Assembly: GCA_016930485.1 (NCBI GenBank)
Contig: JAFGGP010000030.1
Span: 2,745 to 66,744 of the forward strand
Length of the DNA stretch: 64,000 nucleotides
DNA from: Candidatus Omnitrophota bacterium
GTDB taxonomy: Bacteria; Omnitrophota; Gorgyraeia; JAFGGP01
Direction of reading: 5' to 3'
In this document: positions 1 through 64,000 of the stretch, piece after piece
Layout: each line of letters begins with the position of its first letter
How positions within the stretch are numbered: the stretch's first letter is position 1
Translations under genes and position numbers: made by a program
Notes under the pieces: model-generated
Seen by the model: only the letters and a program-made list of their open reading frames with translations
Told to the model about the DNA's origin: nothing
Databases searched by the model: none

Positions 1-735
1 CCTGTGCAGTGTTCGGATAAAATGTTTGATGAAAATCTTTTCGCTTTTACGGACCCGCGTCCAGTGGCCTTCAAATACCGGGACAACAATACGGTTCACT
101 GCATCGCGCTGGGGGTCGAGCAGATATCCTAATTCTATAGTCCACTGTTGAAAATGGTGGTGCCCCACGGTAAGCATTTTCTCTAACAATACCGCGAAAA
201 CTTTTATAATAGCGCCGCCGACAAAGGTTACACCGAATAATGTATAGATAACACCCCTGAAAAAACTGCGAAATGTCTCAACCATCATATAGACAGGCAG
301 GCCGACTATACGACGCACAACACCTCCCTGATAGGTCCAACGCACCAATCGGCCAACAGGGTTGCGCTCGTCAAATTGGCTGACATCTTTCTGCATGGAA
401 TGGCCAAAAACTGCCACACCCACACCCATTACTATGCTAAATAAGAGATCTGTGGAAAGCGGTAATAATTCAGGATTGCGAAACAACATATACACCAAGG
501 AATACATAGCTATTCCTGTTATCCAAGAGACAACTGCGAATGTTAACCCTCTCCAGTGAGTCCAGTGAACATCCATTTCCTCACCTGCAATAGAAGCGCC
601 GCGGTTTATCCGCTGGCCAGCAGCTTTCAACACTATATGCGCAATAGCAGGAAACGCTTGGAACAGCTTGAGGAGATATATGATAGGGAAAAAAAGCAAC
701 AGGGTTACAGATAGGGACACAACACTCAGCAGCGT
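1..735 (-). other. Polytopic membrane region of giant protein (last part visible)
   Basis: At least 4 hydrophobic ~20-aa stretches: LLSVVSLSVTLLLFFPIIYLLKLF (661-732), LTFAVVSWITGIAMYSLVYMLF (481-546), LLFSIVMGVGVAVFG (~400-450), VIYTLFGVTFVGGAIIKVFAVLL (~185-255). Confidence 0.6.
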
Positions 736-3700
736 GTTAGGCACCTCGCGCAGGCTGCGCGGCCTCAGGTTTTTTAACTCCGCTAAAATCATCCTGCCGA
801 TTTTCCATTGTTTTTTGTCTTTTTGTGACGGTCCTGAAAGGCGCGCGTTTTCTGTATCGGATACCCGGGAATGTGTTTTATCCCGCTGAGTGGCTACCCC
901 GAGAGACCAAAATAACCTTCTGGCAATAAGCCGAAACCGTTCTGCGGCATTCCTTAATGGGGAACGTCCGAACACAAACTCCCCTGTTATACCCTCCAGC
1001 TTAAGGAGCTGCTGGAAAGCCCCTTTTGCCCGGGGTGTTTTCGGCAGATGTGCCCTGTTTAAAAAGACAATATTGCCTGCCTTAACCAGCACTTGACTGC
1101 TGTCCGTGAAATCGGCTATGAGTAATCGACTGTACAAGTTTTTAGGCACAAACTCTGTGTATTCCTCAAAAGGCAAGGAATAAGAAGGAAGAGCCGCATA
1201 GAGAAGCGGGTGTATGCGTTTTGCCTGATTCTCAAGAACCTTGTTAAGGGCGGGATAATCAGGGAGATATATTACATCAGGATCAAATGACCGTTCGTTG
1301 AATTGGCTCTGAAGGTAGAGTACTAAATTATCCTCGTCTTTCAAAGACGCGTTCTTTTCCTGAAGATGATGAATAAGCGGAGTCAACGCATTAACAAGTC
1401 TGATATTATCAGGATACTCAAAAACCGCATCAATTACTGTCTTTACGGCCGCTACTGTTTTGGCATCGACTTCTATCGCACCCCATGAAACAGGTATGGA
1501 CGTAGTTACCGGCAAGCTTACCACAAGTACTGCCGGTACATTATCCACGTCTAATTCAGTTATATCGTCAGGTGTTGTTACGCCTTTAACGGTCAGAAAA
1601 GTTTGTGGTATCGCCCCGGGTGAAAGTGGAGTATTAGAATAATAAATGGAGATGCCGTTTATCCGAACATGCTCAAGCTTGCTGAGATCATTGACTAATT
1701 CATTATTCAGCATAATCTTGCCATCAGGGCAAAACCGCATTCTTTCTTTTACTATCTCGCTTCCGTGCTTTTTATTGATGGAAGACCGGACGCGAACCTG
1801 CGTTCCCGACCGTGATACATTCTGTGCGTGTGGCTCGATCGCCAGACCGAAAGAACCGTTGGTACGTTTAAAAACTAATTTGTATTCTTTGCCTTGGGAA
1901 GCAGTTATTACGGTAATGGTGTCGTCCTTTTTGTTCACAAACTGCAGCCCCGAATAAAAACCCATGCCAAACCGTCCGAAAGTCGCTGCACCCTCCTTGT
2001 CTGTCATAGTCGGGATTAGAAGATTGATGAGCACTTCTTTCAGGGTCATGCCTTTTGCCTGATCAGTTACTACAATATTCCTATTGTCAATCTGCACATC
2101 TATCTGATCAGACTGCCCCGGCACCAGTTTATCTATGCTATTTTCAACAAACTGGGGAATAGCATCGTATTTATCGCGTGTCTGGAAGGTTTTTATATTA
2201 TCAACCAGATCGCGCCAGTAATTACGCTGGCCCGGGGCCTGATTTAAAATCGGCGTAAGGTCCTCTCCGTTGTCAATGGCCTGCATGAGAGTATCGAGTT
2301 GCTGATCATTACTTGCCACAAGAAACGCGATCATATCACCGAGTGGTATAAACTCGGCAGCAGTAGATGGAGCAGCAATCTCATCATCCGTGAATTCCCC
2401 GGGCTGCTGCCGTGTCGAGCCAGTAAACGTCGCCATACCCAGCATGGGTGCTTCCCGCGGAAGGGCGGCAAAGAGATCTGTCAGGCTGGCGTGACTGCCG
2501 AAGATCAGCAGCGCGCACTCGGTCGCTGCCACCATAACAAGCGTTATAAGAAGGATGGTCAAAACCTTGTCTATCGGCTTAAGCGCGCGGAAGCGGGTCC
2601 AGGCCCATTTGAACGGGTTCGCGAAAAATTCCCGCCGGCTTGCCGCGCGGGCGGCGGCCCTCTCCTCAGCAACACGGTTTCTGTCTACGAGGGCGTACAG
2701 CTCTGCCTCGTTGGTCCAGCGCGGCTTCTTCCCCTTAATCTGTCTTGCCTCTTCAGTCGCCGGGGAAACTGTGTCTTTACCGGCCCCGGGCTCTCCCTTT
2801 AGACTTTTAACCCCCGAGGTTCCCGCATCAGCCACTTGACCACTAACCTCGGGGGTTATTGCCTTGGAGGTTGTTGTGGGCCCTTCCGCGCGCTCGGCTT
2901 TTATCTCGGCAAGTATCCGCTCCATCTCAGCAGCGACTCCTGAGGATACCTCTCTTTTGTGGCCAAGGCGAGCCTCCATCGTTTTTATAAAAGCGGCCTG
3001 CATTTCTCTGATATCCTGCATGGAATCCATCTGTTGGAAAAAGTCGTACATCATATCCACAAACTCATAGATCTGGATCTGGTTTATTTGAGCCGGCTCA
3101 TACAGCTTAAGTATCTCATGCATAGCGGTTTTCAAGACCTGCTCCCTGCCGTCCTCCAGTCCGTGCAGTCTTTTCTGCAGACCCTGCATAATTTCAGCGG
3201 TTGAATTACCAAACTGTTCAGGGTCGTCCAAAAACTCCAGAATAACAGGATGGCTAAATATGCTTCCCAGCGTTGTCCCGAAACCGCTGCCCGCTTCCCG
3301 CTCATCACCGGGCACCGCTTCCCATTCTTCTGTCGCATCACTTGGTTGGGCGGTATCGGTCGTCTCGCCTCTCGGCCGGCCGGTGATTTCATCCAACAGA
3401 CGGGAAGCGGCTTTTTCTATATCATCGGTTGTCGCCAGTCTGCCAAAGACAAAGCCCTTACCCTGTTTCTGCCATTCCAGCTCATACCGCAGGGCTTCAA
3501 GGTACGGGCTCTTCGGATCAAATATCCTGGAGACAACTTCTATGTATTTTTCCAGCTTCTGCTTAATCTGTATCCTCTCCAGAAGCGCCACCGTAAGACA
3601 GACATTTTCGCGGATAAGCACTGCCTGGTCCTCATACCCTGTCAGAGGCCCCATAAGCTGATTGGTCAGCGCAACAGTCGCAAGCACCAGAAGTTCATCC

Positions 3701-6700
3701 GCTGTCGCGTCCTCATCAAGCTGCTGCCGCAGGTGCTCAAACGCGCCGATCTGCAGGAGAAGCTGCGGATTTCCTACATTGTTAACCAGTATCTCGCTCA
3801 AGTCACGGTAGTTCGGGTCAAGCACTATATCTACCGTGGCATCAGGCATGACAGGGGTACGTCTTCCGAGCTGAGAAATAACGCCCTTTCGTTTGTCCAT
3901 GGCAAGATTAAGGTACTCGATAAACGCGTCGACAGAAAGGCGCATTCCTGCCATACGCATATTGCCGACTGCCGCGACAAGTCGCCGCAGGCCTGCATCC
4001 TGCAACTGCTCCGGCGTCACCTCAAGCCTGCCCCCGCGCAGCGTAATGCCGGGTATGGTAATCGGCGCGTCGCCTGTCTTGACCCACCCCTTCACCTGCC
4101 ACGCGGGCCCTGTCCGGCCAATGGAGCCGGCAATCAGCTCTGTCACTGCCCGGCCGGCCTCTTTCTCAGCCTGTGCTGACCGCGCCTGCTCCTCTTCCTG
4201 CGCATAATAATCAGCCCCTATCTTCTCAAGACCGGGCCGCAGTATTTCCGCTAAATATTCACCGGTCAGTTCCGGGATCTTCTCCGTGCCTTCGGGCGTA
4301 ACCCTGACTATCTCTTTCATCTCATCGCCGAGGTCATGCGCGCCGGGAAAGTCGCGTATCTGCGCAAGTTCGTGGGCAAGGCTCGCTGTAAACTGCGTAT
4401 GGTCGGCCTGGTATGCCGCGTAATCATCCTCACCGATTATGACCTGATTGGCGCCGGTAAGCACACACCCCTCTATCGGTACTCTGCGCGCCTGTGGTAC
4501 TCCATTGTCCAAAACCATATCCAGCCTCACCATCCACTCCTGTGGGACAACGATGATCTCTCGAGGCAGCGTCTCTGCCGGGCCAAAATCCCCTAACGCG
4601 TCGAGCACGTCCTGCGGCACCTCTCCATGCCGTATCCGGCCGGGCTCTCTCTCCATCCTTAGCTCTATAGCCGCCACATCCTCCTTTGTAACCTTCCGGT
4701 CCTCTGAGTAGTCCCGGTCAGGCGGGTAGAATAACTGGTCAAGAATATTCCTTATCCTCTTCGTTTTTTGCTCTCTAAAAAATTCGTAACCAAGATCCAT
4801 CGTATTCAGCCACCCCAGCATTTTTAGCATCTCCTCATACCGATACTGCTCTACCAGGGCCGGGACAGCGGGATTGAGGTATAATCGTCGAATCAGCTCG
4901 TCATCAAAAAGGTCTTCGTGTTCAAAAAGCACCTCCTCTATGCCTCTAATCAATTTCACAAAAGACTCTGGGGCAGCATCGCTGCGGTCCCAGTCAGCCT
5001 TGAGGGGTTCGATTCCGGCCAAGAACTTCCGTAACAGGTCTGAATCATATGAACGGCCGAGCTGGGTCAGAACGGCGGGGATCCCTTTATTGTCCCGTAT
5101 CTGGGCGCGGTAGTTTTGTTCTGAGGACAGGGGGCCGTTTTCTTGAAGCAGGACGTGCCATATGTGAGCCCCGGTGCTTTCCTTGCCTATCGCCCCAAAG
5201 AGGTGGGCCGTGGCCTCAAGCATGAGGTATTGCTTGTGGGCCGCCTTCATCTCCTCAGGCAAGATTTCTCCCCAGGCACGGAGAACCTCCCCTACACTGT
5301 ATTCGGCAAAAGCACCGGAAAAGTTCTTTTCCGCTGCTGCCAATACCATCCGGTGAACAAGAACGTCATTGGCCATACATTCCGGGATAAGCTCTTTGGA
5401 GAACCAGCCGCCGACACGCTCTTCTCTCCCTGCTCCATACGAACCCGCATATGGCCGCACCATAAATCGTCCTGAGTCGCCATTAAGCCCGATATATTCC
5501 TTTTGTAGCAGCTCGCCCTTCATAGACTTGAAATCATCCGTACCATCATCGGTCAGCTCATCGCGGTATGTTGGTTCATCAAAGCCCTGAGGGTGAAGAT
5601 GCATAACGGTTGAGAGAAAATATCTGCGGTTTGTGGGGTAGAGAGGAAGACGCGGGTTTACATTCGCTTCTAATAGACCCCAGAAGGTTCGCCAGTCTTG
5701 ATAATAATCTTTCTCTCCAACCTCCTTTCCCTGCACTATCAATAGCTTGCCAGCGGCATAGACAATACCAATCTCGCCCTCTTTGTGTTTGTCTTTAAAA
5801 CGCTCTATCTCCTGCCAGAATCTTACCGAAGGCACCGTAATGCCGTTAATCGTCTCGGTGCAACTCTCGAGGTCTACCGCAAATACTGAATCGGCGCCTG
5901 AGAGGCCGATTGCCTTCAGATTATCTAAGGGGAGGAAGGAAGAAAAACTCTTATCGGCGTCTTTCAGCCACTGTCCTTTCCACCATCCACTACTTGCCTC
6001 AGCTGCCATGAGAAGATACTCATTCCACTCGATTAAATCCTCTGCATAGAGGTAGCCGGAGGCGTGCTCTCTGTGCGAAAATATACTTTCTACCCGCTGC
6101 TCGATCGCCTTCTTTGCCTGCTCATCTGCCCGCTCATTCCGCCTGATCGACCCCACGCCGAACATGCCGAGGAGGGGCATGCTCCTATGAGCCCCCGCGT
6201 GAGCCAGTCGACTGCCAACTTCTGGGGTTGAACTCAGTGCAAGGATAATCAGCGCGGTGATTGCCGCCGCGCCCAAGGCGATGCCGGCAACGAGGAGTTT
6301 GTGGTCCCTGACAAAGGCGAGGAATCTCCTGAGGCCGCTCTGCCTGCTCCTCTCCGGCAACGCTAGCGTTTCCCTTTCCGTCACCCTGGCGCCGAGCCGC
6401 ATGACGATAGCGGTGTTATTGTCCGCATTAAGCTGAGAGGTGACCTGCTTTGCATTGTATTCAAACTTTACAATCTGCCTGAATGTTGTCTCGATTTTTT
6501 CTTTAGTCAAGCCGGTGCTGCGTGTGTCGCAGACCCCGTCTGTGGCAAGCAGGATAATGCTATGCGGGCCAAGCTCCACCTCGTCAATGGCAGGCTCCCG
6601 GCTTACTATATGCGCATATCTCCGGTCGCCGAGCGACCTTGTCAGCTGAATCCGCCTTCCTGTACGCACATTCCTGATAAACAGATTGTCGTCTGTGAGC

Positions 6701-9700
6701 ACAACACCTTGAGCCTTAAGACTCTCTATTTCCTCTTTACTTAAAAACCGCGCATTGTGTACAGGGCCTATGTTAACCTCACCGTTCTTATCCCGTATAA
6801 CTGCGGCAGAATCGCCTATGACGCCTCTATAGGCCTTGAGTTCATCGCTCGGCACATAGATAATAGTCAGGGTGGAGCCAGAGCGTTTTTTGCTGACCAG
6901 GCGCCCAAGCTCCTTAAAGGTACGCTCTAAGGCCTTGTGCACATCCCCGGTTTCGTCTTCAAGACAGGTACTGAATATGTAGGCCGCCTTTTTGGAGAGC
7001 AGGCGGGCAGTTCCCCTGCCCCCATGGCCGTCCATTACCGCCATGAACATGCCCTCGCCATGGTGAATGTCCGGCACGCTGACAGGCGTGGTTATGAAAA
7101 AGTCTTCCTGTGTTTCTCTGAAGCCCCGCATGGTGTGCGAGGTGACTGTTGCCGAAACCTCCTGGCCGTCTTTCGGTTTGATGGTGAACTCCCGAAGCGG
7201 GCCGGACGCCTCCTTTGCACCGGCCTGCCACATCCTCCACGCGACAAATATAACTATACCCAGTGTCAGCCCCGCGCCCAAAAGCACCAGCCTCCCCTCA
7301 GGACCCAGCGCGTCCAGCAACCGCCCGATCATCGTCATCATCGGCATCATAACCAGCCCGGCAAGGTTGATGTTCATGCCGGATGTGCTGCTTGCGGCTT
7401 GCACCGTGGCCATCACTTTATCTGTTGGTTGATTATCTGTCTTTCTAGGCATCAAAACCAATCCAGAAGCTGTGGCGGGCGCACTAACCGTTTGAATAAA
7501 TTCACCCACGCTCGGATCATATGCTTGAGATAAAAACAATCTTTCATCCAAGATAACATTCGCTACAGCACTATTGGCCTGAATGCGAACCTGCTCAATA
7601 TCTTTGCGTTCCAGGGCAAGCATGGCAAGTTGCAGATTATCTTCTTCGTAGGGAACAATCCATCGTAATGTATCGGCCGATACCGGCACACCATATTCCT
7701 GCGCTTTACTGAATACTTGCCGTAGAAAAGAGCCAAGTTCTCTGGACGGTACCATAATAAAAGCATTTGCCTCGGTAAGCGGGAGCCCCTCTGTTGCCAA
7801 AACCTCTCCTGGCCAAATCATTATCTGACCTTGTGAAGTACCGGCGGCGAACCTTTCAATAAACCACGGATCTCGCCCTGTAGCAACCACTCCCTCGGCT
7901 CTCCATTTTCTGACCGCATTCCGGGAACCGGCTTCCACACCAGGCTGCCAGCTAAGCGTCATTGATTGTTTATAGTCAAAATCTGACGATTTTTCTCGCG
8001 CCCATTGCCAGGCTTTTTCATACCCCAATTCCATGATTTTACGCCTTATATGTTCAGTGGCTTGAACAGACCATAAAGAATTATCAAATACGGTAACGCT
8101 GTAATCAGCCTTCAATCTTTCAATGTCGTCCATAGCAATGAAGATGCCGAACTCCCCTTCTTCTCTAGGTTTGTGCATCCTAAAATAACTAAATCCCTCT
8201 TTATATCCTTCAGAAAAGCGGGGATGATAATAATGATATGCATTAGGAATATTGCCGTACAATCGTTCAACAGCACCGATCTGAAAAGAGATATCTTCTT
8301 CTATGCCACCGCTTTTTCTCGCTATTCCCCTCTTTAAAACCCGTTCACCTGCTAATTTTCCTAAAAGACCGCTTAGAACAATATCCGCAAGATATTCAGG
8401 CTGCGTAGCGTGGGTAGCGAATATCTGATTAGGCTCGAGTGTAGTGGGAATTGAGTGTATAATGCGTTCCTCTTCGGTGAGCGGTCCGCGCAGAAATCCT
8501 GTTATTTCTTCAAGCATTGCCGTTATCAGAACACTGTCATATAGGGATCTGACACGCTGTAATCCGTCAAGACCATCTTTATTATTCCGGACTATATCTG
8601 ATAAAAGCGTATCGAGATCATCCTTGGATATGCCCTTACCCACCGCAAGAAATTCTGAAAGTGCCCGGTCGTAGTGAGGCACAATAGTTACAAGTGTTTT
8701 CTTTATATCAAATCCCACCCTCATGTGCTTCGCTATACCGGTAATATACTCGTCCGCATGGTGAGGCAGAATTGCACCTTTTTCTTGTAACGCGTCTTTA
8801 ATAAGGGCTAGCAATTTACCTTCGGCCTCCCTGTCTTCTTTAAGATGCCGCACAAAAGATTTCAAGTCTTCCCGGTATAGTTCCATAGCATTTCTTATTT
8901 TTATCAGCCGCCTACCGGCAGGAAATTGTTTGAGCTTCCCTTCAAGCCCTTCCGGTATTTCCGCGCCGGTACCCGAGAGCGATGAAATATCTTGCGTCAA
9001 CTGCTCTAATTCCACCGCGTGATTGTCAAGCCAATACCAGTCCTCAGGAACAGGAAATCCTAACCGTTTTATTTCTTCCAAAATTTCCTCTATCTCGGTA
9101 TATACGCTGCTCTGCAGAAACTCCTGAAATAATCTGTCAGCAGTAGGTTGTCTCTGTATAGTCTCCTCTATCCTCCTCCCCCTCCGCAGCACCAGCACCA
9201 CAGCAACCGTCGCACCCACCACCGCCATCACCACACCCAGTATCATAAAAAGCGTGCTGGCGTCCATGTGCAGCCGTCCAAAGAGCCACGGCAGCGCGTT
9301 GAGCGGGAGGGCAAAACCAAACATGCCCCCGCCATGCACCCGGCCGCGGCCATGCTTGCCGCCATGCCTGCCGCCGCGCCTTTCATCCGGCCGTTGTGCC
9401 GTGCGACGGTGCGCGCCCGGGACAAAATCGCGAATCTGGTTAAACGCGGTAAACGCCTTGCCCTTTTCAATACCCTTATTATGAATTGCTGTTTCTATCT
9501 GCCGCAGTAAATCAGAAATGCTCTCGTTCTGCATCATGCCAAAAGCAATTGTGTTCCCTATCATCTCCTGGTCCTGAGGATTGGTAACAAGCCGCGAAAA
9601 CGCCTTATCGCAAAATAGTGTCCAGAGGCGATCTGAGTAGTACGGGGTACCCCGCTGCACACCCGCCATATCAGCAGGGGTAAGATGTGTTATAACTTCA

Positions 9701-12700
9701 TCAAGAATCTTTTCAAGCCCGCTATGTTGTCCCCGTCTTTCAGTCAAATTGACAAACATGCGTCGCATAAGCTCCTCCCGCGTCTCTACCTGCGGATCGG
9801 CGAGAATGGCGGAAAGTTGACTATCGCTGAGCCCAAAGCTATAGCCGGTCTTTTGCATGCGCGCGGCCGCCGCCCTGTATATATCGGCCGGGCCGTTCGG
9901 AAACTGCTGCGGATGGGCAAACAACCGGCTGCGGGTTGGCTCATCAAGAAAATTATCGCTATTCAGGAATGGTTTTTCTCCGTGCAGCCAGTCATCGGCT
10001 ATCATGCCGGGTACGTCCGCAAGCAGGGCCGCAAAAACCGCCTCCTCGTCTTCGGCATCCTTGGGTATCTCATGCTCCTCAAGAACCATATCAATCACTC
10101 CCTCTACTACCGCTTTGGGATAAATCAACGCATAGGGGGCGTGTTGTTTCAGGTGATCATAAAGCCCGCCTCTGATTATCCGCTGGCAGGCTTGGGCAGC
10201 CTCGGTCTTCGGCCGGCTAAAAAGTAGGATTCCGGCAAGTGCTATGGCACTTTGCTCTTCACGAAAAAGCTGGGGAAACCGTTCAACATAGGTAGTGTCA
10301 GAGTAATCGCCCTTACCCAGGTCATGAAAATGACTCTGCAATTTCTTGAGTACTGCCTCGGCGTCAACCGGGTGTTCGCTCTTAATAGCGTACAAAGCAG
10401 GGGCATGAATAAACCATTCCTGGCCGCAGAGCCACGCGTAGAGGACTTTCGCGTTGTCTAATTCCATCTCGGAAAGTATCTCAGTAGCCGCGATCAGCGC
10501 GTCCGGGGCGTGTACTACCAGGGGCGTACCGGGTTTCCGGTTTTTCGGCATGTTGCTATTCATTTCATCGGCCTGGGCCAGAATATATTTTCGATAGGTT
10601 GGATACATCTCTTCATCCGGTCTTTCGAGCAGGTCTGCCAGGGCACATCCAATTGCCTGTTCAGCCGGCGTACCGAAAAACAGTAGTGAACCGGTAAGTA
10701 TCATAAATGACTCCCAGGGCCGGCTGGCGCTTTCAGTAAGCCACGTACCGAATTCTTTGGGTAGGGTTGCGGTAATAAGGGCCGGGTTTCCCTTGGCATG
10801 TTTAATAGCCGGGGCAAGAAGTATACCGAATTCTGTGTCACCCTGTCCTATGAGTACCCCATACTGCACAATCCAGCCTAGAGGAAGCTTCTGTTCTATC
10901 GCACGTTTCATTGCTCCGGATGCCAAATGCCCTACCCTGGCTGCCTCTGCTTCCTCCTTCGCTGCAAGAGCAGCGCGACGGCATCGTATCAGGCCCTCGG
11001 CAAGCTTGAGCGAACCGTACGGGGAATTGCCAAAGAGTCCGTCTGCTTTTTCAAGCAGCAGTTTCCCCTGAAGCAAACGGTTCGTCTGATCGTCAATCAC
11101 TGCTCCTGTCTGCACCCGACCATCTTTTTCAACAGCGGCAAACAACACCTTCGCCTTACCCAGCTGCGCCTCTGCCATGTGTGGGTGTGACTTGAGCAGT
11201 TCATCATAGATCGCCTCTGCCTCGCTAACCTTCCCCTGCCGCATATAGAGATCAGCCAGGTTTATCTTGAACCACGCTACATAAAGGAGGATCTCGAGAT
11301 CACCGGCGTCTCGCTCAATTTGAACAATCATGTCTTCAAGTGTCTTGACCGCTGCGTCAGGCCGGTGCGCCATAGTCTGGTAGAGCGCCTCGGCAAGGCG
11401 ATAGTCAGGCCCTTTAAGAATGTCGAAAGATTCGCCGAGTTCGAGGATGCGACCGGCGGTCTCGGCATCACCTCGTATCAGATGTACCCGGGCAATAATT
11501 CCCAGCCGGTCCATCAGGAATGAGTCATCGAGCCCGGCAGAACCGTCCTCAATCACTGAGCGGCGCTTCTCAATAACCTTAAGTAGTTCGTCGGTCCGTG
11601 CCTGACCGCCGAAGGCAAGCCCGCTCTCTTGATCCTTCTCCGCTATCCTGTAGTAAAGTGCCAGCTCCGCACACCGCAGGGCCTCACTCAAATTGCCGAT
11701 TTCAAGATAGTAGGCACTGGCATAGCCATACATAAATGAAAACTGGCTGTATATCTGCTGTTTGCGCACCAGTGAAATGCCGGTTTCAATATATTTTTTC
11801 TCGGTTATCTCGGCAAGGAGTGAACGATCGCCGGTGGCAAGAAACTGGTCCCATAACACAGCGGCCAATTTTACTGCTGACAATCCTTTAATGCCGGGTA
11901 TGCTGCACTTCTGTGATTCTCTGAGTGCGGCACGGGCTTCAGCATAGTTGCCGAGCGGGAATAAGGCTGAACCATGGAGAAAGTGGGCATAGAATTTCTT
12001 GTCCTGATCAAACTCCTGTGTTGCGGCATCGGCTGCGGCCTCGGCCGAGGTCTCAAAATCATGCCTTATCAGGTAATGTTGTGACCGCCATATCTGAACC
12101 ATGCCACGGTTTCTGCTCTGGAGCCGGTTATTTGCGGGTGTTTCTGCATTAGGGTATACCTCAGTTGTCCGTTCAGTATCCCTAAGAAGATCGTCAAGGG
12201 CCGCCTGAATCACATTCTCAATTTGTTCAGGCTCTTTACCAGGAAATGTATCGAGAGTAGCCGTTATCATCTGCATCTGGTGCTCGAATATGCTTTCTAT
12301 GTTATCCCGGAAACCTAGGTACTCCCGATCACTCGGCTGGGAGGCTACAAAATGCCATTGCGCTTTCAGGGCTATGCCGTATTGCAGCACAGCCTCTCTG
12401 ATTTGCCGGACACTGTTTTCACCCCCAGGGTGCTCCAGGGCGCTCTGTGTTAATAAGCGGGCCGAGTTAGGGCGGGGGCCAATGGTAAAAAACGGTCTTT
12501 CAGGCACAGGGAGTGTATCGGCATATTCTATAACCATACCGTACGCTGCAAGCGCCTCATCATATCGTCCAAGGTTTTCCAGTGTCATGGCGCGCCAGTT
12601 ATTGAGACGCGCAATCTGCGCCGGGCTTCCGGTCTGTTCGGCCATTTTTAGAAGAAGCGGATTATCAAGAAGGGACCATGTCTTTGGAAAATCCTTGGCT

Positions 12701-15700
12701 GCAAAGGCATCGCTCACCTTCTGCATTTCCGTGTTAAATTGTTGTGTCGCTGCATCATCGCCACCCGGCACACTGCCTATGCTGCCGGTAAAGGCAATCG
12801 GCATAAACGGCACGGCCTCAAGCATCCGCGGCACCCCGGTGAAAAGATCGAGGCCCCCACCAACCCCCGGGGCCTTTAGCGCGGCCAGGTGCGTTTCAAC
12901 CCCGCTGGCCGGTGCCGCGCCGAACGGGTTGAGGTCTACGCCAAGGAGGTAGAGCGCGATAAGGGTAATGCCCACGGTAACGGTTATGCCGATCAGGGCC
13001 GCCTTCTGCCGCCCTGAGAGTGTCGGCCACCGGCGGACGATAGACCTGCCCACCAGGAAGACCGCAGTCCCTACAAAAAGCCACGGCAGTGCCGAGGCTA
13101 TAGCACCGACTACCCCGGCAAGACCGCTTGAAAAGATCCGCGGCAGAAGATTTGCCGAGAGCAGAAAAACGGTAGACCCGAGCCCTCCGCCATGCACCCG
13201 GCCGCGGCCACCCCGGGCCGCCGGCGCTCTCACGTCCGCAGTCGCCTTCGTCATACCGGCGGTCGGCGCCCTTGGGCCCCACATCATCATCGCCCCCATC
13301 TGGAGTCTCTCGTTAAAACTCCTGGCCGCAAACGCCCCGTGGACCCACAGCATGGAGTCACCGCCCGGGTCAATAACCAGTGCGTCGGTCACCTTTAGTT
13401 CATCCCGTAAAAATGCGGCCATCTGCCTGAGGGTCCCGCCCATGCGGTTTGACTTGCCCTTGAATATAATCTCGAGGATCTTCCCGTCATCGCGCCTGGC
13501 AAGGATATGATGCGGATGGATGCCGGGATACAGAATAACCCTGACCTTGCCTCTGGCCTCGTCAATAGCAAAGTCTCCTTCCTTAGTTACCTCATCCCAC
13601 CCCCTGGGCCTGTACTCCTGCCCGCGTACGATGCCCTGACGCTGAAACCATCCGGTCAGATCCGCGGCATTCGGTACAACCGTTACGATCTCCCCGTCAA
13701 CCACCTTGTTATACCGCATATCAAGCTCGACCGGTTCCCCCTGCGCGACTTTGTCGAACAGTTCCCCATTCAGCGTGGTCGGGTCAACGTAACACTGGTC
13801 CACCCCGAAATGCGACAGGGAGTCGGGTACGAACGGAAAATCCGCAATCCACCTCACGTCATAGTAGAGATCCAGCACATCTGTTATCGGCACTATGCTG
13901 CCGGTATCCTCTCCGGGTTTTCTGAAGATAAGCGGCGGTGAGGTAAGGAACTCCTGGACCGTCCCGGTGATATCCTCTCCGGTGTCCGCGTCGTAAATCT
14001 CCCGGTACCGGTTGATGGTAATCCTCCTGAACCCCTGCGTACCCTCTACACCTTTAACAAACGCATAGTAGACAAACTCGCCATCAAACCGTTGCTCCTC
14101 ACCGGTTACATGAAACCATCCCTTATCCTTGATATAGCCGACAACGCCCGGGTTGGCAAAGAGCGTGCCCGCGCCGGTAATGACCTCGGGGGCTACTTTG
14201 TGCTCCGCCATAAAGGACCTGGCATGTTCGGAGAGTGTCATCATGTCCTTGCGCATGGTAGTAGCGGGATCCGTGTCCCAGCCTACCTCGCCATCGGAAC
14301 TCACATATCTGCCTATGCCGGTATTCCGCAGCATGCCTGAGCCGAGATTGCGGGATTCCTGGACGCTGAGATAAAACTCAAGCTCTGATGGATCTATTTC
14401 TTTAATAATCACCTGGGTAGAACCGCCGCGCTCACTCTCAAACGGCAGCATAGTGTATCTCTGCGACAGGTCCGCATCTCCGGTCAGAAGGCCAAACGTC
14501 ACCCCGCCTGCCTGCGACCGGTCTTTTGCCTCGCCCCCGGTCCGTATCCCCACTACAACCGGCCCGGTAAGAGCAAGTTCATTGATGGCACCCAGATACC
14601 GCTGGAGCGCCTCCTCCGAGGGCGGACCGTAGTCACCGACAGGATTGAGCGGCAACGCCTTGATGTGGATATGGTTGGTATAGCCTTCTTCATGGGCCAC
14701 TTTATGGATAATCGTGGCAAGACGCCGTGCCTGTTCGGGCGTGTCATTGATCCCCTCTATCAGTGGCACCCGTACATCAAGACGCGACCTGTTGTGAATC
14801 GCCCTGTCATAGGCGATTGCGGCCTTGACGATTTCGGCAACCGTAGACATCGGTTGCTTCCTGTCGATCAGTGCGTTCCTGGTATCCTCATCTCCGGACA
14901 GAATAGAAAGGTCGAGCATCGGGGCACGCAGAGTACCGGTGAAGCCCTTCTTTACAACCGCTTTCTGCAGTTCCCCGATCTTTTCGGCGTCTACCCCCAC
15001 GGTCTGAATCCGGCACTTTGAGATGACCTTATCCTTCTCCAATTTGTAAACGGCGTCTACTATCTCATTGATATTATTCAGCGGTTCGCCTATCCCCATA
15101 CAGCTCAGCTGTAAATTTTCCCCGGTGCCGTACTCTTCCAGAATGTTATCCCTGACAAACTGAAGTCCGAGCGTCACCTGATCCCTTAATTCCTCCGCGT
15201 TGAGACTGTGGGCAATTAACCTATCCTCATGGGTAGCCTTTCCTGTTGCGCAGTAAAGGCACCCCTCATGACACCCCGTATCGGTCGATATGCTTATGGA
15301 ATGGAGTCCGCGTCTGAGTACCGCCACTGTTTCAATAGTCAGATTCTTGAATCGTTTGAGTTTAAACTCCATTCTGATCACGCGGCTCTCCAGGTCGGCG
15401 TCAACCTTCATAAGGGTAAGGGCGTTGCTTGTGTAGCTCTCCGGCTCTACCGTCTCGCCAAATACAGAAGGATTCTCCGCTCTGATGCCGGCATATTTGA
15501 TATATCCCGTCTCGTTTATAAGGATGCGCTGCGTTGTGTCGGGAGCGACGTAATATATCCGGTATCCCCTGCCGTATATCTTCGCGTCTCTATCAAGCTC
15601 GATAAGCCTGCCCCACTCCGCGGTCTTCCACTGCGTGAATAACAACTCCTCTGCCCGTGCCGCGCCAAGGGGCTGACCGGGATCGTTGTTAATGCTCTCA

Positions 15701-18700
15701 ATTAATTCACTCCCCGGAAGATCAGGGGGCGCCGGTGTGAAATCGGGCTGAAGTCCGTCGTCTACGTGGCTGTCCTCGATGCTGCCTACCCCGCCCGGCA
15801 GCACAACGACACCGAAGCGGAGGAACCTGGGGAGAACTCTTGATAGGTTAACGTCGTGCGTCAGCAACATGAAAACCGTAAATGTCAGCAGTATGGCACC
15901 CAGCGCAATGCCGGCGATGATTGTGGTCTTCTTCCATCTCGGCAGGTCGCGGAAGCGGGCGAGGAGGCTTTTCTTCTGAAAAGCCGGCACCTCTCTCAGG
16001 CTGTGCCCCTTAAGTTGTGCAAAGATCCTTAGGAATTGTGCGCCACCCTTCTGGAATTCAAGCGTCTTAGAGTGCAGGGGTCGCCTGGCAAACTTATCAA
16101 GGTGTGTGGCAGCGCCAAATAAGATAGGGATGGTAACAACATTTTCCTCTGGAATAATCTCCTCTATCTCCTCTTCGGTAACATCCTCATGCGTGTCATT
16201 GGGTGCATCACCCAGTAATGCATAGGCGGTGCACTGACGGGGCGTAAGCGGTGTCTCAAATGCTCCTTTCTCTTTAAAAAACTCTAAGGCTCGTAGGGCG
16301 GTTGAATGCTTATCTGCTACACTTATGTCAACAGCAGTGCTGCTGTATACCCGACAGAGGCTGTCCGGTATATCATTCTGGATTGATGCAAGAATTACAG
16401 CAAGGAGTACTGTCAGATCTGTCTGATTGTTTTTGGCAGCTGCCGCTGGTGTAACGGCCTTTTTGAGATGCTCACTGGACTTGAGCAGATCCAGGGTAAG
16501 TTGCCCTTTATCCGCGGGTAACTTGATAAAGAGGTCGCCTAAAATCTCGTGCGCCTGCGGGTCTACGGCAAAGTAGTCATGCTCGTCACCGCGTTCTTGC
16601 TTCTGCCACTTACTACGCAATGACACGTCTTTCCACCGATCGATATCGCTATCGGTAATCTGTTGGTCTGATGCGATGCTCAGCGCTTCTCTATATTGTT
16701 TAAGTTCGTCAAAAAATGCCTCTTTATACCGTCTGGATAGCTTTTTAATGTTTTTGCTATCAATGTGTCCGGGGGGCCACGCTTTGTCTTTTTGATAATC
16801 GTTATCCTTATTAAAGTAGAAGGCGCCGTTACCACTGTTGAAGGCTACCAGAAGTTTGCCAAGGAGATATTCTTTATTGGTTGCCTTTAGAATAGGCTTA
16901 ATAACATCGATAACATACTCTTCTATTACCTTTTCAGTCTCACCGGTAAGGATGATAAAGAGGTCAACCTCCTCGAGTGCCTTAAGAAAGGCGTCCAGAC
17001 ACTCTCCCTCCAGTATTTTTTCACCAACAGTATTGAAGTAATCTGCAATAACTATGCTGCGGCCCACTTGTTCTTTGGGGAGTCTGAACCAGGAAGGAAC
17101 GGTGAGATCCATGGTGAGATGCCCTAACCATATCATAAACGCATCAGCGGCCGCATTATAGTCAGCATAGATTATCGCAGGCTCACCCTGCCCCTCACCT
17201 ACCGGCTGTCCTTTCATCCTTTCAGCACTCACAAACAGCACTCCGGCAATGCCGATTTTCTTGGCTGCGCCGATATCCGTTTCGAGAGAATCTCCAATCA
17301 CAACGCACTGATCTTTCGGAATTTTCTTTTTTCTAATCACTTCTTCCATGATTTCGTCTTTCCCGACAAATGTTCCCTTATTATCTACCTGCTGGGAATG
17401 TATCTCACTGAAGCAATTATTGATACCCAGTGCCTCTGTCTCAGCGGTCAATCGATCGTAACCTGCAGCACTCGCAATAACCAGCTCAACCCCTTCAATT
17501 TGACTTAGTGCGTGAATTCTCTCAATGGCCCCGGGCAGTACCGGCGGTATGCCGTGGTAGTCTCTTTCCAGAATGAATCTGTAATTGCGTGTGTAGATCT
17601 CGAGAAACCCCTCTTCGGTCAGTTCCCCAATAGAAATATTATAATCCTGAAATACACTCTGCATGTGTCGCATGCGTTCAAGGGGAGGCACTATATCTTC
17701 CCGTTCATGCCGCTCCATTTCTCTTACTATCGCCTCTCGCGTCTCCTGCGGGATGTCTTGTTGGCTTCTCTTAAAGAACTCGGCACACATATATTTCCAT
17801 GCCGCGATACAAAGTGATTGAGTGTCAACTATTGTGTTATCCCAGTCTATGAAAATCAGCCGCGCTGGTTTTGACATATCGCGCGCCTCGCGTTGTACAA
17901 AACCGGGCTGCGGTGCGCTGATTGCTTGAGGCCGGCTCGGCAGGACGCTGCCTGCGTTTTTCTGACTGATTTCCTCGTTGATGAGTCGCATCACCTGCGC
18001 CTGTTTTGAGCGGCTCACATCTGTAAAGGTTTGGCGAAATAGCATATAGCTTACATGATGCTGCAGGGCCGCCAGCCTTTCTTGTTCAATGGCGGTTGCA
18101 GACTGTGCCTCTGCCGCATAATCCGTAAGCCACGACTGGATAGCCACGCGAATCTTCACATTGTCGTTCCGTCCCTTGGCAGGTCTAATCCATATCATCA
18201 GTTTCGTTGCCGTTGTTGAGATAATAATCGCGACCGTAAGCGGCAGTATAATCATCGCAAGGGCAAGGCCTCTTATAACCCGTGGGGTGCGGGGCAGGCT
18301 AAATACCTTTATATCCGCGGTATGAGGATTTTTATTATCGTTGAGTTGGCCATCCGGAGTTATAATCTGCACCCTGCCAAGGCGCGTCGGCACATAACGG
18401 GTAAAGAGGCCGTCATAGAGGGCTTTGAATAGGGGCTTTAATCCGCCAGAGCCACTTTCTAATAATTTTGTTATGATATAGCGAAGTTCTCTGAATGTAC
18501 TCTCTGAATATCGCGTATACCATATAATCACATTTCTTACATTAAAATAGGTCCAAAAGGCTCCTCGTGAACCTCCGGTTGCCTGCATGCTTTTATGGTA
18601 GACAGCGATGCGCGGATTGAATAGCGTTTCGTAGTTAAACTCCCGGTAGCGGGTGGCGAGTTCTGGATCCTCGTCATACATGAAAAACCGGTTATCATAG

Positions 18701-21700
18701 TTCCCCAGAAGCAATAGAGTCCATGAGGGGAACGCCATAAAACTGGGGGCATGCGAAGCCTTGACTATTTCGCCTTTCTCTAATACCTGCAGCTCATCCT
18801 GCCCATCAGCCAGGTACATGGAAAATGTCTGATCGACCGGATAGGCCAATGCCTGCCCATGCTCATCGAACCGCGTGGAATACATATATCGGGCAGCACC
18901 CATCGTTGCCACACGGTCGGCATTGTTCTTGATGCCGTCAACCGTTGCCTGAAATGCGTTTCTATCAAAGGTAATGTCATTGTTAACGGCAATCACCAGG
19001 CCGGGATCAAGTTTATTCATGGCATGCTCAGTGCCCAGGTTATAGCCGCCTGCTGTGCCTCCATTGGTGATCCATTCATTAGTTTGTTGCTGTGCCTTGA
19101 CATTTGCCGGGTCCAGTTCGCCTTTTATAAACGTAATTTTGAGGCCTTCGGGCTTGTCTTTGGTGAAGATATCTGGCCCTTCATAGATAGCTGATTCTTT
19201 GTTTCCGTACCGGTCAAAGAAGTTGTCAGGGGAATTATTATCCACGATAATAAGGTCGATTTTATCCATCGGATAATCTATGTTATAGAGCGAGCGCACC
19301 AGATCCAGCGTGTCTTTTTCACCTACACCGCCCTCTTTGCCCCAGTGCAATACTACAAGGCTTATTCGCGGATAGTCCTCTTTAAGGAATGCCTTTTTTC
19401 TTTCTTCAACACTGTTTTGGGAAAGCCACATAAGGTTATTGAGCCAGTTCTTCCTGCCGTTATAGTCGCGCCTGTCGAGCCAGCCGATGCGCCGAGTGAG
19501 TATTGTGCGTGCGCTGGGATTTCTCGTCTCTGCCTGATCAAGGAGGGCCTGCACCCGCGGGTCTTTCAGCGGCTTAGGAGCAAAGGCAAGGGCGTGGATG
19601 TCCTGTTCTGTTAATACAGGCTGCTGAGATAAGTCCCTGTCGCGGCTCTTTATCATCCCTTTCCCCACAATTATCATCGGCGCGGCGTGTTTGAGGGTGT
19701 CCAGAGCCGCACCGTGGGTCACAGTAGCACCCATGGTTGGGGACAGGCCTTCGCCAATTCCCGGAACCAACTCAGGAGCCTCGGGCATTATTGCCGGCGC
19801 GCCCTCGGTAAGAAGCGGGGTTTCAACTCCGGGAGTTAACATGACCTCGGGGGTTGCGATGGGCGCGTTCGACCAGAAGTCTATTGCTTTTAGCCACGGC
19901 ACGTCGGTAGTGAAAATCAGGACAAGACATGCCACTGCTACGGCACCCAGCGCAATGCCGGTGATGATGAGCGCCTTTTTCCTGGGTGACAAGCGGGCGA
20001 GGGGAGAACGGGGTATAATAGTCGCTGTCTTCGCCTGCATAAAGATATCTATTTGATTCGCGATCACCTCTTCTGTCTGGCTATACGTATTACCGCGCGT
20101 TGCATTGGCCGCGCTTACCAGGTAGCCTTCGAAAATGCGTTCAAGTGCGGTGATTAGTTCTGCTTTTTCCTCCTGTGTCTTTGCATGTTCATAGGCATCG
20201 AGAAAAGCAAATGTTACAGCACCCCAATCCGCTGCGGTAATGGAAACTGAGTCTTTGTCAAGCCCCGTCTGTCCTGAGAGTCTCTTATAGATATCTTCGG
20301 GTAAGAGGCTCTGGTATATTTCCGAAAACTGCCCCATGCCCTCTGCAAATCCCTGATAGAGTTCGTCGGTGTTAAGTCTCTCGGTCTTATTCGGTAACGC
20401 CCCGTTTTGCTTCTGCCATGTCTCGGCATTGAAGGTATCGGCAAACGGCTCTTCTTTTGGCTGCACCGTGGCAATGTTCTGCCAGTATTTTTTCTCTGAT
20501 AAGAGGATATCAAACAAGTTTGAGACGGTAGCGATAAACCGTTCGCGTATGGGATGTGGCATCGGGAGATGAATCTTCCTTCCTATAAACACATTGGCAA
20601 CCTTCGCGTCAGGATTGCGCAAAGACCGTGCTCCCATCCACTGATCCTGTCCTATAATAGAATTCCACATAGTCCAGTTCTTTCTGAAATTTCTGGTTTG
20701 TTGCGGATGAAATCCCCAGTCACCGCCACCCAGTTCGCGTAAATGCCTGCCGTATACAGCGCTAAACAGCGGATAGTAGAGCCAATCGGTTATTATCCCG
20801 TCCGCATCCTGTGTGTAATTTCGCCAGTATTCGGGTGACACCACATCATAGCCCGCGAGCTGAGGCGCGATATATGCCTTGACCCAGTCCTCGGTTATAC
20901 TTTCAAGGTCGCCGTCAACAAAGGCAATAGCATCGGCATCTAACTCACCGCCCAGGTCACAGATAGACCGCACACCCCACCCTTTTCCTTTAACCGGCAG
21001 TGTCAGGGTAAAACGATGGATGCCCTCTGTTTCAGGGACCGCTTCGGCAATCCGGGCAACTTCCTGTGAGACGGAACCCGGTCCGCCCGATGGAATAATA
21101 ACAATATTCGCCTCAGGGTAGTATTTTTTCGCGCCTTCTTCGAGGGTCTTAATTACCTTGGGAACTGTATCTTTTTCATTAAAGAAATTCACACCCAATA
21201 CAATAACAGGCTGATTTTCTTTGAAATGCTGTTTCAGCTGGCGCGCCTTCTTTTTCCACGGCTTCATGTTGTGTTGGTACCTCAGATATGTCTTGAGGTT
21301 TTTGAAATTCGCCTTCGGAACGGTTCTTGTTATCTCGCTGCGCTCGCCGGTGACACTGCCGGTTAATCCGGGAATCACAAGGGTGCCGGCCACGGCAGGT
21401 AAGGTATGTTGAACGGCCGGTGTCTGCTGGAACACCTGACCAGCGCCTCTAAGGGCCTCAGGCATGGTCTGCTTCATAGCATCGATCCCTGAGGCCCCGA
21501 ACTCAGCCGCTTTAACTCCCAATTCCGGGGTTGTAGTTTTTAGAACCTCGGGGGCAAGCGTGGTAAGTTGCTTTGCCGCATTCGGCCAGAAGTCAATGAC
21601 CGGCATGTCAAACCAGTAGCCAAGGGCAATGTATATAGCAGCAAGTATGCCAACCGCGGCAAGTGCAATGAATGCCTTTTGACGGGTTGGCAGCGCATGG

Positions 21701-24700
21701 AAGCGGGCGAAGAGGGATTTTTGTGAAGGCTGTTTCTGGAATCTGTCAATCCTATCCAGCCGCCGGCCGCGGATGCGGTTAACGAGCCTGAGATACTGCC
21801 CGCCACCCTTCTCAATACCAATACTGGAGTGTGCCGGGGTGTTTGTAAATTTATCCAGATTGTGCTCAGGGCCCAGAAAGATGGGGGCTACCGCGACAGG
21901 TCCTGTGATCAGCTTTTTGAAATCCTTTGCGCGCAATTCAAGATGCAGGTCATTGGGCGCGTCTCCCATAAGCGAGACCAGGGTACAGCCGCCGCGGCGG
22001 GGCTTTTTCTTGAGGGTAGAGTCGAACAATGTCAGGGCACGAAGGGCGCTCGACTGTTTATCCTCCATACACACATCAACCGCCTCACTGCTAAAGACCA
22101 CGTGTCTTGCCTCTGTCTCTCGGACATCCCCCCTGATTGAACCGGTAATCGCGCCTAAGAGAGGCGTTATGTCAACCTCTCCCTTTTTGAGAGTAGCCTC
22201 AGGGGTAATGGCATCCGTAAAGTTTTTGCTTAGTTCATCAAGTGACATGATGAGAGTCAGCTGTCCGCCGTCTTCTGAAAGCCGCACCGCGATATCCCCT
22301 AAAAACCCGAGGGCATCAGGAGGGAGAAAGTGATCAAGTCGTGACGCCTTGGTTGTCTGGGTAAATTCTTTGCTCGTTTCAGCTGCTGAAACTGTCCGCC
22401 ATGTGTCAGGTTTATCAGGGTCGCATGTCTTTTCCAGGGCATACGCTTGCCACGTATTTATCTGTTCATCGGTTATCCTGAGCTTGTCCTTATATGTCCT
22501 GATCTGCTCAAAAAACCGGGTTTTAAGCTTCTCGCTGAGTGACATCACGGTCTCGGACGGTATTATCTCAGGCGGCCACGCATCCTGCATCTCATAACTA
22601 TCATCAGGAAACCAGAATGCCCCATTGCCTGAGTTATAGACAACCACGAGTTTTCTGAGGAGATGGAGCTTGTTCTGCTTTTGTAGTTCGGGCTTGATTA
22701 TGTCTATAAGATCGACGACCTTTGAGTCTTTTGTGTCTCCGGTCAGAACGACTACCACATCCTGTGTCTCAAGCGCCTCAATCAAGTCATCCCGCTCTTC
22801 TTCGCTCAGTTCGTACACTCCGAGGGTATGGCGGTAATCCGCTATCGTCACCTGCCGGTCGACTCTTTTATGCGGCAGCTTCATGCCCTTGGGCAAGGTG
22901 AGGGTGATGTCGGGTAGGTTGGCGAGCCAACTCTCTTTTTCTTTGCTGGTAATACCCTGTTTCTGGTGGCGCAGGTTGGCAACGATACTGGTGAGTTTTT
23001 TATTGGTGCCGTCTACTGTTTCGTTTAAGAGTGTGCGCAGGGCATTGACCGAGGCAAGGGTCTCTATTTTTCCATCGTGGGCATTCTTTTCTATAAAGGA
23101 GAAGGTTTCCTGCACTACCTCAGGACTGTCTTTACCCCTCAGGATATTCTGGAATTTGTCATTGCCGTTTACAAAGATATCGATGGTATTAAACGTATTA
23201 AAGAGGAGTTTCATGTCTTCGATAGAGATAGAAATGCCCAGGGCTTCCTGACCTTTTTCGGCTTCCTTCAGGAAATCCTTATACTGGCGCATGGGGTGGT
23301 AGCGGAGAAAAAGTCTGAGCTCGGGGGAAAGCTCGATGCCCTTTGCCTCGGCTACTTCAACCGCGTGCTCACCGGGTGAGAACGCGTGGAGCAGGTAGTG
23401 GCGTTCTTGCTCTGAAAGAATCTCGCCAAAGACCTCCCGGTTCTTTGCATCGCTAAAGGCCCATTCTTTAAATTCTTCATATGAGGTAAAGTCGCTTGAG
23501 CGCTCGCGCACATCAAATTTTTCCTTGGTAATCTCGTTGAACCGGGCGGTTGCCTTACGGGCCTCCTCGCTATCCGGGTTCTGTGCTGCCTTGCGGCTCA
23601 TCAGTATCGGGAAGCCGATCTCGTGGAGGATGATCATCCGGTGGCCAAAGCCTCTGACCCTTTCATCCATATTCATCCGGTCGGCCATTTCATCAAAGAG
23701 CCCGGTTGCCTCTGCGGCATGATACTTTCCCGGGCCTTCGTTATATAAAGCAAGGGTTTTTTTGTCTGAGAGCCCTGCAGGGTCGATTGTTTTCTTTTTC
23801 GCGGTCTTAATACTCCCTGTCATCCCCGGCAGTATCAGCGTGCCGGCGCCGATGTCAAAGAGCCGGTGGCTGTCGGCAAGTACTTTAGCGGCGTCTGCCT
23901 GGGTAAAGCCGGACGCGGTGATGCGGAGGGCGCCTTCGTTGGACAGGATAAACTGCTCACCGCCCGGCCCCTGGAAAAGGGCGAGCTTTCCCTCGATATC
24001 GCCTGAAAGATGCGAGAACCAGTCAGGGTTCACCTCGATGTGCTGGGCGTTCGCGTAGGCAATCGCAAAGGCCAGAAGGGCAAGGGCACACAGGGCCCCG
24101 ATCCATACATACTTCCTCCCCCGCACGCGCGCCCGCTTGATGTTATCTTCTGAGTTTGCACTTAAGAGACGGCGCAGCGACCCCGGCACCCAGTTAAGAA
24201 GCAGCTGGTGCGGCAGGGGCGCGACACCGCGCAGGAGGTCGTGGTAGCGCTCGGTATCCACGTCCTCCTTTGAGACCGGCGAGACAACGGCATAGGACAT
24301 ATGTTTTTCTCTGAGGAGTTCGGCGATACCGCGGGTGTGAAATCCGCCGGCAATTAACACATAGACAGGGGTTCGCGGGTGCTCGGGTTCGCGGGTGCTC
24401 GGGTTTTGTTGATCTTTGAACCCGCTCACTTGCGAACTCGCTAACTCGTCAATCTGTTTAAGTGTGTTGTTGACCATCACCGCGTCGCGCTTATGGACCG
24501 TGTCGTAAAAGGCCTGAAAGGCGCCGAGCCGCGCGTCGAGGAGCGCCGGGTCATACTGTACCTTTGTCTTTATCATATAGGGGCGGCGCCGGGGCTCGAT
24601 GAAACTCCGGAAGCGCTCGACAGAGATCTCACTTTTGTGCCCCTCAAACCACGCGAATTCATCGCGCGATATCTTGAGGTCAACGAACCTTGTTAAAAAC

Positions 24701-26844
24701 GAGCTCTGCCTGAGGAGGGCGAGGAACTCCCTCTCCTCGTCCGTCTGTGCCAGTGAAAGGGCCGCCTCCTCTTCTATTGACTCGAATTCCCGGAAGAGGG
24801 CCTCGTAATCAAGCGCGTCTATCAGCCTGAGATACGAGAGATACTCTTCAATGACGAGCAGTTCTTTTTTCTTTTCGGGAAGGGTCTGTTTGACAAGGTT
24901 GAGAAACACCTTGTAAAAGAGCCGGCGCGAGATCTTCTTATCCGAGAGCTCGCGGTGGCAGGACTCGATAAGCTCCCTTGCCGCGGAGGCACCCTCTTCG
25001 GAAAGGCGCGCGAGGAGCGTCGTACGCAACTCCTCGGTCTTAAGGGCGATCTCGTCCTCGTCGATCCTGTCCTCCATATCCAGGAGGGCCAGGAGATCGG
25101 CAAAGACCGGATAAGCCCCCTCGATATCAAACCGTCCTGACCCCAGTTTCTGCCTGAGGTATAAGGCGTAGTCGCGTATGGGAAGCGTGCCGGCCTCATA
25201 ACCGGCTTTCTTCTGGAACAGGGTCTGGAGTTCGCTGTTACAGAGTTTATACTTGATCTGATCCAGGCTCTGCTCGATTCTGGCAAGCATGTCTTTGGTG
25301 GCCGCGTTATTGTCGACGATGGCAAGAAACTGGTCCAGGTTGTCAAAGTAGAGCTCAAGGTCCTCGATACCCCAGATCGAAATATCGGGGCGGCTGGTGA
25401 TGGAAAAGTACTCCTCGGCGGTGAGTTCGCCCGAGTTGACAAAGAGCCTGGCTGTCTTTTCCTTGACCTCTTCAATCGGGAATGAAGAGATGCTGGATGT
25501 ATCACACATGCCTTCGGCGCCCTCTGAAAAGATAATTTTGAGATCATACTGCCCGTCCAGAAATTTCAGTATCTCGGCGGTATTGAACTGTGCCCCCGCC
25601 TGGGTGTGCAGGTCCTGGATGTGGACGATAAGAGTTTCCGGGTTCGCAGGTTCGCGGGTTGGCGGGCTTTCTATAGCGGGTAGTGAATCCTCTTGGCTCC
25701 TTTCTGGATTCCGGGTCATGGTTCGACCGCGCTCACCACGGGTGCCCGGAATGACAGAAGAGGGGGCAGGGACATTGCTTCGTGGCTCCGCGCCTCGCAA
25801 TGACGCTTGTTGCATGTTTTTTTGTTTTGAATTTTGGTTATTTGAAATTTGGGATTCATTTGGAATTTGTGATTTGGGATTTGGGATTTGCGAAGTATCA
25901 TATACCTCGGTCACAAAACCCAGCTGTTCCGGGATATGAAAGGTATCGGTATAAGTCAGAGTCGACAGAAAGGAAAGATCTATGTCCGGCCGGGTAGCGG
26001 TGGTAGCAGGAGAGGGTGTCTGGTGAAAGGCTGGCTCTTGCCGGACGGCGGTAGCGGCAGGAGACGTGGCAGGGGGCGCCCTTTGGGCAACGGCTTCCGG
26101 CGGCCGGGCGGTCACGGGACGCTGCCAGGCCGCAGGGCCTGACGATGTAGCCGCGGGAGACGTCTCCTCAGCCACAGGCCCCTCCTGAATGGCCGGTTCT
26201 CTGGACGGCAACGCAGTAACAAGCAGTGTCTCTGTGATGGCAGGCGCTTCCTGAATAGCAGGTTCCTCATGGGCAGGCAATGGCCCTGACGGGGCAGGCC
26301 GGGTTTCGCCGGCAGGCTGGTTAGACGGAGAATCAGCGACGGGGTGTGTTTGTCGGGCAACGGGTTCCTCAACGGGGGCAATTTGGTCTTCAAGCAGAAG
26401 CCAGTCCCGGGAAACAGACGGTGTTTGGACCTCGGACCCGGTCTCACTGGTAGGTTCTTCCCTGAGTGCTGACCGATCTTCGAAGGCCCGATGCCCCTCC
26501 AGGAGAGTAACGTCAGGGGCTGTCGTCCGGTCATCTGGCTGAGACGGCTCTTCGTAAGAGGCCGGCTGAGGAGTCTCTGCCGATCTTATATGACTAATAA
26601 GCGAATTAATCTGATTATTGTAGGAGGGTGTTTCTCTGGGTTCTAAGGCGCTGCTATCGGGCGTTTCTTCTTCGTCTTCAGCGGTCGTCTGGTTTTGAGG
26701 GGCGCGTTTCTTTGAAAAGATATTTTGATAAGACGGTTTCTTAAGGAGTGTGGAAGGCTCTGCCGCATAGACAAGATTCGACCACAGGAAGAGTTCGATG
26801 ACAAGGAGGGAGATAATTTTAATCCATAGAGAGTGCGTTCGCAT
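1..26844 (-). CDS. Giant multidomain, multi-TM protein (5' end in window; 3' end beyond left edge; >=8,948 codons)
   Basis: Hand translation of the minus strand from ATG 26844..26842 stays open to nt 1 (26844 = 3 x 8948). An in-frame TAA lies upstream at 26895..26893, with no other ATG/GTG/TTG between, and AGGGG sits just upstream. Catalytic motifs of unrelated enzyme families all sit in this one frame: (26844-p) mod 3 = 0 for codon starts p = 19260, 17868, 15273, 10332, 7200, 5604, 2151. The ORF track lists no minus-strand ORF in this frame anywhere in 1..26844, as expected if a single stop-less, edge-truncated ORF was dropped. All listed ORFs here are in other frames and are R/S/P/A-rich. 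Confidence 0.9.
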   Translation of the reverse strand, partial: MRTHSLWIKIISLLVIELFLWSNLVYAAEPSTLLKKPSYQNIFSKKRAPQNQTTAEDEEETPDSSALEPRETPSYNNQINSLISHIRSAETPQPASYEEPSQPDDRTTAPDVTLLEGHRAFEDRSALREEPTSETGSEVQTPSVSRDWLLLEDQIAPVEEPVARQTHPVADSPSNQPAGETRPAPSGPLPAHEEPAIQEAPAITETLLVTALPSREPAIQEGPVAEETSPAATSSGPAAWQRPVTARPPEAVAQRAPPATSPAATAVRQEPAFHQTPSPATTATRPDIDLSFLSTLTYTDTFHIPEQLGFVTEVYDTSQIPNPKSQIPNESQISNNQNSKQKNMQQASLRGAEPRSNVPAPSSVIPGTRGERGRTMTRNPERSQEDSLPAIESPPTREPANPETLIVHIQDLHTQAGAQFNTAEILKFLDGQYDLKIIFSEGAEGMCDTSSISSFPIEEVKEKTARLFVNSGELTAEEYFSITSRPDISIWGIEDLELYFDNLDQFLAIVDNNAATKDMLARIEQSLDQIKYKLCNSELQTLFQKKAGYEAGTLPIRDYALYLRQKLGSGRFDIEGAYPVFADLLALLDMEDRIDEDEIALKTEELRTTLLARLSEEGASAARELIESCHRELSDKKISRRLFYKVFLNLVKQTLPEKKKELLVIEEYLSYLRLIDALDYEALFREFESIEEEAALSLAQTDEEREFLALLRQSSFLTRFVDLKISRDEFAWFEGHKSEISVERFRSFIEPRRRPYMIKTKVQYDPALLDARLGAFQAFYDTVHKRDAVMVNNTLKQIDELASSQVSGFKDQQNPSTREPEHPRTPVYVLIAGGFHTRGIAELLREKHMSYAVVSPVSKEDVDTERYHDLLRGVAPLPHQLLLNWVPGSLRRLLSANSEDNIKRARVRGRKYVWIGALCALALLAFAIAYANAQHIEVNPDWFSHLSGDIEGKLALFQGPGGEQFILSNEGALRITASGFTQADAAKVLADSHRLFDIGAGTLILPGMTGSIKTAKKKTIDPAGLSDKKTLALYNEGPGKYHAAEATGLFDEMADRMNMDERVRGFGHRMIILHEIGFPILMSRKAAQNPDSEEARKATARFNEITKEKFDVRERSSDFTSYEEFKEWAFSDAKNREVFGEILSEQERHYLLHAFSPGEHAVEVAEAKGIELSPELRLFLRYHPMRQYKDFLKEAEKGQEALGISISIEDMKLLFNTFNTIDIFVNGNDKFQNILRGKDSPEVVQETFSFIEKNAHDGKIETLASVNALRTLLNETVDGTNKKLTSIVANLRHQKQGITSKEKESWLANLPDITLTLPKGMKLPHKRVDRQVTIADYRHTLGVYELSEEERDDLIEALETQDVVVVLTGDTKDSKVVDLIDIIKPELQKQNKLHLLRKLVVVYNSGNGAFWFPDDSYEMQDAWPPEIIPSETVMSLSEKLKTRFFEQIRTYKDKLRITDEQINTWQAYALEKTCDPDKPDTWRTVSAAETSKEFTQTTKASRLDHFLPPDALGFLGDIAVRLSEDGGQLTLIMSLDELSKNFTDAITPEATLKKGEVDITPLLGAITGSIRGDVRETEARHVVFSSEAVDVCMEDKQSSALRALTLFDSTLKKKPRRGGCTLVSLMGDAPNDLHLELRAKDFKKLITGPVAVAPIFLGPEHNLDKFTNTPAHSSIGIEKGGGQYLRLVNRIRGRRLDRIDRFQKQPSQKSLFARFHALPTRQKAFIALAAVGILAAIYIALGYWFDMPVIDFWPNAAKQLTTLAPEVLKTTTPELGVKAAEFGASGIDAMKQTMPEALRGAGQVFQQTPAVQHTLPAVAGTLVIPGLTGSVTGERSEITRTVPKANFKNLKTYLRYQHNMKPWKKKARQLKQHFKENQPVIVLGVNFFNEKDTVPKVIKTLEEGAKKYYPEANIVIIPSGGPGSVSQEVARIAEAVPETEGIHRFTLTLPVKGKGWGVRSICDLGGELDADAIAFVDGDLESITEDWVKAYIAPQLAGYDVVSPEYWRNYTQDADGIITDWLYYPLFSAVYGRHLRELGGGDWGFHPQQTRNFRKNWTMWNSIIGQDQWMGARSLRNPDAKVANVFIGRKIHLPMPHPIRERFIATVSNLFDILLSEKKYWQNIATVQPKEEPFADTFNAETWQKQNGALPNKTERLNTDELYQGFAEGMGQFSEIYQSLLPEDIYKRLSGQTGLDKDSVSITAADWGAVTFAFLDAYEHAKTQEEKAELITALERIFEGYLVSAANATRGNTYSQTEEVIANQIDIFMQAKTATIIPRSPLARLSPRKKALIITGIALGAVAVACLVLIFTTDVPWLKAIDFWSNAPIATPEVMLTPGVETPLLTEGAPAIMPEAPELVPGIGEGLSPTMGATVTHGAALDTLKHAAPMIIVGKGMIKSRDRDLSQQPVLTEQDIHALAFAPKPLKDPRVQALLDQAETRNPSARTILTRRIGWLDRRDYNGRKNWLNNLMWLSQNSVEERKKAFLKEDYPRISLVVLHWGKEGGVGEKDTLDLVRSLYNIDYPMDKIDLIIVDNNSPDNFFDRYGNKESAIYEGPDIFTKDKPEGLKITFIKGELDPANVKAQQQTNEWITNGGTAGGYNLGTEHAMNKLDPGLVIAVNNDITFDRNAFQATVDGIKNNADRVATMGAARYMYSTRFDEHGQALAYPVDQTFSMYLADGQDELQVLEKGEIVKASHAPSFMAFPSWTLLLLGNYDNRFFMYDEDPELATRYREFNYETLFNPRIAVYHKSMQATGGSRGAFWTYFNVRNVIIWYTRYSESTFRELRYIITKLLESGSGGLKPLFKALYDGLFTRYVPTRLGRVQIITPDGQLNDNKNPHTADIKVFSLPRTPRVIRGLALAMIILPLTVAIIISTTATKLMIWIRPAKGRNDNVKIRVAIQSWLTDYAAEAQSATAIEQERLAALQHHVSYMLFRQTFTDVSRSKQAQVMRLINEEISQKNAGSVLPSRPQAISAPQPGFVQREARDMSKPARLIFIDWDNTIVDTQSLCIAAWKYMCAEFFKRSQQDIPQETREAIVREMERHEREDIVPPLERMRHMQSVFQDYNISIGELTEEGFLEIYTRNYRFILERDYHGIPPVLPGAIERIHALSQIEGVELVIASAAGYDRLTAETEALGINNCFSEIHSQQVDNKGTFVGKDEIMEEVIRKKKIPKDQCVVIGDSLETDIGAAKKIGIAGVLFVSAERMKGQPVGEGQGEPAIIYADYNAAADAFMIWLGHLTMDLTVPSWFRLPKEQVGRSIVIADYFNTVGEKILEGECLDAFLKALEEVDLFIILTGETEKVIEEYVIDVIKPILKATNKEYLLGKLLVAFNSGNGAFYFNKDNDYQKDKAWPPGHIDSKNIKKLSRRYKEAFFDELKQYREALSIASDQQITDSDIDRWKDVSLRSKWQKQERGDEHDYFAVDPQAHEILGDLFIKLPADKGQLTLDLLKSSEHLKKAVTPAAAAKNNQTDLTVLLAVILASIQNDIPDSLCRVYSSTAVDISVADKHSTALRALEFFKEKGAFETPLTPRQCTAYALLGDAPNDTHEDVTEEEIEEIIPEENVVTIPILFGAATHLDKFARRPLHSKTLEFQKGGAQFLRIFAQLKGHSLREVPAFQKKSLLARFRDLPRWKKTTIIAGIALGAILLTFTVFMLLTHDVNLSRVLPRFLRFGVVVLPGGVGSIEDSHVDDGLQPDFTPAPPDLPGSELIESINNDPGQPLGAARAEELLFTQWKTAEWGRLIELDRDAKIYGRGYRIYYVAPDTTQRILINETGYIKYAGIRAENPSVFGETVEPESYTSNALTLMKVDADLESRVIRMEFKLKRFKNLTIETVAVLRRGLHSISISTDTGCHEGCLYCATGKATHEDRLIAHSLNAEELRDQVTLGLQFVRDNILEEYGTGENLQLSCMGIGEPLNNINEIVDAVYKLEKDKVISKCRIQTVGVDAEKIGELQKAVVKKGFTGTLRAPMLDLSILSGDEDTRNALIDRKQPMSTVAEIVKAAIAYDRAIHNRSRLDVRVPLIEGINDTPEQARRLATIIHKVAHEEGYTNHIHIKALPLNPVGDYGPPSEEALQRYLGAINELALTGPVVVGIRTGGEAKDRSQAGGVTFGLLTGDADLSQRYTMLPFESERGGSTQVIIKEIDPSELEFYLSVQESRNLGSGMLRNTGIGRYVSSDGEVGWDTDPATTMRKDMMTLSEHARSFMAEHKVAPEVITGAGTLFANPGVVGYIKDKGWFHVTGEEQRFDGEFVYYAFVKGVEGTQGFRRITINRYREIYDADTGEDITGTVQEFLTSPPLIFRKPGEDTGSIVPITDVLDLYYDVRWIADFPFVPDSLSHFGVDQCYVDPTTLNGELFDKVAQGEPVELDMRYNKVVDGEIVTVVPNAADLTGWFQRQGIVRGQEYRPRGWDEVTKEGDFAIDEARGKVRVILYPGIHPHHILARRDDGKILEIIFKGKSNRMGGTLRQMAAFLRDELKVTDALVIDPGGDSMLWVHGAFAARSFNERLQMGAMMMWGPRAPTAGMTKATADVRAPAARGGRGRVHGGGLGSTVFLLSANLLPRIFSSGLAGVVGAIASALPWLFVGTAVFLVGRSIVRRWPTLSGRQKAALIGITVTVGITLIALYLLGVDLNPFGAAPASGVETHLAALKAPGVGGGLDLFTGVPRMLEAVPFMPIAFTGSIGSVPGGDDAATQQFNTEMQKVSDAFAAKDFPKTWSLLDNPLLLKMAEQTGSPAQIARLNNWRAMTLENLGRYDEALAAYGMVIEYADTLPVPERPFFTIGPRPNSARLLTQSALEHPGGENSVRQIREAVLQYGIALKAQWHFVASQPSDREYLGFRDNIESIFEHQMQMITATLDTFPGKEPEQIENVIQAALDDLLRDTERTTEVYPNAETPANNRLQSRNRGMVQIWRSQHYLIRHDFETSAEAAADAATQEFDQDKKFYAHFLHGSALFPLGNYAEARAALRESQKCSIPGIKGLSAVKLAAVLWDQFLATGDRSLLAEITEKKYIETGISLVRKQQIYSQFSFMYGYASAYYLEIGNLSEALRCAELALYYRIAEKDQESGLAFGGQARTDELLKVIEKRRSVIEDGSAGLDDSFLMDRLGIIARVHLIRGDAETAGRILELGESFDILKGPDYRLAEALYQTMAHRPDAAVKTLEDMIVQIERDAGDLEILLYVAWFKINLADLYMRQGKVSEAEAIYDELLKSHPHMAEAQLGKAKVLFAAVEKDGRVQTGAVIDDQTNRLLQGKLLLEKADGLFGNSPYGSLKLAEGLIRCRRAALAAKEEAEAARVGHLASGAMKRAIEQKLPLGWIVQYGVLIGQGDTEFGILLAPAIKHAKGNPALITATLPKEFGTWLTESASRPWESFMILTGSLLFFGTPAEQAIGCALADLLERPDEEMYPTYRKYILAQADEMNSNMPKNRKPGTPLVVHAPDALIAATEILSEMELDNAKVLYAWLCGQEWFIHAPALYAIKSEHPVDAEAVLKKLQSHFHDLGKGDYSDTTYVERFPQLFREEQSAIALAGILLFSRPKTEAAQACQRIIRGGLYDHLKQHAPYALIYPKAVVEGVIDMVLEEHEIPKDAEDEEAVFAALLADVPGMIADDWLHGEKPFLNSDNFLDEPTRSRLFAHPQQFPNGPADIYRAAAARMQKTGYSFGLSDSQLSAILADPQVETREELMRRMFVNLTERRGQHSGLEKILDEVITHLTPADMAGVQRGTPYYSDRLWTLFCDKAFSRLVTNPQDQEMIGNTIAFGMMQNESISDLLRQIETAIHNKGIEKGKAFTAFNQIRDFVPGAHRRTAQRPDERRGGRHGGKHGRGRVHGGGMFGFALPLNALPWLFGRLHMDASTLFMILGVVMAVVGATVAVVLVLRRGRRIEETIQRQPTADRLFQEFLQSSVYTEIEEILEEIKRLGFPVPEDWYWLDNHAVELEQLTQDISSLSGTGAEIPEGLEGKLKQFPAGRRLIKIRNAMELYREDLKSFVRHLKEDREAEGKLLALIKDALQEKGAILPHHADEYITGIAKHMRVGFDIKKTLVTIVPHYDRALSEFLAVGKGISKDDLDTLLSDIVRNNKDGLDGLQRVRSLYDSVLITAMLEEITGFLRGPLTEEERIIHSIPTTLEPNQIFATHATQPEYLADIVLSGLLGKLAGERVLKRGIARKSGGIEEDISFQIGAVERLYGNIPNAYHYYHPRFSEGYKEGFSYFRMHKPREEGEFGIFIAMDDIERLKADYSVTVFDNSLWSVQATEHIRRKIMELGYEKAWQWAREKSSDFDYKQSMTLSWQPGVEAGSRNAVRKWRAEGVVATGRDPWFIERFAAGTSQGQIMIWPGEVLATEGLPLTEANAFIMVPSRELGSFLRQVFSKAQEYGVPVSADTLRWIVPYEEDNLQLAMLALERKDIEQVRIQANSAVANVILDERLFLSQAYDPSVGEFIQTVSAPATASGLVLMPRKTDNQPTDKVMATVQAASSTSGMNINLAGLVMMPMMTMIGRLLDALGPEGRLVLLGAGLTLGIVIFVAWRMWQAGAKEASGPLREFTIKPKDGQEVSATVTSHTMRGFRETQEDFFITTPVSVPDIHHGEGMFMAVMDGHGGRGTARLLSKKAAYIFSTCLEDETGDVHKALERTFKELGRLVSKKRSGSTLTIIYVPSDELKAYRGVIGDSAAVIRDKNGEVNIGPVHNARFLSKEEIESLKAQGVVLTDDNLFIRNVRTGRRIQLTRSLGDRRYAHIVSREPAIDEVELGPHSIILLATDGVCDTRSTGLTKEKIETTFRQIVKFEYNAKQVTSQLNADNNTAIVMRLGARVTERETLALPERSRQSGLRRFLAFVRDHKLLVAGIALGAAAITALIILALSSTPEVGSRLAHAGAHRSMPLLGMFGVGSIRRNERADEQAKKAIEQRVESIFSHREHASGYLYAEDLIEWNEYLLMAAEASSGWWKGQWLKDADKSFSSFLPLDNLKAIGLSGADSVFAVDLESCTETINGITVPSVRFWQEIERFKDKHKEGEIGIVYAAGKLLIVQGKEVGEKDYYQDWRTFWGLLEANVNPRLPLYPTNRRYFLSTVMHLHPQGFDEPTYRDELTDDGTDDFKSMKGELLQKEYIGLNGDSGRFMVRPYAGSYGAGREERVGGWFSKELIPECMANDVLVHRMVLAAAEKNFSGAFAEYSVGEVLRAWGEILPEEMKAAHKQYLMLEATAHLFGAIGKESTGAHIWHVLLQENGPLSSEQNYRAQIRDNKGIPAVLTQLGRSYDSDLLRKFLAGIEPLKADWDRSDAAPESFVKLIRGIEEVLFEHEDLFDDELIRRLYLNPAVPALVEQYRYEEMLKMLGWLNTMDLGYEFFREQKTKRIRNILDQLFYPPDRDYSEDRKVTKEDVAAIELRMEREPGRIRHGEVPQDVLDALGDFGPAETLPREIIVVPQEWMVRLDMVLDNGVPQARRVPIEGCVLTGANQVIIGEDDYAAYQADHTQFTASLAHELAQIRDFPGAHDLGDEMKEIVRVTPEGTEKIPELTGEYLAEILRPGLEKIGADYYAQEEEQARSAQAEKEAGRAVTELIAGSIGRTGPAWQVKGWVKTGDAPITIPGITLRGGRLEVTPEQLQDAGLRRLVAAVGNMRMAGMRLSVDAFIEYLNLAMDKRKGVISQLGRRTPVMPDATVDIVLDPNYRDLSEILVNNVGNPQLLLQIGAFEHLRQQLDEDATADELLVLATVALTNQLMGPLTGYEDQAVLIRENVCLTVALLERIQIKQKLEKYIEVVSRIFDPKSPYLEALRYELEWQKQGKGFVFGRLATTDDIEKAASRLLDEITGRPRGETTDTAQPSDATEEWEAVPGDEREAGSGFGTTLGSIFSHPVILEFLDDPEQFGNSTAEIMQGLQKRLHGLEDGREQVLKTAMHEILKLYEPAQINQIQIYEFVDMMYDFFQQMDSMQDIREMQAAFIKTMEARLGHKREVSSGVAAEMERILAEIKAERAEGPTTTSKAITPEVSGQVADAGTSGVKSLKGEPGAGKDTVSPATEEARQIKGKKPRWTNEAELYALVDRNRVAEERAAARAASRREFFANPFKWAWTRFRALKPIDKVLTILLITLVMVAATECALLIFGSHASLTDLFAALPREAPMLGMATFTGSTRQQPGEFTDDEIAAPSTAAEFIPLGDMIAFLVASNDQQLDTLMQAIDNGEDLTPILNQAPGQRNYWRDLVDNIKTFQTRDKYDAIPQFVENSIDKLVPGQSDQIDVQIDNRNIVVTDQAKGMTLKEVLINLLIPTMTDKEGAATFGRFGMGFYSGLQFVNKKDDTITVITASQGKEYKLVFKRTNGSFGLAIEPHAQNVSRSGTQVRVRSSINKKHGSEIVKERMRFCPDGKIMLNNELVNDLSKLEHVRINGISIYYSNTPLSPGAIPQTFLTVKGVTTPDDITELDVDNVPAVLVVSLPVTTSIPVSWGAIEVDAKTVAAVKTVIDAVFEYPDNIRLVNALTPLIHHLQEKNASLKDEDNLVLYLQSQFNERSFDPDVIYLPDYPALNKVLENQAKRIHPLLYAALPSYSLPFEEYTEFVPKNLYSRLLIADFTDSSQVLVKAGNIVFLNRAHLPKTPRAKGAFQQLLKLEGITGEFVFGRSPLRNAAERFRLIARRLFWSLGVATQRDKTHSRVSDTENARLSGPSQKDKKQWKIGRMILAELKNLRPRSLREVPNTLLSVVSLSVTLLLFFPIIYLLKLFQAFPAIAHIVLKAAGQRINRGASIAGEEMDVHWTHWRGLTFAVVSWITGIAMYSLVYMLFRNPELLPLSTDLLFSIVMGVGVAVFGHSMQKDVSQFDERNPVGRLVRWTYQGGVVRRIVGLPVYMMVETFRSFFRGVIYTLFGVTFVGGAIIKVFAVLLEKMLTVGHHHFQQWTIELGYLLDPQRDAVNRIVVPVFEGHWTRVRKSEKIFIKHFIRTLHR
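1700..2170 (-). other. GHKL (Bergerat-fold) ATPase-like module, Hsp90/sacsin-like
   Basis: N-box FVENSIDK (2151..2128), G1-like VTDQAKGM, G2 GRFGMGFYS (1977..1951), in canonical order and spacing. Confidence 0.7.
2497..2565 (-). other. TM helix 11 of giant protein
   Basis: VLTILLITLVMVAATECALLIFG, preceded by basic FKWAWTRFRALKP. Confidence 0.65.
5540..5900 (-). other. JAB/MPN (JAMM)-like metalloprotease motif region
   Basis: MHLHPQGFDEPTYRD fits H-x-H-x7-[S/T]-x2-D (HLHP = 5601..5590). A candidate upstream Glu (KEGEIG) lies ~58 aa earlier. Motif-level evidence only. Confidence 0.35.
6235..6297 (-). other. TM helix 10 of giant protein
   Basis: LLVAGIALGAAAITALIILAL after basic RRFLAFVRDHK. 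Confidence 0.7.
6390..7150 (-). other. PP2C/PPM-family Ser/Thr phosphatase module
   Basis: Colinear PPM motifs: RGFRETQEDFF, MAVMDGHGG (DGHGG 7032..7018), GSTLTIIYV, GDSAAV, LTRSLGDRRY, LATDGVCD, DNNTAIVMRL (6423..6394). Confidence 0.85.
7228..7374 (-). other. Hydrophobic hairpin (TM 9a/9b) of giant protein
   Basis: NINLAGLVMMPMMTMIGRLL ... LVLLGAGLTLGIVIFVAWRMW. Confidence 0.6.
9187..9325 (-). other. Hydrophobic hairpin (TM 8a/8b) of giant protein
   Basis: GMFGFALPLNALPWLFGRL ... LFMILGVVMAVVGATVAVVLVLRRGRR. Confidence 0.6.
9400..12800 (-). other. Long alpha-helical / TPR-like repeat region of giant protein
   Basis: Repeated A/L/E/Y-rich ~34-aa units, e.g. WRAMTLENLGRYDEALAAYGMVIEY, LADLYMRQGKVSEAEAIYDELLKSHP, GNYAEARAALRES. 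No catalytic motif recognised. Confidence 0.5.
12937..13176 (-). other. Hydrophobic segments TM 6/7 of giant protein
   Basis: STVFLLSANLLPRIFSSGLAGVVGAIASALPWLFVGTAVFLVG and AALIGITVTVGITLIALYLLGV. Confidence 0.6.
13330..14330 (-). other. Phosphodiester-glycosidase (NAGPA/DUF2233)-like module
   Basis: C-terminal pattern HHILARRDDGKILEIIFKGKSNRMGGTLRQMAAFLRDELKVTDALVIDPGGDSMLWV resembles the R-x-G...dG...G-tl-ela..l...G...A-nLDGGGS signature. By-eye similarity only. Confidence 0.4.
14540..15400 (-). other. Radical-SAM module, RlmN/Cfr-like
   Basis: CHEGCLYC = CX3CX2C (15273..15250) in the context ISISTDTGCHEGCLYCATGK. It is followed by SCMGIGEPLNN, RIQTVG, LDLSILSGDEDTRNALI, VRVPLIEGINDTPEQARRLA and HIKALPLNPVG (14667..14632). 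Confidence 0.8.
15862..15927 (-). other. TM helix 5 of giant protein
   Basis: TTIIAGIALGAILLTFTVFMLL after FQKKSLLARFRDLPRWKK. Confidence 0.7.
15950..17060 (-). other. Repeat module R, copy 2 (HAD-IIB-like C-terminal GDAPND motif)
   Basis: IVIADYFN..VDLFIILTGETEK..VIDVIKP..LLVAFNSGNGAFYF..KAWPP..LGDAPND (16215..16192)..HLDKF..FQKGGAQFLRI. Colinear with copy 1. The nucleophile DxD motif is not evident. Confidence 0.4.
17225..17868 (-). other. HAD-IA hydrolase/phosphatase module
   Basis: Motif I LIFIDWDNTIVDT (17868..), motif II VIASAAG, Lys KGTFVGKDE, motif IV VVIGDSLETDIGAAKKIG (~17305..17250). Confidence 0.8.
18187..18270 (-). other. TM helix 4 of giant protein
   Basis: GLALAMIILPLTVAIIISTTATKLMIWI. 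Confidence 0.65.
18540..19378 (-). other. GT2-family glycosyltransferase module
   Basis: YPRISLVVLHWGKEGG, IDLIIVDNNSPDN (19260..), GGTAGGYNLGTEHA, VIAVNNDITF, FFMYDEDPELATRY, IAVYHKS: typical GT-A/GT2 order. Confidence 0.75.
19909..19974 (-). other. TM helix 3 of giant protein
   Basis: ALIITGIALGAVAVACLVLIFT after LARLSPRKK. Confidence 0.7.
20560..21215 (-). other. GT-A glycosyltransferase module, glucosyl-3-phosphoglycerate-synthase-like
   Basis: PVIVLGVNFFNEKDTV..., VKGKGWGVRSICDLGGELDADAIAFVDGDLES (DxD 20922..20899), VVSPEYWRNY. The pattern resembles GKG..x..DAD..Y-R of GpgS/MpgS-type GT81/GT2 enzymes (by eye). Confidence 0.5.
21610..21675 (-). other. TM helix 2 of giant protein
   Basis: AFIALAAVGILAAIYIALGYWF after FQKQPSQKSLFARFHALPTRQK. 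Confidence 0.7.
21690..22855 (-). other. Repeat module R, copy 1 (HAD-IIB-like C-terminal GDAPND motif)
   Basis: VTIADYRH..QDVVVVLTGDTKD..LIDIIKP..LVVVYNSGNGAFWF..DAWPP..MGDAPND (21969..21946)..NLDKF..IEKGGGQYLRL. Confidence 0.4.
24052..24111 (-). other. TM helix 1 of giant protein
   Basis: YVWIGALCALALLAFAIAYA after RARVRGRK. Confidence 0.7.
24370..24450. repeat. CGGGTT / GAACTCG periodic repeat element, copy inside giant ORF (in frame)
   Basis: gttcgcgggtgctcggg x2 tandem, spacer, then gcgaactcgctaactcg. Related to 25638-25667 and the intergenic 28522-28643. Translated as ELASSQVSGFKDQQNPSTREPEHPRTP. Confidence 0.6.
25638..25892. repeat. Patch of palindromic / low-complexity repeat-like DNA read through in frame by giant ORF
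   Basis: Contents: ccgggttcgcaggttcgcgggttggcgggc; hairpin attccggg(25708-15)/cccggaat(25745-52); hairpin cattgc(25773-78)/gcaatg(25797-802); tttgggat/tttggaat runs 25822-25892. Confidence 0.55.
25640..26763 (-). other. P/E/T/A/S-rich, probably disordered N-terminal region of giant protein
   Basis: Runs such as HEEPAIQEAPAITE / SREPAIQEGPVAEE and PPATSPAATA; no hydrophobic core. Confidence 0.6.
26764..26844 (-). other. Signal peptide / N-terminal anchor of giant protein
   Basis: MRTHSLWIKIISLLVIELFLWSNLVYA-AEP: basic n-region, hydrophobic core, VYA small-x-small site. Confidence 0.6.
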
Positions 26845-26984
26845 GGTGCCCCTACCATGGTCGCGGCCTTTTGCCGCAACGGTGCGAAGTGGTTAACTCT
26901 CGCGGACCCTTTACAACACACAAACTGGTTGAGAAAGAAAGGTGCCCCTTAGAGTTCTTGAAACATTTTTAAAATCTTAATTAA

Positions 26985-27012
26985 AGTATAACATATAAGT
27001 TTTATTTCATAA
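26985..27012 (-). promoter_or_regulatory. Candidate sigma70-type promoter for giant ORF
   Basis: On the minus strand: TTATGA - 16 nt - TATACT, in an AT-rich tract ~140 nt upstream of ATG 26844. Pattern match only. Confidence 0.25.
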
Positions 27013-27176
27013 AGGGAGAATAATGGGAAAATTAGTACGGTGTAGGGCTCTTTATAAAAAAATGGGCTATTTTTGCATTAAATTGCTATAATTTTATATT
27101 TATTGACTATTTTTGTTATTTTTTAAATTTTAGGGATTTGTGTAAATTTCCCTTTACAGATGGTGTTAAAACGAAG

Positions 27177-27212
27177 TTATCCACAACCTAGGTCACACTT
27201 AAGTGTGACCTA
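27177..27212 (-). repeat. REP-like palindromic element, copy 1 (inverted relative to copies 2/3)
   Basis: ttatccacaacctaGGTCACACTTAAGTGTGACCta. The core is a perfect 20-bp palindrome. It is the reverse complement of the elements at 49804-49840 and 50472-50507. Confidence 0.85.
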
Positions 27213-27402
27213 CTGTGAGGGTGGTGGTGTGGGATAAAAATGTGGGGAATATCTAACTAACTCTTTTAGTTCCGAAATTTCAATTCCGGGAACTAAACGT
27301 TGGATGTTAGATTTTGGGGATTAAAAACCTTTCAACACCCGGTGTTGAACGTCGGGTGTTGGAAAAGAGTGCGGGGGAATCATTGGGGATAAAAGTCTCC
27401 TT

Positions 27403-27444
27403 CAACCCCCCGGAGTCGCCTCCCGGAGGCGACTCCGGGGGTTG
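27403..27444 (-). terminator. Strong GC-rich hairpin downstream of accA (candidate terminator)
   Basis: caaccccccggagtcgcctcc / cggaggcgactccgggggttg forms a ~20-bp stem. On the minus strand it is followed by AAGGAGACTTTTAT (weak U-tract). It lies 95 nt after the accA stop. Confidence 0.4.
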
Positions 27445-27538
27445 GCTTCGGGGTTAACTGAGAATTAAAAAAGGAGAGGCTGAGAAATAATAAATGAGGA
27501 TAATACAAATCTCGGAAGAGAGTAAGGGGTAAAGCGGA

Positions 27539-28507
27539 TTACTGGGTGGTGTCTTCTTGAAATACGCCCATCCTGCGGAATTTCTGGTACCGTGCCTCAA
27601 GAAGATCGTCGATAGACAGCTGTTTTAATTCACTAAGAGCAGCGAGGATCGTTTCCTGCAATAATTCTGCGGCGCGTTCCGGATCGCGGTGGGCCCCTCC
27701 GAGAGGTTCAGGAATTATATCATCAATAATGCCCAATTGTTTGAGGTCGGGTCCGGTCAGCTTCAGGGCCTGCGCAGCCTCGGGCGCCCGCGCCCGATCC
27801 TTCCAGAGGATTGCCGCGCATCCCTCAGGAGAGATTACCGAATAATAGGCATTCTCCATAATATAGACGCGGTCACCGATCCCGATGCCCAGGGCCCCGC
27901 CTGAGCCGCCTTCGCCGATAACAACAACCACAATCGGCGTCTTAATCTTGAAAAACTCAAGGAGATTGTCCGCGATGGCAAGTGCCTGGCCCCGCTCTTC
28001 TGCGCCGATACCCGGATAGGCGCCCGGTGTGTCAATTAGACAAACAAGCGGCAGAGAAAACTTTTCTGCCATCTTCATAAACCGGAGCGCCTTGCGGTAT
28101 CCCTCGGGGTGGGCACTGCCGAAATTTCTGTAGAGGTTTTCCTTGATGTCCTTTCCCTTCTGGTGCCCGCAGATCATGACCTTCTGGGTCCCGATGGTAC
28201 CAAGGCCGCCGACAAGCGCCTTGTCATCCGCGAAGGCCCTGTCACCATGCAGCTCAATAAAATTCTTCACCATAAGCGAGATATAATCATAGGTGTAGGG
28301 CCTGCGGGGATGCCGGGCTATAAGGACCCGCTGCCACGGGGTGAGCTTCTCATAGGTCTCCTTCTTCAGTCTTGCCAGTTTCTTCTGGAGATTGCCGATC
28401 TCCGAGGAGAGGTCAAGCTCGCCACTTTCGGTGAGGTGCTGCAGCTCCTCTATCTTATTCTCAAGTTCAACAATCGGCTTTTCAAAATCAAGAATGTTGT
28501 GCTGCAT
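27539..28507 (-). CDS. accA: Acetyl-CoA carboxylase carboxyltransferase subunit alpha
   Basis: 322-aa ORF. Full-length AccA pattern: LDFEKPI..LE.KI.EL, RHPRRPYTYDYI, GHQKG, FGSAHPEGYRKALRFMKMAEKF.LP, IDTPGAYPGIGAEERGQ, IGEGGSGGAL. Confidence 0.95.
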   Translation of the reverse strand: MQHNILDFEKPIVELENKIEELQHLTESGELDLSSEIGNLQKKLARLKKETYEKLTPWQRVLIARHPRRPYTYDYISLMVKNFIELHGDRAFADDKALVGGLGTIGTQKVMICGHQKGKDIKENLYRNFGSAHPEGYRKALRFMKMAEKFSLPLVCLIDTPGAYPGIGAEERGQALAIADNLLEFFKIKTPIVVVVIGEGGSGGALGIGIGDRVYIMENAYYSVISPEGCAAILWKDRARAPEAAQALKLTGPDLKQLGIIDDIIPEPLGGAHRDPERAAELLQETILAALSELKQLSIDDLLEARYQKFRRMGVFQEDTTQ

Positions 28508-28521
28508 AACTTAGTTCCACT

Positions 28522-28643
28522 GGTTAGCGGATTCTCCGGGTTCACGGGTTCAAAAATAGTTCTTCGGGTTACTCGGGTTGCACGGGCTATGCGGGTTCTT
28601 TTTTAAACTCGAGTAACTCGCGAACTCGTCGAACTCATGAACT
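28522..28643. repeat. Intergenic array of 9-nt-periodic CGGGTT units and inverted GAACTCG units
   Basis: ttcgggtta ctcgggttg cacgggcta tgcgggttc - ttttttaaa - ctcgagtaa ctcgcgaac tcgtcgaac. Lies between the accA start and the ldt stop. Confidence 0.6.
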
Positions 28644-28659
28644 AATTATTGGGCATCGC

Positions 28660-29628
28660 TTATTCAATAATCACCACTTCGGTCCCGATCGATAAAATGG
28701 CGTACAACTCCTCGACATCAGCATTCCTCATACGGATACAGCCCTGGGTGACATTCTGGCCTATTGAATCAGGGTCTGTCGTACCGTGAATGCCGTAGCC
28801 CGGTTTCGAAATTCCCAGCCATCGCGAACCCAGGATGTTATCCGGACTCTCCGGAGGGACAATCGCGCCGGCTTTATACCATACCGGGTCACTGAGTTTA
28901 TTGACGATGGTAAACTCTCCCTGCGGGGTAAAGTTATCTTTGCCGGTTGCCACGGTATATGTCTTGATAACGTCTCCGTTCGCCTTCAGGAATAATGTAT
29001 TAAGTGACTTATCTACAAGAACGCTGAACTTTGAGCCGGGAATTTTCAGGTTGTCGCCCACCCTGATAAGATCCCCTGTCAATCCATTTGCCCTTCTGAG
29101 TAACTCCACCGAAACGTTAAACTGCTGGGCGATCTTTCCAAGCGTGTCGCCGCTCTGCACCTCATACCGGATATCGTTTCTCTCCTCGTCGATAACCTTC
29201 GAGAAGAGAATCTTCATGTTAACACTCTCCCATTTTTCCTGAATCTCGGAAATGAGTACCGTATTCGGATAGTCTCTTAAAATAGTCTGATAAGCCCCTT
29301 TTATGCCGAGGAGATTGTTCCTCGCCTCATAGATATCCGCCTTGAGGAGCAGAAGTGCAACCACATCCTCTATATTTTCTGTATCTTTAGCAAAATCAGG
29401 AAGTTGCGAATCTATCAAAGCGACCGCCTCATCAAAATTTCCCTCGGCCATCAGTTTTTCGGCCTTCTGAAGAAGCGACATGCTCGGTGCCGAAAGCGTC
29501 ACGCGAAGAGGCGCTGCCTGAGGAAGCGGTTTCACATCCCCGGTAGTAAACCGCCGTGTATTGGCAACGTAGATAAACAGTAAAACCGCCGCCAGTATAA
29601 TAACAATAGTCACCATCCGTCGAGACAT
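28660..29628 (-). CDS. L,D-transpeptidase (YkuD) with LysM domain and N-terminal TM anchor
   Basis: TM IVIILAAVLLFIYV; LysM YEVQSGDTLGKIAQQFNVSVELLRRANGL; YkuD catalytic HGTTDPDSIGQNVTQGCIRM. Confidence 0.9.
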   Translation of the reverse strand: MSRRMVTIVIILAAVLLFIYVANTRRFTTGDVKPLPQAAPLRVTLSAPSMSLLQKAEKLMAEGNFDEAVALIDSQLPDFAKDTENIEDVVALLLLKADIYEARNNLLGIKGAYQTILRDYPNTVLISEIQEKWESVNMKILFSKVIDEERNDIRYEVQSGDTLGKIAQQFNVSVELLRRANGLTGDLIRVGDNLKIPGSKFSVLVDKSLNTLFLKANGDVIKTYTVATGKDNFTPQGEFTIVNKLSDPVWYKAGAIVPPESPDNILGSRWLGISKPGYGIHGTTDPDSIGQNVTQGCIRMRNADVEELYAILSIGTEVVIIE

Positions 29629-29651
29629 TCATCCTCCCCCGTGTTATGCGT

Positions 29652-30104
29652 TTATTGCGAATAAAATGTGACCGCGATCCCAAATCCGATACACGCACCG
29701 ATCAGTACCTGAATAGGCGTGTGTCCCAAGAGTTCTTTTACCCGCTCTTCTTTGATGCCGCGATTGAAGTAGATATCATCGAGAATCTTGTTTAGCACCT
29801 CGGCCTGCATACCGCTTGCCCGCCTTACTCCCTGCGCATCAAACATCGTAATGAGGGCAAAGATCAGTGTGACGGCAAATATAAGCGAGTCAAATCCGGT
29901 GGTGAAACCGACCGATGTTGCCAGGGCGCTCACGCCGGCTGCGTGCGAAGACGGCATGCCGCCCGTTCCCACAAACCATTTAAAGTTAAACTTCTTCTCA
30001 CGAATAATTCCCAAAAAAACCTTGATGCACTGGGCTATCATCCAGGCACTGATCGTTACCCAGAAAATCTTATTGTAAAAAATGTAAAAAACAGTGTTCT
30101 TCAC
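29652..30104 (-). CDS. Divergent PAP2 / DUF212 (YuiD-like) membrane protein
   Basis: GGMPSSHAAGVSALATSVG ... FDAQGVRRASGMQAEVLNKI is characteristic of the acid phosphatase/vanadium-haloperoxidase-related DUF212 family. Confidence 0.8.
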   Translation of the reverse strand: MKNTVFYIFYNKIFWVTISAWMIAQCIKVFLGIIREKKFNFKWFVGTGGMPSSHAAGVSALATSVGFTTGFDSLIFAVTLIFALITMFDAQGVRRASGMQAEVLNKILDDIYFNRGIKEERVKELLGHTPIQVLIGACIGFGIAVTFYSQ

Positions 30105-30275
30105 GCCGATGGCTCCCTGCTCTTTACGTCTTGGTGGGAATGTGGAAACAGTTGAATTGCGCTAGAGAACCCCGTTCTTTGAACAGCCCTTGCCGGCAAC
30201 CGCCCTCTCCGATCATCGGTTCTTGCAGACAAAAACCTCTGATTGTGCTCCGCGGCTTTCTTGAACGAGGTCCAT

Positions 30276-30920
30276 TTACAAATCGGCAGGCAATACCTTG
30301 ACGTCTATCTTTTTATCGAGAGTCGACTGCCCTCCCCTGACCACGTATCCGCGATTGCCCAGAGATAACCCTAATCGATCTTCCGCCGCAAGCGCCCGTT
30401 CTCTTGCCTGGCGCGCCTCCTTGCCGAAATTCCACAGCAATCCTTTTTGCGTGGCGATGTTCTGAAGACGGCCTTCGAGCTTCAGTCGCTCTTCCTCCAG
30501 CTCGCGCTTTGCAACGGTCAGCGCCGCCAATTGTGCGGCGAGATCCGCCTGATCCGCCCATAACGTACCCATACTCGACCGTGCCTCCTTCAGCAGAGTC
30601 TCGGTCTCATCTAATCGCATCTTGAGATCGGCAATCTCTTTCCTTAACTGTTCCTTTTCCCGTACCGCCTCCTGGACGTCTGCCTCACAGAGTACCGAAC
30701 GGGTCCGCTCCTTCTCGAGCAGCGTTTCGTACTGCAACCGTTCTACCTCATATTCAGAGACAGAGAGGCGCATGCTCTCGATCGCCAACTCCATATTGCT
30801 CAGCGCCTCTTCAATCGTATCCCGTTCATTTTTGATATGGAAATAATTAAAAAAGGTCAGGCCTGCTAAACTGAGGGATGTGAACAGGATAAGCCAATAA
30901 ATAATTACCTTGGCCCGCAT
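30276..30920 (-). CDS. Membrane-anchored coiled-coil protein, function unknown
   Basis: TM VIIYWLILFTSLSLAGLTFF followed by an E/L/R/K heptad-rich sequence. The start was moved to ATG 30920; the track start 31001 adds a non-hydrophobic leader. Confidence 0.55.
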   Translation of the reverse strand: MRAKVIIYWLILFTSLSLAGLTFFNYFHIKNERDTIEEALSNMELAIESMRLSVSEYEVERLQYETLLEKERTRSVLCEADVQEAVREKEQLRKEIADLKMRLDETETLLKEARSSMGTLWADQADLAAQLAALTVAKRELEEERLKLEGRLQNIATQKGLLWNFGKEARQARERALAAEDRLGLSLGNRGYVVRGGQSTLDKKIDVKVLPADL

Positions 30921-31358
30921 TACACCCCCATTGGTAAGTCTGGTTAGAGTTACCCGCGGCGACTGACAGGTCCCTGTCCTTTTAGCGGCACTAAATGGCA
31001 TATTCCCGCTGATGCCAGCTGTTTCTCTACCAGAATAAGCCCGCCGCTAACAGACTGCAAGGTTTAACGTTATGTAATTCTACACTAAGGGGCTAAAAAA
31101 AACAAGAATTCTTTTGGAAGACATAATGAAAGCACCACGCAATGGTCTATAAATGCAATGGTTGCGGAAATAGAGAGTGTGATAAACCGGGACGCTCTGG
31201 CGCTGCTTACCATGCAGGGTCCCGGGGGAAAATGGGATTGACAGCGGCATAGAAATATGATAAAGATAGTATACTTGTGGTGTTGTTGCAGCCTTTCCTT
31301 GACGTACGCCATCCATCATACAAGCCCCTCAAAAGCCCGTATACTCTCTCTAACAGTA

Positions 31359-32429
31359 ATGGTCGCTACGTTATTCGGTGGTTATACGCTCGGCATCGAC
31401 GGCTTTCGTGTCTCGGTAGAGGTGGATATCTCGGACGGACTCCCCTCAGTAACGGTTGTGGGACTTGCCAATACCGCGGTGAAAGAGGCCCGCGACCGGG
31501 TAAAGAGCGCTATTAAAAATAGCGGCTTTAAATATCCTGCCAGCAAGATCACCGTCAATCTGGCACCTGCCGATGTAAAAAAGGAAGGTGCCCTCTTCGA
31601 CCTGCCTATCGCCCTGGGAATTCTCATATCATCAAACCAGCTGAGGCCCTTCCGGGATATCGGCCGATACTTCCTGTTCGGTGAGTTGTCACTCGACGGA
31701 AGCATACGGCCGGTCAGGGGTATACTGCCTCTGGTGCTCTCCCTTAGCAAATACGGTAAAGCATTTATTCTCCCTGAACAAAATGTCGCCGAGGCAAGCA
31801 TAGCAAATAAGCTGGACATCCTTGGCGTGAAAAATCTGAAGGAAGTGGTTCTATTTTTAGAAAAGAAATCAGATATTCTTCCTCTACGGGTCAACCCTGA
31901 TGAGTCTGCCGCACGGCATCCGGCGACAGAAACTGATTTCTCCGAGATAAAGGGGCAACGATTTGTAAAACGGGCCCTTGAGGTTGCGGTGAGTGGCGGT
32001 CACAATATCCTGATGATCGGGCCGCCGGGAAGCGGCAAGACCATGCTCGCAAAACGTATCCCGACCATCCTGCCGCCTTTACCATACCCGGAGATGATCG
32101 AGACCACGAAGATTCACAGTATCTGCGGACTTCCGCACGCAACGCCCCTGGTGAGGAGTCGTCCTTTCAGGGCGCCGCATCATACTATCAGTGACGTAGC
32201 CATGGTAGGCGGTGGCAGTATTCCCCGCCCCGGAGAAGTGAGTCTGGCCCATAACGGGGTGCTCTTTCTGGATGAGCTGCCCGAATTCCCACGTCATGTA
32301 CTGGAGGCCCTGAGAGAGCCGCTTGAGGAAGGTGCGGTGCTTATCTCTCGTGCACACTCCAGCATACACTTTCCCGCGCAGTTTATGCTGGTTGGGGCGA
32401 TGAATCCCTGCCCCTGCGGCTCGGAATGA
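31359..32429 (+). pseudogene. comM: comM/yifB (Mg-chelatase-like AAA+ competence protein), 5' fragment truncated by insertion
   Basis: [29 protein letters not shown].., Walker [14 protein letters not shown], Walker [10 protein letters not shown]. The fragment ends NPCPCG-SE* at the element junction. Confidence 0.9.
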
Positions 32430-34065
32430 CAACAAAGTGGAATCTGTCTCTCTTCTTGGAAAGGTCAGAATCGAGGAATAACTGCACTTCTAGATGAAAT
32501 TTTCTCAACTTGCGGTCATAGTTAACAATAATCTGGTTAACCAAAGTCCTAAGCTTTTCCTGCTTTTCCTCATCAGTCAGATTCTTCCACATCTGGGGAA
32601 GATTGCATAAATCCTCAAAGCTAGTCTGCAAAGCAATCTCCTGTAAATTAATCTCTTCGCCCTGAGAGGCTAATTCAGCCATCCTGTCTCTTATGGAATC
32701 AATTCTCTTCTTGTTCTCATCAAACCTCTCAACGAAAGTAGTATCATCAATAACCTTGTTCTCAAGTTTCTCAAGTAAGGTATTCCTAACCTCAACCAGC
32801 CTTTTTTCTTCCTGAACAAGCCTTTTCTTCTCATCGTCAAAATCAGACTTAACAGGCTTTGACTGTTGCCTTATCTCCTTAAGCATTTTCTGTTTATCAT
32901 TCAAGAATTTCTCATTCTTTGAAAGCTCAAGCAATGTCCTCATAACCTGCTCTTCTAAAACATACCCCGGCACAACCAATCCTTTGCAGACACTTCTTCC
33001 TTTCTGTATTGAGTTCTGGCATCTGTAATAGAAATATTTTTTATCATATGTTTTTTTGAAATAAAGATACCCGAACATTCCGCCCTTGCAATGTCCGCAT
33101 CTGGCAAGGCCTGCAAGCAAATAACTTTTTTTTGCTTTACTGGGCTTCATGTATTTCTGTTTTAACAACGCCTGCACTCTCTCAAACATATCTTCAGGAA
33201 TAATCCCTTCATGTTCTCCCTTAAATATTTTCCAAAGTCTAGGCTCAACATTCTTCAGCTTGCCTGTTCCAAGATCAGTCTTTCTCTTGCCATACCAAAC
33301 CTTGCCTGAATATGTCGGGTTAGTGAGAATCCGTCTGATAGAGGTTGCGGCCCAGGACAAGCCCTCAGGAGTTTTAATCTCTCTTTTGTTCAATTCATGG
33401 GTAACTCTTCTAAGACTTTTGCATTCAAGATAAAGCCCATAGATTTTTTCAACCAGCTCAGCATCTTTCTTAACAAGATACAATCTGCCTTTTTCAGGGG
33501 CGATTTTGTTAGCCTCTTTTAATGCCTCATCCTCGCTTAATCCTTTCTCAAGAAGCTTTCTTACCAGCTTGCCCTTAGTAACATATCCTAGAGGCACAAC
33601 TCCACCTGTCCATTTTCCTGCTAATGCCCTATGGTGCATGTCCGCACTTACTCGTTCAGAATCAATCTCCCTTTCCAGCTGAGCGATAGAGCCAAGAAGA
33701 TTAATAATGAATCTTCCCATCGGCCCGGTAGTATCAATGCTCTCGGTAAGGGAAACAAGCTTAACATTATGCCTCTGCAATTTCTCCATCAACTCAATCA
33801 AATCTTTCAAAGAGCGAGTGATCCTATCTAATCTTGTAACAATAACAACCTGAATCCTGCCTGCTTCAATATCATTCATTAACTCCTCAAAAGCAGGGCG
33901 TTTAGTATCCTTTGCAGAAATACCTTCATCCTTGTAGGGCTTGTTCTTGTAAAGCTCAAAACCCTGAGCCTTGCAATATTGCCTTAACCGTTCTTCCTGT
34001 GTCCTTAGTGAATCCCTGTCAATCTGCTGTGTTGTTGAAACTCTTACATAAGCTCCTGCCTTCAT
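32383..34065 (-). CDS. Large serine recombinase (integrase)
   Basis: [20 protein letters not shown] (catalytic Ser), [13 protein letters not shown], recombinase domain GGVVPLGY, Zn-ribbon [16 protein letters not shown], then a coiled-coil. The start is set at MKAGAY (the track start 34113 is 16 codons upstream). The last ~8-12 codons lie beyond attL in comM-antisense sequence. Confidence 0.9.
32409..32434. other. attL of integrated element
   Basis: Core TGCCCCTGCGGCT (32409-32421) matches TGCCCGTGCGGCT at 49248-49260. The element-side arm is AATGACAACA (32425-32434). Confidence 0.8.
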
Positions 34066-34078
34066 CAAGAAATCCTTT

Positions 34079-34723
34079 CTAAGAATTTTTTCTTTGGGAT
34101 AACTCTTTTCCAAAAACCATCAACGCAGAATCAATTTCTTTTCTTGAGTATAATCTCCTATAGCGAGCATGAAGCGAATTAAAAAATCGGCTGTATGAAT
34201 CATAATAGCTATCTATTATTTTTTTGTTTAAAGACCCTTGCTGGATTCTCCCAGTTTTAAAATATTGAAATGCTCTGTATACATGTCGGTCAAAAAGAGG
34301 GAATTTCTCAGGATTACAGATATGACAGATAAAAAGCTGTATCACTGGCCCATTAGGAGAGATATATTTAAGGGTATCTTGAAAATCTTCTAATGACATC
34401 TGGCTTTTCTTGAAAAGGTTAATGTCATGCACTTTTTCAATGGCTCTTTTTATTAGCGACTGGTGTTTCTTGCTCAACTGCGCATATTTCCTTTTGCCTG
34501 CTAATTTCCAGCACAATATATCTCTTAATTTTGTGCTTATTAGCTGATGTGAATTAATTGCATCGAAATAAACTTGGAGATCATATTTTTCATTATCAAA
34601 TTGCCGTAAATACTCAAGCAATCCTATCTCAAACTTTTCTAGTCTTTTATTTATCATCTTAATAGTAGCAGGACTGATTTTTTTAAGGTTTCTAAACTCT
34701 TTATCTCTTTCCCCTATTTGCAT
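34079..34723 (-). CDS. Hypothetical protein
   Basis: 214-aa ORF co-oriented with the recombinase. No motif recognised with confidence. Confidence 0.5.
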   Translation of the reverse strand: MQIGERDKEFRNLKKISPATIKMINKRLEKFEIGLLEYLRQFDNEKYDLQVYFDAINSHQLISTKLRDILCWKLAGKRKYAQLSKKHQSLIKRAIEKVHDINLFKKSQMSLEDFQDTLKYISPNGPVIQLFICHICNPEKFPLFDRHVYRAFQYFKTGRIQQGSLNKKIIDSYYDSYSRFFNSLHARYRRLYSRKEIDSALMVFGKELSQRKNS

Positions 34724-34967
34724 CTTTAGGCCAGTAATACCTTACTTGTTTGGTAACCGCCAATTTCACCCCAATATCAAGAATTGATTTAAATGCCCGT
34801 GTTGCCGCTCTTTCGCTCAAGCCGCTTAACCTCGCCAGCTCTTCCAAATCAACCGCACTTCTCGGCGTTCCCTTCCTGGAAAGAAGAGCCATAAGAGAGC
34901 CAGCATCTTTGTCCAGTTTCGAAAGTTTAATATCCCAATCCTCCAACTCAGGCTTTTTCTTTTTCAC
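34701..34967 (-). CDS. Small wHTH-like protein
   Basis: 88 aa. SAVDLEELARLSGLSERAATRAFKSIL resembles a helix-turn-helix. Confidence 0.45.
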   Translation of the reverse strand: MKKKKPELEDWDIKLSKLDKDAGSLMALLSRKGTPRSAVDLEELARLSGLSERAATRAFKSILDIGVKLAVTKQVRYYWPKDANRGKR

Positions 34968-35256
34968 AAGCCGCTCCTTTCTGCATTAACTTATTCAAAT
35001 ATTTCAAATCAGCCTCAAGTAAAATATCAAGGACAGCATTAAGCCTTACAAACTCATCGCTGTTTTCTTTAATCTCGATTGTCCTGCAAGGCTGCATCTT
35101 TCTTGCCCTTCTCCATATCTCTTGCCTTTCAACTCCATAAATCCCGTTAGAATCAGCCCACTCACTAAAAAGAGGAAAAAGCTCTTTGCCTTCATTCTTA
35201 GAGGCATGATCCTTGAATGACACAACCTTTTCTTTATAGAAAGCTCTTTTATTCAT
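34948..35256 (-). CDS. Hypothetical protein
   Basis: 102-aa ORF overlapping its neighbour by 20 nt in the same operon-like block. Confidence 0.45.
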   Translation of the reverse strand: MNKRAFYKEKVVSFKDHASKNEGKELFPLFSEWADSNGIYGVERQEIWRRARKMQPCRTIEIKENSDEFVRLNAVLDILLEADLKYLNKLMQKGAACEKEKA

Positions 35257-35332
35257 GCTTCTCTATCTGTTTGTATTCTGTATCTTAATTATACAAAATA
35301 TAGAAAGATTGTCAAGAAAGAAATAGAAATGA

Positions 35333-35515
35333 TTAATCTTCAGATAGATATTTAATGCTCTTTAAGGATTCAAAAGGATAGTAATTAAACTTATATCCCT
35401 GATTATTTCCCTCTTCGTTTACTACTTCTTTTACTGCTCTGCATTCCTCATCTATATCTGCTTTCTCTACTGTTTTTGTTTGCTCGTCAATAAAAGTTAA
35501 TTCGTACCTTGCCAT
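35333..35515 (-). CDS. Hypothetical small protein
   Basis: 60-aa ORF from the track only. Confidence 0.3.
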   Translation of the reverse strand: MARYELTFIDEQTKTVEKADIDEECRAVKEVVNEEGNNQGYKFNYYPFESLKSIKYLSED

Positions 35516-35643
35516 TAAGTTTGAAGATAAAAAAGCCTTTTAAATATTATTATTAATAGGAAACTCTGTTTAATCCTTTTTATCACTCTCATTCAGTAGT
35601 AACAAATAGAAAGATTTATAAACTTCGTATCCTTATAAAAAGT

Positions 35644-36111
35644 ATGAGCCTTGATGAATTTTTGAAAGGAATAGAAGAGAACAGGAAGAAGGGCGAGGTA
35701 ATTATTTCAAGAAGAAAAATCCAGGAAATGCTCTCAGGCAAGATTGTTATTTATGAGTATATCAGCCCTGATGCGGAGAAATTAAGAGCTCAGTCTGCCC
35801 TTAAATTTGGACAAATCAAGCTCACTGGGAACAAGGCAAAAGATGATACTCTCTTATCTCTATATTCTGATGAAATAGTCCTCGAAACAAAAAAGGGATA
35901 TTACGGCGGCAGGCTCGATGCTTTTGATGGAAGTTATTTCCATCTTGGACAGCGTGTGTTTTCCGATAAGCCAATAGATTTTATTTCATACAGAAAGCAG
36001 CGTGGCACTAAAACCGAGATGGTTCCCGAGGATGAGGTTGTTACAATATACAAGATGCCTATAAAGAATACTGATGATTTTTATAGGACAAGGGTCAATC
36101 ACAAGAAGTGA
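35644..36111 (+). CDS. Hypothetical protein
   Basis: 155-aa ORF with no recognisable motif. Confidence 0.45.
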   Translation: MSLDEFLKGIEENRKKGEVIISRRKIQEMLSGKIVIYEYISPDAEKLRAQSALKFGQIKLTGNKAKDDTLLSLYSDEIVLETKKGYYGGRLDAFDGSYFHLGQRVFSDKPIDFISYRKQRGTKTEMVPEDEVVTIYKMPIKNTDDFYRTRVNHKK

Positions 36112-36113
36112 TT

Positions 36114-38126
36114 TTAAATAATCTTCAGAAACTCAGCGATAGAATAAATCTCTGCTTCACTGCTTAACCCTGCAAGCTCTTCAATTAATTTCTTCTTTGC
36201 ATTATTATCAAGGCAAACAAGCATAATCCTGTCGCATTTTCCCCGATCCTTAATCACATTAATATATTCGGTCTTAAAGGTGGAGATGCAGATTTCAACT
36301 GCAACCTTTTTTTCATCCTTGATATAAAACAAATCTATCTTCTTGCCCTCAAACTCCTTTTCAATCTCTACCTGCTTACAGCCCTTGTTTTTCAGGTAAT
36401 CAGCAAGGTAATGCTGTATAAAAACATGCAAAGAGCCCTTGCCGCCTGAATACTCCGGCTTTCTTGGTTTTTTAATAAGCCCATAACCCTTGTCAGTTAT
36501 CACAAAAAACTTTGACTGGCCGCCTCTTCCTGAAAGGTTGAGATAAACCGGCTCTGCAAGTTTCTCATTCTCAATATGCCTGTAAATCCTCTTCGCCTTC
36601 TCATTGCTTAAATGCAAATCAATAGCCCTGTCATTAGAGCTTACAAACTGCCTGTGAAAGATGTCATTCAATACATCTTTGATTTCATCAAGTTTTTCCT
36701 CGCTTTTTTCTTCCTCAGCTTCCTTCTTTTCAGCCTTATATGGCCTTCTCGGCTTTACAGCTTCAAGGATATAAACAAACCTGCTGTTGTTCTTTCTCTT
36801 ATCTTCCCTGCTTATTTCAAGCTCATCAATCTTTTCCATGCCGGGGATTTTATACATCTTGGAAAGGAAGGGGGCAGGGTATCGGGAAGAAAACTTGACA
36901 AGCATTTCCCTTTCTTCCTTGCTAATCAACCTGGCAAATTTTCTCTGCTCCTTGTCCTGCACGCCCATAGAATCAAGCATTCTGTTGGTATCATTTGAAT
37001 CAGAAAGAGTGAACATGATTTTTGTAGAGCTTGTGCCGAAAATGCCCTGCCCCATAAGAGAGGGGTACTGTCCGATCACTATCATGTTTATCTTGGCTTT
37101 CCTGACTTCTGCAAGATGATGGTTGATTATCGGCATTCCTCTATCTGGCCTCTTCTCAAAATTCGCATCAAACAAAAGCATGGCATCATCTATTATCAGG
37201 AAATGCCGCAGGTCAGTTTTATTATTCTCCTTGTAAGAAAAGAGCCATGAGATAAGGGCATTGACGATAAATACCTGCTGTGATGCCGGCAAACTTCCAA
37301 TATTAAAAATCACATTCTCATTGACTAATTCTTCAAGGCAGCCGGAAGAGCAATCCAAAGCACCCCTTACAGGCCCTTTTAATATGCCGCCGATTCTGTT
37401 TAATGCGGATTCAGCATAATGGAAGCTCCTGCTCATCTTCGGGAAATCCTTTGACTTTATGTAATCATGCAGTTCAAACAGGCTCGGCTTCACCCCGAAT
37501 TTATCATATTCAGAAGCAAGGTCATAAGACTGCTCAATCAAGAAATTCTTTGTGCCGTCATAAATTGCCTCTGCCTGAATAAACATATCCCAAAGGGAAG
37601 CATACCATTCATGCCTTGTTACATTCTTGGGCGGCTCCATCAGATTGAATTTCACCTGCTCGTCAAAATCAACGGTAATTATGTTTGCCTTCTTGTACAA
37701 TTTTACAAGCTTTTCCGTATCCTTTGCCTTCACAAAAAACCAGCATTTTATTCCTTGCGAAATCGCCTGAGGGGCAATAAAGAAATTTGCGATTGTTGTT
37801 TTGCCTGTGCCCGGCTCTCCTGCAATCAGGATATGAAGCTCTTCGGGCATAAAGCCGACAAACTGATTTTCTTCCGCAACGCCGAATTTTATTTCTCCGT
37901 CAGCTTCTTCTGAGGGGGAAGGGAAAGGATTTGTCCTTAGAGACTTCTCTACAAGGTATGGCTGGACAAGAAGCATCAAGAGGTTATAACTTTCATAATC
38001 AGAATTATCAGCCATAACGCAGTTAAGCAATGCGCTGATTTTACTGTCATCCTCAAGCCCTAAATCTTTTATCTGCTTGGCAAGTGCTAAAACCTGCCCT
38101 ATGTCTATCGGTCGCCCGGCTTGCAT
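36114..38126 (-). CDS. HerA/FtsK/TraG-superfamily P-loop NTPase fused to C-terminal wHTH + PD-(D/E)xK-like module
   Basis: Walker A IAGEPGTGKTT, Walker B HFLIIDDA, IVIGQYPS. The C-terminus is ..FFVITDKGYGLI..HVFIQHYLADYLKNKG..KIDLFYI..KVAVEICIS, similar to the 43029-43727 protein. Confidence 0.65.
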   Translation of the reverse strand: MQAGRPIDIGQVLALAKQIKDLGLEDDSKISALLNCVMADNSDYESYNLLMLLVQPYLVEKSLRTNPFPSPSEEADGEIKFGVAEENQFVGFMPEELHILIAGEPGTGKTTIANFFIAPQAISQGIKCWFFVKAKDTEKLVKLYKKANIITVDFDEQVKFNLMEPPKNVTRHEWYASLWDMFIQAEAIYDGTKNFLIEQSYDLASEYDKFGVKPSLFELHDYIKSKDFPKMSRSFHYAESALNRIGGILKGPVRGALDCSSGCLEELVNENVIFNIGSLPASQQVFIVNALISWLFSYKENNKTDLRHFLIIDDAMLLFDANFEKRPDRGMPIINHHLAEVRKAKINMIVIGQYPSLMGQGIFGTSSTKIMFTLSDSNDTNRMLDSMGVQDKEQRKFARLISKEEREMLVKFSSRYPAPFLSKMYKIPGMEKIDELEISREDKRKNNSRFVYILEAVKPRRPYKAEKKEAEEEKSEEKLDEIKDVLNDIFHRQFVSSNDRAIDLHLSNEKAKRIYRHIENEKLAEPVYLNLSGRGGQSKFFVITDKGYGLIKKPRKPEYSGGKGSLHVFIQHYLADYLKNKGCKQVEIEKEFEGKKIDLFYIKDEKKVAVEICISTFKTEYINVIKDRGKCDRIMLVCLDNNAKKKLIEELAGLSSEAEIYSIAEFLKII

Positions 38127-38623
38127 ATTATATTCCTGTCATGCAGATTGAAAATAGCCAACCATGCATTGACATTTATCTCCCTTGCATGTTTCTTGCA
38201 TAAATTCATATTGTTCACAACAAACCTGTAGCAGTCATCTCTGGGGCAAAGCTTCTGCATGCAGCCTTTCTTGGCACAGACAAGGTGTTCCTTCTCAACG
38301 CATGCCTTGCATGCTGTATGCCCGCACTCAGCCTGATGCCCGAAATTATCATGGGTTCTCGCATGGCCGCAGTCATACAGCCCTGAGCTGGTTACATGGT
38401 TATGGACAATGCCCCCGTCCTTGCCGAATTTTACCTCTTCTTCCTCTTCTGAAAGGATTAAATCACCTGATCCCAAAGAAAGTTTCTTTACTTTCCTTGT
38501 CTTCTTGATGCCCCTTGCCTTTGCATTCATCAATGTTTCAAGCTTTTTTCTCTGCGTTGGCTTCATCTTGGAAAGTATATCTGCTATCCCCTCAAGCATA
38601 TCATCTTCATTCAATTTAGCCAT
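38105..38623 (-). CDS. Cys/His-rich (zinc-binding) protein, overlaps ATPase start by 22 nt
   Basis: CGHARTHDNFGHQAECGHTACKACVEKEHLVCAKKGCMQKLCPRDDCYRF..CKKH. Confidence 0.5.
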   Translation of the reverse strand: MAKLNEDDMLEGIADILSKMKPTQRKKLETLMNAKARGIKKTRKVKKLSLGSGDLILSEEEEEVKFGKDGGIVHNHVTSSGLYDCGHARTHDNFGHQAECGHTACKACVEKEHLVCAKKGCMQKLCPRDDCYRFVVNNMNLCKKHAREINVNAWLAIFNLHDRNIICKPGDR

Positions 38624-38951
38624 TCCCTATCACCTCGCTTTCATGTATTTGCCAGTTATTCCTTTAATTTTACCACCCTGTTGGCGGATTACAAAGATAA
38701 TTATGAACAGAAAGGCAACAAATCCAAACTTCTGAAAGTTCAAAATCAAAAACAATGATTTGCTTTCGCTAATTGCTCTAACCTCAAATATAGAATAACT
38801 GACATCACTCTGTTCCTCTTCCTGAAAGTTGCCAATAAGCCCAATGGGTTCATTCTCTTCCTTATTCTCTTTGATTTTTCATTTAACACCACAGAGCTAG
38901 GCATTTAATTTTTTCTGCCAAGGGCAACCCGCCCCAGGATTAATCGGGTCA

Positions 38952-39167
38952 GTGAAAAAAATAAAAGCCGCTCTTTTGAGCAAGCTCAAGGTTATGAAAA
39001 ATCAAATTCACTTTATGGAAGAGAACGAAATACCTGAATGGCTTAATGGGCCGTTCATGAGCGAAGAGGAACAAGACGAAGCGATGTCTTCTTATCAGTA
39101 CATTATTGAAAGGAGGTTAGAGCAAAGACAAAATGAAAACTTTACAGCAAATCAAATCGGATTTTGA
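38952..39167 (+). CDS. Hypothetical small protein (first of four overlapping ORFs)
   Basis: ORF track; start/stop overlaps with the next ORFs, a phage-like operon layout. Confidence 0.4.
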   Translation: MKKIKAALLSKLKVMKNQIHFMEENEIPEWLNGPFMSEEEQDEAMSSYQYIIERRLEQRQNENFTANQIGF

Positions 39168-39471
39168 ACAGATACTTTCAGAAGTCCTGAGGATTAATGG
39201 AATATCTGTTGAATCGGCTGTCCAAGTGTCAACAGTGATACTACAGGAATCTGGCAAATACAACAGATGCCCTGAGATTAAGACAGAGAATGAAGATGAG
39301 TTTGTGTTTGCAACAGAAAGCCAGAAAAAAGCAATGAGAAACTTGAGGATAAGTTTCCCTGAAGAAATTGGCAAAACTGAGGCATCACAGCTCATCGAGA
39401 GCGCAGTTACAAAGCTTCGCAGTAACGGAAACGGCAGGGCTATTCCTGCCCGCTCTCCTTTCCAAAAATGA
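39133..39471 (+). CDS. Hypothetical protein
   Basis: 112-aa ORF in the same block. Confidence 0.4.
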   Translation: MKTLQQIKSDFEQILSEVLRINGISVESAVQVSTVILQESGKYNRCPEIKTENEDEFVFATESQKKAMRNLRISFPEEIGKTEASQLIESAVTKLRSNGNGRAIPARSPFQK

Positions 39472-39692
39472 AGCAGTACAAAAGAAAGGAGTTGCCCTAT
39501 GAGTGCATCATAGATGTAGAGTATATGCCTTTTCCCTCTGAGGAATCAAAGAGAGAGGCATACTACACTCATGCAAAGCTCTTTCTCAGGGCAAAGGAAA
39601 GAGAAGCCAGAGACAAATACAGCAAGCCAGTGAACATTGACAGCAGAGAGCAGGGCGGGCTTGCGGCCCTCTCCTCTTACTATATAAGATGA
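39468..39692 (+). CDS. Hypothetical protein
   Basis: 74-aa ORF with an ATGA-type overlap with its neighbours. Confidence 0.4.
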   Translation: MKQYKRKELPYECIIDVEYMPFPSEESKREAYYTHAKLFLRAKEREARDKYSKPVNIDSREQGGLAALSSYYIR

Positions 39693-40009
39693 CAGATGAC
39701 TTTTGGAAAGATGCAGAAATCATAGATGCTTATACAGATGAGCAGGCTGTTGATGATGGAATTGTAATTCCAGTCAGCTTTGGCATTATCAATAGGGTTA
39801 CAAGGCCAGTCTTTGATGACTTTGTTAAAGATGAGGAATGTGATCTTGCCAGATTCAATATCTTCATGGATAAAGCCATAGAGATTTTTGATTCAGTCAG
39901 GCAGAAGAAAGATGATTGGTTCTATAAGGTAGTCGTTGATGAAATTCCTTATTTCGTCTGTCAGAATGATACTGGATATTTCACATTAATGAAACCAGAG
40001 GACTACTAA
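39689..40009 (+). CDS. Hypothetical acidic protein
   Basis: 106-aa ORF, D/E-rich. Confidence 0.4.
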   Translation: MTDDFWKDAEIIDAYTDEQAVDDGIVIPVSFGIINRVTRPVFDDFVKDEECDLARFNIFMDKAIEIFDSVRQKKDDWFYKVVVDEIPYFVCQNDTGYFTLMKPEDY

Positions 40010-40032
40010 ATTTTTTTGTTTCCTCTTTAGCA

Positions 40033-40578
40033 TTATCCTCGGATTCCCGTCTTTTTCATTCTTCGATGAAATCTGCTGTTGTATTCCTCTTTGAACTTAG
40101 GCCCCAACTGAGATAAAGGAACTGTTAGGGGCTCCCCTCGCTCTGCCCTTGCCATATTTTCCTTAACAATATCTTTCTCTTTTGAACCATTCATTCCATC
40201 TATTTTCTCTAACATTTCTTCTTCTGCCTCATCAATTTCTTTCTCTGTTTCCCGCTCTTCTTCCAAAGCTTTATCTTTGCAATTAAAACAAGAAAGATAA
40301 TTTGCTTTGTGATATTTCTTTCGGCAGATATGACAAAGCTCCAAATTATGATGTATTGCAAAATGGCATTTCCTGCAAAGAACAATATTTTCTTGTTCCT
40401 TTAAGTCAACATATTGATCCTTTTTGTCATATGTTGATTCATCCAAATGATGAACCGTCAGAAATAGGCTTGAACCACACCACTCGCATTTTCCGCCTCT
40501 GGCTTTAATAAATTCGTCTCTTTTTTCCTTCCACTCCTTTCTGTTCCAAAGATTATGCAGTTCTTTTCTCTTTTCCAT
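40033..40578 (-). CDS. HNH-endonuclease-like protein
   Basis: CEWCGS..LTVHHLDE ... CRKCHFAIHH plus further CxxC pairs. Confidence 0.6.
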   Translation of the reverse strand: MEKRKELHNLWNRKEWKEKRDEFIKARGGKCEWCGSSLFLTVHHLDESTYDKKDQYVDLKEQENIVLCRKCHFAIHHNLELCHICRKKYHKANYLSCFNCKDKALEEERETEKEIDEAEEEMLEKIDGMNGSKEKDIVKENMARAERGEPLTVPLSQLGPKFKEEYNSRFHRRMKKTGIRG

Positions 40579-40798
40579 GTCTCGCTTCCCATTTATCCGC
40601 TGATTTGTTAAACCAAAAATATAACCCCCATATAAAAATAAGCCCCAAGCTTAGTGAAAAAATATCTTCTCCATTGATTCTTGAATTAATACTCAATTGG
40701 TTAAAAAGAAATAAAAAAGATATTAATATTGCAGACCAAACAGAGATCCTGAAAGGCTTATTCCACCATCTAATTTTCTTTGTCTCATTTTTATCCAT
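40553..40798 (-). CDS. Small membrane protein
   Basis: 81 aa with two hydrophobic helices (VWSAILISFLFLF, LSLGLIFIWGLYFWF). Confidence 0.4.
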   Translation of the reverse strand: MDKNETKKIRWWNKPFRISVWSAILISFLFLFNQLSINSRINGEDIFSLSLGLIFIWGLYFWFNKSADKWEARHGKEKRTA

Positions 40799-41029
40799 TT
40801 CAGATTAAAAGCTCTATATGATTTTAAATCTTTTGAAAATTAGCCTGCCCTTCGGTGCAGATATTAATAAGGTGTGCCCTCGGCTCTGGCTGGCTATTTA
40901 ATAGGGCACACACTGAAGCCCTAAAGCCCTAAAGCCCCGCTGAATGCCGCCCCTCATTTGATAATGAGCCTCTCCTATTCAGAAGGGCTTTCCCCTTTTT
41001 CGAAAGGGTCGGGCTTGTTTCTTTGCTTG

Positions 41030-41365
41030 TTTTTGATGAGATTGAGATGTGGTTAGTTATTGAGATTGCTATGCAGGTATTTTTAGATTGCAAATGTTCT
41101 TTTAATTTAGTCAGGTTCAGTTTAGGTTAATGAGTGAGCAGGTGAGCTCTTTGTATTCAGTTAGTTAGAAGGATATATCACCTCTTTTACGAGATGTTTT
41201 CTTGTGTTTTGTATTTCAGTTTCAGTTATAGAGTTTTAGTTTCCGTTTCCGTGCGTGTTATTTGATTCTTTGATGTAAGTTGTTGATTTATAGAGTGTTA
41301 GTTTTGTTTCTTGTATATAGAAATATATAATGGAAACAGAGAAACAGAAACGAACAGGGGGTATT
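41030..41365. repeat. Iteron-like repeat cluster in 720-bp non-coding region of the element
   Basis: GAGATTG x3 (+TAGATTG); TTCAGTT x5; GTTTCC GTTTCC opposed by GGAAACAGAGAAACAGAAAC; an AT-rich core tatatagaaatatataa. Confidence 0.5.
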
Positions 41366-41530
41366 TGGCTATTGGCTTTCCCCCCACATATCTTTATCCA
41401 AAGGTAAAGAACCCCGGATTTACGGGTATTTTCGCATTTCTGAGGCGTTTAGAAGGTAAATACGCGGGGAGAATAACTGGAATACCCCCAAGGGGTAAAT
41501 ACCGGATATTATACTTATTATACCTATTTT

Positions 41531-42796
41531 TTAGGGGGTGTTTTGTTTCTGGAAGTATAATTCCATTAATTTCTTGCCTAAGCCTTCCTTTAAAGCTGAT
41601 CCAATAAGTGCTTCTTGCAGGGAAAGGTCTTTTCTTAACAAATCTGCAAGGATACTTTCAAAGCCGCCCTTCTTTTCATCAAGCGCAATGGCAGTTTTAA
41701 CATCTAAAACACTGCCGCATTTCTTGCAGAATAAATGATCCTTCGGGTTTATGTCATTGCACCTGGGGCATTGTTTTATCTTTGGCTCTTGTTTTTCTGT
41801 CTCTTCTTTCTTGAAACCATGAATTTCAAGCATGACATCATTAACATCTCTTGAAACTAAATGTGAATATTCGGAAAGCATGTTGCTTGAAGGAACCCAG
41901 CCAAAATAAACTTTAGCCTGTGATTCATTTATCTGCTTGTTGATAAGCAAATGAGTAACCCTTGTATGCCTGAACAGATGGGGATAAATTCTCTTCTTTA
42001 TTTTTGCTTTCTCTTTCAGCCTTAAAACTAATGCTCTGAAAGCCGCATATTTCATTCTTTGATTTTTGTTTCTATTCCCAAGCATAACCCATAAAGGCGC
42101 ACTTGGATCGTTTTTTAACGGATGAGAATTAAGCCATGTAGTTAAATAAGAATCAGAAACTACTATTCTCGGAGTTCTATGCCCTGTCTTTCCGCTTAAG
42201 TCAATGATGAAGCTGTAATTATCCCTTGATATATCGCCTATGCTTATTTTCCCTATCTCTCCTATTCTTGCGCCCAATTCATAGAGCATGCCGACGAATG
42301 CTTTATCTCTTGGGTTCTCTGCAACCTCAATCAATTTATCAATTTCTCTTTCAGTTAAGATATCAGAGGCATTCACTCTAGGTTTTTCCTTTTCTGAAAC
42401 ACTTACCCTCATCCAGCTAATTATTTCTGGTTGTTCCTGTCTTTCAAGGTAGCCATCCCCGAACACATGCCATCTGTAGAATTTCTTGAGAATAGTTTTG
42501 TAGCTATGCCTTGTCCATACCGAATAATCCTCTCTGCCATCAATCTTTAACACAGCCTGCTTTAATTGATCCTTCGTGGCCTTGTCAAAATCAATTTTTA
42601 TGTAATCCCTTGCAAGAATAATCAAATAGCTTATTATCTTTGTTTTTCTCGATATGCTTAATCTTTCAAGGCTGCATGCTTCATCAAACTTGAAAATCAA
42701 ATCTTTATTTGCCTGAGAAATCTCGGCTTTTTGCAGATGTTCTTTTGCCCTTGTATACTGCAAATCATGCCCGTAAATATCTTTTTTGGGATTCAT
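41531..42796 (-). CDS. Tyrosine recombinase/integrase with C-terminal zinc ribbon
   Basis: ELGARIGEI (Arg), HLFRHTRVTHLL (HxxR), SEYSHL (Tyr), CPRCNDINPKDHLFCKKCG. Confidence 0.8.
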   Translation of the reverse strand: MNPKKDIYGHDLQYTRAKEHLQKAEISQANKDLIFKFDEACSLERLSISRKTKIISYLIILARDYIKIDFDKATKDQLKQAVLKIDGREDYSVWTRHSYKTILKKFYRWHVFGDGYLERQEQPEIISWMRVSVSEKEKPRVNASDILTEREIDKLIEVAENPRDKAFVGMLYELGARIGEIGKISIGDISRDNYSFIIDLSGKTGHRTPRIVVSDSYLTTWLNSHPLKNDPSAPLWVMLGNRNKNQRMKYAAFRALVLRLKEKAKIKKRIYPHLFRHTRVTHLLINKQINESQAKVYFGWVPSSNMLSEYSHLVSRDVNDVMLEIHGFKKEETEKQEPKIKQCPRCNDINPKDHLFCKKCGSVLDVKTAIALDEKKGGFESILADLLRKDLSLQEALIGSALKEGLGKKLMELYFQKQNTP

Positions 42797-43028
42797 ACAA
42801 ATAGTACGAGAGCCGTGCTACTATTTAAAGCTTTCGACATATACTACTTGTTTACAGCCTCAGACATGCTTATAACGACTTGTTCATGTCGTGGGCTTTG
42901 ACATGTTTAAGTCTTTTTTGATTTTATACTTCAAATCCGAAGTGTAAAGGGCGACGAATTGCTTTACCCAATCAGGTAAATGAGCATTCAAATCTTTTAA
43001 ATATTTCTCCTGAATCTGTGTCTTGCTT

Positions 43029-43727
43029 TCATGATATTCCATTTTCCCCATCATCTCTTTTTGGGGTTTTTGTTGATACGTCGAATTTAAAAGCCAGAAT
43101 CATCTTTACATTTTTTCCAAACTCATTATCCTTCAGGTCTTCTGATATCCTGTGTTGTGCGGTTCCGTTGGTTGGAACACAAATCACCGAATCAAATCCA
43201 GAATAAAGATTTCTCCTTATGTTCTTCAGGTGATTTGAATTTCCTGTTTCTATCTCAACAGCTATCCTGTTCTTGCCTTTCCTTATCGCAATATCGGCGT
43301 TATCTTCCTCGATTGAAACATGATAGCCCTGTTTTTCATAATATTCGGCAATTTTCAGTTTCCAGAATTTATGCTCAATGCTTTCATTGAAGGTATTAAC
43401 ATGATAGCCGCTTCTTCCTAAAATACCGGCGCCCTTAGGCGTTATCTCAAATAATACAATCCATCCCGATTTTGTGATAATTCTCTTAGGAATGATAAAG
43501 CCGTGTGAAATCCATAGTTCTTTCCATTTGTTTCCTGTTTTCGGGTTTACGCCGAGCCTTTTATACCTATCAACAACTGTTGAAATAGGGTGGTTCACTA
43601 TGTCAATCATAAAAAGGCATTCCCTTGATCCCGGCAATTCCCCCTCGTCTAAACTATCCTCATATTTCATTTCTCCCTCGTCCTTATTTGAAAATAGTAA
43701 TCCTGTAGTATTTAAGCGTTGTATCAA
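43029..43727 (-). CDS. wHTH + PD-(D/E)xK-like nuclease-fold protein
   Basis: ..IVLFEITPKGAGILG..HKFWKLKIAEYYEKQGYHVSIEEDNADIAIRKGKNRIAVEIETGNS.. A paralogous unit of the ATPase C-terminus. Confidence 0.55.
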   Translation of the reverse strand: MIQRLNTTGLLFSNKDEGEMKYEDSLDEGELPGSRECLFMIDIVNHPISTVVDRYKRLGVNPKTGNKWKELWISHGFIIPKRIITKSGWIVLFEITPKGAGILGRSGYHVNTFNESIEHKFWKLKIAEYYEKQGYHVSIEEDNADIAIRKGKNRIAVEIETGNSNHLKNIRRNLYSGFDSVICVPTNGTAQHRISEDLKDNEFGKNVKMILAFKFDVSTKTPKRDDGENGIS

Positions 43728-44002
43728 GATAGGCGAAGTTTTTAAGCGTTGTACAAGGATGCGGAGGAAGAAATTTAAAAGGGTTGTTTAAGGATAAGAG
43801 AAAGGAATTGCTAAAAGGAAAGAATTTCCCAATCCTTGCCTAAATTCCTTTCATCAAAAGAATATTTTTCAGAATGATTATATCTGAAACTTCCATCTTT
43901 AAAGATAACTATACCACCCCCATAACTTTTTTCCCTTTTTTAAATTTGTACGGTTAAACAGAAAATGCGGGTGGAGAGAATGCAAAATTGAATATTCTAT
44001 CT

Positions 44003-45199
44003 TTATTCTTCGTCAATACCTTCAGCCATCATCTTGCCAACCTTATTTTTTTGCTCAAGAAGATGGCGAGGGAGGAAAAATATATTTGCGATTAAGGTAG
44101 GAATGACAGCGCTTGCTATAACTGTTGCCACGAGAAATGAATATTGTTGCAGCGTTACGATGCCATGCGAATATCCGTAGAGAGCTGAAATCGTGCCAAA
44201 GGTAAGCCCTGTTGACATCAAAAGCGTGTAATACCATTTTTCTCTTTTCTCTTTACGGAAAATGCCGATAATCGGATAAAGCCCGAATATCTTTGATATT
44301 ACCTTGCCGATAAAAAGCATCAAGAATACAAATGGTGCGCTTATCAAAGCGGCAATTGAAACAAGCGAGCCAGCTCGAATAAAGTAAAACGGCGTAAGAA
44401 AACCTACAGTTAATGTCCTCAATCTCCTCACCCAATGATGCTCCTTAGATGCAAACTCTGCAAGCAGCATACCTGCAATGTATGCTGGCAATACCGCCTC
44501 GCTTCCTGACCAAAGAGCAAGCGCCCCGAGACCAAAAAGCACAAATATCACCCACTTTGCCCTAATTGCGGCTGTCCTGTTCCCATAAACCCTTGTGAGA
44601 AACGAAGTCATGACAGGAAATAATCCAAGTATGATAATGCTGCCGACAACAAAAATTATAGTCTTATACGTAAAAGGGGCAAAAATTAAACCCAAAGCAA
44701 GCACAGTTCCAAGGTCATTGATAAAGCAGGCGCCTAATATGCCTTTGCCAAATTCGGTTTTATTAAACCCCATTTCAAGCATGACAGCATAAACAACTGC
44801 CATAGATGTTGTTGAAAGAGCAATGCCCGCAAGCCAGCTTGCCTGAGTGCCCCAATGAAGAATAAATCTAGCGAAAGCAGTGCACCCCAAAAACGGCGCA
44901 AGAAAACCAACAACCCCCACCACTACAACCTCTTTCCATTTTGAGCGAATCACTTTTGGGTCAAGTTCTGCGCCTGCTAAAAAAGTAAGCAGCATCGCTC
45001 CGGTTGCAGCCAGAAATTTAAGCCACTCGAGATCGCTTCCAAAGACATTCGGCCCAAAAAAGTGGCTGACGACATTTGCGACAATAACGCCCATGCATAT
45101 CTCAACAAGCGCAATTGAAATTCTGAGATGATGTGCAATAATCGCAGAAATTACAGCCAGCCCAAGCCACGCCGTGGCGATTAAATAAAATAGTTCCAT
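44003..45199 (-). CDS. Cation/H+ antiporter (Na+/H+ exchanger family)
   Basis: 398 aa with ~11 TM helices; sequence typical of the CPA-type Na_H_Exchanger fold (..LAATGAMLLTFLAGAELD..). Confidence 0.75.
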   Translation of the reverse strand: MELFYLIATAWLGLAVISAIIAHHLRISIALVEICMGVIVANVVSHFFGPNVFGSDLEWLKFLAATGAMLLTFLAGAELDPKVIRSKWKEVVVVGVVGFLAPFLGCTAFARFILHWGTQASWLAGIALSTTSMAVVYAVMLEMGFNKTEFGKGILGACFINDLGTVLALGLIFAPFTYKTIIFVVGSIIILGLFPVMTSFLTRVYGNRTAAIRAKWVIFVLFGLGALALWSGSEAVLPAYIAGMLLAEFASKEHHWVRRLRTLTVGFLTPFYFIRAGSLVSIAALISAPFVFLMLFIGKVISKIFGLYPIIGIFRKEKREKWYYTLLMSTGLTFGTISALYGYSHGIVTLQQYSFLVATVIASAVIPTLIANIFFLPRHLLEQKNKVGKMMAEGIDEE

Positions 45200-45210
45200 A
45201 CTTTAAAACC

Positions 45211-46503
<1,293 letters not shown>

Positions 46504-46520
46504 TCATCTTAAATTTAAAT

Positions 46521-47240
46521 TTATCTATTGATAAATAATGAAAAGGCGGCAACTACAAGCACAATATCCACAAAATAACCAAACGCCTTGCTGGACATAT
46601 TTTTAATAAACCTTCTTGCCGTCCATGAACCAGCCACCATCGCTAATCCTAAAATCACTCCTGTAATAAAATCCTGCATCGTCAGCAGGGCATAACTGCC
46701 ATAAACCACAGTTTTCGTAAGATGCATTACAACGGCTGTAACAGCTTCGCTTGCGACATAAGCTGTGGGAGTAAGATTAAGGCTCAAAAATGCAACAGCA
46801 CCTATTGGCCCGGCACTGCCTAAAACAGCAGACAAAAACCCGACTAACGCTCCAAAAGGAATAAACCATTTTTCTGCGATAGTATACTTTATATTAAGGT
46901 GCCGGAGAAGCACGATTACAAACAGAAATATTCCGATTGCCTTCATAATCAGCCCTGAAGGCAATTCAACAAACATTCTAGATCCTAGAACAGCCGCGGG
47001 CAGAGCCCCGATACAAAAATAAATAACTGGCTTCCACTTAATCTCTTTATACCCAAACCCCGCGCGTGAAAGATTGCCCATCATCCAAGCTATTGTAAGA
47101 ATAGGGATTGCCTTCTTGGCTCCTACAAGAAAAGAGAAAACCGGCAATATGATAAGGGAGCCGCCAAAACCAGCTACGCCGGAAATAGTTGCTGCCAGCC
47201 AACTGATAAATAACAGCATCGACCAAATTGCTGTTGTCAT
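46521..47240 (-). CDS. TauE/SafE-family anion exporter
   Basis: 239 aa, ~7 TM, G-rich helices (GVAGFGGSLIILP; LGSAGPIG). Confidence 0.7.
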   Translation of the reverse strand: MTTAIWSMLLFISWLAATISGVAGFGGSLIILPVFSFLVGAKKAIPILTIAWMMGNLSRAGFGYKEIKWKPVIYFCIGALPAAVLGSRMFVELPSGLIMKAIGIFLFVIVLLRHLNIKYTIAEKWFIPFGALVGFLSAVLGSAGPIGAVAFLSLNLTPTAYVASEAVTAVVMHLTKTVVYGSYALLTMQDFITGVILGLAMVAGSWTARRFIKNMSSKAFGYFVDIVLVVAAFSLFINR

Positions 47241-47281
47241 AAAATTCGCTCCCCAAGAATTTTTTCTTTTTTCCTCATATG

Positions 47282-47941
47282 CTAAAACATTCCTCCTTTG
47301 CCTTCCAATTTTTCAATCGCCCTGATCCATGAATCTCCTTCCTTGCCAAAACCTTCCTTGGAAAACCGGTAATCATGCTTTCTCTGAAATTCATTCAGTT
47401 CAGCAATCAAGCCTGATATCTTTTCTGACTCAATTGCTATTATCTCCTCAATCGCTTTCCTGTTTTTAAATTTATTGATAGTTGTTAATAAATGGGGGAT
47501 ACAGAAACCGAAAGAATTTTTATAGTGATACTTTAATTCAGAATCAATTAAATTCTCAATAAAAACAGAAACATAGCGGTTTTCGACATCTTTCTCCTGC
47601 CTGCAGAACATGCAATTATTTTTTAGCTTCCTGGTTTTATTCAAGTCCTTAATTACCGCAGGCAGGTCATCTGTCTTTCCTAATTTTTTGTTAATAAGCT
47701 GTGCTAAATCCTCATACACAATGCTTATGCCAAAGCCGTCTCCGAATTTCTGTAATTGCCAGACATGGCGATTGCAAAAGCCGTATGATTCCCTGATTTC
47801 TTTTCTCAATCCCGGATCGTTTACGCTTTCATATAAAAAGTCATCCATAAATTTATGCGTGCTCTTTCTGATCAAAGAACAGACAAGGCACCCCTTTTCT
47901 TTTATGGCGTCCAGCAAGTTATAATACGGCGTGTGTTTCAT
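47282..47941 (-). CDS. Cys-rich hypothetical protein (duplicated CxxC ... GFCxxH unit)
   Basis: GCLVCSL...YGFCNRHVWQL and NCMFCRQ...FGFCIPHLL. Confidence 0.55.
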   Translation of the reverse strand: MKHTPYYNLLDAIKEKGCLVCSLIRKSTHKFMDDFLYESVNDPGLRKEIRESYGFCNRHVWQLQKFGDGFGISIVYEDLAQLINKKLGKTDDLPAVIKDLNKTRKLKNNCMFCRQEKDVENRYVSVFIENLIDSELKYHYKNSFGFCIPHLLTTINKFKNRKAIEEIIAIESEKISGLIAELNEFQRKHDYRFSKEGFGKEGDSWIRAIEKLEGKGGMF

Positions 47942-48288
47942 GTCTCTATAACAAAAAAGCCTCTATCTTCTTTAAGTAGAGGATTATATAAAAACACCTC
48001 TACCATTTTTTAGTAGAGGTTATCAACCTTTAGTTCTGAGGTGGTTTTTAAAAAGGGCGAACCTCATCGCCTTTAATCCTTATTAGTTAAGATACCATAA
48101 ATTCATGAAAAGGCAAGTTAAATGTGCATGGAGGTATAAAAGAATACGGGACACTAAGAAAATTGAAAATCATGAACAAATAAAGAACAAAAAAATATAA
48201 ATACGCCAATAACGATATCGTTTGGGCAATGAGGTCTGCCCAGGTTAATCCCGAACCGCCTCAGGCTAATGACTTCTAAGGGATTAAT

Positions 48289-48516
48289 ATGATTGCAACA
48301 TTACAACAATACATGGTAATTCTCATTCTACCCTCTCTTGTTTTCGGCATTCCCTTCTGGATAATGATATTTATTGCGACATATGTGCCTTTCCCAAGGA
48401 TGGAGAAAGCAGATAGATTAAAGATGAGTGTTAGTAATGCTACAATTCTCACATTATTGATGCTTTTGATATCTTATCTGTTTTTAGTGCTGCTTTTCGA
48501 ATACATACTAAAATGA
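48289..48516 (+). CDS. Small membrane protein
   Basis: 75 aa with three hydrophobic helices. Confidence 0.4.
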   Translation: MIATLQQYMVILILPSLVFGIPFWIMIFIATYVPFPRMEKADRLKMSVSNATILTLLMLLISYLFLVLLFEYILK

Positions 48517-48929
48517 GGCGCTCAAGACATGTCGACAAAGGGCTGCTGAAATTTTTCATGCACAGCAACAGCCTGAATGACTTGCTGGAGATTCTTAACA
48601 ATATCTGCGGGCAATTGGACTTGAATTATTTAAACCCGAGATTAAGGCATTTCAAATATTTCCAGTTTACCTTCTTCGGCTTGATGTTAAGGGCAAGAGG
48701 GCTGCTGGAAATTATGCTTTTCAGGCTGGAACCGATTGAAAACAATTTCTCTGAATTCAAGAAGATAAGAGTAGAGCTCCTGAATTTAAGGAAGAATGTG
48801 CAAATCGCAGACAACTTCATAAAAGAAAAAAAGATGAGGGAAGGGAGAGATAAGGTAATTGAGGTTGCTGAAGAATACTCAAAAATCTTTGAAGATATAA
48901 ATAAGTTATTGGACAAATATATACCATAG
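48513..48929 (+). CDS. Hypothetical protein
   Basis: 138-aa ORF overlapping the previous stop (ATGA). Confidence 0.4.
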   Translation: MRRSRHVDKGLLKFFMHSNSLNDLLEILNNICGQLDLNYLNPRLRHFKYFQFTFFGLMLRARGLLEIMLFRLEPIENNFSEFKKIRVELLNLRKNVQIADNFIKEKKMREGRDKVIEVAEEYSKIFEDINKLLDKYIP

Positions 48930-48975
48930 TCCGCATCTTTGAAATCTTATGCTTTATGTGTCCTAAGAACAGAGT

Positions 48976-49188
48976 CTAACAGGAACTATTCAAGAATTCC
49001 TGCACCCTGTTAAAATTTCTGCCCACAGGCTTTCTCCCCCTCACTTCCCAATTTATCACAGTATCCTCGGTAACCCCAAGTTGTGCCGCAAGCTCCTTGA
49101 TCATCAAACCCCTGTCCATCCTTGCTTTCCTTATCCTCTCGCCCAAATTCTTAGGATTTTGGGGGTAATCAGGGTCAAAATCATTCAA
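48976..49188 (-). CDS. XRE-family HTH protein (frame stays open upstream through attR)
   Basis: LGERIRKARMDRGLMIKELAAQLGVTEDTVINWE. The annotated start is TTG. The same frame has no stop up to 49275. Confidence 0.65.
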   Translation of the reverse strand: MNDFDPDYPQNPKNLGERIRKARMDRGLMIKELAAQLGVTEDTVINWEVRGRKPVGRNFNRVQEFLNSSC

Positions 49189-49223
49189 ATTAAGGCTTAA
49201 TTCAAGGTTATAGACAAGAGGAA

Positions 49224-49260
49224 TGTTGTCATTGTGTACATCAGGGATGCCCGTGCGGCT
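49224..49260. other. attR of integrated element
   Basis: Element-side arm TGTTGTCATT (49224-49233) and core TGCCCGTGCGGCT (49248-49260). Confidence 0.8.
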
Positions 49261-49724
49261 ACTTTGCCTCCTCCCTCAGGGAGTGTCGTTGTTCCGTAAC
49301 GGCGATTGAAAAATACCGCGCCCGCATATCAGGGCCTCTTCTTGACAGGATTGACATCCATATCGAGACACCGGCCCTTGCCTACAAGGAACTTGCAGGT
49401 TCTGATGAGGAGGAGGCCTCGTGTACCATACGCGGTCGAGTAGTTGCTGTGCGGGAAGTACAGATGGGACGTTTCAAGAAAACCGGCATTTTTTGTAACG
49501 CCCACATGAAGATATCCGAGATAAAGAAACACTGCGGTCTTGAGCCGGCGGCCGGGCGGCTCCTAAAGATGGCAATAGCAGAGCTGGGAATCAGCGCGCG
49601 GGCCTACCACCGGATACTGAAGGTGGCGCGGACAGTGGCCGATATGGATGGGTCGGACCGCATCGAAGAAAGCCACGTAGCAGAGGCTATACAGTACAGA
49701 AGTCTGGATAGGCGGTTGTGGTAA
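49250..49724 (+). pseudogene. comM: comM/yifB 3' fragment
   Basis: ..CGYFASSLRECRCSVTAIEKYRARISGPLLDRIDIHIETP...ARAYHRILKVARTVADMDG..HVAEAIQYRSLDRRLW*. In frame with the 5' fragment; the total is 509 codons when joined. Confidence 0.9.
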
Positions 49725-49803
49725 TGGCTTGGCTTAGATAATCAAAAAAATGCCATCGCGCCTGCTGTCTAGATATGCCCTTCTTCACATTTTTCCCTAT
49801 GCA

Positions 49804-49840
49804 TAGGTCACATTTAAGTGTGACCTAGGTTGTGGATAAA
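49804..49840 (+). repeat. REP-like palindromic element, copy 2
   Basis: taGGTCACATTTAAGTGTGACCtaggttgtggataaa, immediately 5' of the RAYT gene. Confidence 0.85.
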
Positions 49841-49918
49841 TTTGCAGCTCTTTTATTGCAAATAAAATACAAGATAGGCAGCATCCACTATAACCCTATA
49901 CTCTCAAGAACAGTTATT

Positions 49919-50410
49919 ATGTCAACTATAAAAAGATATTGTGTAAAAAACGCCGCATATTTTTTGACCACAAACACGAAAGGTAGAATAGAGATATTCC
50001 GAGAACCCAAAAATTGTGATCTTTTGCTTATAACCATAGAATATTTTAAACGTGTCCTTGATTGCAAAGTATATGGTTTTTGTGTCATGCCCGATCATTG
50101 CCATTTGGCTATTCATCCATTTGGAAGATATACATTCTCGTATATAATGAAAATGATAAAGGGGAGTTTTGCCAGGCGCCTCAACAAAAGCAGGGATACT
50201 CAGGGTACGATTTGGCAGAGAAAATTTTATGAGGTATGCATATTGACGAATTTTGATCTTATTAATAGACTAGAATACATGCATAATAATCCTGTTAAGG
50301 CCGGGCTAGTAAAAACGCCTGAACAATATCCTTACTCTAGCTATAATCATTACATAAAAAATGACTATGCCCAAAATCCTATAATTTCCATAGATGTCCC
50401 AGAGCTATAA
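49919..50410 (+). CDS. REP-associated tyrosine transposase (RAYT; IS200/IS605 Y1 HUH family)
   Basis: HUH: FCVMPDHCHLAIHP; catalytic Tyr region LEYMHNNPVKAGLV. The start is set at MSTIKRY; the track start 49832 lies inside the REP. Confidence 0.8.
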   Translation: MSTIKRYCVKNAAYFLTTNTKGRIEIFREPKNCDLLLITIEYFKRVLDCKVYGFCVMPDHCHLAIHPFGRYTFSYIMKMIKGSFARRLNKSRDTQGTIWQRKFYEVCILTNFDLINRLEYMHNNPVKAGLVKTPEQYPYSSYNHYIKNDYAQNPIISIDVPEL

Positions 50411-50471
50411 TATTCGTTCGCAGCCATAATAAAAATGATAGGCAAGGAAACATTTCCTTTTTCCGTATCCA

Positions 50472-50507
50472 TAGTCACATTTAAGTGTGACCTAGGTTGT
50501 GGATAAA
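50472..50507 (+). repeat. REP-like palindromic element, copy 3
   Basis: taGTCACATTTAAGTGTGACCtaggttgtggataaa (1-nt deletion in the left arm), 60 nt 3' of the RAYT gene. Confidence 0.85.
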
Positions 50508-50697
50508 TTCGTAACTGCTTATGTTACAACAAAATAAAGGGGTTTGTTTTTGGCGTAGCTTGTTCTTTTTCAAAAGAAAGGAAGTTTTTTTAAATCAGGC
50601 GGGTGTCAGCAACGGGAAATGCAATCGCAACATACACCACAATAGTCGGATTTCCTAAAAATGCTTAATCCGCGAGGGGGATAAAAAATGTTGCTTT

Positions 50698-51120
50698 TTG
50701 CGCTCTTCTTTTCGCTATGCTATACTATATACGATGCACCGCCCCGTAATAATAAAAATTATAGGAATAGCGGAATTGCTTGTCGCCTTCGTAGCGCTGG
50801 CGAGTTTTGCCATATGTTTTTTGTTGTCTACGTTAAACAAACCCTCCAACGTATTCGTATTTGTCGTCATATCTAACATAATCTCTGCTTCATTGGGAAT
50901 CGGCATATTACGGCATCGGGAATGGGCCAGGGCAACCCTTATATTCTTTTCCGGCTATATCATTATTACAAAACTGCTTATCTTTTCTCAGCTCCTGCAT
51001 TTTTCAGGCGAGATCCTGGTATTTATACCGCCGACGTTGAAAAATGCTCTTTCTATCGTCTACCACGGCTTTCTTATAGTAGTACTGCGTAACCCGGCGG
51101 TCAAAAAATACTTTAATTAA
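50698..51120 (+). CDS. Small integral membrane protein
   Basis: 140 aa with 4 predicted helices. Confidence 0.5.
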   Translation: MRSSFRYAILYTMHRPVIIKIIGIAELLVAFVALASFAICFLLSTLNKPSNVFVFVVISNIISASLGIGILRHREWARATLIFFSGYIIITKLLIFSQLLHFSGEILVFIPPTLKNALSIVYHGFLIVVLRNPAVKKYFN

Positions 51121-51121
51121 A

Positions 51122-53089
51122 ATGAAACCCGAAAATAAAAATTACATCCTGGAAAATATTAAGACGAAATCTGTAGAGCAGATTTCACAAGAGTTAGGTA
51201 TTCGAGAGAAAGATATTAGGCGGTTTATACAAAAAGAGCGGGCAAGAAAAAAACAACAAGGTCCCACATTAGAGGCTGCGCGCGCCACAGAAAGAGTAGA
51301 TGTTAAAAAAGCCGAAAAAGATAAAAAAACAGGGGGGCTTAAAGAGTTAAGCAATAATACTGCCACAACAATAACGGTACTTGCGATCTGTTTAATAATT
51401 GTCGCAGGGTTCGCCACCTATTGCACTATGCTTAACGGGGAGTTTTTGTGGGATGATATTGGTTTGGTGAAGAATAATTTTTATATACAAAATTGGTCTA
51501 ATATCGCTCCCATTTTTTTAAACAAGCAAAGTATTACTGCGGGAAAGGAAATCATTTTTTACCGCCCGCTTCAGATGGTTACCTACATGTGTGATTATTC
51601 GTTATGGAAATTCAACAGTATGGGATACCATCTCACAAGCATTATAATACATATTTGTGTTGCTTTGTGTATTTATTGGTTTACCATTCTTCTTTTTAAA
51701 GACGGACGGCTTTCATTGTTGACCAGCCTCTTTTTTGTTGTTCACCCCATACACATAGAGTCAGTTTCATATATATCCGGCCGATCTGATTCGCTTGGGC
51801 CGCTGTTTTTGCTTATTGCCTTTATTTTTTATATCAAGTCCCTCCGTTATCGTGAATTTAAAAATGCCGGCATGTATATTTTGGCTTTTGTAAGTTATAT
51901 AGCAGCTTTGCTCTCGCGCGAAAACAGCCTCATCTTTCCGGTATTGCTCATTTTTTACCACTGGCATTTTAAGGTAAGGGTTGGCATCAAGAAAATGATG
52001 CCTATTCTGGCCATCACCGTTGCATACCTCATAATGAGAGTAACCCTTTTAAGCCCTCCATCGAAAATTGTCTCTAAAGGTGCTTTTACCGGCACCGCTC
52101 TGTTGCAAAGAGTTCCCGGTATGTTTCGCGCGTTTTTCAATTATATAAGACTGCTACTAGTGCCTTTTAACCAGCATATGGAGTATGGATCAAACTTATA
52201 CCACTTTAATGACGTAACAGTACTTCTGGGAATCGTCTTGTTATCATCGCTTGTTTTTTATGCTATAAAAATAAGAAAAACGCAAAAACTGGTATTTTTC
52301 TCTCTGTTGTGGTTTTTTATTACACTCCTGCCTGTCTCTAATATATATCCGCTGAATGCCTATATGGCAGAGCACTGGCTGTATCTGCCGTCGCTGGGTT
52401 TTTTTCTGCTTTTGGCAAAATCCGTTGACTCTGTATCATCGCAGATAAAAAAGAGATGTCCCGCAATTTTTTCTATAATACCCGTAATAGCCGTGTTGGT
52501 TTTTTATTCAAGGCTGACCATCAAAGAAAATAATTATTGGAACAACCCGCTGCTTTTCTATCAGAAAACAGTGCAATACGCCCCTGAAAGCGCGAGACTG
52601 TATAATAATCTCGGTAATATATATTTGTCTATGAAGGAATACCAGAAAGCCATAACTGCGTACACAAAGGCGATAGAGATTGACCCTAATTATGCGGACG
52701 CATATAGCAATCTCGGTAATATATATTTTTCTCTGGAACAATACCAAAAAGCCATCACTGCGTACACAAAGGCAATAGAACTCAACCCTAACTATGAGGA
52801 CGCGTACTTCAATCTTGCCAATACCTACAATACGTTCAATAACGATTATAAAAAAGCCATCCCTTTATACAAAAAGGCCATAGAACTTAATCCAAACTTT
52901 GCAAGCGCATACTATAATCTTGGCAGAACATACGGCTCAATGGGAGATATAAACAAAGCAATATCTCTTCTGGAGAAAGCAATAGCATTAGACCCTAATC
53001 TTACAGAGGCCTACGACATGCTTGCCGCCGCATACACAGCATCTGGTCATCCGGAGAAAGCCCGCAGCTTATTGGATAAAAGAAAGTAA
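51122..53089 (+). CDS. Polytopic PMT/TMTC-like (GT-C) membrane protein with C-terminal TPR repeats
   Basis: ~10 TM helices after a short HTH-like N-terminus, then 6-7 TPR units (..YNNLGNIYLSMKEYQKAITAYTKAIEIDPNYADAY.. repeated). Confidence 0.7.
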   Translation: MKPENKNYILENIKTKSVEQISQELGIREKDIRRFIQKERARKKQQGPTLEAARATERVDVKKAEKDKKTGGLKELSNNTATTITVLAICLIIVAGFATYCTMLNGEFLWDDIGLVKNNFYIQNWSNIAPIFLNKQSITAGKEIIFYRPLQMVTYMCDYSLWKFNSMGYHLTSIIIHICVALCIYWFTILLFKDGRLSLLTSLFFVVHPIHIESVSYISGRSDSLGPLFLLIAFIFYIKSLRYREFKNAGMYILAFVSYIAALLSRENSLIFPVLLIFYHWHFKVRVGIKKMMPILAITVAYLIMRVTLLSPPSKIVSKGAFTGTALLQRVPGMFRAFFNYIRLLLVPFNQHMEYGSNLYHFNDVTVLLGIVLLSSLVFYAIKIRKTQKLVFFSLLWFFITLLPVSNIYPLNAYMAEHWLYLPSLGFFLLLAKSVDSVSSQIKKRCPAIFSIIPVIAVLVFYSRLTIKENNYWNNPLLFYQKTVQYAPESARLYNNLGNIYLSMKEYQKAITAYTKAIEIDPNYADAYSNLGNIYFSLEQYQKAITAYTKAIELNPNYEDAYFNLANTYNTFNNDYKKAIPLYKKAIELNPNFASAYYNLGRTYGSMGDINKAISLLEKAIALDPNLTEAYDMLAAAYTASGHPEKARSLLDKRK

Positions 53090-53231
53090 ACCTCGTTAGA
53101 CCCCTACCTAAAGACCAGGGCTTTCTTGCTGCCTAGGAAGCTATAAAACAATAGACATTGCCGGCATCAAAGACGTTCATGCTCACTACTACAGGAGCAA
53201 GGAACCCCATAAGGAACGTTCTGAAGGTGCC
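53078..53231 (+). repeat. ~150-nt repeat, copy A (begins in last codons of 51122-53089)
   Basis: aaaagaaagTAAacctcgttagacccctacctaaagaccaggg...ggaacgttctgaaggtgcc. About 90% identical by eye to the reverse complement of 56911-57061. Confidence 0.85.
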
Positions 53232-53341
53232 AACAATGTTAGCGCGTTCGGTTGCTTTTTTGTTTCAATGCAACAGTGTATTCATTTCCCCACTTTGAAA
53301 AACGGGGCTTTGCGGGCTTAACGGAGCAAATAAAAGGTGGG

Positions 53342-54415
53342 TTACACGCTGAACCGGATGTGCAGAATGTCGCCGTCCTCGACGATATAGTCTTTTCCCT
53401 TTACGTAAAACTTGCCGGCCTCTTTGAGTTTTTCCTCGCTTCCAGCGGCAATAAACTCGCCGTATTTCATGACCTCGGCCCGGATAAAACCCCGTTCCAT
53501 ATCGCTGTGTATTGTCCCTGCCGCCTCGGGGGCAAGAGAATTTGCCGGGACCGTCCATTGCCTGACCTCTTCTCCGCTGGCGGTAAAAAAAGATATCAGA
53601 TCCAACGCCTTCATTGAGAGACCGGTAAGTATGTTAATGGCGGGTTCCTGGATTCCCAACGCCTCCAAAAATTCTTTTTTTTCTGCTTCTGTCTCTAATG
53701 TTCTTATTTCAGATTCAACTTTCGCGCATACCTGCATACTGTCGATGCCTAAAGGAGCAAGCTTGTTTGTCAGCTGACCCAAAAATGCCGTATCCCCAAG
53801 CTTATCCTCAGAGACATTCAGAACGATCAGCATTTTTTTCAACGTAATAAAGGGGTAGCCGGAGATAATCTTTTTTTCGTCTTTGTCCAGTGTCAGAAGC
53901 CGCAGAGGCATCTCTTTCTCCAGCTGTTCCTTGAGTCGGATCAGAAGGTCTCTTTCCCTGGTCCCTGATTTATCCGCTATTTTCCTCAGGGTATTCTCAA
54001 GGCGTTCCAGTCTTTTCTCGATAAATACCAGGTCGTGGAGCACCAGTTCCGCATTGATAGTCTCTATATCCCGCGCCGCATCCACCGACCCTTTTATGTG
54101 GTAAATGGCATCGTCATGAAATGCCCTAACAACATGGCAGATGGCATCAAGGTTGATGATGTCTTTAAAAATCTCGCCCTTGGCAATAGTATCCTGTTCT
54201 ATCTTGGGGAGAAGCTCGAAATCTATCCGTGCGCGTACGCTTTTTTTAGGCCTGTAGATACCGACTAACGCGTCAAATCTCGCGTCGTATATTTCCGCGA
54301 CACTCTTGATGGGTTTATTTGACGCAAGGTCCTTATCGGAACACGTATATCCGGTAAGCACCTCAAACAGTGTTTTTTTTCCGGTCTGCGGCAGACCGAT
54401 AATGCCGATTTTCAC
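53342..54415 (-). CDS. ychF: Ribosome-associated ATPase YchF (Obg-like)
   Basis: G1 GIIGLPQTGKKTLF; C-terminal TGS/DUF933 ..VRQWTVP....APEAAGTIHSDMERGFIRAEV.... Confidence 0.9.
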   Translation of the reverse strand: MKIGIIGLPQTGKKTLFEVLTGYTCSDKDLASNKPIKSVAEIYDARFDALVGIYRPKKSVRARIDFELLPKIEQDTIAKGEIFKDIINLDAICHVVRAFHDDAIYHIKGSVDAARDIETINAELVLHDLVFIEKRLERLENTLRKIADKSGTRERDLLIRLKEQLEKEMPLRLLTLDKDEKKIISGYPFITLKKMLIVLNVSEDKLGDTAFLGQLTNKLAPLGIDSMQVCAKVESEIRTLETEAEKKEFLEALGIQEPAINILTGLSMKALDLISFFTASGEEVRQWTVPANSLAPEAAGTIHSDMERGFIRAEVMKYGEFIAAGSEEKLKEAGKFYVKGKDYIVEDGDILHIRFSV

Positions 54416-54630
54416 TAATGCCTCACTTTGAAAGGAGTTAATGTGCTGTTTATATGTTATACTCTACCACAATTTCTGCGTCTTTTCCTGATGAAAATGA
54501 AATTCCGGTGCCTGATTTTTGCGTGGAAATATAAAAAGGACAGCGACCGGACCGACAAGACAAAACTATAGTGATAATTTGTTTGCACTAACCCTTTATT
54601 TTTGGTATAGTTATAATATCATCTCTGGGT

Positions 54631-55800
54631 GTGAAAATGAACGATCCTGATCGGCATATCCAACTTTCTATTGTCATTCCGTGTCTGAACGAGGAAGAAA
54701 CCCTTGGTCTGTGTATCACCAAGGCGTTCAAGGCAATAAGGGATCTCGGCATTTCGGGTGAGGTGGTGGTGGCTGATAACGGGTCAATCGATCAATCGGC
54801 CTCTATAGCCGAATCGCTCGGGGCCCGTGTCGTATATCAGCCATTACCGGGATACGGCAACGCCCTGATGAAGGGCGTTGCCGAGGCACAAGGGAAATTT
54901 GTCATTATGGGCGATGCCGATGATTCGTATGATTTTTCCTCCATAGCGCCCTTTATGGAAAAATTGAACGAAGGGTATGATCTGGTTATGGGAACGCGGC
55001 TTAAAGGGACGATTCATAAAGGTGCGATGCCGTTTTCGCACCGCTGGGGAAATCCGCTGATGACGTGGATCCTCAATCTCTTTTATCGGACAGGCATCTC
55101 TGACGTAAACTGCGGCATGCGGGGATTTACCAAAAAGGGCTTTGAGCGCCTCAATCTAAGATGCGGCGGCATGGAGTTTGCCTCTGAATTTGTCGTAAAG
55201 GCAATTAAAGAAAAATTGAGTGTCGCCGAAATCCCCATTACCTACTATAAAGATAAAAGAACCAGCCCTCCGCACCTCAGGACCTTTAGCGACGCGTGGC
55301 GACATATGCGGTTTCTTCTGCTCTACTGCCCGTCCTTTTTGTATCTTGTCCCCGGTGTATCGCTTCTTGTGTTGGGATTCTTTATCCTGATCCGCGGTTT
55401 ATTCGCACCCTTTCAGATAGCTAATATCATTCTTGACTATCACTATAATTTCCTTGCCGCCGTGTTTGCTATTCTCGGCGCCCAATTATGCCTGCTCGGG
55501 ATATACGCCCGCGCCTTTGCCTATATAAAAGGATTTGATAAATATGATACTTTTATAAAAAAATATATAAAGCAATTTTCGCTGGAGCGAGGGGCGCTTA
55601 TCGGCCTGCTTACTGTCGGGCTGGGCATGGTCTTTTTTGTGACCATACTGGTCAAATGGATCGCGGCGGGAGGCGGGGTCCTTTTTGAAGTGCGAAAAGG
55701 CATCATCGGCATTGCACTTCTGGCGATCGGATTTCAGCATATTTCTTTTTCTTTCCTTTTGAGCATGCTCTTAATGGAATCCCAGGAATATAACTCCTAA
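54631..55800 (+). CDS. GT2 glycosyltransferase with C-terminal 4-TM domain (GtrB/DPM1-like polyprenyl-phosphate sugar synthase)
   Basis: LSIVIPCLNEEE, VVVADNGSIDQS, GDADDSYD (DxD), then TM helices. Confidence 0.8.
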   Translation: MKMNDPDRHIQLSIVIPCLNEEETLGLCITKAFKAIRDLGISGEVVVADNGSIDQSASIAESLGARVVYQPLPGYGNALMKGVAEAQGKFVIMGDADDSYDFSSIAPFMEKLNEGYDLVMGTRLKGTIHKGAMPFSHRWGNPLMTWILNLFYRTGISDVNCGMRGFTKKGFERLNLRCGGMEFASEFVVKAIKEKLSVAEIPITYYKDKRTSPPHLRTFSDAWRHMRFLLLYCPSFLYLVPGVSLLVLGFFILIRGLFAPFQIANIILDYHYNFLAAVFAILGAQLCLLGIYARAFAYIKGFDKYDTFIKKYIKQFSLERGALIGLLTVGLGMVFFVTILVKWIAAGGGVLFEVRKGIIGIALLAIGFQHISFSFLLSMLLMESQEYNS

Positions 55801-55805
55801 AAAAC

Positions 55806-56804
55806 ATGCAGGCCGAATTCCCTTTTATTTCGATTGTCATCCCGGTAAGAAATGAGGCCTCCGTACTCGCCCGGTGCCTGGAATCGCTGGGTAAGCTCGA
55901 TTACCCCAAAGACCGCTATGAAATAATCATTGCTGACGGTCTCTCAACCGATCGCTCGGCAGAGATTGCCCGCTCCTTCGGCGCTATCGTCATCAGCAAC
56001 GAAGGCCTAACCGCCACAACAGGCAGAAACAGCGGCTTTGCCTGCGCACAGGGTGATATTGTCGCATTTACCGACGCGGATTGCGTCTTTGATCCAGGCT
56101 GGCTCAAAAACAGCTTGAAATACCTCGGTGACCCGAGGGTAGCCGGTGTAAGCGGGCCGACCCGCTTTCCTCCAGACAGCTCCCATTTTGAAGCGGCCGT
56201 GAATCTCATTTTTAATATGGTCGCCAAAACCCATTATACCGTACATATGCAAGAACTAAATCGCCCTCGAGAGATTCATGATATACCGGGGTGCAATGCG
56301 TTATACAAAAAAGAGGCGCTTGAGAAGGTTATGCCTCTGGATGAGAATCTACTGACCGCGGAGGATGTATGGGTCAACTATCTTTTGCGTAACGCGGGCT
56401 ATCGGCTGCTCCTGACGCCTGATATTATCGTATGGCATTACCGCCGTTCTTCCCCGAAAAAGTTCATACGTCAAATGTACCGGTATGCTATCGCCCGTTG
56501 CCAGGTCGGAAAGAAAAGCTCTTTACAGTTGTTGAGACCGCTTCATATAGTTATCGCTGTCCTGCCGGTGCTTTTTTTAATCGGCCTCACGGTTGCTTGT
56601 GCATTCGGGTTACTTTCGACGATGATAAAGACGGCCCTTATAATAATATTCATAATAACCGGGGCGCTGCTCGTGAAGACCGCAAATGTAGCGGTTGCGC
56701 TCTATACGATCTTAGCGGCGTTTATACTGGTGTGTTCGTGGTCGGCCGGTTTTTTAAGGGAGTGGTTTTTCCCTCTGCGGGTGAAGAAGACCGGTGATCA
56801 GTAA
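55806..56804 (+). CDS. GT2 glycosyltransferase with C-terminal TM helices
   Basis: ISIVIPVRNE, IIIADGLSTDRS, FTDADCVF, EDVWVNY. Confidence 0.8.
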   Translation: MQAEFPFISIVIPVRNEASVLARCLESLGKLDYPKDRYEIIIADGLSTDRSAEIARSFGAIVISNEGLTATTGRNSGFACAQGDIVAFTDADCVFDPGWLKNSLKYLGDPRVAGVSGPTRFPPDSSHFEAAVNLIFNMVAKTHYTVHMQELNRPREIHDIPGCNALYKKEALEKVMPLDENLLTAEDVWVNYLLRNAGYRLLLTPDIIVWHYRRSSPKKFIRQMYRYAIARCQVGKKSSLQLLRPLHIVIAVLPVLFLIGLTVACAFGLLSTMIKTALIIIFIITGALLVKTANVAVALYTILAAFILVCSWSAGFLREWFFPLRVKKTGDQ

Positions 56805-56816
56805 GTGCGTTGGCTT

Positions 56817-56850
56817 ACCCCGTTAGATTCAAAAAGCCCTGTTTTTTAAA
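56817..56850 (+). repeat. Degenerate partial third copy of the 5' end of the ~150-nt repeat
   Basis: accccgttagattcaaaaagccctg, 13 nt after the stop of 55806-56804 (compare aacctcgttagaccc...aaagaccaggg). Confidence 0.4.
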
Positions 56851-56910
56851 GTAAGGCTAAATGCAACGTTGTAGTGGAACAAAAGAGTAATCGAACGTGT
56901 CAATTTCATC

Positions 56911-57061
56911 GGCACCTTCAGAACGTTCCTTATGGGGTTCCTTGCTCCTGTAGTAGCAGCATGGGCGTCTTTGATGCCGGCAATGTCTATTGTTATAGCT
57001 TCCTAGGCAACAAGACAACCCTGGTTTTTAGGTAGGGATCTAACGGGGTTTACTTTCTTTT
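56911..57061 (-). repeat. ~150-nt repeat, copy B (begins in last codons of 57050-57961)
   Basis: On the minus strand: aaaagaaagTAAaccccgttagatccctacctaaaaaccaggg...ggaacgttctgaaggtgcc. Confidence 0.85.
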
Positions 57062-57961
57062 TCGTATATGCCACAACAAGTTATGGTAGAGGAGTCCTGC
57101 AAAAAAGAATAGCCCGCCCAATAATTCTATATAGCTCTTATCTATCCTCTTAAGACAATCGACTGCTTTTTTAAACATGCGCCTTCGAAGTTCCCTGCCA
57201 TCGTATATACCCGGAAACATCCTGGTAAGAAATACTTTGCTTTCGCTGTTCTGGTAATTCCATTTTAAAAAATGCCTCACCAACATCCTTTTTCTGGGAA
57301 TAGTATGATATACGACACACGAAGGGCAGTACCATACTGTATGTCCGCCTTTCATCATACTGAAAAAAACCTCTGTATCCTCCCCTCCTTGTGTATTTGT
57401 CCCTTTATGCCCTAAACATGTTTTAAAAAGATAGGCCTCGTCATTAAAGATGCTCCTTCGTATAACACAGTTTGCGGTAATGAACTCATGCAGTAATGAT
57501 ATAATGCGAAACGGGGTATCTCCGTAATCCAATAACCCGAGGGCCTTGCACAGATTATCTGTTATCCAGGGCGGTCTTTGGATTTCCCATTTTGGCAGCA
57601 CTCTTCCCGCTATACAATCTACGTCACGGTCTCGAAGATTTTTAACTATCTCGATAAGCCACAGAGCATCGACTTGGACATCATCGTCGATAAAGGCAAG
57701 GAACTCTCCCTTTGCCTCTTTGATACCCCTGTTTCTGGCGCACGAACTGCCCTGTGCGGGTTCACAAAAATAACGGATGTTTCCGCCAAAAAGCGGAGAG
57801 ACAGATTCCACCGTCTCTTTTGTATAGTCGGAAGAGTTATTGTCGACCACGATAACTTCGTAAGCGGCATCTTCGGGCGCTTTGGCAGCAAGAATGCTGT
57901 GCAATGCGTTATGCAGGCCCTCGGCGTTATTATACGTGGGTATAACGACACTAATCTGCAT
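57050..57961 (-). CDS. GT2 glycosyltransferase
   Basis: MQISVVIPTYNN, VIVVDNNSSDYT, ARNRGIKEAKGEFLAFIDDDV. A tandem paralogue of the upstream gene. The start is set at ATG 57961. Confidence 0.8.
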   Translation of the reverse strand: MQISVVIPTYNNAEGLHNALHSILAAKAPEDAAYEVIVVDNNSSDYTKETVESVSPLFGGNIRYFCEPAQGSSCARNRGIKEAKGEFLAFIDDDVQVDALWLIEIVKNLRDRDVDCIAGRVLPKWEIQRPPWITDNLCKALGLLDYGDTPFRIISLLHEFITANCVIRRSIFNDEAYLFKTCLGHKGTNTQGGEDTEVFFSMMKGGHTVWYCPSCVVYHTIPRKRMLVRHFLKWNYQNSESKVFLTRMFPGIYDGRELRRRMFKKAVDCLKRIDKSYIELLGGLFFFAGLLYHNLLWHIRKRK

Positions 57962-58877
57962 TGTCAGCCTGGTTGTGTTTTGATAAGGTGTATACAATCA
58001 GCCCTATAAAGCGGGCGCATAATGTAAGTAATTCTATATACCTTTTGTGGAGGGTAATAAGATTACGCATAATGAGCTTTGTTCGCTTGAGCAGCATTGC
58101 TTTTTTGCTTTCATACAAGCCTAACGGAAAAAATGTCTGCAGTTTTCCCATGCTCTGTCCATAGTAGAAATTCCATTTTAATAAATACCCAACGGACATC
58201 CTGTGTCTTGGTACTATATGATATACGAAGGCCGAAGGCCAGTACCATATTAAGCGGTGATCCCTGAGTAATCTTAAAAATAATTCCGTTTCCTCACTGG
58301 AAAGAACTCTTTTCCCTGTTCTGCCCAATTGGGTTTTAAACAAATACCTCTCGTTGTCAAATAGGCTGCGTTTTACGCAAAAACTTGTCCCTACAAACTG
58401 TCTGTCTCTCGATCGTATATGAAATGGCTGGTCGCCGTAATCTAAAAGCCCTAAGTTCATACTCAAGGCGTCCGTCAACCAGGCGGGTCTCTCCGATTCC
58501 CAGCGCGGAAGAACCTTCACAGCTATACAGTCCGGGGTATGTTCTTTTATGCAACGCAGTAATTCGATAAGCCAGTTTTGATCAACACAAACATCATCGT
58601 CAATAAATGCCAGATAGGCGCCCTTCGCTTCTTTAATGCCCCTATTCTTTGCGTAAGAAAGGCCTTGTTGCTTTTCAAGATAAGAGCGGATGGTTAAAAA
58701 CGGTTTGAAGCCCTCAATCACCTCTCTTGTATTATCGGATGAGTTATTATCGACTATTATAATTTCGTGGTCAATTGCATCGAGATTTCTCAAATGCGAC
58801 ACACTTTCCAATAACCGCCTTAATTGCTGTGCGCGATTGTAACTACAGATAATGAGGCTGATAAATGGGGCATTCAT
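57951..58877 (-). CDS. GT2 glycosyltransferase
   Basis: ISLIICSYNR, IIIVDNNSSDNT, AKNRGIKEAKGAYLAFIDDDV. Confidence 0.8.
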   Translation of the reverse strand: MNAPFISLIICSYNRAQQLRRLLESVSHLRNLDAIDHEIIIVDNNSSDNTREVIEGFKPFLTIRSYLEKQQGLSYAKNRGIKEAKGAYLAFIDDDVCVDQNWLIELLRCIKEHTPDCIAVKVLPRWESERPAWLTDALSMNLGLLDYGDQPFHIRSRDRQFVGTSFCVKRSLFDNERYLFKTQLGRTGKRVLSSEETELFLRLLRDHRLIWYWPSAFVYHIVPRHRMSVGYLLKWNFYYGQSMGKLQTFFPLGLYESKKAMLLKRTKLIMRNLITLHKRYIELLTLCARFIGLIVYTLSKHNQADNAD

Positions 58878-58948
58878 GTAAGTATGCGTCGTATAAGATC
58901 GTTATCCGTTGATTGTGTAACAGCCATCGCCATAGTAGCAGGCTCTGC

Positions 58949-60391
58949 TTAAAAGGGTTGTGCGAGGTTCGACGTAAGAACGTGCCTTATCGTGTATAGC
59001 TCTTCTTTTGATATCAACTGCAATATATATGATACCAGTATAAAAGCCGATGCTATGTATAAAGCCCTGTAAAAAAGCATCTGGAAAGGAATAAATAAGG
59101 TGCCCCCTGCTACAATGCACAGGGTCAATACCATTTTAAGAAAGAATGCCGCAGGGAAAGAAGCGCCTGTTTTCATTTTAACCATGAGAAAATATATTCC
59201 GCACACAAGCGCATTTGTCGCAAGGGTTGCCACCCCCGCCCCCATATAATCATATTTAGGGATTAACATAATATTTAATACGATATTTATCAGTACGCAT
59301 AGGGCCTCGATAACGGTGCACATGGGTTGATTGCCGCTGGCATTCAACATAGTTGCTGAACCGTATATGAGAAATCGGAACAGAATCATACCGGCAATAA
59401 TCGAGAATAGCGGCAGTGCGGGAAAATATGCGGGGCCAAAGGTGATCTGTAGAATCCACCTGCTAAAAAAGAAAAGGTAAACCCCGATGAACGATGCGAT
59501 AAAAAATAATGACTTAATAGTCATGATATATGCGGTGAGTAACCGCTTTTTATCCGTATAATAGAACGCCACCATATGCGGCAGGACAGATTGTGTAATC
59601 GCCTCAGGAAAAAGCATTAAAACAACCCCGACCTTTACTGCTACCTGATATATGCCAACCGATACATCGCCTTTTATATACGAGAGCAGTACTGTATCTA
59701 TACCTAAATACAACATAGCAAAACATAAAAAGAGGGCGTATGGTGCTGAAAGTTTCACAAGGGCCAGCCCCTCCTGCAGAGACGGCAATTGCAATACAAT
59801 AGACCCAACATGTGCCCGGTAGAGAAAAAAGGTAAACATGCAGGATATCACTTTTAAAATCAGAAATAACCATACAAGTGCTGTAACCCCGTATCCCTTC
59901 TGAAGCAATCCTACGCCGCACAGCAATAGGAGCGGTTTTTCAAAAAATTCCGAATACGCCTCAAGGTGCGCCTTTTTGAGACCTCGAAAGAGATCGTTTA
60001 TAAATTCCTGGTATGATTTAAATATAATGTAAATACCTAATATATACACAAGGATTTTTGTCTGGGTGTCATAACCCATCAGGTTAATCGCGATAATGAT
60101 GACTAACTCGACGATAAGGGCGAAAAAAATCTTGAGGGTAAACGCGTACTGTATGGTTTTCCGTGATTCATCCAAATTCTTTGCAACTTCTCTATTCAAA
60201 TATCTGCGGAATCCTAAATCGGAAAGGATGATGAATAAGGAGGTAAATGCAAACGCAAAATTCAGTTTACCAAACTGGGAGGGGCCTAATGTGCGGCCTG
60301 CGTACACAATAAGAAGAAATAAAAAAAGATATTCGACTATTCTTTTAACAAGCAGTGAAACTATATTTTGAAATACACTCTTTAAATGCAT
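58949..60391 (-). CDS. MOP-superfamily oligo/polysaccharide flippase (Wzx-like)
   Basis: 480 aa, ~12-14 TM, typical polysaccharide-biosynthesis-protein composition. Confidence 0.7.
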   Translation of the reverse strand: MHLKSVFQNIVSLLVKRIVEYLFLFLLIVYAGRTLGPSQFGKLNFAFAFTSLFIILSDLGFRRYLNREVAKNLDESRKTIQYAFTLKIFFALIVELVIIIAINLMGYDTQTKILVYILGIYIIFKSYQEFINDLFRGLKKAHLEAYSEFFEKPLLLLCGVGLLQKGYGVTALVWLFLILKVISCMFTFFLYRAHVGSIVLQLPSLQEGLALVKLSAPYALFLCFAMLYLGIDTVLLSYIKGDVSVGIYQVAVKVGVVLMLFPEAITQSVLPHMVAFYYTDKKRLLTAYIMTIKSLFFIASFIGVYLFFFSRWILQITFGPAYFPALPLFSIIAGMILFRFLIYGSATMLNASGNQPMCTVIEALCVLINIVLNIMLIPKYDYMGAGVATLATNALVCGIYFLMVKMKTGASFPAAFFLKMVLTLCIVAGGTLFIPFQMLFYRALYIASAFILVSYILQLISKEELYTIRHVLTSNLAQPF

Positions 60392-60416
60392 CTTCTCATT
60401 TTTTCTGTATTCTACC

Positions 60417-61892
60417 TTACAGCTGCCATATCACAATATCTTTGACAATCTGCCCAAAGTCAAAATACGCCGCTTTAGTTACTAAATAAATAACTAATAG
60501 AGGGATGCCAAATCGTACAAATCGTAAGAGGGGATTGCGGCAATTCTTGCAGATATCATATATCCGTATAAGAGCATCCGAAGCCAGTAGAATAAGTGCA
60601 GGCAATGATGCAAGGATATATCGACATTCATATTCTCTGAAAAAGCTAAAAAATAACAACGGCGGAAGAGCAACGAAAAAAAACAGTATATTGTATTTAT
60701 TCCACTGGGGTGCAAAGAGCAGCGAAATAAAAACAAAATAATACACAGGGAATAACGTAGTAAGCCGGTCAATATAAAATGTAAGTGGCTCGTCATTAAA
60801 GGCATACATATCCTGAGAAAGATTAAAACTGTGTCTGTAAAAAAATCGCCGTATATCAAAAAAATGGGCAAGTCCGTATACGCATACAGCCGTGGAAATA
60901 AAAAAGACGGTGATCTTTATGCTTTTGTGGTTAACGCACAGACTAATACAATGCTTTGCGCCACTTAGTATGCGGTCGCAAAAAATCCGCACAATAAGCA
61001 AAAGTGATGTTATAAGTAAAGAGCCGCCACCCAATAGTATGTATCGTATGTGTTTCTGCAGTCCGGCGTCGTTTATATTCGAATCGGCTACCAGGCTTTT
61101 TACATAGGTGGTTAGAAAAGTGCCCTCCTGACCATAGACCCTGTAGAGCCAGATCAGCCAGGGCAGTACCACAAGAAAAGATAACAAGATAAAAAGACCG
61201 AAATACCGCTTTGACCGTATTTCCTCAATAATAAAAATAACAAAAAGTGCCACGCCCGCGCATGATAATACCGCAAATTCCTTGGTAAGTAAAGAAAGGC
61301 CGAATGCTACCCCTGATGCGATCAGCCATCTTCCGTTTTTCTGCAACCCTAATATAAGAAACAAAATTCCCGCATAAATAAAAAAGACATAGCTAGTTTC
61401 AAGCCACACTCTCTTAGAACAGAGTACATGCACTGGTTCAACCGCTAAAAATAGCGCTGCCAGAATTGCCCGTCGTTCATCAAAGGCAAAAACAGCAATG
61501 TAATACAACGCTATTATAGTCAAGACACCAAATACCAGAGAAGTATATATTCCGGTTTTTCTGTCGTTGCCGAAGATGCGAAAAGCTAAAGAGACAATAT
61601 ATGGAAAAAGCGGAGGATGTTTAAAAAGAGGTGCTTTTAGATATTCGGGGGCGGGTTTGCCCTCTGCTTTGAGCCGGTGATATACATGAACCATGGAATA
61701 AGCCGTAGGATCGTGCATGAGTTGCCCGGCCAAATGAAGATAGACCTTTTCATCAAAGGTTTCCGTTGTGCGTTGACTAACCGCTTGTGCGCGAAGCCAT
61801 GTCGCGAAAAAGAGTATGACAACCAGTGCGATAATCGCATATTCCTTCAAAAATGCCTTTTGCCTCTCTGAGGCAACGTCTTTCTGTACCAT
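60417..61892 (-). CDS. GT-C glycosyltransferase, ArnT/PMT (GT39/GT83)-like
   Basis: First-loop acidic motif TFDEKVY, ~11 TM, KHPPLFPY. Confidence 0.7.
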   Translation of the reverse strand: MVQKDVASERQKAFLKEYAIIALVVILFFATWLRAQAVSQRTTETFDEKVYLHLAGQLMHDPTAYSMVHVYHRLKAEGKPAPEYLKAPLFKHPPLFPYIVSLAFRIFGNDRKTGIYTSLVFGVLTIIALYYIAVFAFDERRAILAALFLAVEPVHVLCSKRVWLETSYVFFIYAGILFLILGLQKNGRWLIASGVAFGLSLLTKEFAVLSCAGVALFVIFIIEEIRSKRYFGLFILLSFLVVLPWLIWLYRVYGQEGTFLTTYVKSLVADSNINDAGLQKHIRYILLGGGSLLITSLLLIVRIFCDRILSGAKHCISLCVNHKSIKITVFFISTAVCVYGLAHFFDIRRFFYRHSFNLSQDMYAFNDEPLTFYIDRLTTLFPVYYFVFISLLFAPQWNKYNILFFFVALPPLLFFSFFREYECRYILASLPALILLASDALIRIYDICKNCRNPLLRFVRFGIPLLVIYLVTKAAYFDFGQIVKDIVIWQL

Positions 61893-62019
61893 AAGTTCAC
61901 CCTTGTTGCGTTAATGGTGCAAACTGATGTCCGATTCGATGCGGCTTCCTAGTGCAAAGATATTTTGCTTATTATAGCATAATTTGTTACAATAAGAGCC
62001 GGAAAAATACGGGGTCTCT

Positions 62020-62301
62020 ATGTTGAAATTTCTGATCGGTTGTGTTATTGGCGCCTTGCTTACAGTAACCGCTTATTTTTTATTTCCCATCGATCCGAGA
62101 CTGCAGATAGAAATCGGCAGGTTATTAGACCGTGACACCCTGTACCTCAATAACGGGCATATCATAGAGGGGTGGATCGTGCGGGAAAATGAGCAGGAGC
62201 TGCTCGTTGAATTAGAGACAGGAAGTTTTTCGATCCGCCGTTCTGACTGTAATATGCTACGCAAGAATACATTTTTGCGGTATATACGCCAACTGATCTA
62301 G
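62020..62301 (+). CDS. Small membrane-anchored protein
   Basis: 93 aa with N-terminal TM LIGCVIGALLTVTAYFLF. Confidence 0.45.
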   Translation: MLKFLIGCVIGALLTVTAYFLFPIDPRLQIEIGRLLDRDTLYLNNGHIIEGWIVRENEQELLVELETGSFSIRRSDCNMLRKNTFLRYIRQLI

Positions 62302-62303
62302 CC

Positions 62304-63200
62304 GTGGATCGTCATCACGCATCCCCATTCCAGCAACAGGCAAAACGGACATTTCTCCGTATCCAGGTACGTCTCCCCGCCATTCTCTATTTTAACCGCA
62401 CCCAATACAAACAAATTCGCATCAATGAGTTAAGTGCCGGGGGACTCTCTTTCACTATTGCAAAAAAGGTTCTCCTTCCCGAACTGTTTGAATTGCACCT
62501 TAAGCTTAAGCCCTTCTCCCCACCAATAGGTATGACGCTCAGGGTGCGCAGCAGAACGCCCCTTCCCGACGGCAGTGAGCGGGTCGGTTGTCAATACGTG
62601 CGGGTTAGCGAAGGCAATAAGCTGGCAATTAACGACTTTATCTGGAAATACGCCTATCTCTCATCCCCCTTCAAGGTGGTCTATGCCGCCGCTTTTTTTC
62701 TCTGCCTCGATGCCTCCCTCAGGCTTTTTCTTTTTTTGATCCAGATGTACTACGGCAATCTGGAGGCCAATGAGTTATTCCCCGGCACCGCTATAGGGAG
62801 TCGCTATTTAATCATGCTGCTCGCCTATTTCCTTTTTTCCCTGGGTGCCTTTATATCTATCGACCCTTCGCGCAAAAGAACATATGTTAATTTCCTCTCC
62901 GGTATCGCATGCCTGACCCCGCCGTTTTTATTTATTCTTTCTAAAAACCTCATGTACTTTAGAATGCAGCTGTGGTACAGCCGCTATGCACTGGTAAAGA
63001 TAGTCCTGGGGCTCGATATGTTACTCATGTTTTTTGTGGGCTTTGTCGTTGCCGTCGGGTTTATCTCGCTTCCCAAGGTAAAAAATATACTGCACCTCAC
63101 CGAAGAACACCTGAAGGGAATGCGGTCAAGAAAAACGGAGGAAGGCAATAAGAATGTATCAGGGGGTAGCGGAAAGGATCGCCCGTACCCGCTCCAGTAA
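62304..63200 (+). CDS. PilZ-domain (c-di-GMP-binding) protein with C-terminal 4-TM region
   Basis: RTFLR...(N)ELSAGGLSF fits RxxxR / [DN]xSxxG. GTG start. Confidence 0.7.
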   Translation: MDRHHASPFQQQAKRTFLRIQVRLPAILYFNRTQYKQIRINELSAGGLSFTIAKKVLLPELFELHLKLKPFSPPIGMTLRVRSRTPLPDGSERVGCQYVRVSEGNKLAINDFIWKYAYLSSPFKVVYAAAFFLCLDASLRLFLFLIQMYYGNLEANELFPGTAIGSRYLIMLLAYFLFSLGAFISIDPSRKRTYVNFLSGIACLTPPFLFILSKNLMYFRMQLWYSRYALVKIVLGLDMLLMFFVGFVVAVGFISLPKVKNILHLTEEHLKGMRSRKTEEGNKNVSGGSGKDRPYPLQ

Positions 63201-63575
63201 ATTCCTGATAGAAAACGGCTTTTTGATGTGATGCCTGAAGAGAATGGGATCGGTTATGCCAAGGTACTCGACCTGCTTTTCCGCCTTTGCCGTCATAAAA
63301 AGAACCGGTATCCTCCGCGTAAATGCGTGGTCTTTTAACTCCTTGTAAACGGCAATGCCGTCGGGCGGTGGCATCATAATATCCAGAATAATTAAATGCG
63401 GTCTCATGACCTTGGCGAGATTCAACCCCTCCTTACCGGAAAGGGCCGAGTGCACAATGTAGCCTTCGCCCTTGAGGGCCGTGGTGACCGTCTTAAGGAT
63501 GTGTGGCTCATCGTCGATCACCAGAATCTGTTTGCGTTTTCTTCTCACAAAAAACCTGCGCAGAAAATCAAGCAT
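63159..63575 (-). CDS. Stand-alone response-regulator receiver domain
   Basis: ILVIDDEPH..., LIILDIMMPPPDG, VLFMTAK. Confidence 0.85.
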   Translation of the reverse strand: MLDFLRRFFVRRKRKQILVIDDEPHILKTVTTALKGEGYIVHSALSGKEGLNLAKVMRPHLIILDIMMPPPDGIAVYKELKDHAFTRRIPVLFMTAKAEKQVEYLGITDPILFRHHIKKPFSIRNLLERVRAILSATP

Positions 63576-63578
63576 CTC

Positions 63579-63968
63579 TTACTCCCCCAAAAGACCCCTA
63601 ATGGCATCCAGGACTTCGTCGTTCTTGAACGGCTTTGTGATATAGGCACTGATACCCTCTAACTCGAAAATATCCTGCATATGCGGGCCCTGTGCGGTCA
63701 TCACGATAATCGGAATAGCACTGAGAGTGGCCAGTTCTGAGTCCTGCTCCAATTTTAAAGCGCGTATCTTCCTCACTGTCGTATACCCGTCCTGATTCGG
63801 CATGACCGCATCCATTAAAATCAAATCGGGTTTCACCTCCTTTACTCGTTCAAACCCCTCCTTTCCGTCAGAGGCAACAAAAACCGCATAGCCCGATACC
63901 TCAAGAAACTTTCTGAGCACCAATACAATATGCTCTTCGTCATCAACAACCAGGATTTTCTTATTCAT
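63579..63968 (-). CDS. Stand-alone response-regulator receiver domain
   Basis: ILVVDDEEH..., LILMDAVMPNQDG, IIVMTAQ. Confidence 0.85.
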   Translation of the reverse strand: MNKKILVVDDEEHIVLVLRKFLEVSGYAVFVASDGKEGFERVKEVKPDLILMDAVMPNQDGYTTVRKIRALKLEQDSELATLSAIPIIVMTAQGPHMQDIFELEGISAYITKPFKNDEVLDAIRGLLGE

Positions 63969-64000
63969 AGAGCACCCTCCTGTTATCCTGATTCCCTCCC

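Follow-up and report, generated by a model that had tools for sequence, protein, structure and literature searches.

How could one polypeptide with many transmembrane (TM) helices keep all its enzyme modules on one side of the membrane, and what might a short motif that recurs after those helices contribute? The question is raised by a giant ORF in the window, the whole stretch of 64,000 nucleotides analyzed here. The frame is open without interruption from 26892 to 1 on the minus strand; from its first ATG (26844) the ORF (1..26844) encodes at least 8,948 amino acids and continues past the left window edge. It specifies a multi-enzyme protein, with GT2-like, HAD, radical SAM, NAGPA, TPR, PP2C and GHKL domains, and its N terminus is a hydrophobic segment resembling a cleavable signal peptide, as in the relatives P0019, P0151 and P0152. 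In the collections searched we found neither a homologous giant ORF nor close relatives of its modules; single-module homologs there have no TMs and no motif, no homolog outside the giant ORF carries the repeated unit described below, and in related multi-enzyme proteins the same modules are linked with no TM between them.

A repeated cassette that ends in a Gly-Ser motif

Seven of the TM helices belong to copies of a cassette of 79–138 amino acids, of which the motif is the C-terminal block. A K/R-rich juxtamembrane helix (consensus S..(A)RF.aLP...KK) leads into a TM helix of 22–24 residues, with GIALGA in three copies. Next comes a K/R-poor, P/A/G/T-rich spacer of 13–74 amino acids (that of m3 included), and then 11–15 uncharged residues and (P)G-x-(T/V/I)-G-S-(I/V/T), often with basic residues next. 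The motif is rich in G, P, T and S, and three copies have a central Pro. All seven peptides quoted in the original prediction are present in the translation of this minus-strand ORF; the ends of their coordinates were exact, but the starts fell 6–12 nt short of the quoted peptides. The peptides as quoted span 23809–23850 for m1, 21352–21393 for m2 and 15778–15819 for m5, one residue more than the motifs listed below; for the other four the two spans coincide.

In cassette 1 (24043..24156; this and all following features lie on the minus strand), a basic pre-TM flank (aa 913–927, 6 K/R) precedes TM1 (aa 928–950), and m1, AGTLILPGMTGSI (23809–23847, aa 1016–1028), is followed by KTAKKK. Cassette 2 (21610..21720) combines KSLFARFHALPTRQK with TM2 (aa 1740–1761) and has m2, AGTLVIPGLTGSV (21352–21390, aa 1835–1847). 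Cassette 3 (19906..20019) has ...PLARLSPRKK and TM3 (aa 2307–2329, GIALGA); its motif m3, APMIIVGKGMI (19651–19683, aa 2404–2414), then KSRDRD, was rightly called degenerate, since G-S is missing, and can still be aligned with the others. In cassette 5 (15856..15972), KSLLARFRDLPRWKK and TM5 (aa 3656–3679, GIALGA) are followed after only 13 amino acids by m5, FGVVVLPGGVGSI (15778–15816, aa 3693–3705). Cassette 7 (12937..13047) comprises RSIVRRWPTLSGRQK and TM7 (aa 4631–4652), with two overlapping core matches in m7, VPFMPIAFTGSIGSV (12769–12813, aa 4694–4708). Cassette 10 (6229..6342) comprises QSGLRRFLAFVRDHK and TM10 (aa 6866–6888, GIALGA), with RRNER after m10, SMPLLGMFGVGSI (6145–6183, aa 6904–6916), and cassette 11 (2500..2610) comprises KWAWTRFRALKPIDK and TM11 (aa 8110–8131), with m11, APMLGMATFTGST (2413–2451, aa 8148–8160).

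The seven units are homologous. They align end to end through a conserved pre-TM and TM block and a conserved motif block; the spacers have diverged past alignment over a 5-fold range of length, yet G-S-(I/V) is constant where the hydrophobic run ends. Cassettes 1 and 2 match each other by BLAST (E = 1e-4), and cassette 5 with its upstream HAD-IIB-like module is paralogous to cassette 2 with its module (∼38% identity by BLAST over the module and TM). Synonymous sites are saturated between copies. Selection has acted on the protein, because m1 and m2 encode their shared residues mostly through different codons and four copies use AGT or AGC for the motif Ser, whereas two use TCG. The GT domain starts ∼48 amino acids past m2, and the segment holding m2 is missing from free-standing GT homologs, so the motif is part of the linker and not of the next domain.

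Enrichment over shuffled sequence, as predicted, is clear: the core [TVI]GS[IVT] has nine matches at eight distinct sites, against 1.1 ± 1.1 expected from 500 whole-protein shuffles, none of which reached the observed count. Six of the eight sites lie within 100 amino acids past a TM end, a zone making up 11.6% of the protein (binomial P = 5e-5). Six of ten such 100-aa zones contain a match; when each was shuffled on its own composition (chance of a match 0.5–2.7% per zone), 0 of 20,000 shuffles gave even four. Shuffling each segment's own 20 residues yields the core only 0.2–1.8% of the time. Its density is 10 per 10 kaa, compared with 0.83 per 10 kaa in 933,171 aa of ORFs from 80 unrelated loci, where a motif-like element follows only 1 of 925 TM-like segments. 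In a leave-one-out PSSM scan of 8,964 aa, m1, m2, m5 and m10 were each the best non-training match, and m7 and m11 were missed. Two core matches have no TM association (aa 1583 and aa 4330); at the position aligned with the former, the paralogous module has A-S-I.

Two descriptive claims of the original prediction held in part. The motif is downstream of the TM, but by 21–81 rather than 30–90 amino acids (TM end to core, six canonical copies). The P/E/T/A/G character given to the spacer stands for P, A, G and T, which are up 1.3- to 1.8-fold together with H, but not for E; K, R and I are down. Spacer K+R is 6.4%, versus 11.4% protein-wide.

Charge bias and the sidedness of the enzyme modules

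All seven cassette TMs carry an N-in charge bias, with 4–6 K+R in the N-terminal flank versus 0–3 in the C-terminal flank. If every helix were a single span, one alternation (Alt-1) would keep radical SAM, GHKL and PP2C inside but break the positive-inside rule at 8 of 12 helices (score −25). The opposite one (Alt-2) obeys the charges (9 of 12 helices, score +25, no weak TM invoked) but puts the radical SAM, GT2-like, PP2C and GHKL modules outside and two paralogous HAD-IIB-like modules on opposite sides of the membrane. The paradox of sidedness that had been proposed is thus real. With the motif as a return limb, the score is +48, with 3 small violations out of 20 and every module inside. In the TM1-TM2, TM2-TM3, TM5-TM6 and TM7-TM8 intervals, which hold no other canonical TM, the motif ranks first or second in hydrophobicity among 19-mers, and nothing else there makes a better return limb.

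We therefore favor, tentatively, the reading that the motif forms the conserved end of a repeated cassette and that each cassette works as a membrane staple, leaving all enzymes in the cytoplasm. The TM would insert N-in/C-out and start to carry the spacer across; the short hydrophobic run that follows, with the basic residues behind it, would stop translocation and return the chain to the cytoplasmic side. We infer that the motif itself crosses the membrane and that its Gly-Ser turn serves as an exit hinge at the cytoplasmic interface. Since each cassette would then make an even number of crossings, the GT, HAD, radical SAM, PP2C and GHKL modules would all remain cytoplasmic, with a membrane tether at intervals of about 1,000 residues.

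Three further units may do the same in reversed order (basic, Gly-rich, short hydrophobic limb, short loop, long TM, basic). Unit 6 (13048..13209) has GRGRVHGGG, a short hydrophobic h1 (aa 4570–4586), a long hydrophobic h2 (aa 4589–4615) and RSIVRR; unit 8 (9187..9351) has GRGRVHGGG, h1 (aa 5856–5872), a 7-aa loop, TM8 (aa 5880–5902) and RRGRR; and unit 9 (7237..7374) has h1 (aa 6507–6523), an 11-aa loop and TM9 (aa 6535–6552). In these mirror-image units the short limb precedes the long TM, both outer flanks are basic and there is no G-S motif. TM4 (18193..18285), 31 hydrophobic residues around a central Pro, with 4 and 5 K/R on its two flanks, also lacks the motif and is a candidate re-entrant anchor that may act likewise as one kinked segment.

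The original prediction had suggested a hairpin of TM and motif, besides a processing site and a docking motif, and the evidence on the hairpin divides. The paralogous N-in units, the K/R-poor spacers, the mirror-image units, a topology score that best fits both the charge rule and module sidedness, and the four intervals with no better return candidate all support it, and as few as 10–13 hydrophobic residues can span a bilayer (PMC4796907). Against it, the motif is too weakly hydrophobic for an autonomous TM: summed translocon-scale values are +6.6 to +15 kcal/mol for 19-mers and +2.7 to +4.7 kcal/mol for 12-mers, compared with −1.7 to −3.2 kcal/mol for the cassette TMs. AlphaFold2 predicted the pre-TM and TM segments confidently as helices and the motif as coil (pLDDT <50, both cassettes tried), which with a shallow 7-sequence alignment cannot count as a negative. 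Acidic rather than basic residues follow m5 and m7, the m5 spacer contains 3 Arg, and K+R is only 15% after the motif versus 33% before the TMs. The invariant Ser is not obviously needed by a hinge, the mirror-image units manage without G-S, and a signal-peptide-like N terminus would place the first 880 amino acids outside.

Cleavage and other possible roles for the motif

Because the motif is weakly hydrophobic and modeled as unstructured, cleavage is a serious rival to the staple, if a less likely one, and the cassette most likely serves one purpose or the other. A cellular polyprotein would be cut at (T/V/I)-G-S-(I/V), between G and S or between S and I/V, so that each enzyme module, once freed, would keep a TM anchor of its own and a tail at the C terminus; the pieces could each insert N-in independently, so the paradox would vanish without a second crossing. 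Two invariant small residues and an aliphatic one, at module boundaries beside anchors, have the form of many protease sites, and retention of Ser across the AGY/TCG switch suggests that the residue itself matters. Six of the seven copies fit the signal-peptidase −3/−1 rule (T/V/I at −3, S at −1), five of them with P/G at −4 to −6, but the basic residues directly after m1, m3 and m10 are incompatible with Sec export and an outer-face cut by signal peptidase, which would also leave the next module outside and bring the paradox back. A cytoplasmic cut would need post-translational insertion with tails of up to ∼85 amino acids, long for tail anchoring. G-S is compatible with −2/−1 of double-glycine leaders, but the motif departs from their remaining positions (hydrophobic −4, −7 and −12; E −8), and no curated sorting or processing signal model matched it at cut-off. 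The related multi-TM protein P0085 has a recurrent (A/S)(L/I)GSN, 20–25 amino acids past a TM in three of five copies, and the motif is missing from the mirror-image units, plausibly true hairpins, which would follow if cutting were needed at single-span anchors alone. The two papers on giant proteins of Omnitrophota treat cleavage as possible and report peptidase domains of the C39 and S8 types in many giants (bioRxiv 10.1101/2023.11.21.568195; 10.64898/2026.06.07.730766). We detected no peptidase domain in the visible 8,948 aa or the neighboring genes, a weak objection because the ORF is incomplete in the window.

It is less probable still that the TMs are single spans with no return, so that modules alternate sides or the chain acts outside its producer, for example in a prey cell, and the motif is a short trans-side strand docking a partner, other copies or the membrane surface. 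The polarity of the motif and the charge fit of Alt-2 agree with this, as do the signal-peptide-like starts of the ORF and its three relatives. The module with radical SAM also contains the NAGPA domain, of a type usually located outside the cytoplasm. In the predictions of West-Roberts et al., most domains of giant proteins lie outside the cell. However, homologous cassettes would face opposite ways, with TM2 and TM10 against their own charge bias, the HAD-IIB-like paralogs would be split and radical SAM and the GHKL ATPase exposed outside, and no partner domain was identified. Least probable is a relic of cassette spread by duplication within the gene, the motif being residual similarity or a compositional need and G-S lacking a specific role: paralogy, loss of G-S in m3 with no obvious consequence, the two PSSM misses and restriction to this ORF fit it, but unalignable spacers beside a fixed G-S-(I/V), saturated synonymous sites with varied Ser codons and the rarity of the core in own-residue shuffles do not.

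Comparison with known systems

C-terminal sorting signals (LPXTG/sortase, PEP-CTERM, GlyGly-CTERM) likewise combine a short motif, a TM helix and a basic cluster, and m1 and m2 read (L/I)PGxTG, one residue more than LPXTG. In the cassette, however, the order is reversed, with the TM before the motif, and the units are internal. Flavivirus-type polyproteins, which have signal-peptidase sites and internal helices acting as signals or stop-transfers, also have TM-separated enzyme modules, with a short motif of small residues close to every TM, and share the −3/−1 pattern; in contrast, the gene here is bacterial and cellular, no protease module was seen in it, and its motif lies 21–81 amino acids from the TM instead of at its end, often with basic residues next.

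As a whole protein, the ORF product, probably from Omnitrophota itself, resembles the Omnitrophota multi-enzyme giants (bioRxiv 10.1101/2023.11.21.568195; 10.64898/2026.06.07.730766), which share the N-terminal signal-like segment, about one TM per 1,000 residues, and HAD, GHKL, radical SAM and glycosyltransferase content; the neighboring accA is closest to Omnitrophota MAGs. Those papers acknowledge the giants' topology and processing as unresolved, and a search of both texts turned up no TM-associated sequence motif, orientation analysis or linker cassette.

The cassette itself can be compared with helical hairpins of the M13 procoat type, which obey the positive-inside rule and insert with a marginally hydrophobic second limb. 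The cassette differs in a second limb of 11–15 G/P/T/S-rich residues, far above the usual insertion threshold, in loops of up to 74 amino acids, in the placing of seven units between enzyme modules of one polypeptide, and in a conserved terminal G-S-(I/V), which such hairpins are not known to need. It resembles them in its pair of hydrophobic segments, in a translocated loop poor in K/R, in basic residues on the cis side, and in a second limb that would rely on its neighbor and on flanking charge.

A repeated membrane-linker cassette in the giant ORF

The giant ORF, a minus-strand gene for a multi-enzyme protein, lies in an open frame at 26892..1, with its first ATG at 26844, and exits the window after 8,948 codons. 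Its hydropathy profile opens with a signal-like N-terminal segment, continues through eleven internal TM units, and closes in a polytopic cluster where the visible part of the chain ends. Pfam places along the chain a GT2-like glycosyltransferase (aa ∼1900–2030), a second, weak GT2 (aa ∼2610–2680), a HAD phosphatase (aa ∼3010–3215), a radical SAM domain (aa ∼3870–4030), NAGPA (aa ∼4437–4521), TPR repeats (aa ∼4740–5250), PP2C (aa ∼6580–6810), and a GHKL ATPase (aa ∼8245–8345). Two paralogous ∼420-aa modules (aa 1322–1759 and 3255–3679; window 21616–22929 and 15856–17130, minus strand) are ∼38% identical; both carry the HAD-IIB-like motifs IADY..T, LTG(D/E)T, and GDAPND, which Pfam does not detect, and each is fused to a cassette TM of its own. 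The NAGPA (phosphodiester glycosidase) domain, of a kind that is usually extracytoplasmic, shares a TM-free module with radical SAM (window 13198–14595, minus strand). The N-terminal hydrophobic segment is followed by ∼350 residues of P/E/T/A/S-rich low complexity (window 25700–26760, minus strand; aa 45–400), including the short tandem repeat SQIPN(P/E)(K)SQI.

The recurrence of a G-S motif downstream of the TMs is real and far beyond chance. All seven peptides quoted in the original prediction, here designated m1, m2, m3, m5, m7, m10, and m11 after the TM that each follows, are present, with exact end coordinates and starts 6–12 nt short of the quoted text. Enrichment over shuffled sequence is confirmed: the core [TVI]GS[IVT] occurs 9 times against 1.1 expected, and 0 of 500 shuffles reach 9. 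Six of the eight distinct core sites lie within 100 aa past a TM end, a zone that makes up 11.6% of the protein (P = 5e-5). Shuffling every post-TM window on its own composition leaves each a 0.5%–2.7% probability of matching; 6 of 10 windows match, and 0 of 20,000 shuffles reached four. In control ORFs (933,171 aa, 80 unrelated loci) the core occurs at one-twelfth of its frequency in the giant ORF, and 1 of 925 TM-like segments has a comparable element downstream. A leave-one-out matrix ranks m1, m2, m5, and m10 each first among all sites of the protein outside the training set; it does not recover m7 or m11 in this way. The m3 copy has no G-S, and two core matches (aa 1583 and aa 4330) have no TM association, the former being a chance resemblance within a folded module whose aligned paralogous position reads A-S-I.

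The motif is best seen as the conserved terminal part of a membrane-linker cassette that occurs seven times. The seven regions can be aligned (alignment A2) from ∼20 residues ahead of the TM through residues past the motif. The first conserved block, a basic S..(A)RF.aLP...KK, forms a helix in AlphaFold and leads into the TM, with AGIALGA or TGIALGA in three copies; the second is an uncharged run of 11–15 residues ending in G..GS(I/V). Between them lies a spacer of 13–74 aa whose sequence cannot be aligned between cassettes. It had been described as low-complexity P/E/T/A/G, which fits in that P, A, G, and T (and H) are enriched and K, R, and I depleted, and fails in that E is not enriched. 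BLAST independently pairs cassettes 1 and 2 (E = 1e-4) and, in a further match, the HAD-like module and its TM2 with the paralogous module and its TM5. The motif goes with the upstream TM and not with the next domain, since the downstream modules are mutually unrelated and GT homologs lack the segment: the GT domain begins ∼48 residues past m2, and its free-standing homologs have nothing corresponding to the intervening stretch.

The motif was also to be looked for in homologs. The cassette is found in none of the proteins in the collections searched, and the listed single-module homologs lack TM and motif; the cassettes are therefore lineage-specific additions (or retentions). The HAD-like module with cassette 2 finds no match in the protein collection, the seven-cassette profile finds none even at E ≤ 0.1, and the paralog profile A1 yields pattern matches and no relative in GTDB genomes and JGI metagenomes. 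An exhaustive phmmer search with aa 1322–2521 gives 689 matches; the 150 listed cover only the GT or the HAD-IIB-like module, in free-standing GT proteins of ∼400 aa or in larger ones with several domains, at 23%–40% identity, and none of those listed has the TM-plus-motif arrangement. Among relatives of the N-terminal domain, P0019 (3,487 aa) joins this common domain (E = 2e-22) to the GT module, also shared, and a HAD module without internal TMs, and P0151 and P0152 (∼700 aa) comprise only a signal-like segment and the domain itself; these three, together with P0153 and P0154, end or continue without TM1 and m1. A further giant protein, P0085 (L081 1–10552; 3,517 aa, a contig-spanning ORF), has ∼ten TM segments and shares the GT module. 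It carries a recurrent motif of its own, (A/S)(L/I)GSN..(L)KD, in five copies, three of them 20–25 aa past a TM, which hints that G-S punctuation may be more general.

The neighboring genes are ordinary chromosomal ones (accA, L,D-transpeptidase, enolase). The best matches of accA are Omnitrophota MAGs at 61%–65% identity, with other phyla close behind, and the window contains no rRNA or tRNA. GC content is 46%–57% in the giant ORF (1–26844) and 35%–47% in most of 32000–64000. Within 31257–44000, a YifB-like ORF ends at model position 351 of 499, with no yifB remainder found downstream, and abuts a serine recombinase (32383–34113) and a low-GC (35%–41%) stretch encoding a KaiC/CedD-like ATPase and a Xer-like recombinase (41531–42796); an integrated mobile element probably interrupts yifB here. 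A polysaccharide-type cluster (54631–61892) holds four GT2 genes, a Wzx-like flippase (Polysacc_synt), and a PMT_2 family glycosyltransferase.

Charge, orientation, and membrane topology

All seven cassette TMs have 4–6 K/R in the preceding 15 residues versus 0–3 after, and K+R accounts for 33% of pre-TM residues and 6.4% of spacer residues, against 11.4% protein-wide. The flank after the motif is basic in 4–5 of the 7 copies. Basic cis flanks around a K/R-poor trans loop are the charge pattern of a helical hairpin.

The mirror-image units 6, 8, and 9 (n = 3) comprise a 17-residue short hydrophobic segment, a loop of 2–11 residues, a long TM, and then basic residues. An exact 9-mer, GRGRVHGGG, occurs twice on the minus strand (window 13183–13209, aa 4562–4570, and window 9325–9351, aa 5848–5856), each time directly ahead of the short hydrophobic segment of such a unit, and is a candidate for another type of punctuation. 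In form it is prepilin-like, a basic leader whose last residue before the hydrophobic stretch is Gly, but without Glu at +5. TM4 (window 18193–18285, minus strand; aa 2870–2900), with 31 hydrophobic residues, a central Pro, and 4–5 K/R on either flank, resembles an anchor of the re-entrant or monotopic type more than it does a single span.

Topology models were scored by flank charge. Single-span alternation with the N terminus in scores −25 and leaves radical SAM, PP2C, and GHKL inside; with the N terminus out it scores +25 (3 of 12 violations), yet separates both paralogous modules across the membrane and sets TM2 and TM10 against their own charges. The sidedness paradox raised for alternating single TMs is therefore genuine, in that the alternation obeying the charges puts radical SAM, the GT2-like module, PP2C, and GHKL outside, and the opposite one breaks 8 of 12. 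With units classed by type, the TMs run A A A B A B A B B A A; single-span alternation cannot account at all for the three A-to-A steps and the B-to-B step in this order. A two-crossing staple in every unit scores +48 with 3 of 20 violations, all small, and places all modules inside. In such a staple the motif would serve as return limb and cytoplasmic exit hinge, bringing the chain back so that every module stays cytoplasmic. We consider this possible, if somewhat short of an even chance; if true, it would explain how cofactor-dependent enzymes can be strung along the membrane in one chain. In four inter-TM intervals the motif ranks first or second among hydrophobic 19-mers, and no other canonical TM lies there.

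Several features limit this reading. The 11–15 uncharged residues are near the experimental lower length limit for membrane-spanning segments (PMC4796907), the composition is G/P/T/S-rich, and acidic residues follow m5 and m7. On the translocon scale, 19-mers over the motif sum to +6.6 to +15 and 12-mers to +2.7 to +4.7, compared with −1.7 to −3.2 for the cassette TMs. In AlphaFold2 models of cassettes 10 and 5 from the seven-row alignment, the pre-TM helix, TM, and a spacer helix are modeled and the motif is coil at pLDDT < 50, which, given so shallow an alignment, is uninformative rather than negative.

Processing, docking, and duplication

If the motif were instead a processing site, the paradox would also be resolved, since every module could use an N-in anchor of its own for insertion; an outer-face cut, however, would not bring the next module inside, and a cytoplasmic cut requires the insertion of tails of up to ∼85 residues. 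The local sequence is a hydrophobic run that ends in G-S-(I/V), with P/G a little way upstream; it agrees with the −3/−1 rule in six copies, and G-S fits the last two positions of a double-glycine leader, but K/R directly follow the site in m1, m3, and m10, and no peptidase domain is visible in the neighboring genes or in the part of the ORF that the window contains. We regard processing, the main rival of the staple, as unlikely; if true, it would mean that bacteria use a cellular polyprotein strategy.

A fuller version, which we judge improbable, would make the giant ORF a cellular polyprotein with two membrane-face scission marks. The first, hydrophobic-(T/V/I)-G-S-(I/V), ends each TM-first cassette, and the second, GRGRVHGGG of prepilin-type form, precedes the hydrophobic-first units. 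Cuts made at the cytoplasmic face by a protease within the membrane would free a set of enzymes, each with its own hairpin or tail anchor, from a single translation product, and the P0085 marks would belong to the same system in another lineage.

A third reading, an outer-face docking element, would involve no return crossing; we think such a role distinctly unlikely.

That the motif is a relic of duplication seems least probable. Codons mostly differ at residues identical between motif copies, the motif Ser being AGT/AGC in m1, m2, m5, and m7 and TCG in m10 and m11, so the conservation of the cassette is at the protein level and old. A DNA- or RNA-level repeat was dropped because of these codon differences. 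Internal translation starts were dropped too: Met is common in the motif, yet it is missing from m2 and m5, and the spacing to Shine-Dalgarno sequences is poor.

Comparison with known signals and giant proteins

No curated sorting-signal or domain model matches any linker unit. The sortase pentapeptide LPXTG is absent: m1 (LPGMTG), m2 (IPGLTG), and m5 (LPGGVG) each have one residue extra, and the other copies have no LP. Moreover, the sortase signal precedes a C-terminal TM and basic tail, whereas here the TM precedes the motif and the units are internal. PF00746 (Gram_pos_anchor) matches no cassette, its sole match being mirror-image unit 8 at E = 0.23, below the cut-off, and NCBIfam models of PEP-CTERM, GlyGly-CTERM, and other exosortase or rhombosortase signals give no match at E ≤ 10 in 10 linker units. 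Autoproteolytic G|S modules (SEA, pyruvoyl, Ntn/DmpA-type) were rejected, with no Pfam or NCBIfam match on the cassettes and the motif region predicted disordered; carrier-protein Ser motifs, Rossmann/methyltransferase glycine loops, and the rhomboid recognition pattern were rejected on order, spacing, or the absence of a model match. The stretch RLFDIGAGTLIL in m1 (window 23809–23865, minus strand; aa ∼1010–1028) resembles class I methyltransferase motif I (VLDxGxGxG), and P0019 has a genuine methyltransferase domain at the matching place, after the shared N-terminal domain; the resemblance could be chance or a relic.

Double-glycine (C39) leaders have G-G, G-A, or G-S at −2/−1, and 6 of the 7 copies have G-S. 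The hydrophobic −4, −7, and −12 and acidic −8 of such leaders are not matched: m5, m7, and m10 carry G or S at −4, and an acidic residue at −8 is missing. The neighbors and the visible, incomplete ORF show no C39 domain. The signal peptidase I pattern of T/V/I at −3 and S at −1 likewise occurs in 6 of 7 copies, with P/G at −4 to −6 in 5 of these 6. Such a site, however, follows an N-in core on the trans face without basic residues after it, whereas the motif has a 5–8-residue run, K/R follow three copies, and the run would enter from the trans side, if it spans at all, which departs from a Sec trans-face site.

The “multi-enzyme” class of Omnitrophota giant proteins comprises ORFs of ∼10 kaa or more with many distinct enzyme Pfams. 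The giant ORF product fits this class, with at least 8,948 aa, many enzyme Pfams, a signal-like N terminus, and about one TM per thousand residues. These giants are reported to have about one TM per 1,000 residues, with topology and processing described as unresolved (bioRxiv 10.1101/2023.11.21.568195; 10.64898/2026.06.07.730766), and both papers leave open the sidedness of the enzymes and the cutting of the chain. In the present protein a single cassette, fixed in orientation and conserved in its end mark, supplies the membrane elements as copies of itself, and what was a vague matter of prediction thereby becomes open to a test that is specific and cheap.

Follow-up and report, generated by a model that had tools for sequence, protein, structure and literature searches.

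The window analysed here is a 64,000-nucleotide stretch of a contig from a Candidatus Omnitrophota bacterium, and its first part is occupied, on the minus strand, by one giant open reading frame (1..26844) with its first ATG at 26844 and a visible part of at least 8,948 aa. The frame has no stop over 8,964 codons (window 1-26892, minus strand), whereas the other five frames each contain 7-56 stops for every 600 codons; the codon-position pattern GC1>GC3>GC2 is kept throughout its length, and Pfam domains are spread along one and the same frame. The giant ORF is a real, continuous coding frame. Since no stop has been reached at window base 1, the C-terminus of the protein is missing, and the "distal third" to which the original prediction assigned the modules discussed below is distal with respect to the visible part only. 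The ORF also contains an internal duplication that is kept in frame, and the G+C content of part of it is higher than that of much of the remaining window. Elsewhere in the window, an enolase gene lies behind a fluoride riboswitch and could therefore be a copy other than the housekeeping one; its best match is 81% identical.

In the layout of the giant protein, a membrane helix recurs every few hundred residues between unrelated enzyme modules. Besides PP2C and GHKL, a Pfam search of the whole ORF placed GT2, HAD, radical SAM and TPR modules in this frame, the radical SAM match (20.9 bits) being under its gathering score of 29.5. One could imagine that such an ORF was put together wrongly during assembly (a chimera), or that it has decayed and lost its function, as most of its length has no homologues and part of it is higher in G+C than much of the window. 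However, a stop-free frame of 26.9 kb can neither come about by chance nor outlast decay, and the uniform codon-position G+C pattern, the intact PP2C catalytic motifs and the in-frame maintenance of the duplication further argue against an artefact, which we consider highly improbable.

From the sequence, a PP2C-type Ser/Thr phosphatase module is present at 6394..7146 (minus strand), its set of catalytic motifs being complete. PF00481 matches aa 6583-6790 with E=1.7e-17 and 64.4 bits (gathering score 20.3), PF13672 reaches 23.8 bits, and the metal-binding and catalytic motifs RETQED, DGHGG, GDS, LGD, DGVCD and DNN (window 7119-6403) are all intact. The NCBIfam Stp1/IreP PP2C profile (E=7.8e-6) and PDB entry 4jnd (E=7e-5, with the motifs in the alignment) point to the same family, and the closest database relative is a stand-alone PrpC of 253 aa (33% identical, E=1.3e-28). 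Ahead of the module, Kyte-Doolittle analysis resolves the helix formerly counted as TM9 into a pair of hydrophobic segments (aa 6509-6523 and 6535-6555; 7228..7368, minus strand), which probably forms a membrane hairpin; behind it follows TM10 (LVAGIALGAAAITALIILALSS; 6229..6294, minus strand, Kyte-Doolittle), preceded by the basic stretch SGLRRFLAFVRDHK. The complete phosphatase that had been predicted at 7150-6390 between TM9 and TM10 is hence borne out, including its flanking helices. For the PP2C module, neither a kinase nor a substrate nor a STAS-like partner was identified.

Between TM10 and TM11 lies an orphan module of ~1,210 aa (aa 6892-8102; 2587..6219, minus strand) that matched no family. 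An exhaustive phmmer search against 1.84e9 representative proteins returned no match, nor did a word-indexed search, no relative was found in metagenome contigs, and comparison with Pfam, NCBIfam and PADLOC gave no significant match. It is within this module that a JAB/MPN-like region had been proposed, and the H-x-H-x7-T-x2-D pattern is indeed found exactly at 5601-5560 (HLHPQGFDEPTYRD; 5560..5601, minus strand), as a single literal match to H-x-H-x7-[ST]-x2-D with H7098, H7100 and D7111 as the candidate Zn ligands. The bare pattern appears in 2.2% of shuffles of the giant protein. The domain itself found no support: the region gave no Pfam match at E<=10 in three different cuts, no NCBIfam match at E<=1 and no PADLOC match at E<=0.1; a small hand-typed JAB profile produced no alignment, and hhalign returned a probability of 0.14%. 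Two single-sequence AlphaFold models of the region had pLDDT values of 35.8 and 37.1 and are unusable; both show, at this low confidence, a helix at the H-x-H segment. Candidate Glu residues (EGEIGIVYAAG) ~51-53 residues upstream of the motif fall into a predicted beta-hairpin. Scans of parts of the giant ORF and of its neighbours showed no ubiquitin-like, E1/E2 or RadC-type partner. From our point of view, the candidate JAMM-like motif is probably a fortuitous match. The "quality-control" flavour given to the modules depends on the JAB call and is, like it, not supported, the GHKL module also being without its catalytic Glu.

The GHKL module follows TM11 (LTILLITLVMVAATECALLIF; 2500..2562, minus strand, Kyte-Doolittle), which is again preceded by a basic stretch, WTRFRALKPIDK. 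Its predicted nucleotide-binding core of the Bergerat fold (1789..2163, minus strand) matches PF13589 (HATPase_c_3; gathering score 25) in two cuts, one of 581 aa (30.9 bits, E=3.2e-7) and one of 221 aa (33.7 bits, E=4.4e-8), the match being absent from those listed when a 4,464-aa half of the ORF was scanned whole. The N-box PQFVENSID, G1 DQAKGM, G2 GRFGMGFYSG and G3 GTQVRV can be recognised, and an alignment with GyrB pairs "ipqfvensid" with "vweivdnsid"; in this pairwise, single-sequence comparison a Gln occupies the position of the general-base Glu. In NCBIfam, HtpG, GyrB and the ATP-binding domain of sacsin are matched weakly, and PDB sequence matches are almost all GHKL proteins. The Hsp90/sacsin-like GHKL ATPase placed at 2170-1700 after TM11 by the original prediction is thus confirmed by motifs and profiles; the ATP-binding module belongs to the HATPase_c_3 group (Hsp90/MutL/MORC), with the proviso that the catalytic Glu is absent. 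The remainder of the module (aa 8369-8716; 745..1788, minus strand) matched no family, a Pfam search of the cut 745-1692 gave no match at E<=10, and the word-indexed search found no homologue of the whole GHKL-containing module. A cluster of ~4 hydrophobic stretches (aa 8717-8910; 1..744, minus strand) with no significant Pfam match closes the visible part, the frame continuing beyond the window edge. Hydrophobic anchors flank both the PP2C and the GHKL module on either side.

A PP2C phosphatase together with a GHKL kinase forms the core of partner-switching systems, and here both folds reside in one polypeptide, one orphan module apart. One could hence speculate that an RsbU/SpoIIE-like phosphatase opposes an RsbW/SpoIIAB-like Ser kinase on a phospho-acceptor hidden in the orphan module, and the weak match of the PP2C region to the SpoIIE family (PF07228, E=0.0015) would be in line with this. 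However, neither a STAS nor another acceptor domain was found in the orphan module by Pfam at E<=10. The GHKL module, moreover, matches HATPase_c_3 and HtpG/GyrB/sacsin, its G2 box is typical of the Hsp90/MutL/MORC branch, an anti-sigma-kinase model is not among the matches listed for it, and its general-base Glu is absent, so that we regard a partner-switching pair as improbable.

The anchors share further regularities. At the seven main single anchors, Lys/Arg number 3-6 over the 15 upstream residues and 0-3 on the downstream side, and the charge bias has the same orientation in all of them, with the basic residues on the N-terminal side and none alternating. An N-in orientation of all anchors would demand that the chain cross back behind each of them, and the only candidate segments for this are weakly hydrophobic (+3 to +6 kcal/mol when summed on the Hessa scale, with hand-entered values). 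A motif of the form h-h-(P)G-x-(T/V)G-S-(I/V) recurs behind most anchors, its hydrophobic start lying 10-75 residues from them. One copy is APMLGMATFTGST (2413..2451, minus strand, motif scan); further, degenerate copies lie behind the anchor at aa 2308-2330 and behind TM10, here as PLLGMFGVGSI (6145..6177, minus strand, first regular-expression scan) followed by the charged, basic-rich stretch RRNERADEQAKK. Under a loose pattern, six copies (PLLGMFGVGSI not included) compare with 0.16 expected from shuffles, an enrichment that is optimistic as the pattern was defined post hoc. Lys/Arg make up 6% of the loops behind the main anchors vs 14% of the 30 residues after the motif (Fisher p=0.003), with three of the seven cassettes having no basic cluster behind it.

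These regularities could be explained by a membrane polyprotein that is cut at the recurring motif into separate enzymes, each tail-anchored by a C-terminal helix, the cutter being either the H-x-H...T..D region, then a strongly diverged metalloprotease of JAMM type, or a protease of the host, for instance a rhomboid. The repeated motif with its degenerate copies, a uniform N-in bias as expected of a series of tail-anchored products, motif segments too weakly hydrophobic for obvious return helices, and the literal JAMM pattern with candidate Glu residues upstream would all fit. However, Pfam detected no protease family anywhere in the giant ORF, the JAB region has no profile support, and the enrichment is inflated by a pattern that was set after the copies had been seen. 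JAMM enzymes, furthermore, characteristically cleave after a Gly-Gly C-terminus, whereas the motif carries T/V-G-S. Cleavage on the periplasmic side would also strand the next module outside, away from ATP and SAM. Self-cleavage of giant proteins has been raised by West-Roberts et al. (10.1101/2023.11.21.568195), there through C39 or S8 peptidase domains; altogether, we consider a polyprotein unlikely, if worth keeping in mind.

The N-terminus of the giant protein resembles a signal peptide or signal anchor, and the first module would consequently lie outside. If each hydrophobic segment is single-pass, successive modules must lie on opposite sides of the membrane, and several, the ones considered here among them, could act outside the cell, with the envelope or a second cell as target. 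The chemistry of PP2C, GHKL, HAD, GT2 and radical SAM modules, however, requires cytoplasmic cofactors (ATP, SAM, nucleotide sugars), and the charge asymmetry is identical at all main anchors instead of alternating. Pfam matches to the whole ORF, moreover, include no secretion-related, toxin, RHS, haemagglutinin, RTX-type, adhesin or dockerin family. Action on prey cell surfaces has been proposed for giant proteins (10.1101/2023.11.21.568195), yet for the protein described here a surface or contact-dependent machine seems doubtful, and we found nothing in support of a contact-dependent machine, as had been suggested, or of an exported one.

Overall, we consider it fairly likely that the ORF encodes one very long protein of many modules, tethered to the inner membrane and of the same kind as the giant proteins catalogued in Omnitrophota, an analogy drawn from architecture, as no sequence relative was found. 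Unrelated enzyme and regulatory domains would be joined through membrane anchors in one polypeptide, with the modules at the inner membrane's cytoplasmic side, since cytoplasmic cofactors are required by every enzyme identified and each main anchor is basic on its N-terminal side. PP2C may dephosphorylate Ser/Thr residues in the giant protein's own chain or in nearby membrane-associated partners, and GHKL may bind ATP and work as a clamp or switch governed by the nucleotide, hydrolysing little or none of it, because Gln takes the place of the general base. The ~1,200 aa between the two would represent a lineage-specific module. Such a fusion would keep otherwise independent activities together at the membrane in a fixed ratio, its benefit lying there and not in a linear pathway. 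The earlier remark that no pathway logic is apparent from this combination of domains was fair.

Compared to bacterial PPM phosphatases such as PrpC and Stp1, the PP2C module has the full motif set and a profile score well over threshold, and like membrane-anchored SpoIIE it is joined to membrane helices; it differs from all of these as an internal module with anchors on both flanks, and with 25.6 bits against a cut-off of 230 it is not an orthologue of the Stp1/IreP equivalog. The GHKL module shares the Bergerat-fold motifs in canonical order with MutL, Hsp90/HtpG, MORC and the sacsin repeat region, and its G2 box resembles GQFGVGFYS of Hsp90. It deviates in the Glu of E-x-x-x-N (Gln) and in G1 (D-Q-A-K-G for D-x-G-x-G), in that Pfam recognises no transducer/middle, DNA-binding or client-binding domain behind the core, and in being membrane-tethered on both sides. 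With JAMM metalloproteases (Rpn11, CSN5, AMSH, prokaryotic JAB), the protein has in common the literal H-x-H-P-x6-[T]-x2-D and upstream Glu residues, but no profile similarity; the canonical Ser is Thr, and the H-x-H expected at a strand end is helical in the low-confidence models.

The closest parallel is provided by the "multi-enzyme" giant proteins of Omnitrophota, which are rich in transmembrane helices and of which the domain mix is a published hallmark (West-Roberts et al. 2023, bioRxiv 10.1101/2023.11.21.568195; 2026 preprint, bioRxiv 10.64898/2026.06.07.730766). No sequence similarity of the giant ORF to any catalogued member could be established, Pfam found no SecA-DEAD, C39, dockerin or TSP3 content in it, the accessible text of the two sources does not mention PP2C, and the catalogue cut-off of 10 kaa exceeds the visible 8,948 aa of an ORF that is itself truncated by the window edge. 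According to these sources, catalogued members contain HATPase, HAD, radical SAM, glycosyltransferase and TPR domains, have ~2% TM residues with up to one helix per ~370 aa, are sequence singletons in 80% of cases, a pattern which the absence of orphan-module homologues fits, and are proposed by the authors to be tethered at the cytoplasmic face. The giant ORF shares with them the ~10-kaa length range, the helices every few hundred residues, the mostly unannotated sequence with no close relatives and the tiling of one polypeptide by the same unrelated Pfam families.

The giant open reading frame on the minus strand (window 1-26892) runs through 8,964 codons without a stop. With the first ATG at 26844 and no stop reached by window base 1, the protein comprises 8,948 residues or more, and its C-terminus falls outside the window (residue i begins at window base 26892-3(i-1)). 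Stops number 7-56 per 600 codons in every one of the five other frames over this stretch, while GC1 exceeds GC3, which in turn exceeds GC2, in all 1.8-kb slices, also where database matches are absent; the frame is genuinely coding. Three antisense open reading frames on the plus strand (2299-2802, 3250-4179 and 6937-7533) gave no family match and are shadows of it. The Pfam families found in the protein are GT2, HAD, radical SAM (below gathering score), TPR, PP2C and GHKL, and its modules are each flanked by hydrophobic anchors, about 15 in total plus a C-terminal TM cluster, in which about four hydrophobic stretches follow the GHKL module up to the window edge. At the N-terminus, a signal-peptide-like helix is followed by about 380 residues of low complexity (25600-26750, minus strand), rich in Pro, Ala, Glu and Thr, that precede the first folded-looking module. 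An internal duplication, about 40% identical, relates aa 1322-1759 to aa 3255-3679 (window 21616-22929 and 15856-17130, minus strand), and both copies include the pre-anchor motif and the anchor; a scan of metagenome contigs with an alignment of the two copies returned no relative.

Immediately upstream of the giant frame, accA (acetyl-CoA carboxylase carboxyltransferase alpha) and a LysM-YkuD L,D-transpeptidase gene (27539-29628, minus strand) provide an ordinary bacterial chromosomal context. Further along, a ComM/Mg-chelatase-like open reading frame (31257-32429, plus strand) breaks off within its ATPase domain, at the point where the gene for a large serine recombinase (32383-34113, minus strand) starts. 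The G+C content drops to 0.35-0.41 until about 44 kb, and a KaiC-like ATPase (36114-38126) is encoded here along with a tyrosine integrase (41531-42796). The stretch 31257-43800 resembles a mobile element that has inserted into comM; no 3' remnant of comM was found. Beyond it lie two divergently oriented fluoride riboswitches (48007-48080, minus strand, 46.3 bits; 48216-48285, plus strand, 38.7 bits; gathering score 34), the first of which precedes a same-strand run of open reading frames including an enolase (45211-46485) and a Na+/H+ exchanger (44003-45199). The best match of this enolase is 81% identical, with at most 69% identity to many phyla, and no record with the identical sequence was found. 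Given its position behind a fluoride riboswitch, it is likely to be a fluoride-responsive copy, may not be the housekeeping one and would serve poorly as a taxonomic marker. No rRNA or tRNA genes occur within the 64-kb window.

Within the distal part of the giant protein, the original prediction had placed a PP2C phosphatase between TM9, a hydrophobic pair at 7368-7228, and the single anchor TM10 (6294-6229), and this is borne out by a match to Pfam PF00481 well above threshold (E=1.7e-17, 64.4 bits, gathering score 20.3; 59.7 bits in a scan of the entire 4,464-residue half) together with the full motif set. In residue numbers, the hydrophobic pair spans aa 6509-6555 and TM10 aa 6867-6888, with the module in between. 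Its RETQED, DGHGG (MDGHGG), GDS, LGD and DGVCD (LATDGVCD) strings are in register with the solved PP2C 4jnd, a DNN motif (ADNNTAIV) follows at window 6403-6426, and the metal-binding signature motifs R-x-x-x-E-D, D-G-H-G-G, D-G-x-x-D and D-N are all present, so that, as judged from these residues, the domain looks catalytically competent. The NCBIfam Stp1/IreP model matches weakly, as does a PP2C-like entry in a defence-system library; a weak JetA-like match in that library was given no weight. Database relatives number only four, all of them small stand-alone PP2Cs, the best of which is 33% identical and annotated PrpC.

The GHKL ATPase that had been proposed to follow TM11 (2562-2500) is likewise confirmed, both by a match to PF13589 (HATPase_c_3) above the gathering score of 25 (30.9 and 33.7 bits in cuts of 581 and 221 aa, respectively) and by the Bergerat motifs VENSID, DQAKGM (VTDQAKGM), GRFGMGFYSG and GTQVRV at window 2157-1789. 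The match is absent from the list when the 4,464-aa half is scanned whole (E<=0.01); its detection thus depends on the module being scanned alone, and it is stable in two cuts. Sub-threshold NCBIfam matches to HtpG, GyrB and the sacsin ATP-binding domain support the assignment, and the PDB sequence matches are nearly all GyrB, ParE, HtpG, Grp94 and MORC4. The N-box Asn (the Mg2+ ligand), the G1 Asp that contacts adenine and the glycine-rich G2 lid stand in canonical order and spacing, with Ala in place of the first Gly of the G1 box. A word-indexed protein search found no homologue of the module, and scans of 185,579 species genomes and of viral contigs with the last 829 residues of the frame returned no relative.

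In GHKL ATPases such as GyrB, MutL and Hsp90, the Glu of an E-x-x-x-N motif acts as general base and is required for hydrolysis. In the N-box of the present module (PQFVENSID, window 2131-2157, minus strand), Gln stands four positions ahead of the Asn (Q-F-V-E-N), and a phmmer alignment sets it opposite the Glu of GyrB WEIVDNSID. Given what is known of GyrB, MutL and Hsp90, Gln at the position of the general base predicts ATP binding with poor hydrolysis, and this one sequence hence suggests that the module binds ATP and hydrolyses it poorly or not at all. The substitution concerns activity and not fold membership. A phosphatase and a GHKL domain within one chain could also be imagined to act in a partner-switching manner of the RsbU/RsbW/RsbV type; however, no STAS match was found in aa 6892-8102 at E<=10, and the GHKL module matches HATPase_c_3 and HATPase_c only, with no anti-sigma-kinase model listed.

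A different picture emerged for the JAB/MPN-like domain that had been postulated after TM10. The motif itself is literal, as HLHPQGFDEPTYRD at window 5601-5560 matches H-x-H-x7-[ST]-x2-D exactly, with Thr rather than Ser, and occurs once; candidate Glu residues lie about 51-53 positions upstream, within EGEIGIVYAAG. The bare pattern turns up in 2.2% of shuffles of the giant protein, and the true chance level is higher than this since many motifs could have been tried in the original prediction. In the surrounding JAB-like region, three different cuts gave no Pfam match at E<=10, there was no NCBIfam match at E<=1 and no PADLOC match at E<=0.1, and none of its PDB sequence matches is related. 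A small JAB profile built from four sequences (AfJAMM, Rpn11, CSN5 and AMSH-LP), which can serve as a lead only, produced no alignment to the region in hmmsearch with all filters off; with the same profile, hhalign lined up the two H-x-H strings at a probability of 0.14%. Single-sequence AlphaFold2 models of 256 aa and 155 aa reached a pLDDT of 35.8 and 37.1, both below 40, and Foldseek on the first of them returned noise only. Considered by eye, the H-x-H did not fit a cupin, amidohydrolase or PHP domain in its spacing, and none of these readings had profile support. With no profile matches, no homologues for an alignment, low-pLDDT models and noise in the fold search, the JAB sub-claim is so far unsupported; the profile searches sustain two of the three proposed modules, PP2C and GHKL, and return no match for JAB.

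The motif is part of an orphan module of about 1,210 residues between TM10 and TM11 (window 6219-2587, minus strand). A word-indexed search of 5.8 billion proteins found no relative of its part aa 6892-7300, exhaustive phmmer with 1,200 aa against 1.84 billion representatives found none of the module, and metagenome contigs contained none either. As no relatives of the giant frame were found, the domain order in related giant open reading frames could not be compared.

The question arises how such a chain is arranged at the membrane. The seven main single anchors carry 3-6 Lys/Arg in the 15 residues upstream against 0-3 in the 15 residues downstream, and under the positive-inside rule this bias predicts that all seven are N-in. 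A single-pass chain would then be impossible unless it re-enters the cytoplasm after each anchor. The upstream flanks (e.g., 6295-6339 and 2563-2607, minus strand) often read RF..LP...K, then ..GIALGA... Other anchors are evident paired hairpins, and a Gly/Arg-rich string, GRGRVHGGG, stands immediately before two of them, near aa ~4563 and aa ~5850 (window ~13180-13215 and ~9325-9357, minus strand).

Starting 10-75 residues downstream of most main anchors, a short motif recurs that can be written h-h-(P)G-x-(T/V)G-S-(I/V), with copies at 23808-23846, 21351-21401, 19653-19685, 15777-15824, 12771-12815, 6145-6177 and 2413-2451 (minus strand) and with examples such as LILPGMTGSI, LVIPGLTGSV, VVLPGGVGSI, IAFTGSIGS, LLGMFGVGSI and ATFTGST. 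The copy downstream of TM10 is PLLGMFGVGSI (6177-6145), the one downstream of TM11 is APMLGMATFTGST (2451-2413). A loose form of the pattern, which was drawn up with the copies already known, occurs six times where 0.16 would be expected. Lys/Arg make up 6% of the loops before the motif and 14% of the 30 residues after it (p=0.003), a contrast that comes from four of the seven cassettes, and the segments are weakly hydrophobic (+3 to +6 kcal/mol on a summed Hessa scale).

From our point of view, two roles can be imagined, as the motif may either serve as a marginal segment for a return crossing or mark a site of processing. In the first case, all modules would be strung like beads along the membrane on its cytoplasmic side; in the second, the products would be tail-anchored proteins. 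Under either reading, the need of the modules for ATP, SAM, nucleotide sugars and divalent metals favours a cytoplasmic location. One could speculate further that the giant frame encodes a membrane-inserted polyprotein, in which the post-anchor motif is a dedicated processing or insertion signal and the orphan module with its H-x-H...T..D string acts as a strongly diverged JAMM-type protease, cleaving at this signal and releasing about ten tail-anchored enzymes including the PP2C and a hydrolysis-dead GHKL. We give a polyprotein in general a low probability and regard this specific version as very improbable. If it were true, a JAMM-cut polyprotein would parallel, within a cell, the polyprotein logic of viruses, and polyprotein processing would represent a general solution for the deployment of giant bacterial proteins.

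The PP2C and GHKL domain calls are ordinary in themselves. Most useful among the by-products are the Glu-to-Gln GHKL and the anchors of uniform orientation together with their recurring motif, which make topology and processing experimentally addressable. Giant bacterial proteins constitute a large block of unexplained coding capacity, of which the present frame is a comparatively small example, with two modules that have simple in-vitro read-outs, namely phosphatase activity and nucleotide binding. Its repeated anchor cassette, with the same charge orientation at each main anchor, makes it a workable test case for the questions whether the modules are all cytoplasmic, whether the chain is cut, and whether the embedded enzymes are active or, as with the Glu-to-Gln GHKL, degenerate.

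In two preprints, bacterial proteins 10,000 to 147,000 residues long are described, most of them from Omnitrophota, with many TM helices (about 2% of residues, up to one per ~370 aa) and a content that includes HATPase, radical SAM, HAD, glycosyltransferase and TPR domains (10.1101/2023.11.21.568195; 10.64898/2026.06.07.730766). The preprints distinguish a 'multi-enzyme' class, in which one polypeptide is tiled by many unrelated Pfam families, report that sequence singletons account for 80% of clusters, and propose tethering to the membrane at its cytoplasmic side, while conceding that predicted localisations are often implausible (10.1101/2023.11.21.568195; 10.64898/2026.06.07.730766). The original prediction had been right about the PP2C and GHKL modules and their positions, if not about JAB, and also in noting a domain mix without pathway logic, a feature by now recognised in a known kind of protein; for the contact-dependent machine that it had considered, nothing was found in favour. 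Like the multi-enzyme giants of Omnitrophota, the present frame is very long, has regularly spaced TM helices and combines many unrelated Pfam families, whereas its PP2C goes unmentioned in the searched text of either preprint. In architecture, with no sequence similarity to any catalogued protein found in the searches, it fits the description of the multi-enzyme giant proteins point by point.

Follow-up and report, generated by a model that had tools for sequence, protein, structure and literature searches.

An element with a large serine recombinase splits comM at the NPCPCG codons

The window, by which we mean the whole 64-kb stretch of DNA analysed here, raises the question of what separated the two halves of its comM/yifB gene, and of what the separation means for the recombinase lying at the break. 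The 5' fragment (31359–32429, plus strand) encodes the ChlI and Mg_chelatase domains and ends with NPCPCG, followed by the element-encoded residues SE and a stop codon at 32427–32429; its 356-aa product is identical to a protein annotated by NCBI as a YifB family protein (P0378). The 3' fragment (49250–49724, plus strand) reads CGYFASSLRECRC...ISGPLLDRIDIH... and carries Mg_chelatase_C. When 31359–32421 was joined in silico to 49261–49724, as the preliminary description had proposed, we obtained an open ComM frame of 508 codons (542 from the first upstream ATG). The joined protein matched TIGR00368 in one colinear stretch (residues 10–501 against profile positions 6–499 of 499, 633.8 bits). 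More than 100 intact homologues of 508–513 aa were 100% covered by it, and the alignment across the junction was gap-free against 41 intact homologues, with NPCPCG invariant in 42 of 42 sequences. The nearest intact ComM shares 59% identity with the joined protein. Integration truncates ComM, and precise excision would restore it.

The two halves, in the genome of an uncultured Omnitrophota bacterium, are separated by a mobile element that has integrated there and measures about 16,839 bp; within it GC content falls from about 0.50 to 0.36–0.43. The gene abutting attL (32383–34065, minus strand) encodes a large serine recombinase (LSR), 560 aa long in the integrated state, with the full Resolvase, Recombinase and Zn_ribbon_recom architecture (Pfam PF00239, PF07508 and PF13408) and a catalytic Ser10 in an invariant column, which supports the earlier assignment of the insertion to a serine-recombinase element. 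The LSR is 100% identical to a protein from an Omnitrophica MAG (P0001). All canonical LSR domains lie upstream of the junction, and the final codons and the stop codon (32383–32385) come from antisense comM DNA.

Attachment sites and position of the crossover

The junctions share a 13-bp imperfect direct repeat, TGCCCCTGCGGCT at 32409–32421 and TGCCCGTGCGGCT at 49248–49260, and are flanked by 10-bp inverted arms, TGTTGTCATT at 49224–49233 and its reverse complement AATGACAACA at 32425–32434. The positions previously given for repeat, arms and junctions all hold. In the 64-kb window both motifs occur solely at the two junctions, where shuffles predicted 0.01 chance occurrences of the repeat and 0.16 of the arm. 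Accordingly delimited, attL (32385–32434) consists of the host B half-site, TG and the element P' half-site ending in the distal arm, and attR (49224–49273) of the element P half-site beginning with its distal arm, TG and the host B' half-site. The TG occupies 32409–32410 in attL, where it opens the first Cys codon of NPCPCG, and 49248–49249 in attR; it cannot vary as long as the cysteine is kept.

In the reconstructed attP the perfect 10-bp arms are 30 nt apart and the symmetry is centred on the core TG, as the preliminary description had stated. Its further suggestion, that this TG is a central crossover dinucleotide, gained support from relatives and lost some from the host site. The best dyad centre of the window attP lies between T and G of 49248–49249 (16–17 of 26 positions), the same CA/TG is the centre in 6 of 6 attP sites, and the more symmetric, near-palindromic attR of one relative (L013) agrees exactly. 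Conversely, attB lacks symmetry about TG (matching at 6 of 20 positions), and the C/G mismatch in the repeat fits a crossover on either side of it, so that the TG crossover falls short of being demonstrated. The crossover might instead lie elsewhere in the 13-bp core, 3' of the mismatch on the plus strand: 5 of 5 natural attP sites carry G at the mismatch on that strand, as does the window attR copy, which adjoins the element P arm, and the asymmetry of attB is in keeping with this placement. We regard it as unlikely, given the dyad centres just described and two further points. A crossover at TG makes the window attP more symmetric (17/26 versus 16/26), and it gives the common attP base to both of the different elements that occupy one comM allele in sample 3300035179. 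TG is thus most probably the crossover position.

attP lies within the recombinase open reading frame

An unexpected feature emerged from the reconstructed sequence: attP lies inside the LSR's own ORF, so that integration detaches an HTH tail from the enzyme and excision would rejoin it. Reading through the window attP gave an in-frame fusion of 642 aa with the HTH gene that lies at the opposite element end, where a linker and an XRE-type HTH segment (48976–49247, minus strand) supply the recombinase gene with its 3' part once the element is excised. Integration parts this segment from the LSR, and it then carries the annotation of a 70-aa HTH regulator (48976–49188). Two further reconstructed attP sites also read through in frame, giving fusions of 640 aa (L002 with L029) and 642 aa (L030 with L031). 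Moreover, five natural attP-form genes are LSR-HTH fusions (P0019, P0066, P0092, P0098 and P0050), one of which sits on a closed circle of 10,509 bp, recovered as three permutations with 141-bp terminal overlaps (L006, L007 and L008). The five natural fusions share the DNA core GCACGG(G/A)CA (GCGCGGGCA in L003). The att core is read in two different frames and is therefore conserved as a DNA site, not as a peptide. An AlphaFold model of P0050 showed a canonical LSR and, after a segment with pLDDT below 50 (residues 527–548), a strand plus a four-helix HTH. The low-confidence segment, a predicted disordered linker, is where the att core falls. The C-terminus of the window fusion matched the Wmk HTH family weakly (E 4.8e-4).

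Taken together, these data support a model in which integration switches the enzyme between two isoforms. The LSR recombined its attP of about 50 bp with the host codons of the invariant NPCPCG; the free circle encodes an LSR-HTH fusion of about 640 aa; on integration the LSR part goes to one end of the element and the HTH part to the other; and the integrated copy makes the 560-aa LSR with a short antisense-comM tail, leaving the HTH segment behind attR. As a whole, this account of a comM-inserted LSR element with attP in the LSR ORF and a change of isoform on integration is the best explanation of the locus, and we consider it likely to be correct. We infer that the two isoforms differ in activity. 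Our preferred reading is that only in the free element would the tethered HTH regulate or direct the enzyme; if so, integration state would feed back on recombinase behaviour.

The HTH could also be an independent cI/Xre-like regulator that happens to lie beside attP in an ordinary comM-inserted LSR element, the read-through being incidental and the fusion, if made, without a role. Standalone HTH ORFs of 50–150 aa account for about 100 database proteins, inspection of the window HTH sequence shows an in-frame ATG preceded by a purine-rich stretch, and separate HTH_XRE genes stand at the prophage end opposite the LSR in phage WO sr1WO. Nevertheless, the linker of about 40–60 codons is open in 8 of 8 cases across LSR identities of 36–86%, although its DNA is AT-rich and chance stops would be frequent. 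More distant LSRs (P0133 and P0142) are LSR-HTH fusions as well, the internal Met is not conserved (L, I or M), and the standalone ORFs stem from integrated copies, their N-termini being read from host antisense DNA. In two of three pairwise comparisons, the fusion frame of the linker had more synonymous changes than the other two frames. We therefore give incidental read-through a low probability and retain the isoform switch. Since most standalone HTH ORFs in the database start in host antisense DNA, separate production of the HTH may also occur once the element is integrated. A search for a promoter-like site for independent HTH expression at attR returned none, by a simple consensus scan that may not fit this phylum, and the element yielded no repeated palindrome resembling an operator for the HTH.

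The element is plasmid-like and carries a fluoride-riboswitch-controlled operon

No matches to phage structural genes were found in the element, which is plasmid-like and has no recognisable virion genes, and no close relatives were found in phage, plasmid or viral-contig collections. Its backbone (34079–43727, minus strand), partly common to two relatives (L001 and L002; 84–86% protein identity for the LSR and about 82% for the ATPase), includes small ORFs and encodes a 670-aa HerA/FtsK-like ATPase (36114–38126), a 172-aa Cys-rich protein (38105–38623), an HNH endonuclease (40033–40578), an Xer-like tyrosine recombinase with a zinc ribbon (41531–42796) and a 232-aa protein (43029–43727). The cargo is a four-gene operon (44003–47941, minus strand) under fluoride-riboswitch control, encoding DUF6062 (47282–47941), a TauE-like permease (46521–47240), enolase (45211–46485) and a CPA2 Na+/H+-type antiporter (44003–45199). 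Its leader (47996–48080, minus strand) contains a fluoride aptamer (48007–48080; Rfam RF01734, 46.3 bits against a gathering score of 34) and, overlapping it, a terminator-like hairpin (47996–48020) in a tandem hairpin arrangement. A second, divergent unit (48216–48929, plus strand) begins with another fluoride riboswitch (48216–48285; RF01734, 38.7 bits), followed by two ORFs of unassigned function (48289–48516 and 48513–48929) that had no match in Pfam or PHROG.

Could the element be a fixed remnant that has lost excision and permanently inactivated comM? Circular or empty-site evidence for the window element was not found, a recombination directionality factor was not identified, and the comM fragments lack a close intact relative to compare them with. 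However, the LSR is full length with invariant catalytic residues, both comM halves are open and join without a lesion, and the arms are perfect 10-mers. Related elements found as free circles, and the two different elements in one comM allele of a single sample, indicate current mobility in the family. A fixed remnant is thus distinctly unlikely. It is highly improbable that the internal tyrosine recombinase, and not the LSR, made the insertion. Its Phage_integrase domain is intact and two relatives (L002 and L031) also have a tyrosine recombinase at a similar position, but the enzyme is 7.5 kb away from either end. The geometry of the junctions is that of an LSR (an attP of about 50 bp, a short core and no long identity of the tRNA kind), and across distant elements the LSR alone co-varies with the comM junction; among these elements, the 10.5-kb circle has no called gene with a Phage_integrase domain. 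The best family match of the tyrosine recombinase is Xer-type, which suits multimer resolution of a circular form.

Relatives occupy the same codons

Relatives sit at the same NPCPCG codons in Omnitrophota and Desulfobacterota, in at least 12 assemblies besides this one. In L001, L002/L029, L030/L031, L011, L014–L018 and L022 the 3' end of the LSR adjoins antisense comM at residues ~352–359. On sequence inspection P0017, P0061 and P0064 have tails read from antisense comM; that of P0061, KFIQKQDPVV, is the antisense of NGVLFLDEF. Although the source is a MAG and contigs of related elements break 81–90 bp outside their att sites, the recurrence of this LSR-comM arrangement in independent assemblies, including multi-megabase contigs (L014, 6.5 Mb; L018, 4.6 Mb), and a join that fits to the single base and re-forms an invariant motif, exclude an assembly artefact for practical purposes.

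Comparison with known systems

The preliminary description rightly regarded comM as an insertion hot-spot for other element types; it is also reported as the commonest target of site-specific LSRs. In Acinetobacter, Tn7-like AbaR/AbGRI islands and other mobile elements recurrently insert into the Mg-chelatase domain of comM, with expected loss of transformation-associated recombination (PMC11472951). They share the target with the window element but enter by Tn7-like transposition and differ in host and cargo. Durrant et al. 2022 reported Mg-chelatase/ComM homologues as the commonest target, at 12.4% of predicted site-specific LSRs, and an enrichment of competence genes among LSR targets (PMC10083194). 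An LSR element in comM is accordingly supported as not new in kind, these LSRs being likewise inserted inside a ComM/Mg-chelatase-family competence gene's coding region. Their predictions come from isolate genomes, whereas the window clade comes from uncultured Omnitrophota and Desulfobacterota, and the passages of that paper covered here describe neither an attP within the LSR ORF nor a C-terminal HTH, both of which the window element has. The LSR of phage WO sr1WO in Wolbachia integrates into the host magnesium chelatase gene (PMC9203015; bioRxiv 10.1101/2021.11.04.467296). As in the window, the LSR lies at one prophage end and single-domain HTH_XRE genes at the other, but WO is a tailed phage, and the window element yielded no virion genes.

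For the position of attP, the parallels are with tyrosine recombinases. The SSV-type (type I, 'suicidal') integrases, described as restricted to archaea, carry attP in their own ORF, have an att site translated as protein and send the gene parts to opposite element ends on integration, like the window LSR, but are inactivated by the split (PMC7253208). The window enzyme is a bacterial serine recombinase split at a domain boundary, and its integrated part retains all catalytic and DNA-binding domains. In mycobacteriophages whose immunity is integration-dependent (Broussard 2013, described in PMC8092301), a tyrosine integrase acts on an attP within a separate repressor gene and ssrA-like degradation tags provide the mechanism, whereas in the window it is the recombinase to which the HTH is fused, and a degradation tag is not shown. 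In these phages as in the window element, attP lies in a gene whose free and integrated products differ at the C-terminus, and integration state is thus read out as a protein isoform.

Rejoining of comM across the insertion

The 5′ open reading frame (ORF) of comM ends at 32429, and the 3′ part comes back into frame from 49250, reading CGYFASSLRECRC...ISGPLLDRIDIH. A 13-bp imperfect direct repeat lies at the two junctions (TGCCCCTGCGGCT at 32409–32421 and TGCCCGTGCGGCT at 49248–49260), and the flanking arms TGTTGTCATT (49224–49233) and AATGACAACA (32425–32434) are perfect 10-bp reverse complements, 30 nt apart in the reconstructed attP. Both repeat and arm are confined to the two junction sites in the 64-kb window, against shuffle expectations of 0.01 and 0.16, respectively. 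When the halves were joined across the repeat, we obtained an open gene of 508 codons starting with the Met at 31359, whose product matched the YifB/ComM model TIGR00368 in one stretch (profile positions 6–499 of 499; 633.8 bits, cutoff 362.4). The joined ComM covered more than 100 intact homologues (508–513 aa) over 100% of their length at 55–59% identity; it was colinear with 41 of them and gap-free across the junction, and NPCPCG, the ComM motif whose codons hold the insertion site, was invariant in 42 of 42 sequences. GC content is 0.36–0.43 between the junctions versus about 0.50 outside. A split comM with readable junctions, restored to an uninterrupted gene by joining and bounded by perfect inverted arms, was what the preliminary description had reported; its ORF ends, repeat and arms all proved correct on checking, confirming the observation and supporting its interpretation as a serine recombinase insertion. 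We also looked for a conspecific empty site or circular junction, and the closest intact ComM among the homologues was only 59% identical, so that attB is not directly readable.

The large serine recombinase (LSR; 32383–34065, minus strand) adjoins attL and has the complete Resolvase, Recombinase and Zn_ribbon_recom architecture, with a PF00239 catalytic domain (E 2.6e-42, ORF residues 21–168) and further matches to PF07508 (E 3.1e-25) and PF13408 (E 7.3e-12). Y6, R8, S10 and R81/R84 show no variation among 16 relatives, and the AlphaFold model of the homologue P0050 has zinc-ribbon strands and two long helices at 383–485. The window LSR is 100% identical to a protein from a Candidatus Omnitrophica metagenome-assembled genome. 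Serine integrases carry out attP × attB recombination unidirectionally and without host factors, and excision requires a directionality factor; no such factor was identified among the small ORFs of the element.

Recurrence of the same target in related elements

The LSR profile retrieved 18 genome loci. Both comM halves bound the LSR element in the window and in two related elements, each recovered as a pair of contigs (L002/L029 and L030/L031), while nine further loci gave one-sided evidence. The LSR 3′ end adjoins antisense comM, which ends at about residues 352–359, in L011, L014, L015, L016, L017, L018 and L022; the hosts of loci of this type belong to Omnitrophota, Desulfatiglandales, Desulfobacteraceae, Desulfamplus and Desulfobacterales, and LSR identity among comM-abutting loci is as low as 36%. 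At the locus L001, an LSR homologue (85% identical) overlaps a truncated comM by 47 nt, and the C-terminal tails of several database LSRs are antisense comM, such as KFIQKQDPVV of P0061, which we read as the antisense of NGVLFLDEF. Since the LSR–comM junction recurs in other assemblies, an assembly artefact is excluded as its source.

A sister lineage (loci L012 and L013, protein P0128) occupies the same site in the opposite orientation, its LSR reading into the comM 3′ part; the junctions lie at 11480–11720 in L012 and 4640–4900 in L013, and the LSR ORF of P0128 continues in frame through the entire ComM C-terminal domain, forming a chimeric LSR–ComM(C) ORF. The tails of integrated LSRs (window 32383–32421, minus strand; L001, L014–L018 and P0064) repeatedly end in ...PQPA, ...KPA, ...LQPA, ...RQA or ...RPA followed by a stop, which is the antisense of conserved comM F-M codons. 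In the JGI sample 3300035179 (contigs Ga0373630_0001251 and Ga0373630_0002317), two elements of about 38 kb (L002+L029) and 28 kb (L030+L031) with different cargo sit in the same host comM allele. The contigs from this sample stop 81–90 bp beyond the att sites, as expected if population heterogeneity makes the assembly graph branch there.

The att sites and the point of exchange

In LSR systems, attP typically spans about 50 bp and forms an imperfect dyad centred on a non-palindromic dinucleotide; attB, about 40 bp long, is partly dyad-symmetric around that dinucleotide too. The inverted arms of the window element occupy positions 16–25 from the dyad centre, giving an attP of about 50 bp. The core GCACGG(G/A)CA (GCGCGGGCA in L003) is common to the attPs of the window and the related contigs L003, L004, L005, L006 and L010, and is the antisense of the comM codons TGY-CCG-TGC. 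An unbiased scan placed the best dyad centre on CA (TG on the plus strand of the window) in all six attPs, with 13–17 of 26 mirrored positions pairing, and the L013 site is near-palindromic about the same TG. The proposal of an LSR-type site centred on TG is supported by attP. In attB, no dyad symmetry was found around TG (pairing at 6 of 20 mirrored positions); its B′ half resembles P′, and its B half is unlike P. The single C/G mismatch within the repeat was rejected as a crossover marker, because its sense in the window is opposite to that in the two elements of sample 3300035179. TG is the best-supported, though not proven, exchange point. It forms bases 1–2 of the first Cys codon in NPCPCG and so cannot change while that Cys is conserved; by using an invariant TG in an invariant motif, one LSR clade is able to hold one target across phyla.

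Backbone, cargo and surroundings of the element

Beside the LSR, the element comprises a backbone, a cargo operon and an XRE-type helix-turn-helix (HTH) gene at its far end. The backbone, partly common to L001 and L002, encodes a 670-aa HerA/FtsK-like ATPase, a Cys-rich protein, an HNH endonuclease and a Xer-like tyrosine recombinase. Virion proteins were not recognised: ten backbone proteins scanned against PHROGs gave only weak terminase/FtsK matches (ATPase), plus HNH hits, and prophage identity was rejected accordingly. No LSR relative above about 30–40% identity was found among cultured phages (INPHARED), plasmids or IMG/VR contigs, the best phage and plasmid hits staying below 30%, and on these two grounds we call the insertion an integrative plasmid-like element. 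The 670-aa ATPase showed weak CedD, FtsK and TrwB P-loop matches; its classification by solved structures was abandoned, as only a weak KaiC-like P-loop match was returned. No relaxase was found in the element. The tyrosine recombinase (41531–42796, minus strand) carries a C-terminal zinc ribbon and has counterparts at similar backbone positions in L002 (510–1760) and L031 (2885–4078), with no tblastx match between the window gene and that of L002. Its position, and the co-variation of the LSR with the junction, led us to reject it as the integrase of the element; plausibly, it resolves multimers of the circular form.

The cargo includes two divergent fluoride riboswitches (RF01734, gathering threshold 34 bits). 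The minus-strand copy (48007–48080, 46.3 bits) is followed by a terminator hairpin (47996–48080 together) and leads an operon (44003–47941, minus strand) encoding a DUF6062 protein, a TauE-like permease, an enolase and a CPA2 antiporter, while the plus-strand copy (48216–48285, 38.7 bits) leads two ORFs without assigned function (48289–48929). The fluoride regulon typically includes genes for enolase and Na+/H+ antiporters (PMC11139923); a CrcB or CLC-F exporter is absent among the element genes. Cargo in the relatives is different and includes restriction-modification, ParB and SMC-like genes, and the mobile fluoride-riboswitch operon is best seen as a small ecological bonus.

Outside the element, an IS200/IS605-type Y1 transposase ORF (PF01797; 49832–50410, plus strand) lies about 100 bp 3′ of the comM stop. 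The 50–53 kb region of the window is also GC-poor (0.38–0.39), and a 102-bp tandem repeat (52607–52803; 1.9 copies, 85% matches) is located inside a 655-aa ORF (51122–53089). In window positions 1–24800, plus-strand, short reading frames make up nearly all ORFs of 110 aa or more, and only two of the ORFs reach 200 aa; this region could be a ribosomal-protein-type cluster or another element.

attP lies inside an LSR–HTH gene

In the integrated state, the LSR ORF crosses attL and stops in antisense comM, yielding 560 aa. In the reconstructed attP of the window, no stop interrupts this frame across the P arm and a linker of about 40 codons, and it runs on into the HTH ORF (48976–49188), yielding a 642-aa LSR–HTH. 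Both ends were also recovered for the 38-kb and 28-kb elements, whose reconstructed read-throughs are 640 and 642 aa, respectively. Five natural LSR–HTH genes contain the att core inside the ORF, namely P0019 (718 aa), P0066 (702), P0092 (628), P0098 (618) and P0050 (632), bringing the cases of attP within the LSR ORF and in frame to eight (three reconstructed and five natural). P0098 is encoded on 10,650-bp contigs with 141-bp terminal overlaps (L006, L007 and L008; ENA ERZ27254759, ERZ27254756 and ERZ27254836), which are circularly permuted copies of a single 10,509-bp molecule (0–1 mismatches). These permuted, overlapping contigs are direct evidence that the fusion gene occurs on a free circle. 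The circle-encoded LSR–HTH is 36–38% identical to the window LSR, the circle has no recognisable replication or virion genes, and contigs of the 10–20 kb class were recovered from eight data blocks. The more distant LSRs P0133 and P0142 likewise end in one or two HTH domains.

The att core occupies two different reading frames among the natural fusion genes, indicating conservation of the DNA sequence rather than of the peptide. For the linker of three close relatives, two of three comparisons gave a larger share of synonymous codon changes for the fusion frame than for the alternative frames. In the AlphaFold model of P0050 (mean pLDDT 86), a canonical LSR precedes a stretch at pLDDT <50 (residues 527–548), a short strand and a four-helix HTH, and the att-encoded residues are predicted to fall in this disordered stretch. 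In NCBIfam, the C-terminus of the reconstructed 642-aa fusion has weak matches to the DicA repressor (E 6.3e-5) and to the male-killing Wmk HTH family of Wolbachia phage WO (E 4.8e-4).

The circular form encodes LSR–HTH, and integration necessarily separates the LSR from the HTH, leaving an LSR that keeps every canonical domain. At the sequence level, the position of attP inside the LSR–HTH gene is a robust finding. It is probably also previously undescribed: we found no literature description of attP inside the ORF of a serine recombinase, and, literature coverage being incomplete, we hold this novelty with moderate confidence.

Possible consequences of splitting the gene

We infer that the two isoforms, 560 aa and LSR–HTH, differ functionally. 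In the reading we prefer, the tethered HTH would act in the free state only, either in autoregulation or by providing an additional DNA tether close to attP, and recombination itself would reset the behaviour of the recombinase. Many detached HTH ORFs are called with N-termini from host antisense DNA, so a free HTH may exist after integration; a scan of attR with the sigma-70 consensus found no promoter-like site for the detached gene. Operator-like repeated palindromes for the HTH were sought in the element and nothing convincing emerged. All three observations count against the preferred reading or limit it.

More tentatively, the placement of attP might provide built-in directionality and a state switch without a separate directionality factor, a possibility we regard as less likely than not. 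Only the free circle would then make the tethered LSR–HTH, which would be either integration-competent, self-targeting or self-repressing, while the integrated copy would produce an LSR of different activity that lacks the tail, and perhaps free HTH as well. The main rival to any functional account is that read-through from LSR into HTH is incidental. The frame is open in eight of eight cases, at identities of 36–86% and despite AT-rich DNA, and we accordingly consider mere coincidence unlikely.

Comparison with known systems

Insertion of an LSR element into comM is expected biology. According to a survey of LSRs, 12.4% of those predicted to be site-specific target ComM/Mg-chelatase genes, with competence genes over-represented among LSR targets (PMC10083194). 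In Wolbachia, the magnesium chelatase gene is the integration site of phage WO sr1WO, which has HTH_XRE genes at the opposite prophage end (PMC9203015), and the window element is likewise bounded by the halves of a Mg-chelatase-family gene. The LSR...HTH layout of the window and the weak Wmk match echo the LSR...HTH_XRE layout of these prophages. Tn7-like AbaR islands are among the other element types for which comM is an insertion hot-spot (PMC11472951), as the preliminary description had noted. Because LSR insertion into ComM/Mg-chelatase genes is well documented, the finding as originally stated is an already known phenomenon, ordinary for LSRs, with a new host phylum and a new clade as the window's sole additions.

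The self-split gene has a wider bearing. Control of directionality is central to the use of LSRs as genome-engineering tools, and the split offers a testable, factor-free route to it. In this clade, gene prediction on integrated copies gives truncated proteins with host-encoded tails, and a screen cloning these ORFs would miss the native enzyme. If the switch proposed here operates, LSRs harvested from integrated copies would not be the native integrating enzymes.

The nearest precedents are the archaeal SSV-type 'suicidal' tyrosine integrases, described as archaea-restricted, which have attP in their own ORF (PMC7253208), and mycobacteriophage integration-dependent immunity, in which attP lies inside the repressor gene and an ssrA-like tag is removed (PMC8092301). 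The eight in-frame cases share with the former an attP inside the integrase ORF, but the window enzyme is a serine recombinase, and whereas the SSV-type split leaves two inactive pseudogenes, the integrated LSR keeps all LSR domains and is intact in many genomes. Set against the immunity systems, attP here parts an HTH from the ORF preceding it, but this ORF is the recombinase, and the host-encoded LSR tails often end in ...PA or ...QA, not in a recognised tag. The self-split LSR gene thus extends 'attP inside integrase ORF' to bacterial serine recombinases, in a non-suicidal form and at a domain boundary, and a true switch would make it the bacterial serine-recombinase counterpart of the archaeal self-splitting integrases. 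From both precedents it differs in enzyme class and in outcome, since the catalytic part survives and only the HTH is detached.

Follow-up and report, generated by a model that had tools for sequence, protein, structure and literature searches.

A large serine recombinase with the attachment site inside its own reading frame, in an element integrated in comM of an Omnitrophota bacterium

An integrative element in comM and its attachment sites

The comM gene of an Omnitrophota host holds a 16.8-kb integrative element that is moved by a large serine recombinase (LSR). The window, that is the whole stretch of 64,000 nucleotides that was analysed, contains the following features of the island and of the interrupted gene:

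31257..32410, + strand: comM 5' fragment (Mg-chelatase-like competence protein), with the break within the NPCPCG codons
32409..49249, no strand: integrated island, 16,839 bp with the crossover at CA
32385..32434, - strand: attL, reading P arm, core, then B' arm (antisense comM); inverted-repeat arm TGTTGTCATT at 32425-32434, shared core AGCCGCAGGGGCA at 32421-32409, inferred crossover CA at 32410-32409
32383..34065, - strand: large serine recombinase, integrated isoform, 560 aa, 100% identical to P0001
35288..35315, - strand: candidate promoter of the recombinase operon, matching the sigma-70-like consensus TTGACA-16-TATAAT at 12/12 positions (pattern match only)
48976..49188, - strand: XRE-type HTH segment (Pfam HTH_3, HTH_31), annotated as a TTG-started ORF of 70 aa (P0125)
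49189..49247, - strand: linker coding segment, with the P' arm IPDVHNDNI and then the conserved strand-forming PLVYNLELSLN
49224..49273, - strand: attR, reading B arm (antisense comM), core, then P' arm; core AGCCGCACGGGCA at 49260-49248, crossover CA at 49249-49248, inverted-repeat arm AATGACAACA at 49233-49224
49250..49724, + strand: comM 3' fragment, with the ORF end at 49724

The cargo of the island includes an enolase, a Na+/H+ exchanger, TauE, DUF6062, a KaiC/STAND-like ATPase and an internal tyrosine integrase. The two parts of the host gene were located by tblastn (aa 1-388 at 31257-32420, aa 385-522 at 49248-49661), and an intact full ComM is regained when 32421|49261 are joined in a simulated excision. 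Both junctions share a 13-bp core, AGCCGCA[G/C]GGGCA, with one mismatch. In the simulated attP, TGTTGTCATT and AATGACAACA form a perfect inverted repeat, each arm lying 14 nt from a central CA, and therefore the crossover most likely takes place at this dinucleotide. The sites are like those of serine integrases, being short, with a dyad about a 2-bp crossover and without a long direct repeat. Symmetry about CA recurs in an element of Desulfobacterales and in the contig pair L003/L109.

The recombinase reading frame crosses the attachment site

The recombinase has an N-terminal catalytic domain of resolvase type with the nucleophilic serine (PF00239, Resolvase, E=3e-42 in Pfam; match to the TP901-1 catalytic domain 3bvp, E=6e-22) and the DNA-binding domains DBD1 and DBD2 (PF07508, Recombinase, E=4e-25; PF13408, Zn_ribbon_recom, E=9e-12). 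Residues R8, V9 and S10 are invariant across 58 homologues, as are the zinc-ribbon cysteines C323, C326, C349 and C360. Long helices (367-493) between the zinc-ribbon strands of the AlphaFold2 model are predicted to be the embedded coiled-coil, and the SPbeta, Bxb1 and PhiC31 integrases are on top of the structural matches found by Foldseek. The candidate sigma-70-like promoter is upstream of the series orf102-orf88-orf214-recombinase.

The attP of the island is inside the recombinase's own reading frame. As a consequence of this position, the circular (attP) DNA encodes an LSR-linker-HTH protein, whereas the inserted form encodes a shorter enzyme without this tail. The first-pass annotation of this DNA had proposed such a fusion, of roughly 640-660 aa, from three statements on the frame: that 32422|32421 is a codon boundary of the recombinase, which ends at 32383 in antisense comM, that position 49260 is in frame with the XRE ORF 48976-49188, and that no stop interrupts the 24 codons in between, SR[T/R]GIPDVHNDNIPLVYNLELSLNL. 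All three hold on re-reading of the sequence, and the simulated circle gives an in-frame ORF of 642 aa from the ATG at 34065 or of 658 aa from a TTG at 34113, with the attP core about 35 codons upstream of the HTH. With the crossover at CA the fused protein reads SRRGI, and the split falls at residue ~552 of 642, after DBD2.

When recombination takes place at CA in the NPCPCG part of comM, the recombinase gene exchanges its 3' end, and therefore the integrated copy is a recombinase of 560 aa, whose last codons and stop codon are host comM in antisense; the 8-12 host-encoded codons of the earlier proposal are narrowed by the CA crossover to 8 (RDSSPQPA, 32408-32386). The integrated enzyme keeps all catalytic and att-binding domains, and its tail is short, non-conserved and host-encoded. 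What remains at the opposite end of the island is the linker-HTH segment, which lacks a conserved start codon. Through this swap, the physical state of the element determines which isoform can be made.

Homologues in circular and integrated DNA

The recombinase family has bacterial hosts (Omnitrophota, Desulfobacterales and others). A C-terminal HTH is present in 5 of the 120 homologue clusters (P0015, P0034, P0054, P0074 and P0094, at 36-66% identity) and in a further fused ORF, P0359. All the fused ORFs lie in element DNA on contigs without comM, and every one of them carries the core CGCACGG[G/A]CA in its linker; an antisense-comM tail ends at least 65 of the 120 clusters. This is the distribution that the database comparison suggested in the first pass was meant to look for, with the HTH on homologues from non-integrated DNA and antisense comM at the end of integrated copies. 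P0018 and P0024, the two candidates examined as non-integrated homologues lacking the HTH, are both integrated forms, and no non-integrated homologue that ends at the same position without an HTH was found.

The attP state is seen in two cases. The fused ORF P0094 lies on a circle of 10,509 bp, obtained as an identical assembly in three samples; the ends of the assemblies overlap by 141 bp, the break points are rotated, and the samples show 0-1 mismatches. The P0015 element is present in both states: three assemblies (L003, L111 and a JGI contig) have the attP state with a fused ORF of 718 aa, and an Omnitrophota MAG (L109) has the attL state, adjoining the comM 5' part, with an ORF of 557 aa. 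The copies in the two states are 99% identical in nucleotide sequence and diverge exactly after the core GGGCA; L003 and L111 differ from L109 at 3/1584 and 12/1640 nt, and from each other, although they come from independent studies, at 2/4851 nt. An independent case is an island on a 4.6-Mb Desulfobacterales contig, whose recombinase is 43% identical to that of the window; its attL (L051) and attR (L036) rebuild an in-frame LSR of 719 aa with two HTH domains, together with an intact ComM, and its attP has the geometry GTTGC-18-CA-18-GCAAC. For the window island itself no attP form was found in the databases, where the best fused relative is 66% identical.

The linker and the HTH module

We collected 26 attR junctions, of which the 24 unique intact ones were used for the linker statistics. 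The HTH frame contains no stop in 863 codons, while the remaining two frames have 35/839 and 158/839. The linkers are 29, 30 or 31 codons long and no other length, all indels being in-frame, and pN/pS is 0.36 in the part upstream of any internal start versus 0.245 in the HTH. These statistics indicate that the linker is coding and under purifying selection. Two reading-frame classes cross the core within the family and both are open; a stop in the linker of intact related elements, which would have spoken against the proposal, was not found.

In the window, the HTH frame runs through the linker without a stop, the linker itself offers no start codon, and neither a promoter-like site nor a Shine-Dalgarno sequence accompanies the TTG of the HTH. 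The codon at this position varies across the family (ATG, TTG, CTG, CTT, GTT, GTG, ATT, ACG, TCG), and L070 and L071 lack any start codon up to the conserved YPxNP motif in front of the HTH. An ATG is found there in 8 of the 26 junctions, and five of these also have GAGG 5-6 nt upstream; in 15 of the 26, host DNA upstream of the core provides an in-frame start. Because of these starts the HTH may be expressed alone in some hosts or in a minority of integrated copies. The recombinase-less remnants L054 and L084 retain an intact HTH, which in L084 heads a small operon, and this argues for an HTH function independent of the recombinase. The HTH is frameshifted or truncated in L060, L061, L073, L074 and L088.

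AlphaFold2 models of two fused proteins agree in showing the att-encoded residues as disordered (pLDDT below 50), with one strand and then a confident HTH after them; in the window protein the strand spans 564-572 and the HTH helices 587-639 (pLDDT 83-89). In these models the disordered stretch that contains the att site separates the last beta-hairpin of the zinc-ribbon domain from the C-terminal module. In the element family this module is composed of one beta-strand and one to three XRE-type HTH domains. The C-termini of fused proteins (..EFLNSSC, ..ERWLSI, ..GVSQGF) are not ssrA-like, and it is a whole folded domain that is lost on integration.

Discussion

The in-frame recombinase-HTH fusion across the att site is real and not due to chance. 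The first pass had considered chance not negligible, and in fact for the window alone the combination of a 1/3 frame match with 24 stop-free codons has a probability of ~0.02-0.07; moreover the data are mostly metagenomic contigs, so that fused database proteins could have been mis-assemblies across a short repeat. The absence of linker stops together with fused ORFs in five homologue clusters excludes chance, and the indel statistics agree with a real fusion. As for mis-assembly, the shared core is 13 bp long against an assembly k of 141 (MEGAHIT) or the use of SPAdes, matching fused contigs were obtained by independent studies, and the closed circle was obtained three times. Coincidence or artefact is thus effectively refuted.

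The observations as a whole are very probably explained by an attP located within the LSR frame, with the circle encoding LSR-linker-HTH and the integrated element a tail-less recombinase. The full-length form would be at work once the element has been excised or has reached a new cell, serving integration, HTH-mediated regulation of the element, or both, and the truncated form would be the enzyme of the prophage state. Our best guess is that the HTH is a tethered DNA-binding module that could couple regulation or recombination directionality to the integration state, with parallels in mycobacteriophage immunity and in the split genes of SSV-type integrases.

It is instead very unlikely that the HTH is simply an ordinary stand-alone regulator. 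It would then start from an internal codon and be expressed whether or not the element is integrated, and the open frame across att would be a tolerated read-through that means nothing for the recombinase. XRE HTH domains are typically autonomous regulators, the segment is annotated as a separate protein, some junctions offer an ATG preceded by GAGG, and the domain survives in remnants such as L084. However, the start codon is not conserved, is missing altogether in L070 and L071 and lacks expression signals in the window, while the segment upstream of it is under purifying selection and stays open in both frame classes, and in lineages with as little as 36% identity; were the fusion unimportant, a stop and a ribosome-binding site would be a simple solution. 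Just as little credit is due to a one-way, 'suicidal' integration, in which only the fused protein would be functional, the truncated copy inactive and the comM islands decaying dead ends. The many attR remnants without recombinase, the five damaged HTH segments and the SSV-type precedent (PMC8371274) are in its favour, but the truncated protein has lost none of the catalytic, recombinase and zinc-ribbon/coiled-coil domains, at least 65 clusters have conserved, full-length integrated recombinases, and the two states of the P0015 element, 99% identical in different samples, suggest ongoing excision and integration.

A more specific form of the state-dependent fusion, which we regard as rather unlikely, is that directionality is set by DNA topology without a separate RDF, the circle-only LSR-HTH being competent only for attP x attB and the chromosome-only truncated enzyme carrying out attL x attR. 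The C-terminal strand and HTH would then dock on DBD2 near the coiled-coil/RDF site, or bind flanking DNA, and each state would encode exactly the enzyme for leaving that state. No RDF was identified.

In canonical LSRs (SPbeta SprA, Bxb1, PhiC31, A118/LI, TP901-1) the attP site is not part of the int ORF, and a separate RDF protein sets directionality. To our knowledge, none of them carries an XRE HTH at its C-terminus or has a C-terminus that depends on state. In the LSR elements Tn4451 and Tn4453, gene expression differs between circle and integrated element, and the circle junction creates the promoter of tnpX; there the junction changes a promoter, whereas here it changes the protein sequence. 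The canonical enzymes, the closest solved folds to the window recombinase, share with it the common domain architecture and short att sites that have a central dinucleotide, and they too insert into a protein-coding gene. Among LSR targets, competence genes are enriched as a class (PMC10083194).

Recombinases that break up the gene encoding them are known only from Archaea according to a 2021 review (PMC8371274), and no published precedent of a self-split gene was found in the literature for serine recombinases. The comparison with SSV-type integrases made in the first pass is apt: in SSV1, pTN3 and pT26-2 attP lies in the integrase's own gene, so that integration partitions it and the ORF is intact only on circular DNA (PMC8371274). 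The window recombinase likewise has attP within its ORF, but it is a bacterial large serine recombinase and not an archaeal tyrosine recombinase, and its split removes only an accessory strand and HTH module after DBD2, whereas the SSV-type split parts essential pieces of the enzyme.

Integration-dependent immunity in the mycobacteriophages BPs, Brujita and Charlie offers a second likeness (Broussard et al. 2013, PMC3694055; PMC9934374). There the attP core falls inside the stretch that codes for a DNA-binding protein, and therefore viral and prophage genomes express different C-terminal forms, that of the prophage giving immunity to superinfection; an attP core in the coding sequence of an HTH protein with state-dependent forms is also what the window has. 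The mycobacteriophage split gene, however, encodes a separate repressor, a different gene supplies the integrase, which is a tyrosine recombinase, and integration removes an ssrA-like degradation tag; in the window it is the ORF of the serine integrase that is split, with the HTH fused to it, and no such tag is evident.

Synthetic integrase-RDF fusions, finally, also carry a small protein at the LSR C-terminus on a flexible linker, which alters the att pairs that recombine (Olorunniji et al. 2017, PMC5737554; PMC12286644), and cryo-EM constructs of this kind for SPbeta and PhiC31 are among our structure matches (PDB 9dxd, 9teh). They are engineered and permanent, whereas the window-type fusion is natural and is made or broken by recombination itself; their partner is an RDF, whereas the XRE HTH is not a known one.

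The remodelling of a recombinase gene by its own reaction is thus extended from archaeal tyrosine integrases to a widespread family of bacterial serine integrases. Since LSR-mining pipelines take ORFs from integrated copies, for this family they would recover a protein with a host-derived tail and miss the native C-terminal domain. The position of att in a disordered linker, read in two frames across lineages, places DNA-level and protein-level constraints on the same bases. The family offers a natural, testable case of integration-state-dependent LSR isoforms, which bears on the control of directionality and expression in LSR elements without a known RDF.

Results

The recombinase frame continues into an HTH gene when the island ends are joined

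The gene of the large serine recombinase (LSR) that moves the island ends outside it, in host sequence:

TTG 34113 or ATG 34065 to TAA 32383, minus strand: recombinase ORF, ending in antisense comM

The comM stretch that codes for ..GAMNPCPCG supplies, on its antisense strand, the last codons of the ORF. On the plus strand comM is interrupted at 32421 and continues from 49261; the joined halves encode an uninterrupted ComM, no comM piece besides these two was detected in the window by tblastn, and AGCCGCA[G/C]GGGCA is common to both island junctions. The first-pass annotation had proposed that on the excised circle the recombinase frame would join that of an XRE-type HTH ORF (48976-49188) at the other island end, and this was borne out by the rebuilt junction: it reads ..VVIPSR(R/T)GIPDVHNDNIPLVYNLELSLNLNDFDPDYPQNPKNLGERIRK.., without a stop and in frame with the HTH, giving a fused ORF of 642 aa counted from the ATG, in which Pfam recognizes Resolvase, Recombinase and Zn_ribbon_recom domains and HTH_3/HTH_31 at residues 587-639. 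The simulated attP contains a perfect 10-bp inverted repeat, with arms 14 nt either side of a CA dinucleotide. Because of this symmetry the crossover is most likely the CA (32410-32409 and 49249-49248), which would give an island of 16,839 bp. The predicted attP is ..TGTTGTCATTCCGAGCCGCAGGGGCATCCCTGATGTACACAATGACAACA.., the predicted attB ..GCAAAGTAGCCGCACGGGCAGGGATTCATCG...

Fused relatives on non-integrated DNA

The fused window sequence was searched against 5.8 billion proteins. The window island itself was found there only as P0001, the 560-aa integrated recombinase (100% identity), fused matches having at most 66% identity. Most homologues are 555-560 aa long and span 86% of the fused query, while five clusters span 99-100% of it and have HTH domains.

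Clusters of fused recombinases
P0015: 718 aa, 66% identity
P0034: 632 aa
P0054: 702 aa
P0074: 628 aa
P0094: 618 aa, 36% identity

All five are contig-interior, flanked on either side by element-type genes, and comM is absent. In three samples P0094 lies on 10,650-bp MEGAHIT contigs, which all have an exact 141-bp terminal overlap and differ in their break points; once trimmed they represent one 10,509-bp circle, with 0-1 mismatches among the three samples. Thus the C-terminal HTH, whose presence on free copies had been proposed as the check, does occur on non-integrated homologues, and the fused ORF is present on circular or unintegrated DNA. In the segment that separates the HTH from the end of the recombinase homology (..LFLD), every fused ORF contains CGCACGG[G/A]CA, which corresponds to the attB core in comM. 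One more fused protein (P0359, 669 aa) was found in a library of 1.84 billion representative proteins.

Distant LSRs (23-32% identity, 628-789 aa) on the IMG/VR viral contigs L093, L094 and L106 have two C-terminal XRE HTH domains each, without the comM-type core, and LSR-HTH fusions may therefore extend beyond the comM-targeting family.

One element in both states, and a second reconstruction

The 90%-identity cluster of P0015 groups three fused proteins of 718 aa, assembled independently, with two 557-aa proteins, one of which comes from an Omnitrophota MAG. In this MAG locus (L109, the attL copy) the 483-aa upstream gene is kept and the 5' part of comM directly follows the recombinase on the opposite strand. 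Between the attP copy L003 and L109 there are 3 differences in 1584 nt of upstream DNA and 12 in 1640 nt of recombinase DNA, and the two diverge completely immediately after ..CGC[G/A]CGGGCA: past this core L003 reads TCCCTGCAGGACAGAATAGCAAC, which is linker and HTH, whereas L109 reads AGGATTCATAGCAGC, the antisense of FLLVAAMNPCPC. A second attP copy, the 9.2-kb contig L111 from a different study, matches L003 but for 2 nt, and its fused ORF is flanked on both sides by element genes. The attP therefore lies within the recombinase ORF, which has two alternative 3' ends.

A DNA-pattern scan of GTDB genomes with the degenerate P' arm gave 38 matches, only 2 of them true, and led to a Desulfobacterales island through its attR (L036); attL (L051) and recombinase (P0080, 43% identity) of this island lie on the same 4.6-Mb contig. 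When the ends are joined at the common GGACA, an intact ComM and a symmetric attP (GTTGC-18-CA-18-GCAAC) are restored, and the same join produces an in-frame recombinase of 719 aa with two HTH domains.

Crossing of the att site in the comM-targeting family

The comM-targeting recombinases occur in Omnitrophota, Desulfobacterota, Nitrospirota, Chloroflexota and others. Of the 120 best homologue clusters, at least 65 have as their C-terminus a short antisense-comM tail (..SR[RTM][GD][RKM][DG]S..PA*), and the ORFs of P0018, P0023, P0095 and P0224 pass through this site in a second frame; taken together, these cases make the crossing of att the rule in the family. The two frames through the core are one nucleotide apart (..SRTG.. 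in the window and L002, ..ARA/T.. in L001, L003 and L004) and both rejoin the identical HTH frame downstream. In P0095 about 80 codons of antisense comM are read, and the other island end is beyond the 10-kb flank.

Two candidate counterexamples were rejected. P0018 (582 aa, with an odd tail, 77% identical to P0015) is an attL form that reads the second frame, adjoins a short comM remnant and diverges from P0015 at the same residue as L109. P0024 (locus L110, 60% identity) is integrated and adjoins the 3' part of comM in opposite orientation. Its recombinase is oriented like comM; the island is reversed and the ORF enters sense-strand comM in another frame.

AlphaFold2 models of the window fused protein (pLDDT 82) and of P0034 (pLDDT 85) agree, and the predicted fold matches the SPbeta, Bxb1 and PhiC31 integrases. 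The att-encoded residues after the last hairpin of the zinc-ribbon DNA-binding domain (DBD2) are predicted to be disordered, with pLDDT below 50 (533-561 in the window protein, 526-547 in P0034), and are followed by a predicted beta-strand (564-572, VYNLELSLN, and 548-555, respectively) and then by a confident HTH. In all fused lineages hydrophobic residues alternate in a strand-like manner ahead of the HTH. In these models attP sits in a disordered loop, which would explain why both reading frames through the core are tolerated.

Coding constraint on the linker in integrated copies

A P'-arm pattern scan of metagenome contigs gave 38 matches, of which about 27 are true attR junctions and none has the attP form; with L028 and the window, 26 junctions with DNA were available. 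The linker, taken to run from the core up to the YPxNP motif that is conserved ahead of the HTH, was analyzed in 24 unique intact attR junctions. Stops are absent from the HTH frame (0 of 863 codons) and frequent in the other two (35 and 158 of 839), length variants are of 29, 30 or 31 codons only, and third codon positions are the most variable. Moreover pN/pS is 0.36 in the part that precedes any possible internal start, 0.23 in the next part and 0.245 in the HTH, so that the linker is under coding constraint. An alignment mixing stand-alone HTH proteins with full-length recombinases was discarded, as short sequences were misplaced.

The constraint might have come from translation of the HTH on its own. 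An in-frame start is in fact supplied by the host in 15 of the 26 attR junctions; the codon at the position of the window TTG is variously ATG, TTG, CTG, CTT, GTT, GTG, ATT, ACG or TCG, L070 and L071 have no start codon anywhere before the HTH, and neither a promoter-like site nor a Shine-Dalgarno was found for the TTG of the window HTH ORF. With starts varying or absent, stand-alone translation cannot account for the constraint, and translation of the fused ORF can.

At the attR junctions of L057, L064 and L066, as for proteins P0132, P0146 and P0152, the second proline of NPCPCG is encoded by CCA in the host comM; the antisense strand thus provides an ATG directly ahead of the core that shares the frame of the linker-HTH, and the orphaned segment gains a host-encoded start codon. 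The HTH may be expressed alone from some integrated copies and recombinase-less remnants, and a dual role is therefore possible.

Cargo, remnants and poly-HTH proteins

A sigma-70-type promoter with a 12/12 consensus (TTGACA-16-TATAAT, pattern match, window 35288-35315, minus strand) lies upstream of the four-gene block orf102-orf88-orf214-recombinase. The sole candidate of an HTH operator search, a TGTAT-N7-ATACA dyad over its -10 box, could be an operator and was not counted as evidence.

Other genes of the window island
36114-38126: 670-aa KaiC/STAND-like ATPase
41531-42796, minus strand: phage-type tyrosine integrase with a zinc-ribbon at its C-terminus, mid-island
44003-47941, minus strand: full enolase, Na+/H+ exchanger, TauE/SafE exporter and DUF6062

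The tyrosine integrase could be the trace of a second element, nested or accreted; the cargo genes at 44003-47941 resemble housekeeping genes of metabolism and transport, not genes of phages or conjugation.

Relatives were also present at JGI metagenome loci (L054, L084, L059, L060, L061, L064, L077 and L078). Several of them show a displaced 3' fragment of comM, attR with the HTH and 2-4 kb of cargo without recombinase, adjoining a complete comM with an intact attB-like site; the L084 cargo is a putative nucleotidyltransferase/HEPN-like pair, judged by eye. Such units also occur in tandem, two or three together, and in the two units of L077 the comM arms are nearly identical while the P' arms and HTHs are different. 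Possible origins include serial integrations, Campbell-type homologous insertion and elements that bring a replacement 3' end of comM.

The island HTH module (..YPxNP..LGExIRKxR..INWE..) is also found in tandem within single proteins, in up to 24 copies; P0231 and others likewise belong to this class.

Poly-HTH proteins
P0228: 4162 aa, 24 HTH modules
P0229: 792 aa, 12 HTH modules
P0230: 611 aa, 9 HTH modules

Discussion

A full-text literature search returned no LSR ORF crossing attP and no LSR-XRE fusion. The attP of actinophage R4 may overlap sre, a case given no weight here. The closest analogues both involve tyrosine recombinases: in SSV-type archaeal integrases attP is inside int (PMC8371274), and in integration-dependent immunity attP is inside the repressor gene, the Int being of the tyrosine type (PMC3694055, PMC9934374). 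Recombinases disrupting their own gene were confined to Archaea in a 2021 review (PMC8371274), while competence genes are known LSR targets (PMC10083194). Synthetic Int-RDF fusions (RDF, recombination directionality factor) are an engineered parallel (PMC5737554, PMC12286644), and for SCCmec recombinases it has been proposed that extensions at the C-terminal end of DBD2 keep the RDF site blocked (PMC12286644).

The arrangement found here, in a large serine recombinase, has no precedent among serine recombinases in the literature searched and is kin to these known systems. The fusion protein would be made from the circle, where the HTH could act as a tethered (auto)regulator or in immunity, provide an extra DNA contact during integration, or modulate the DBD2/coiled-coil region, the site of RDF action; the difference between the two isoforms would be significant for the life cycle of the element.
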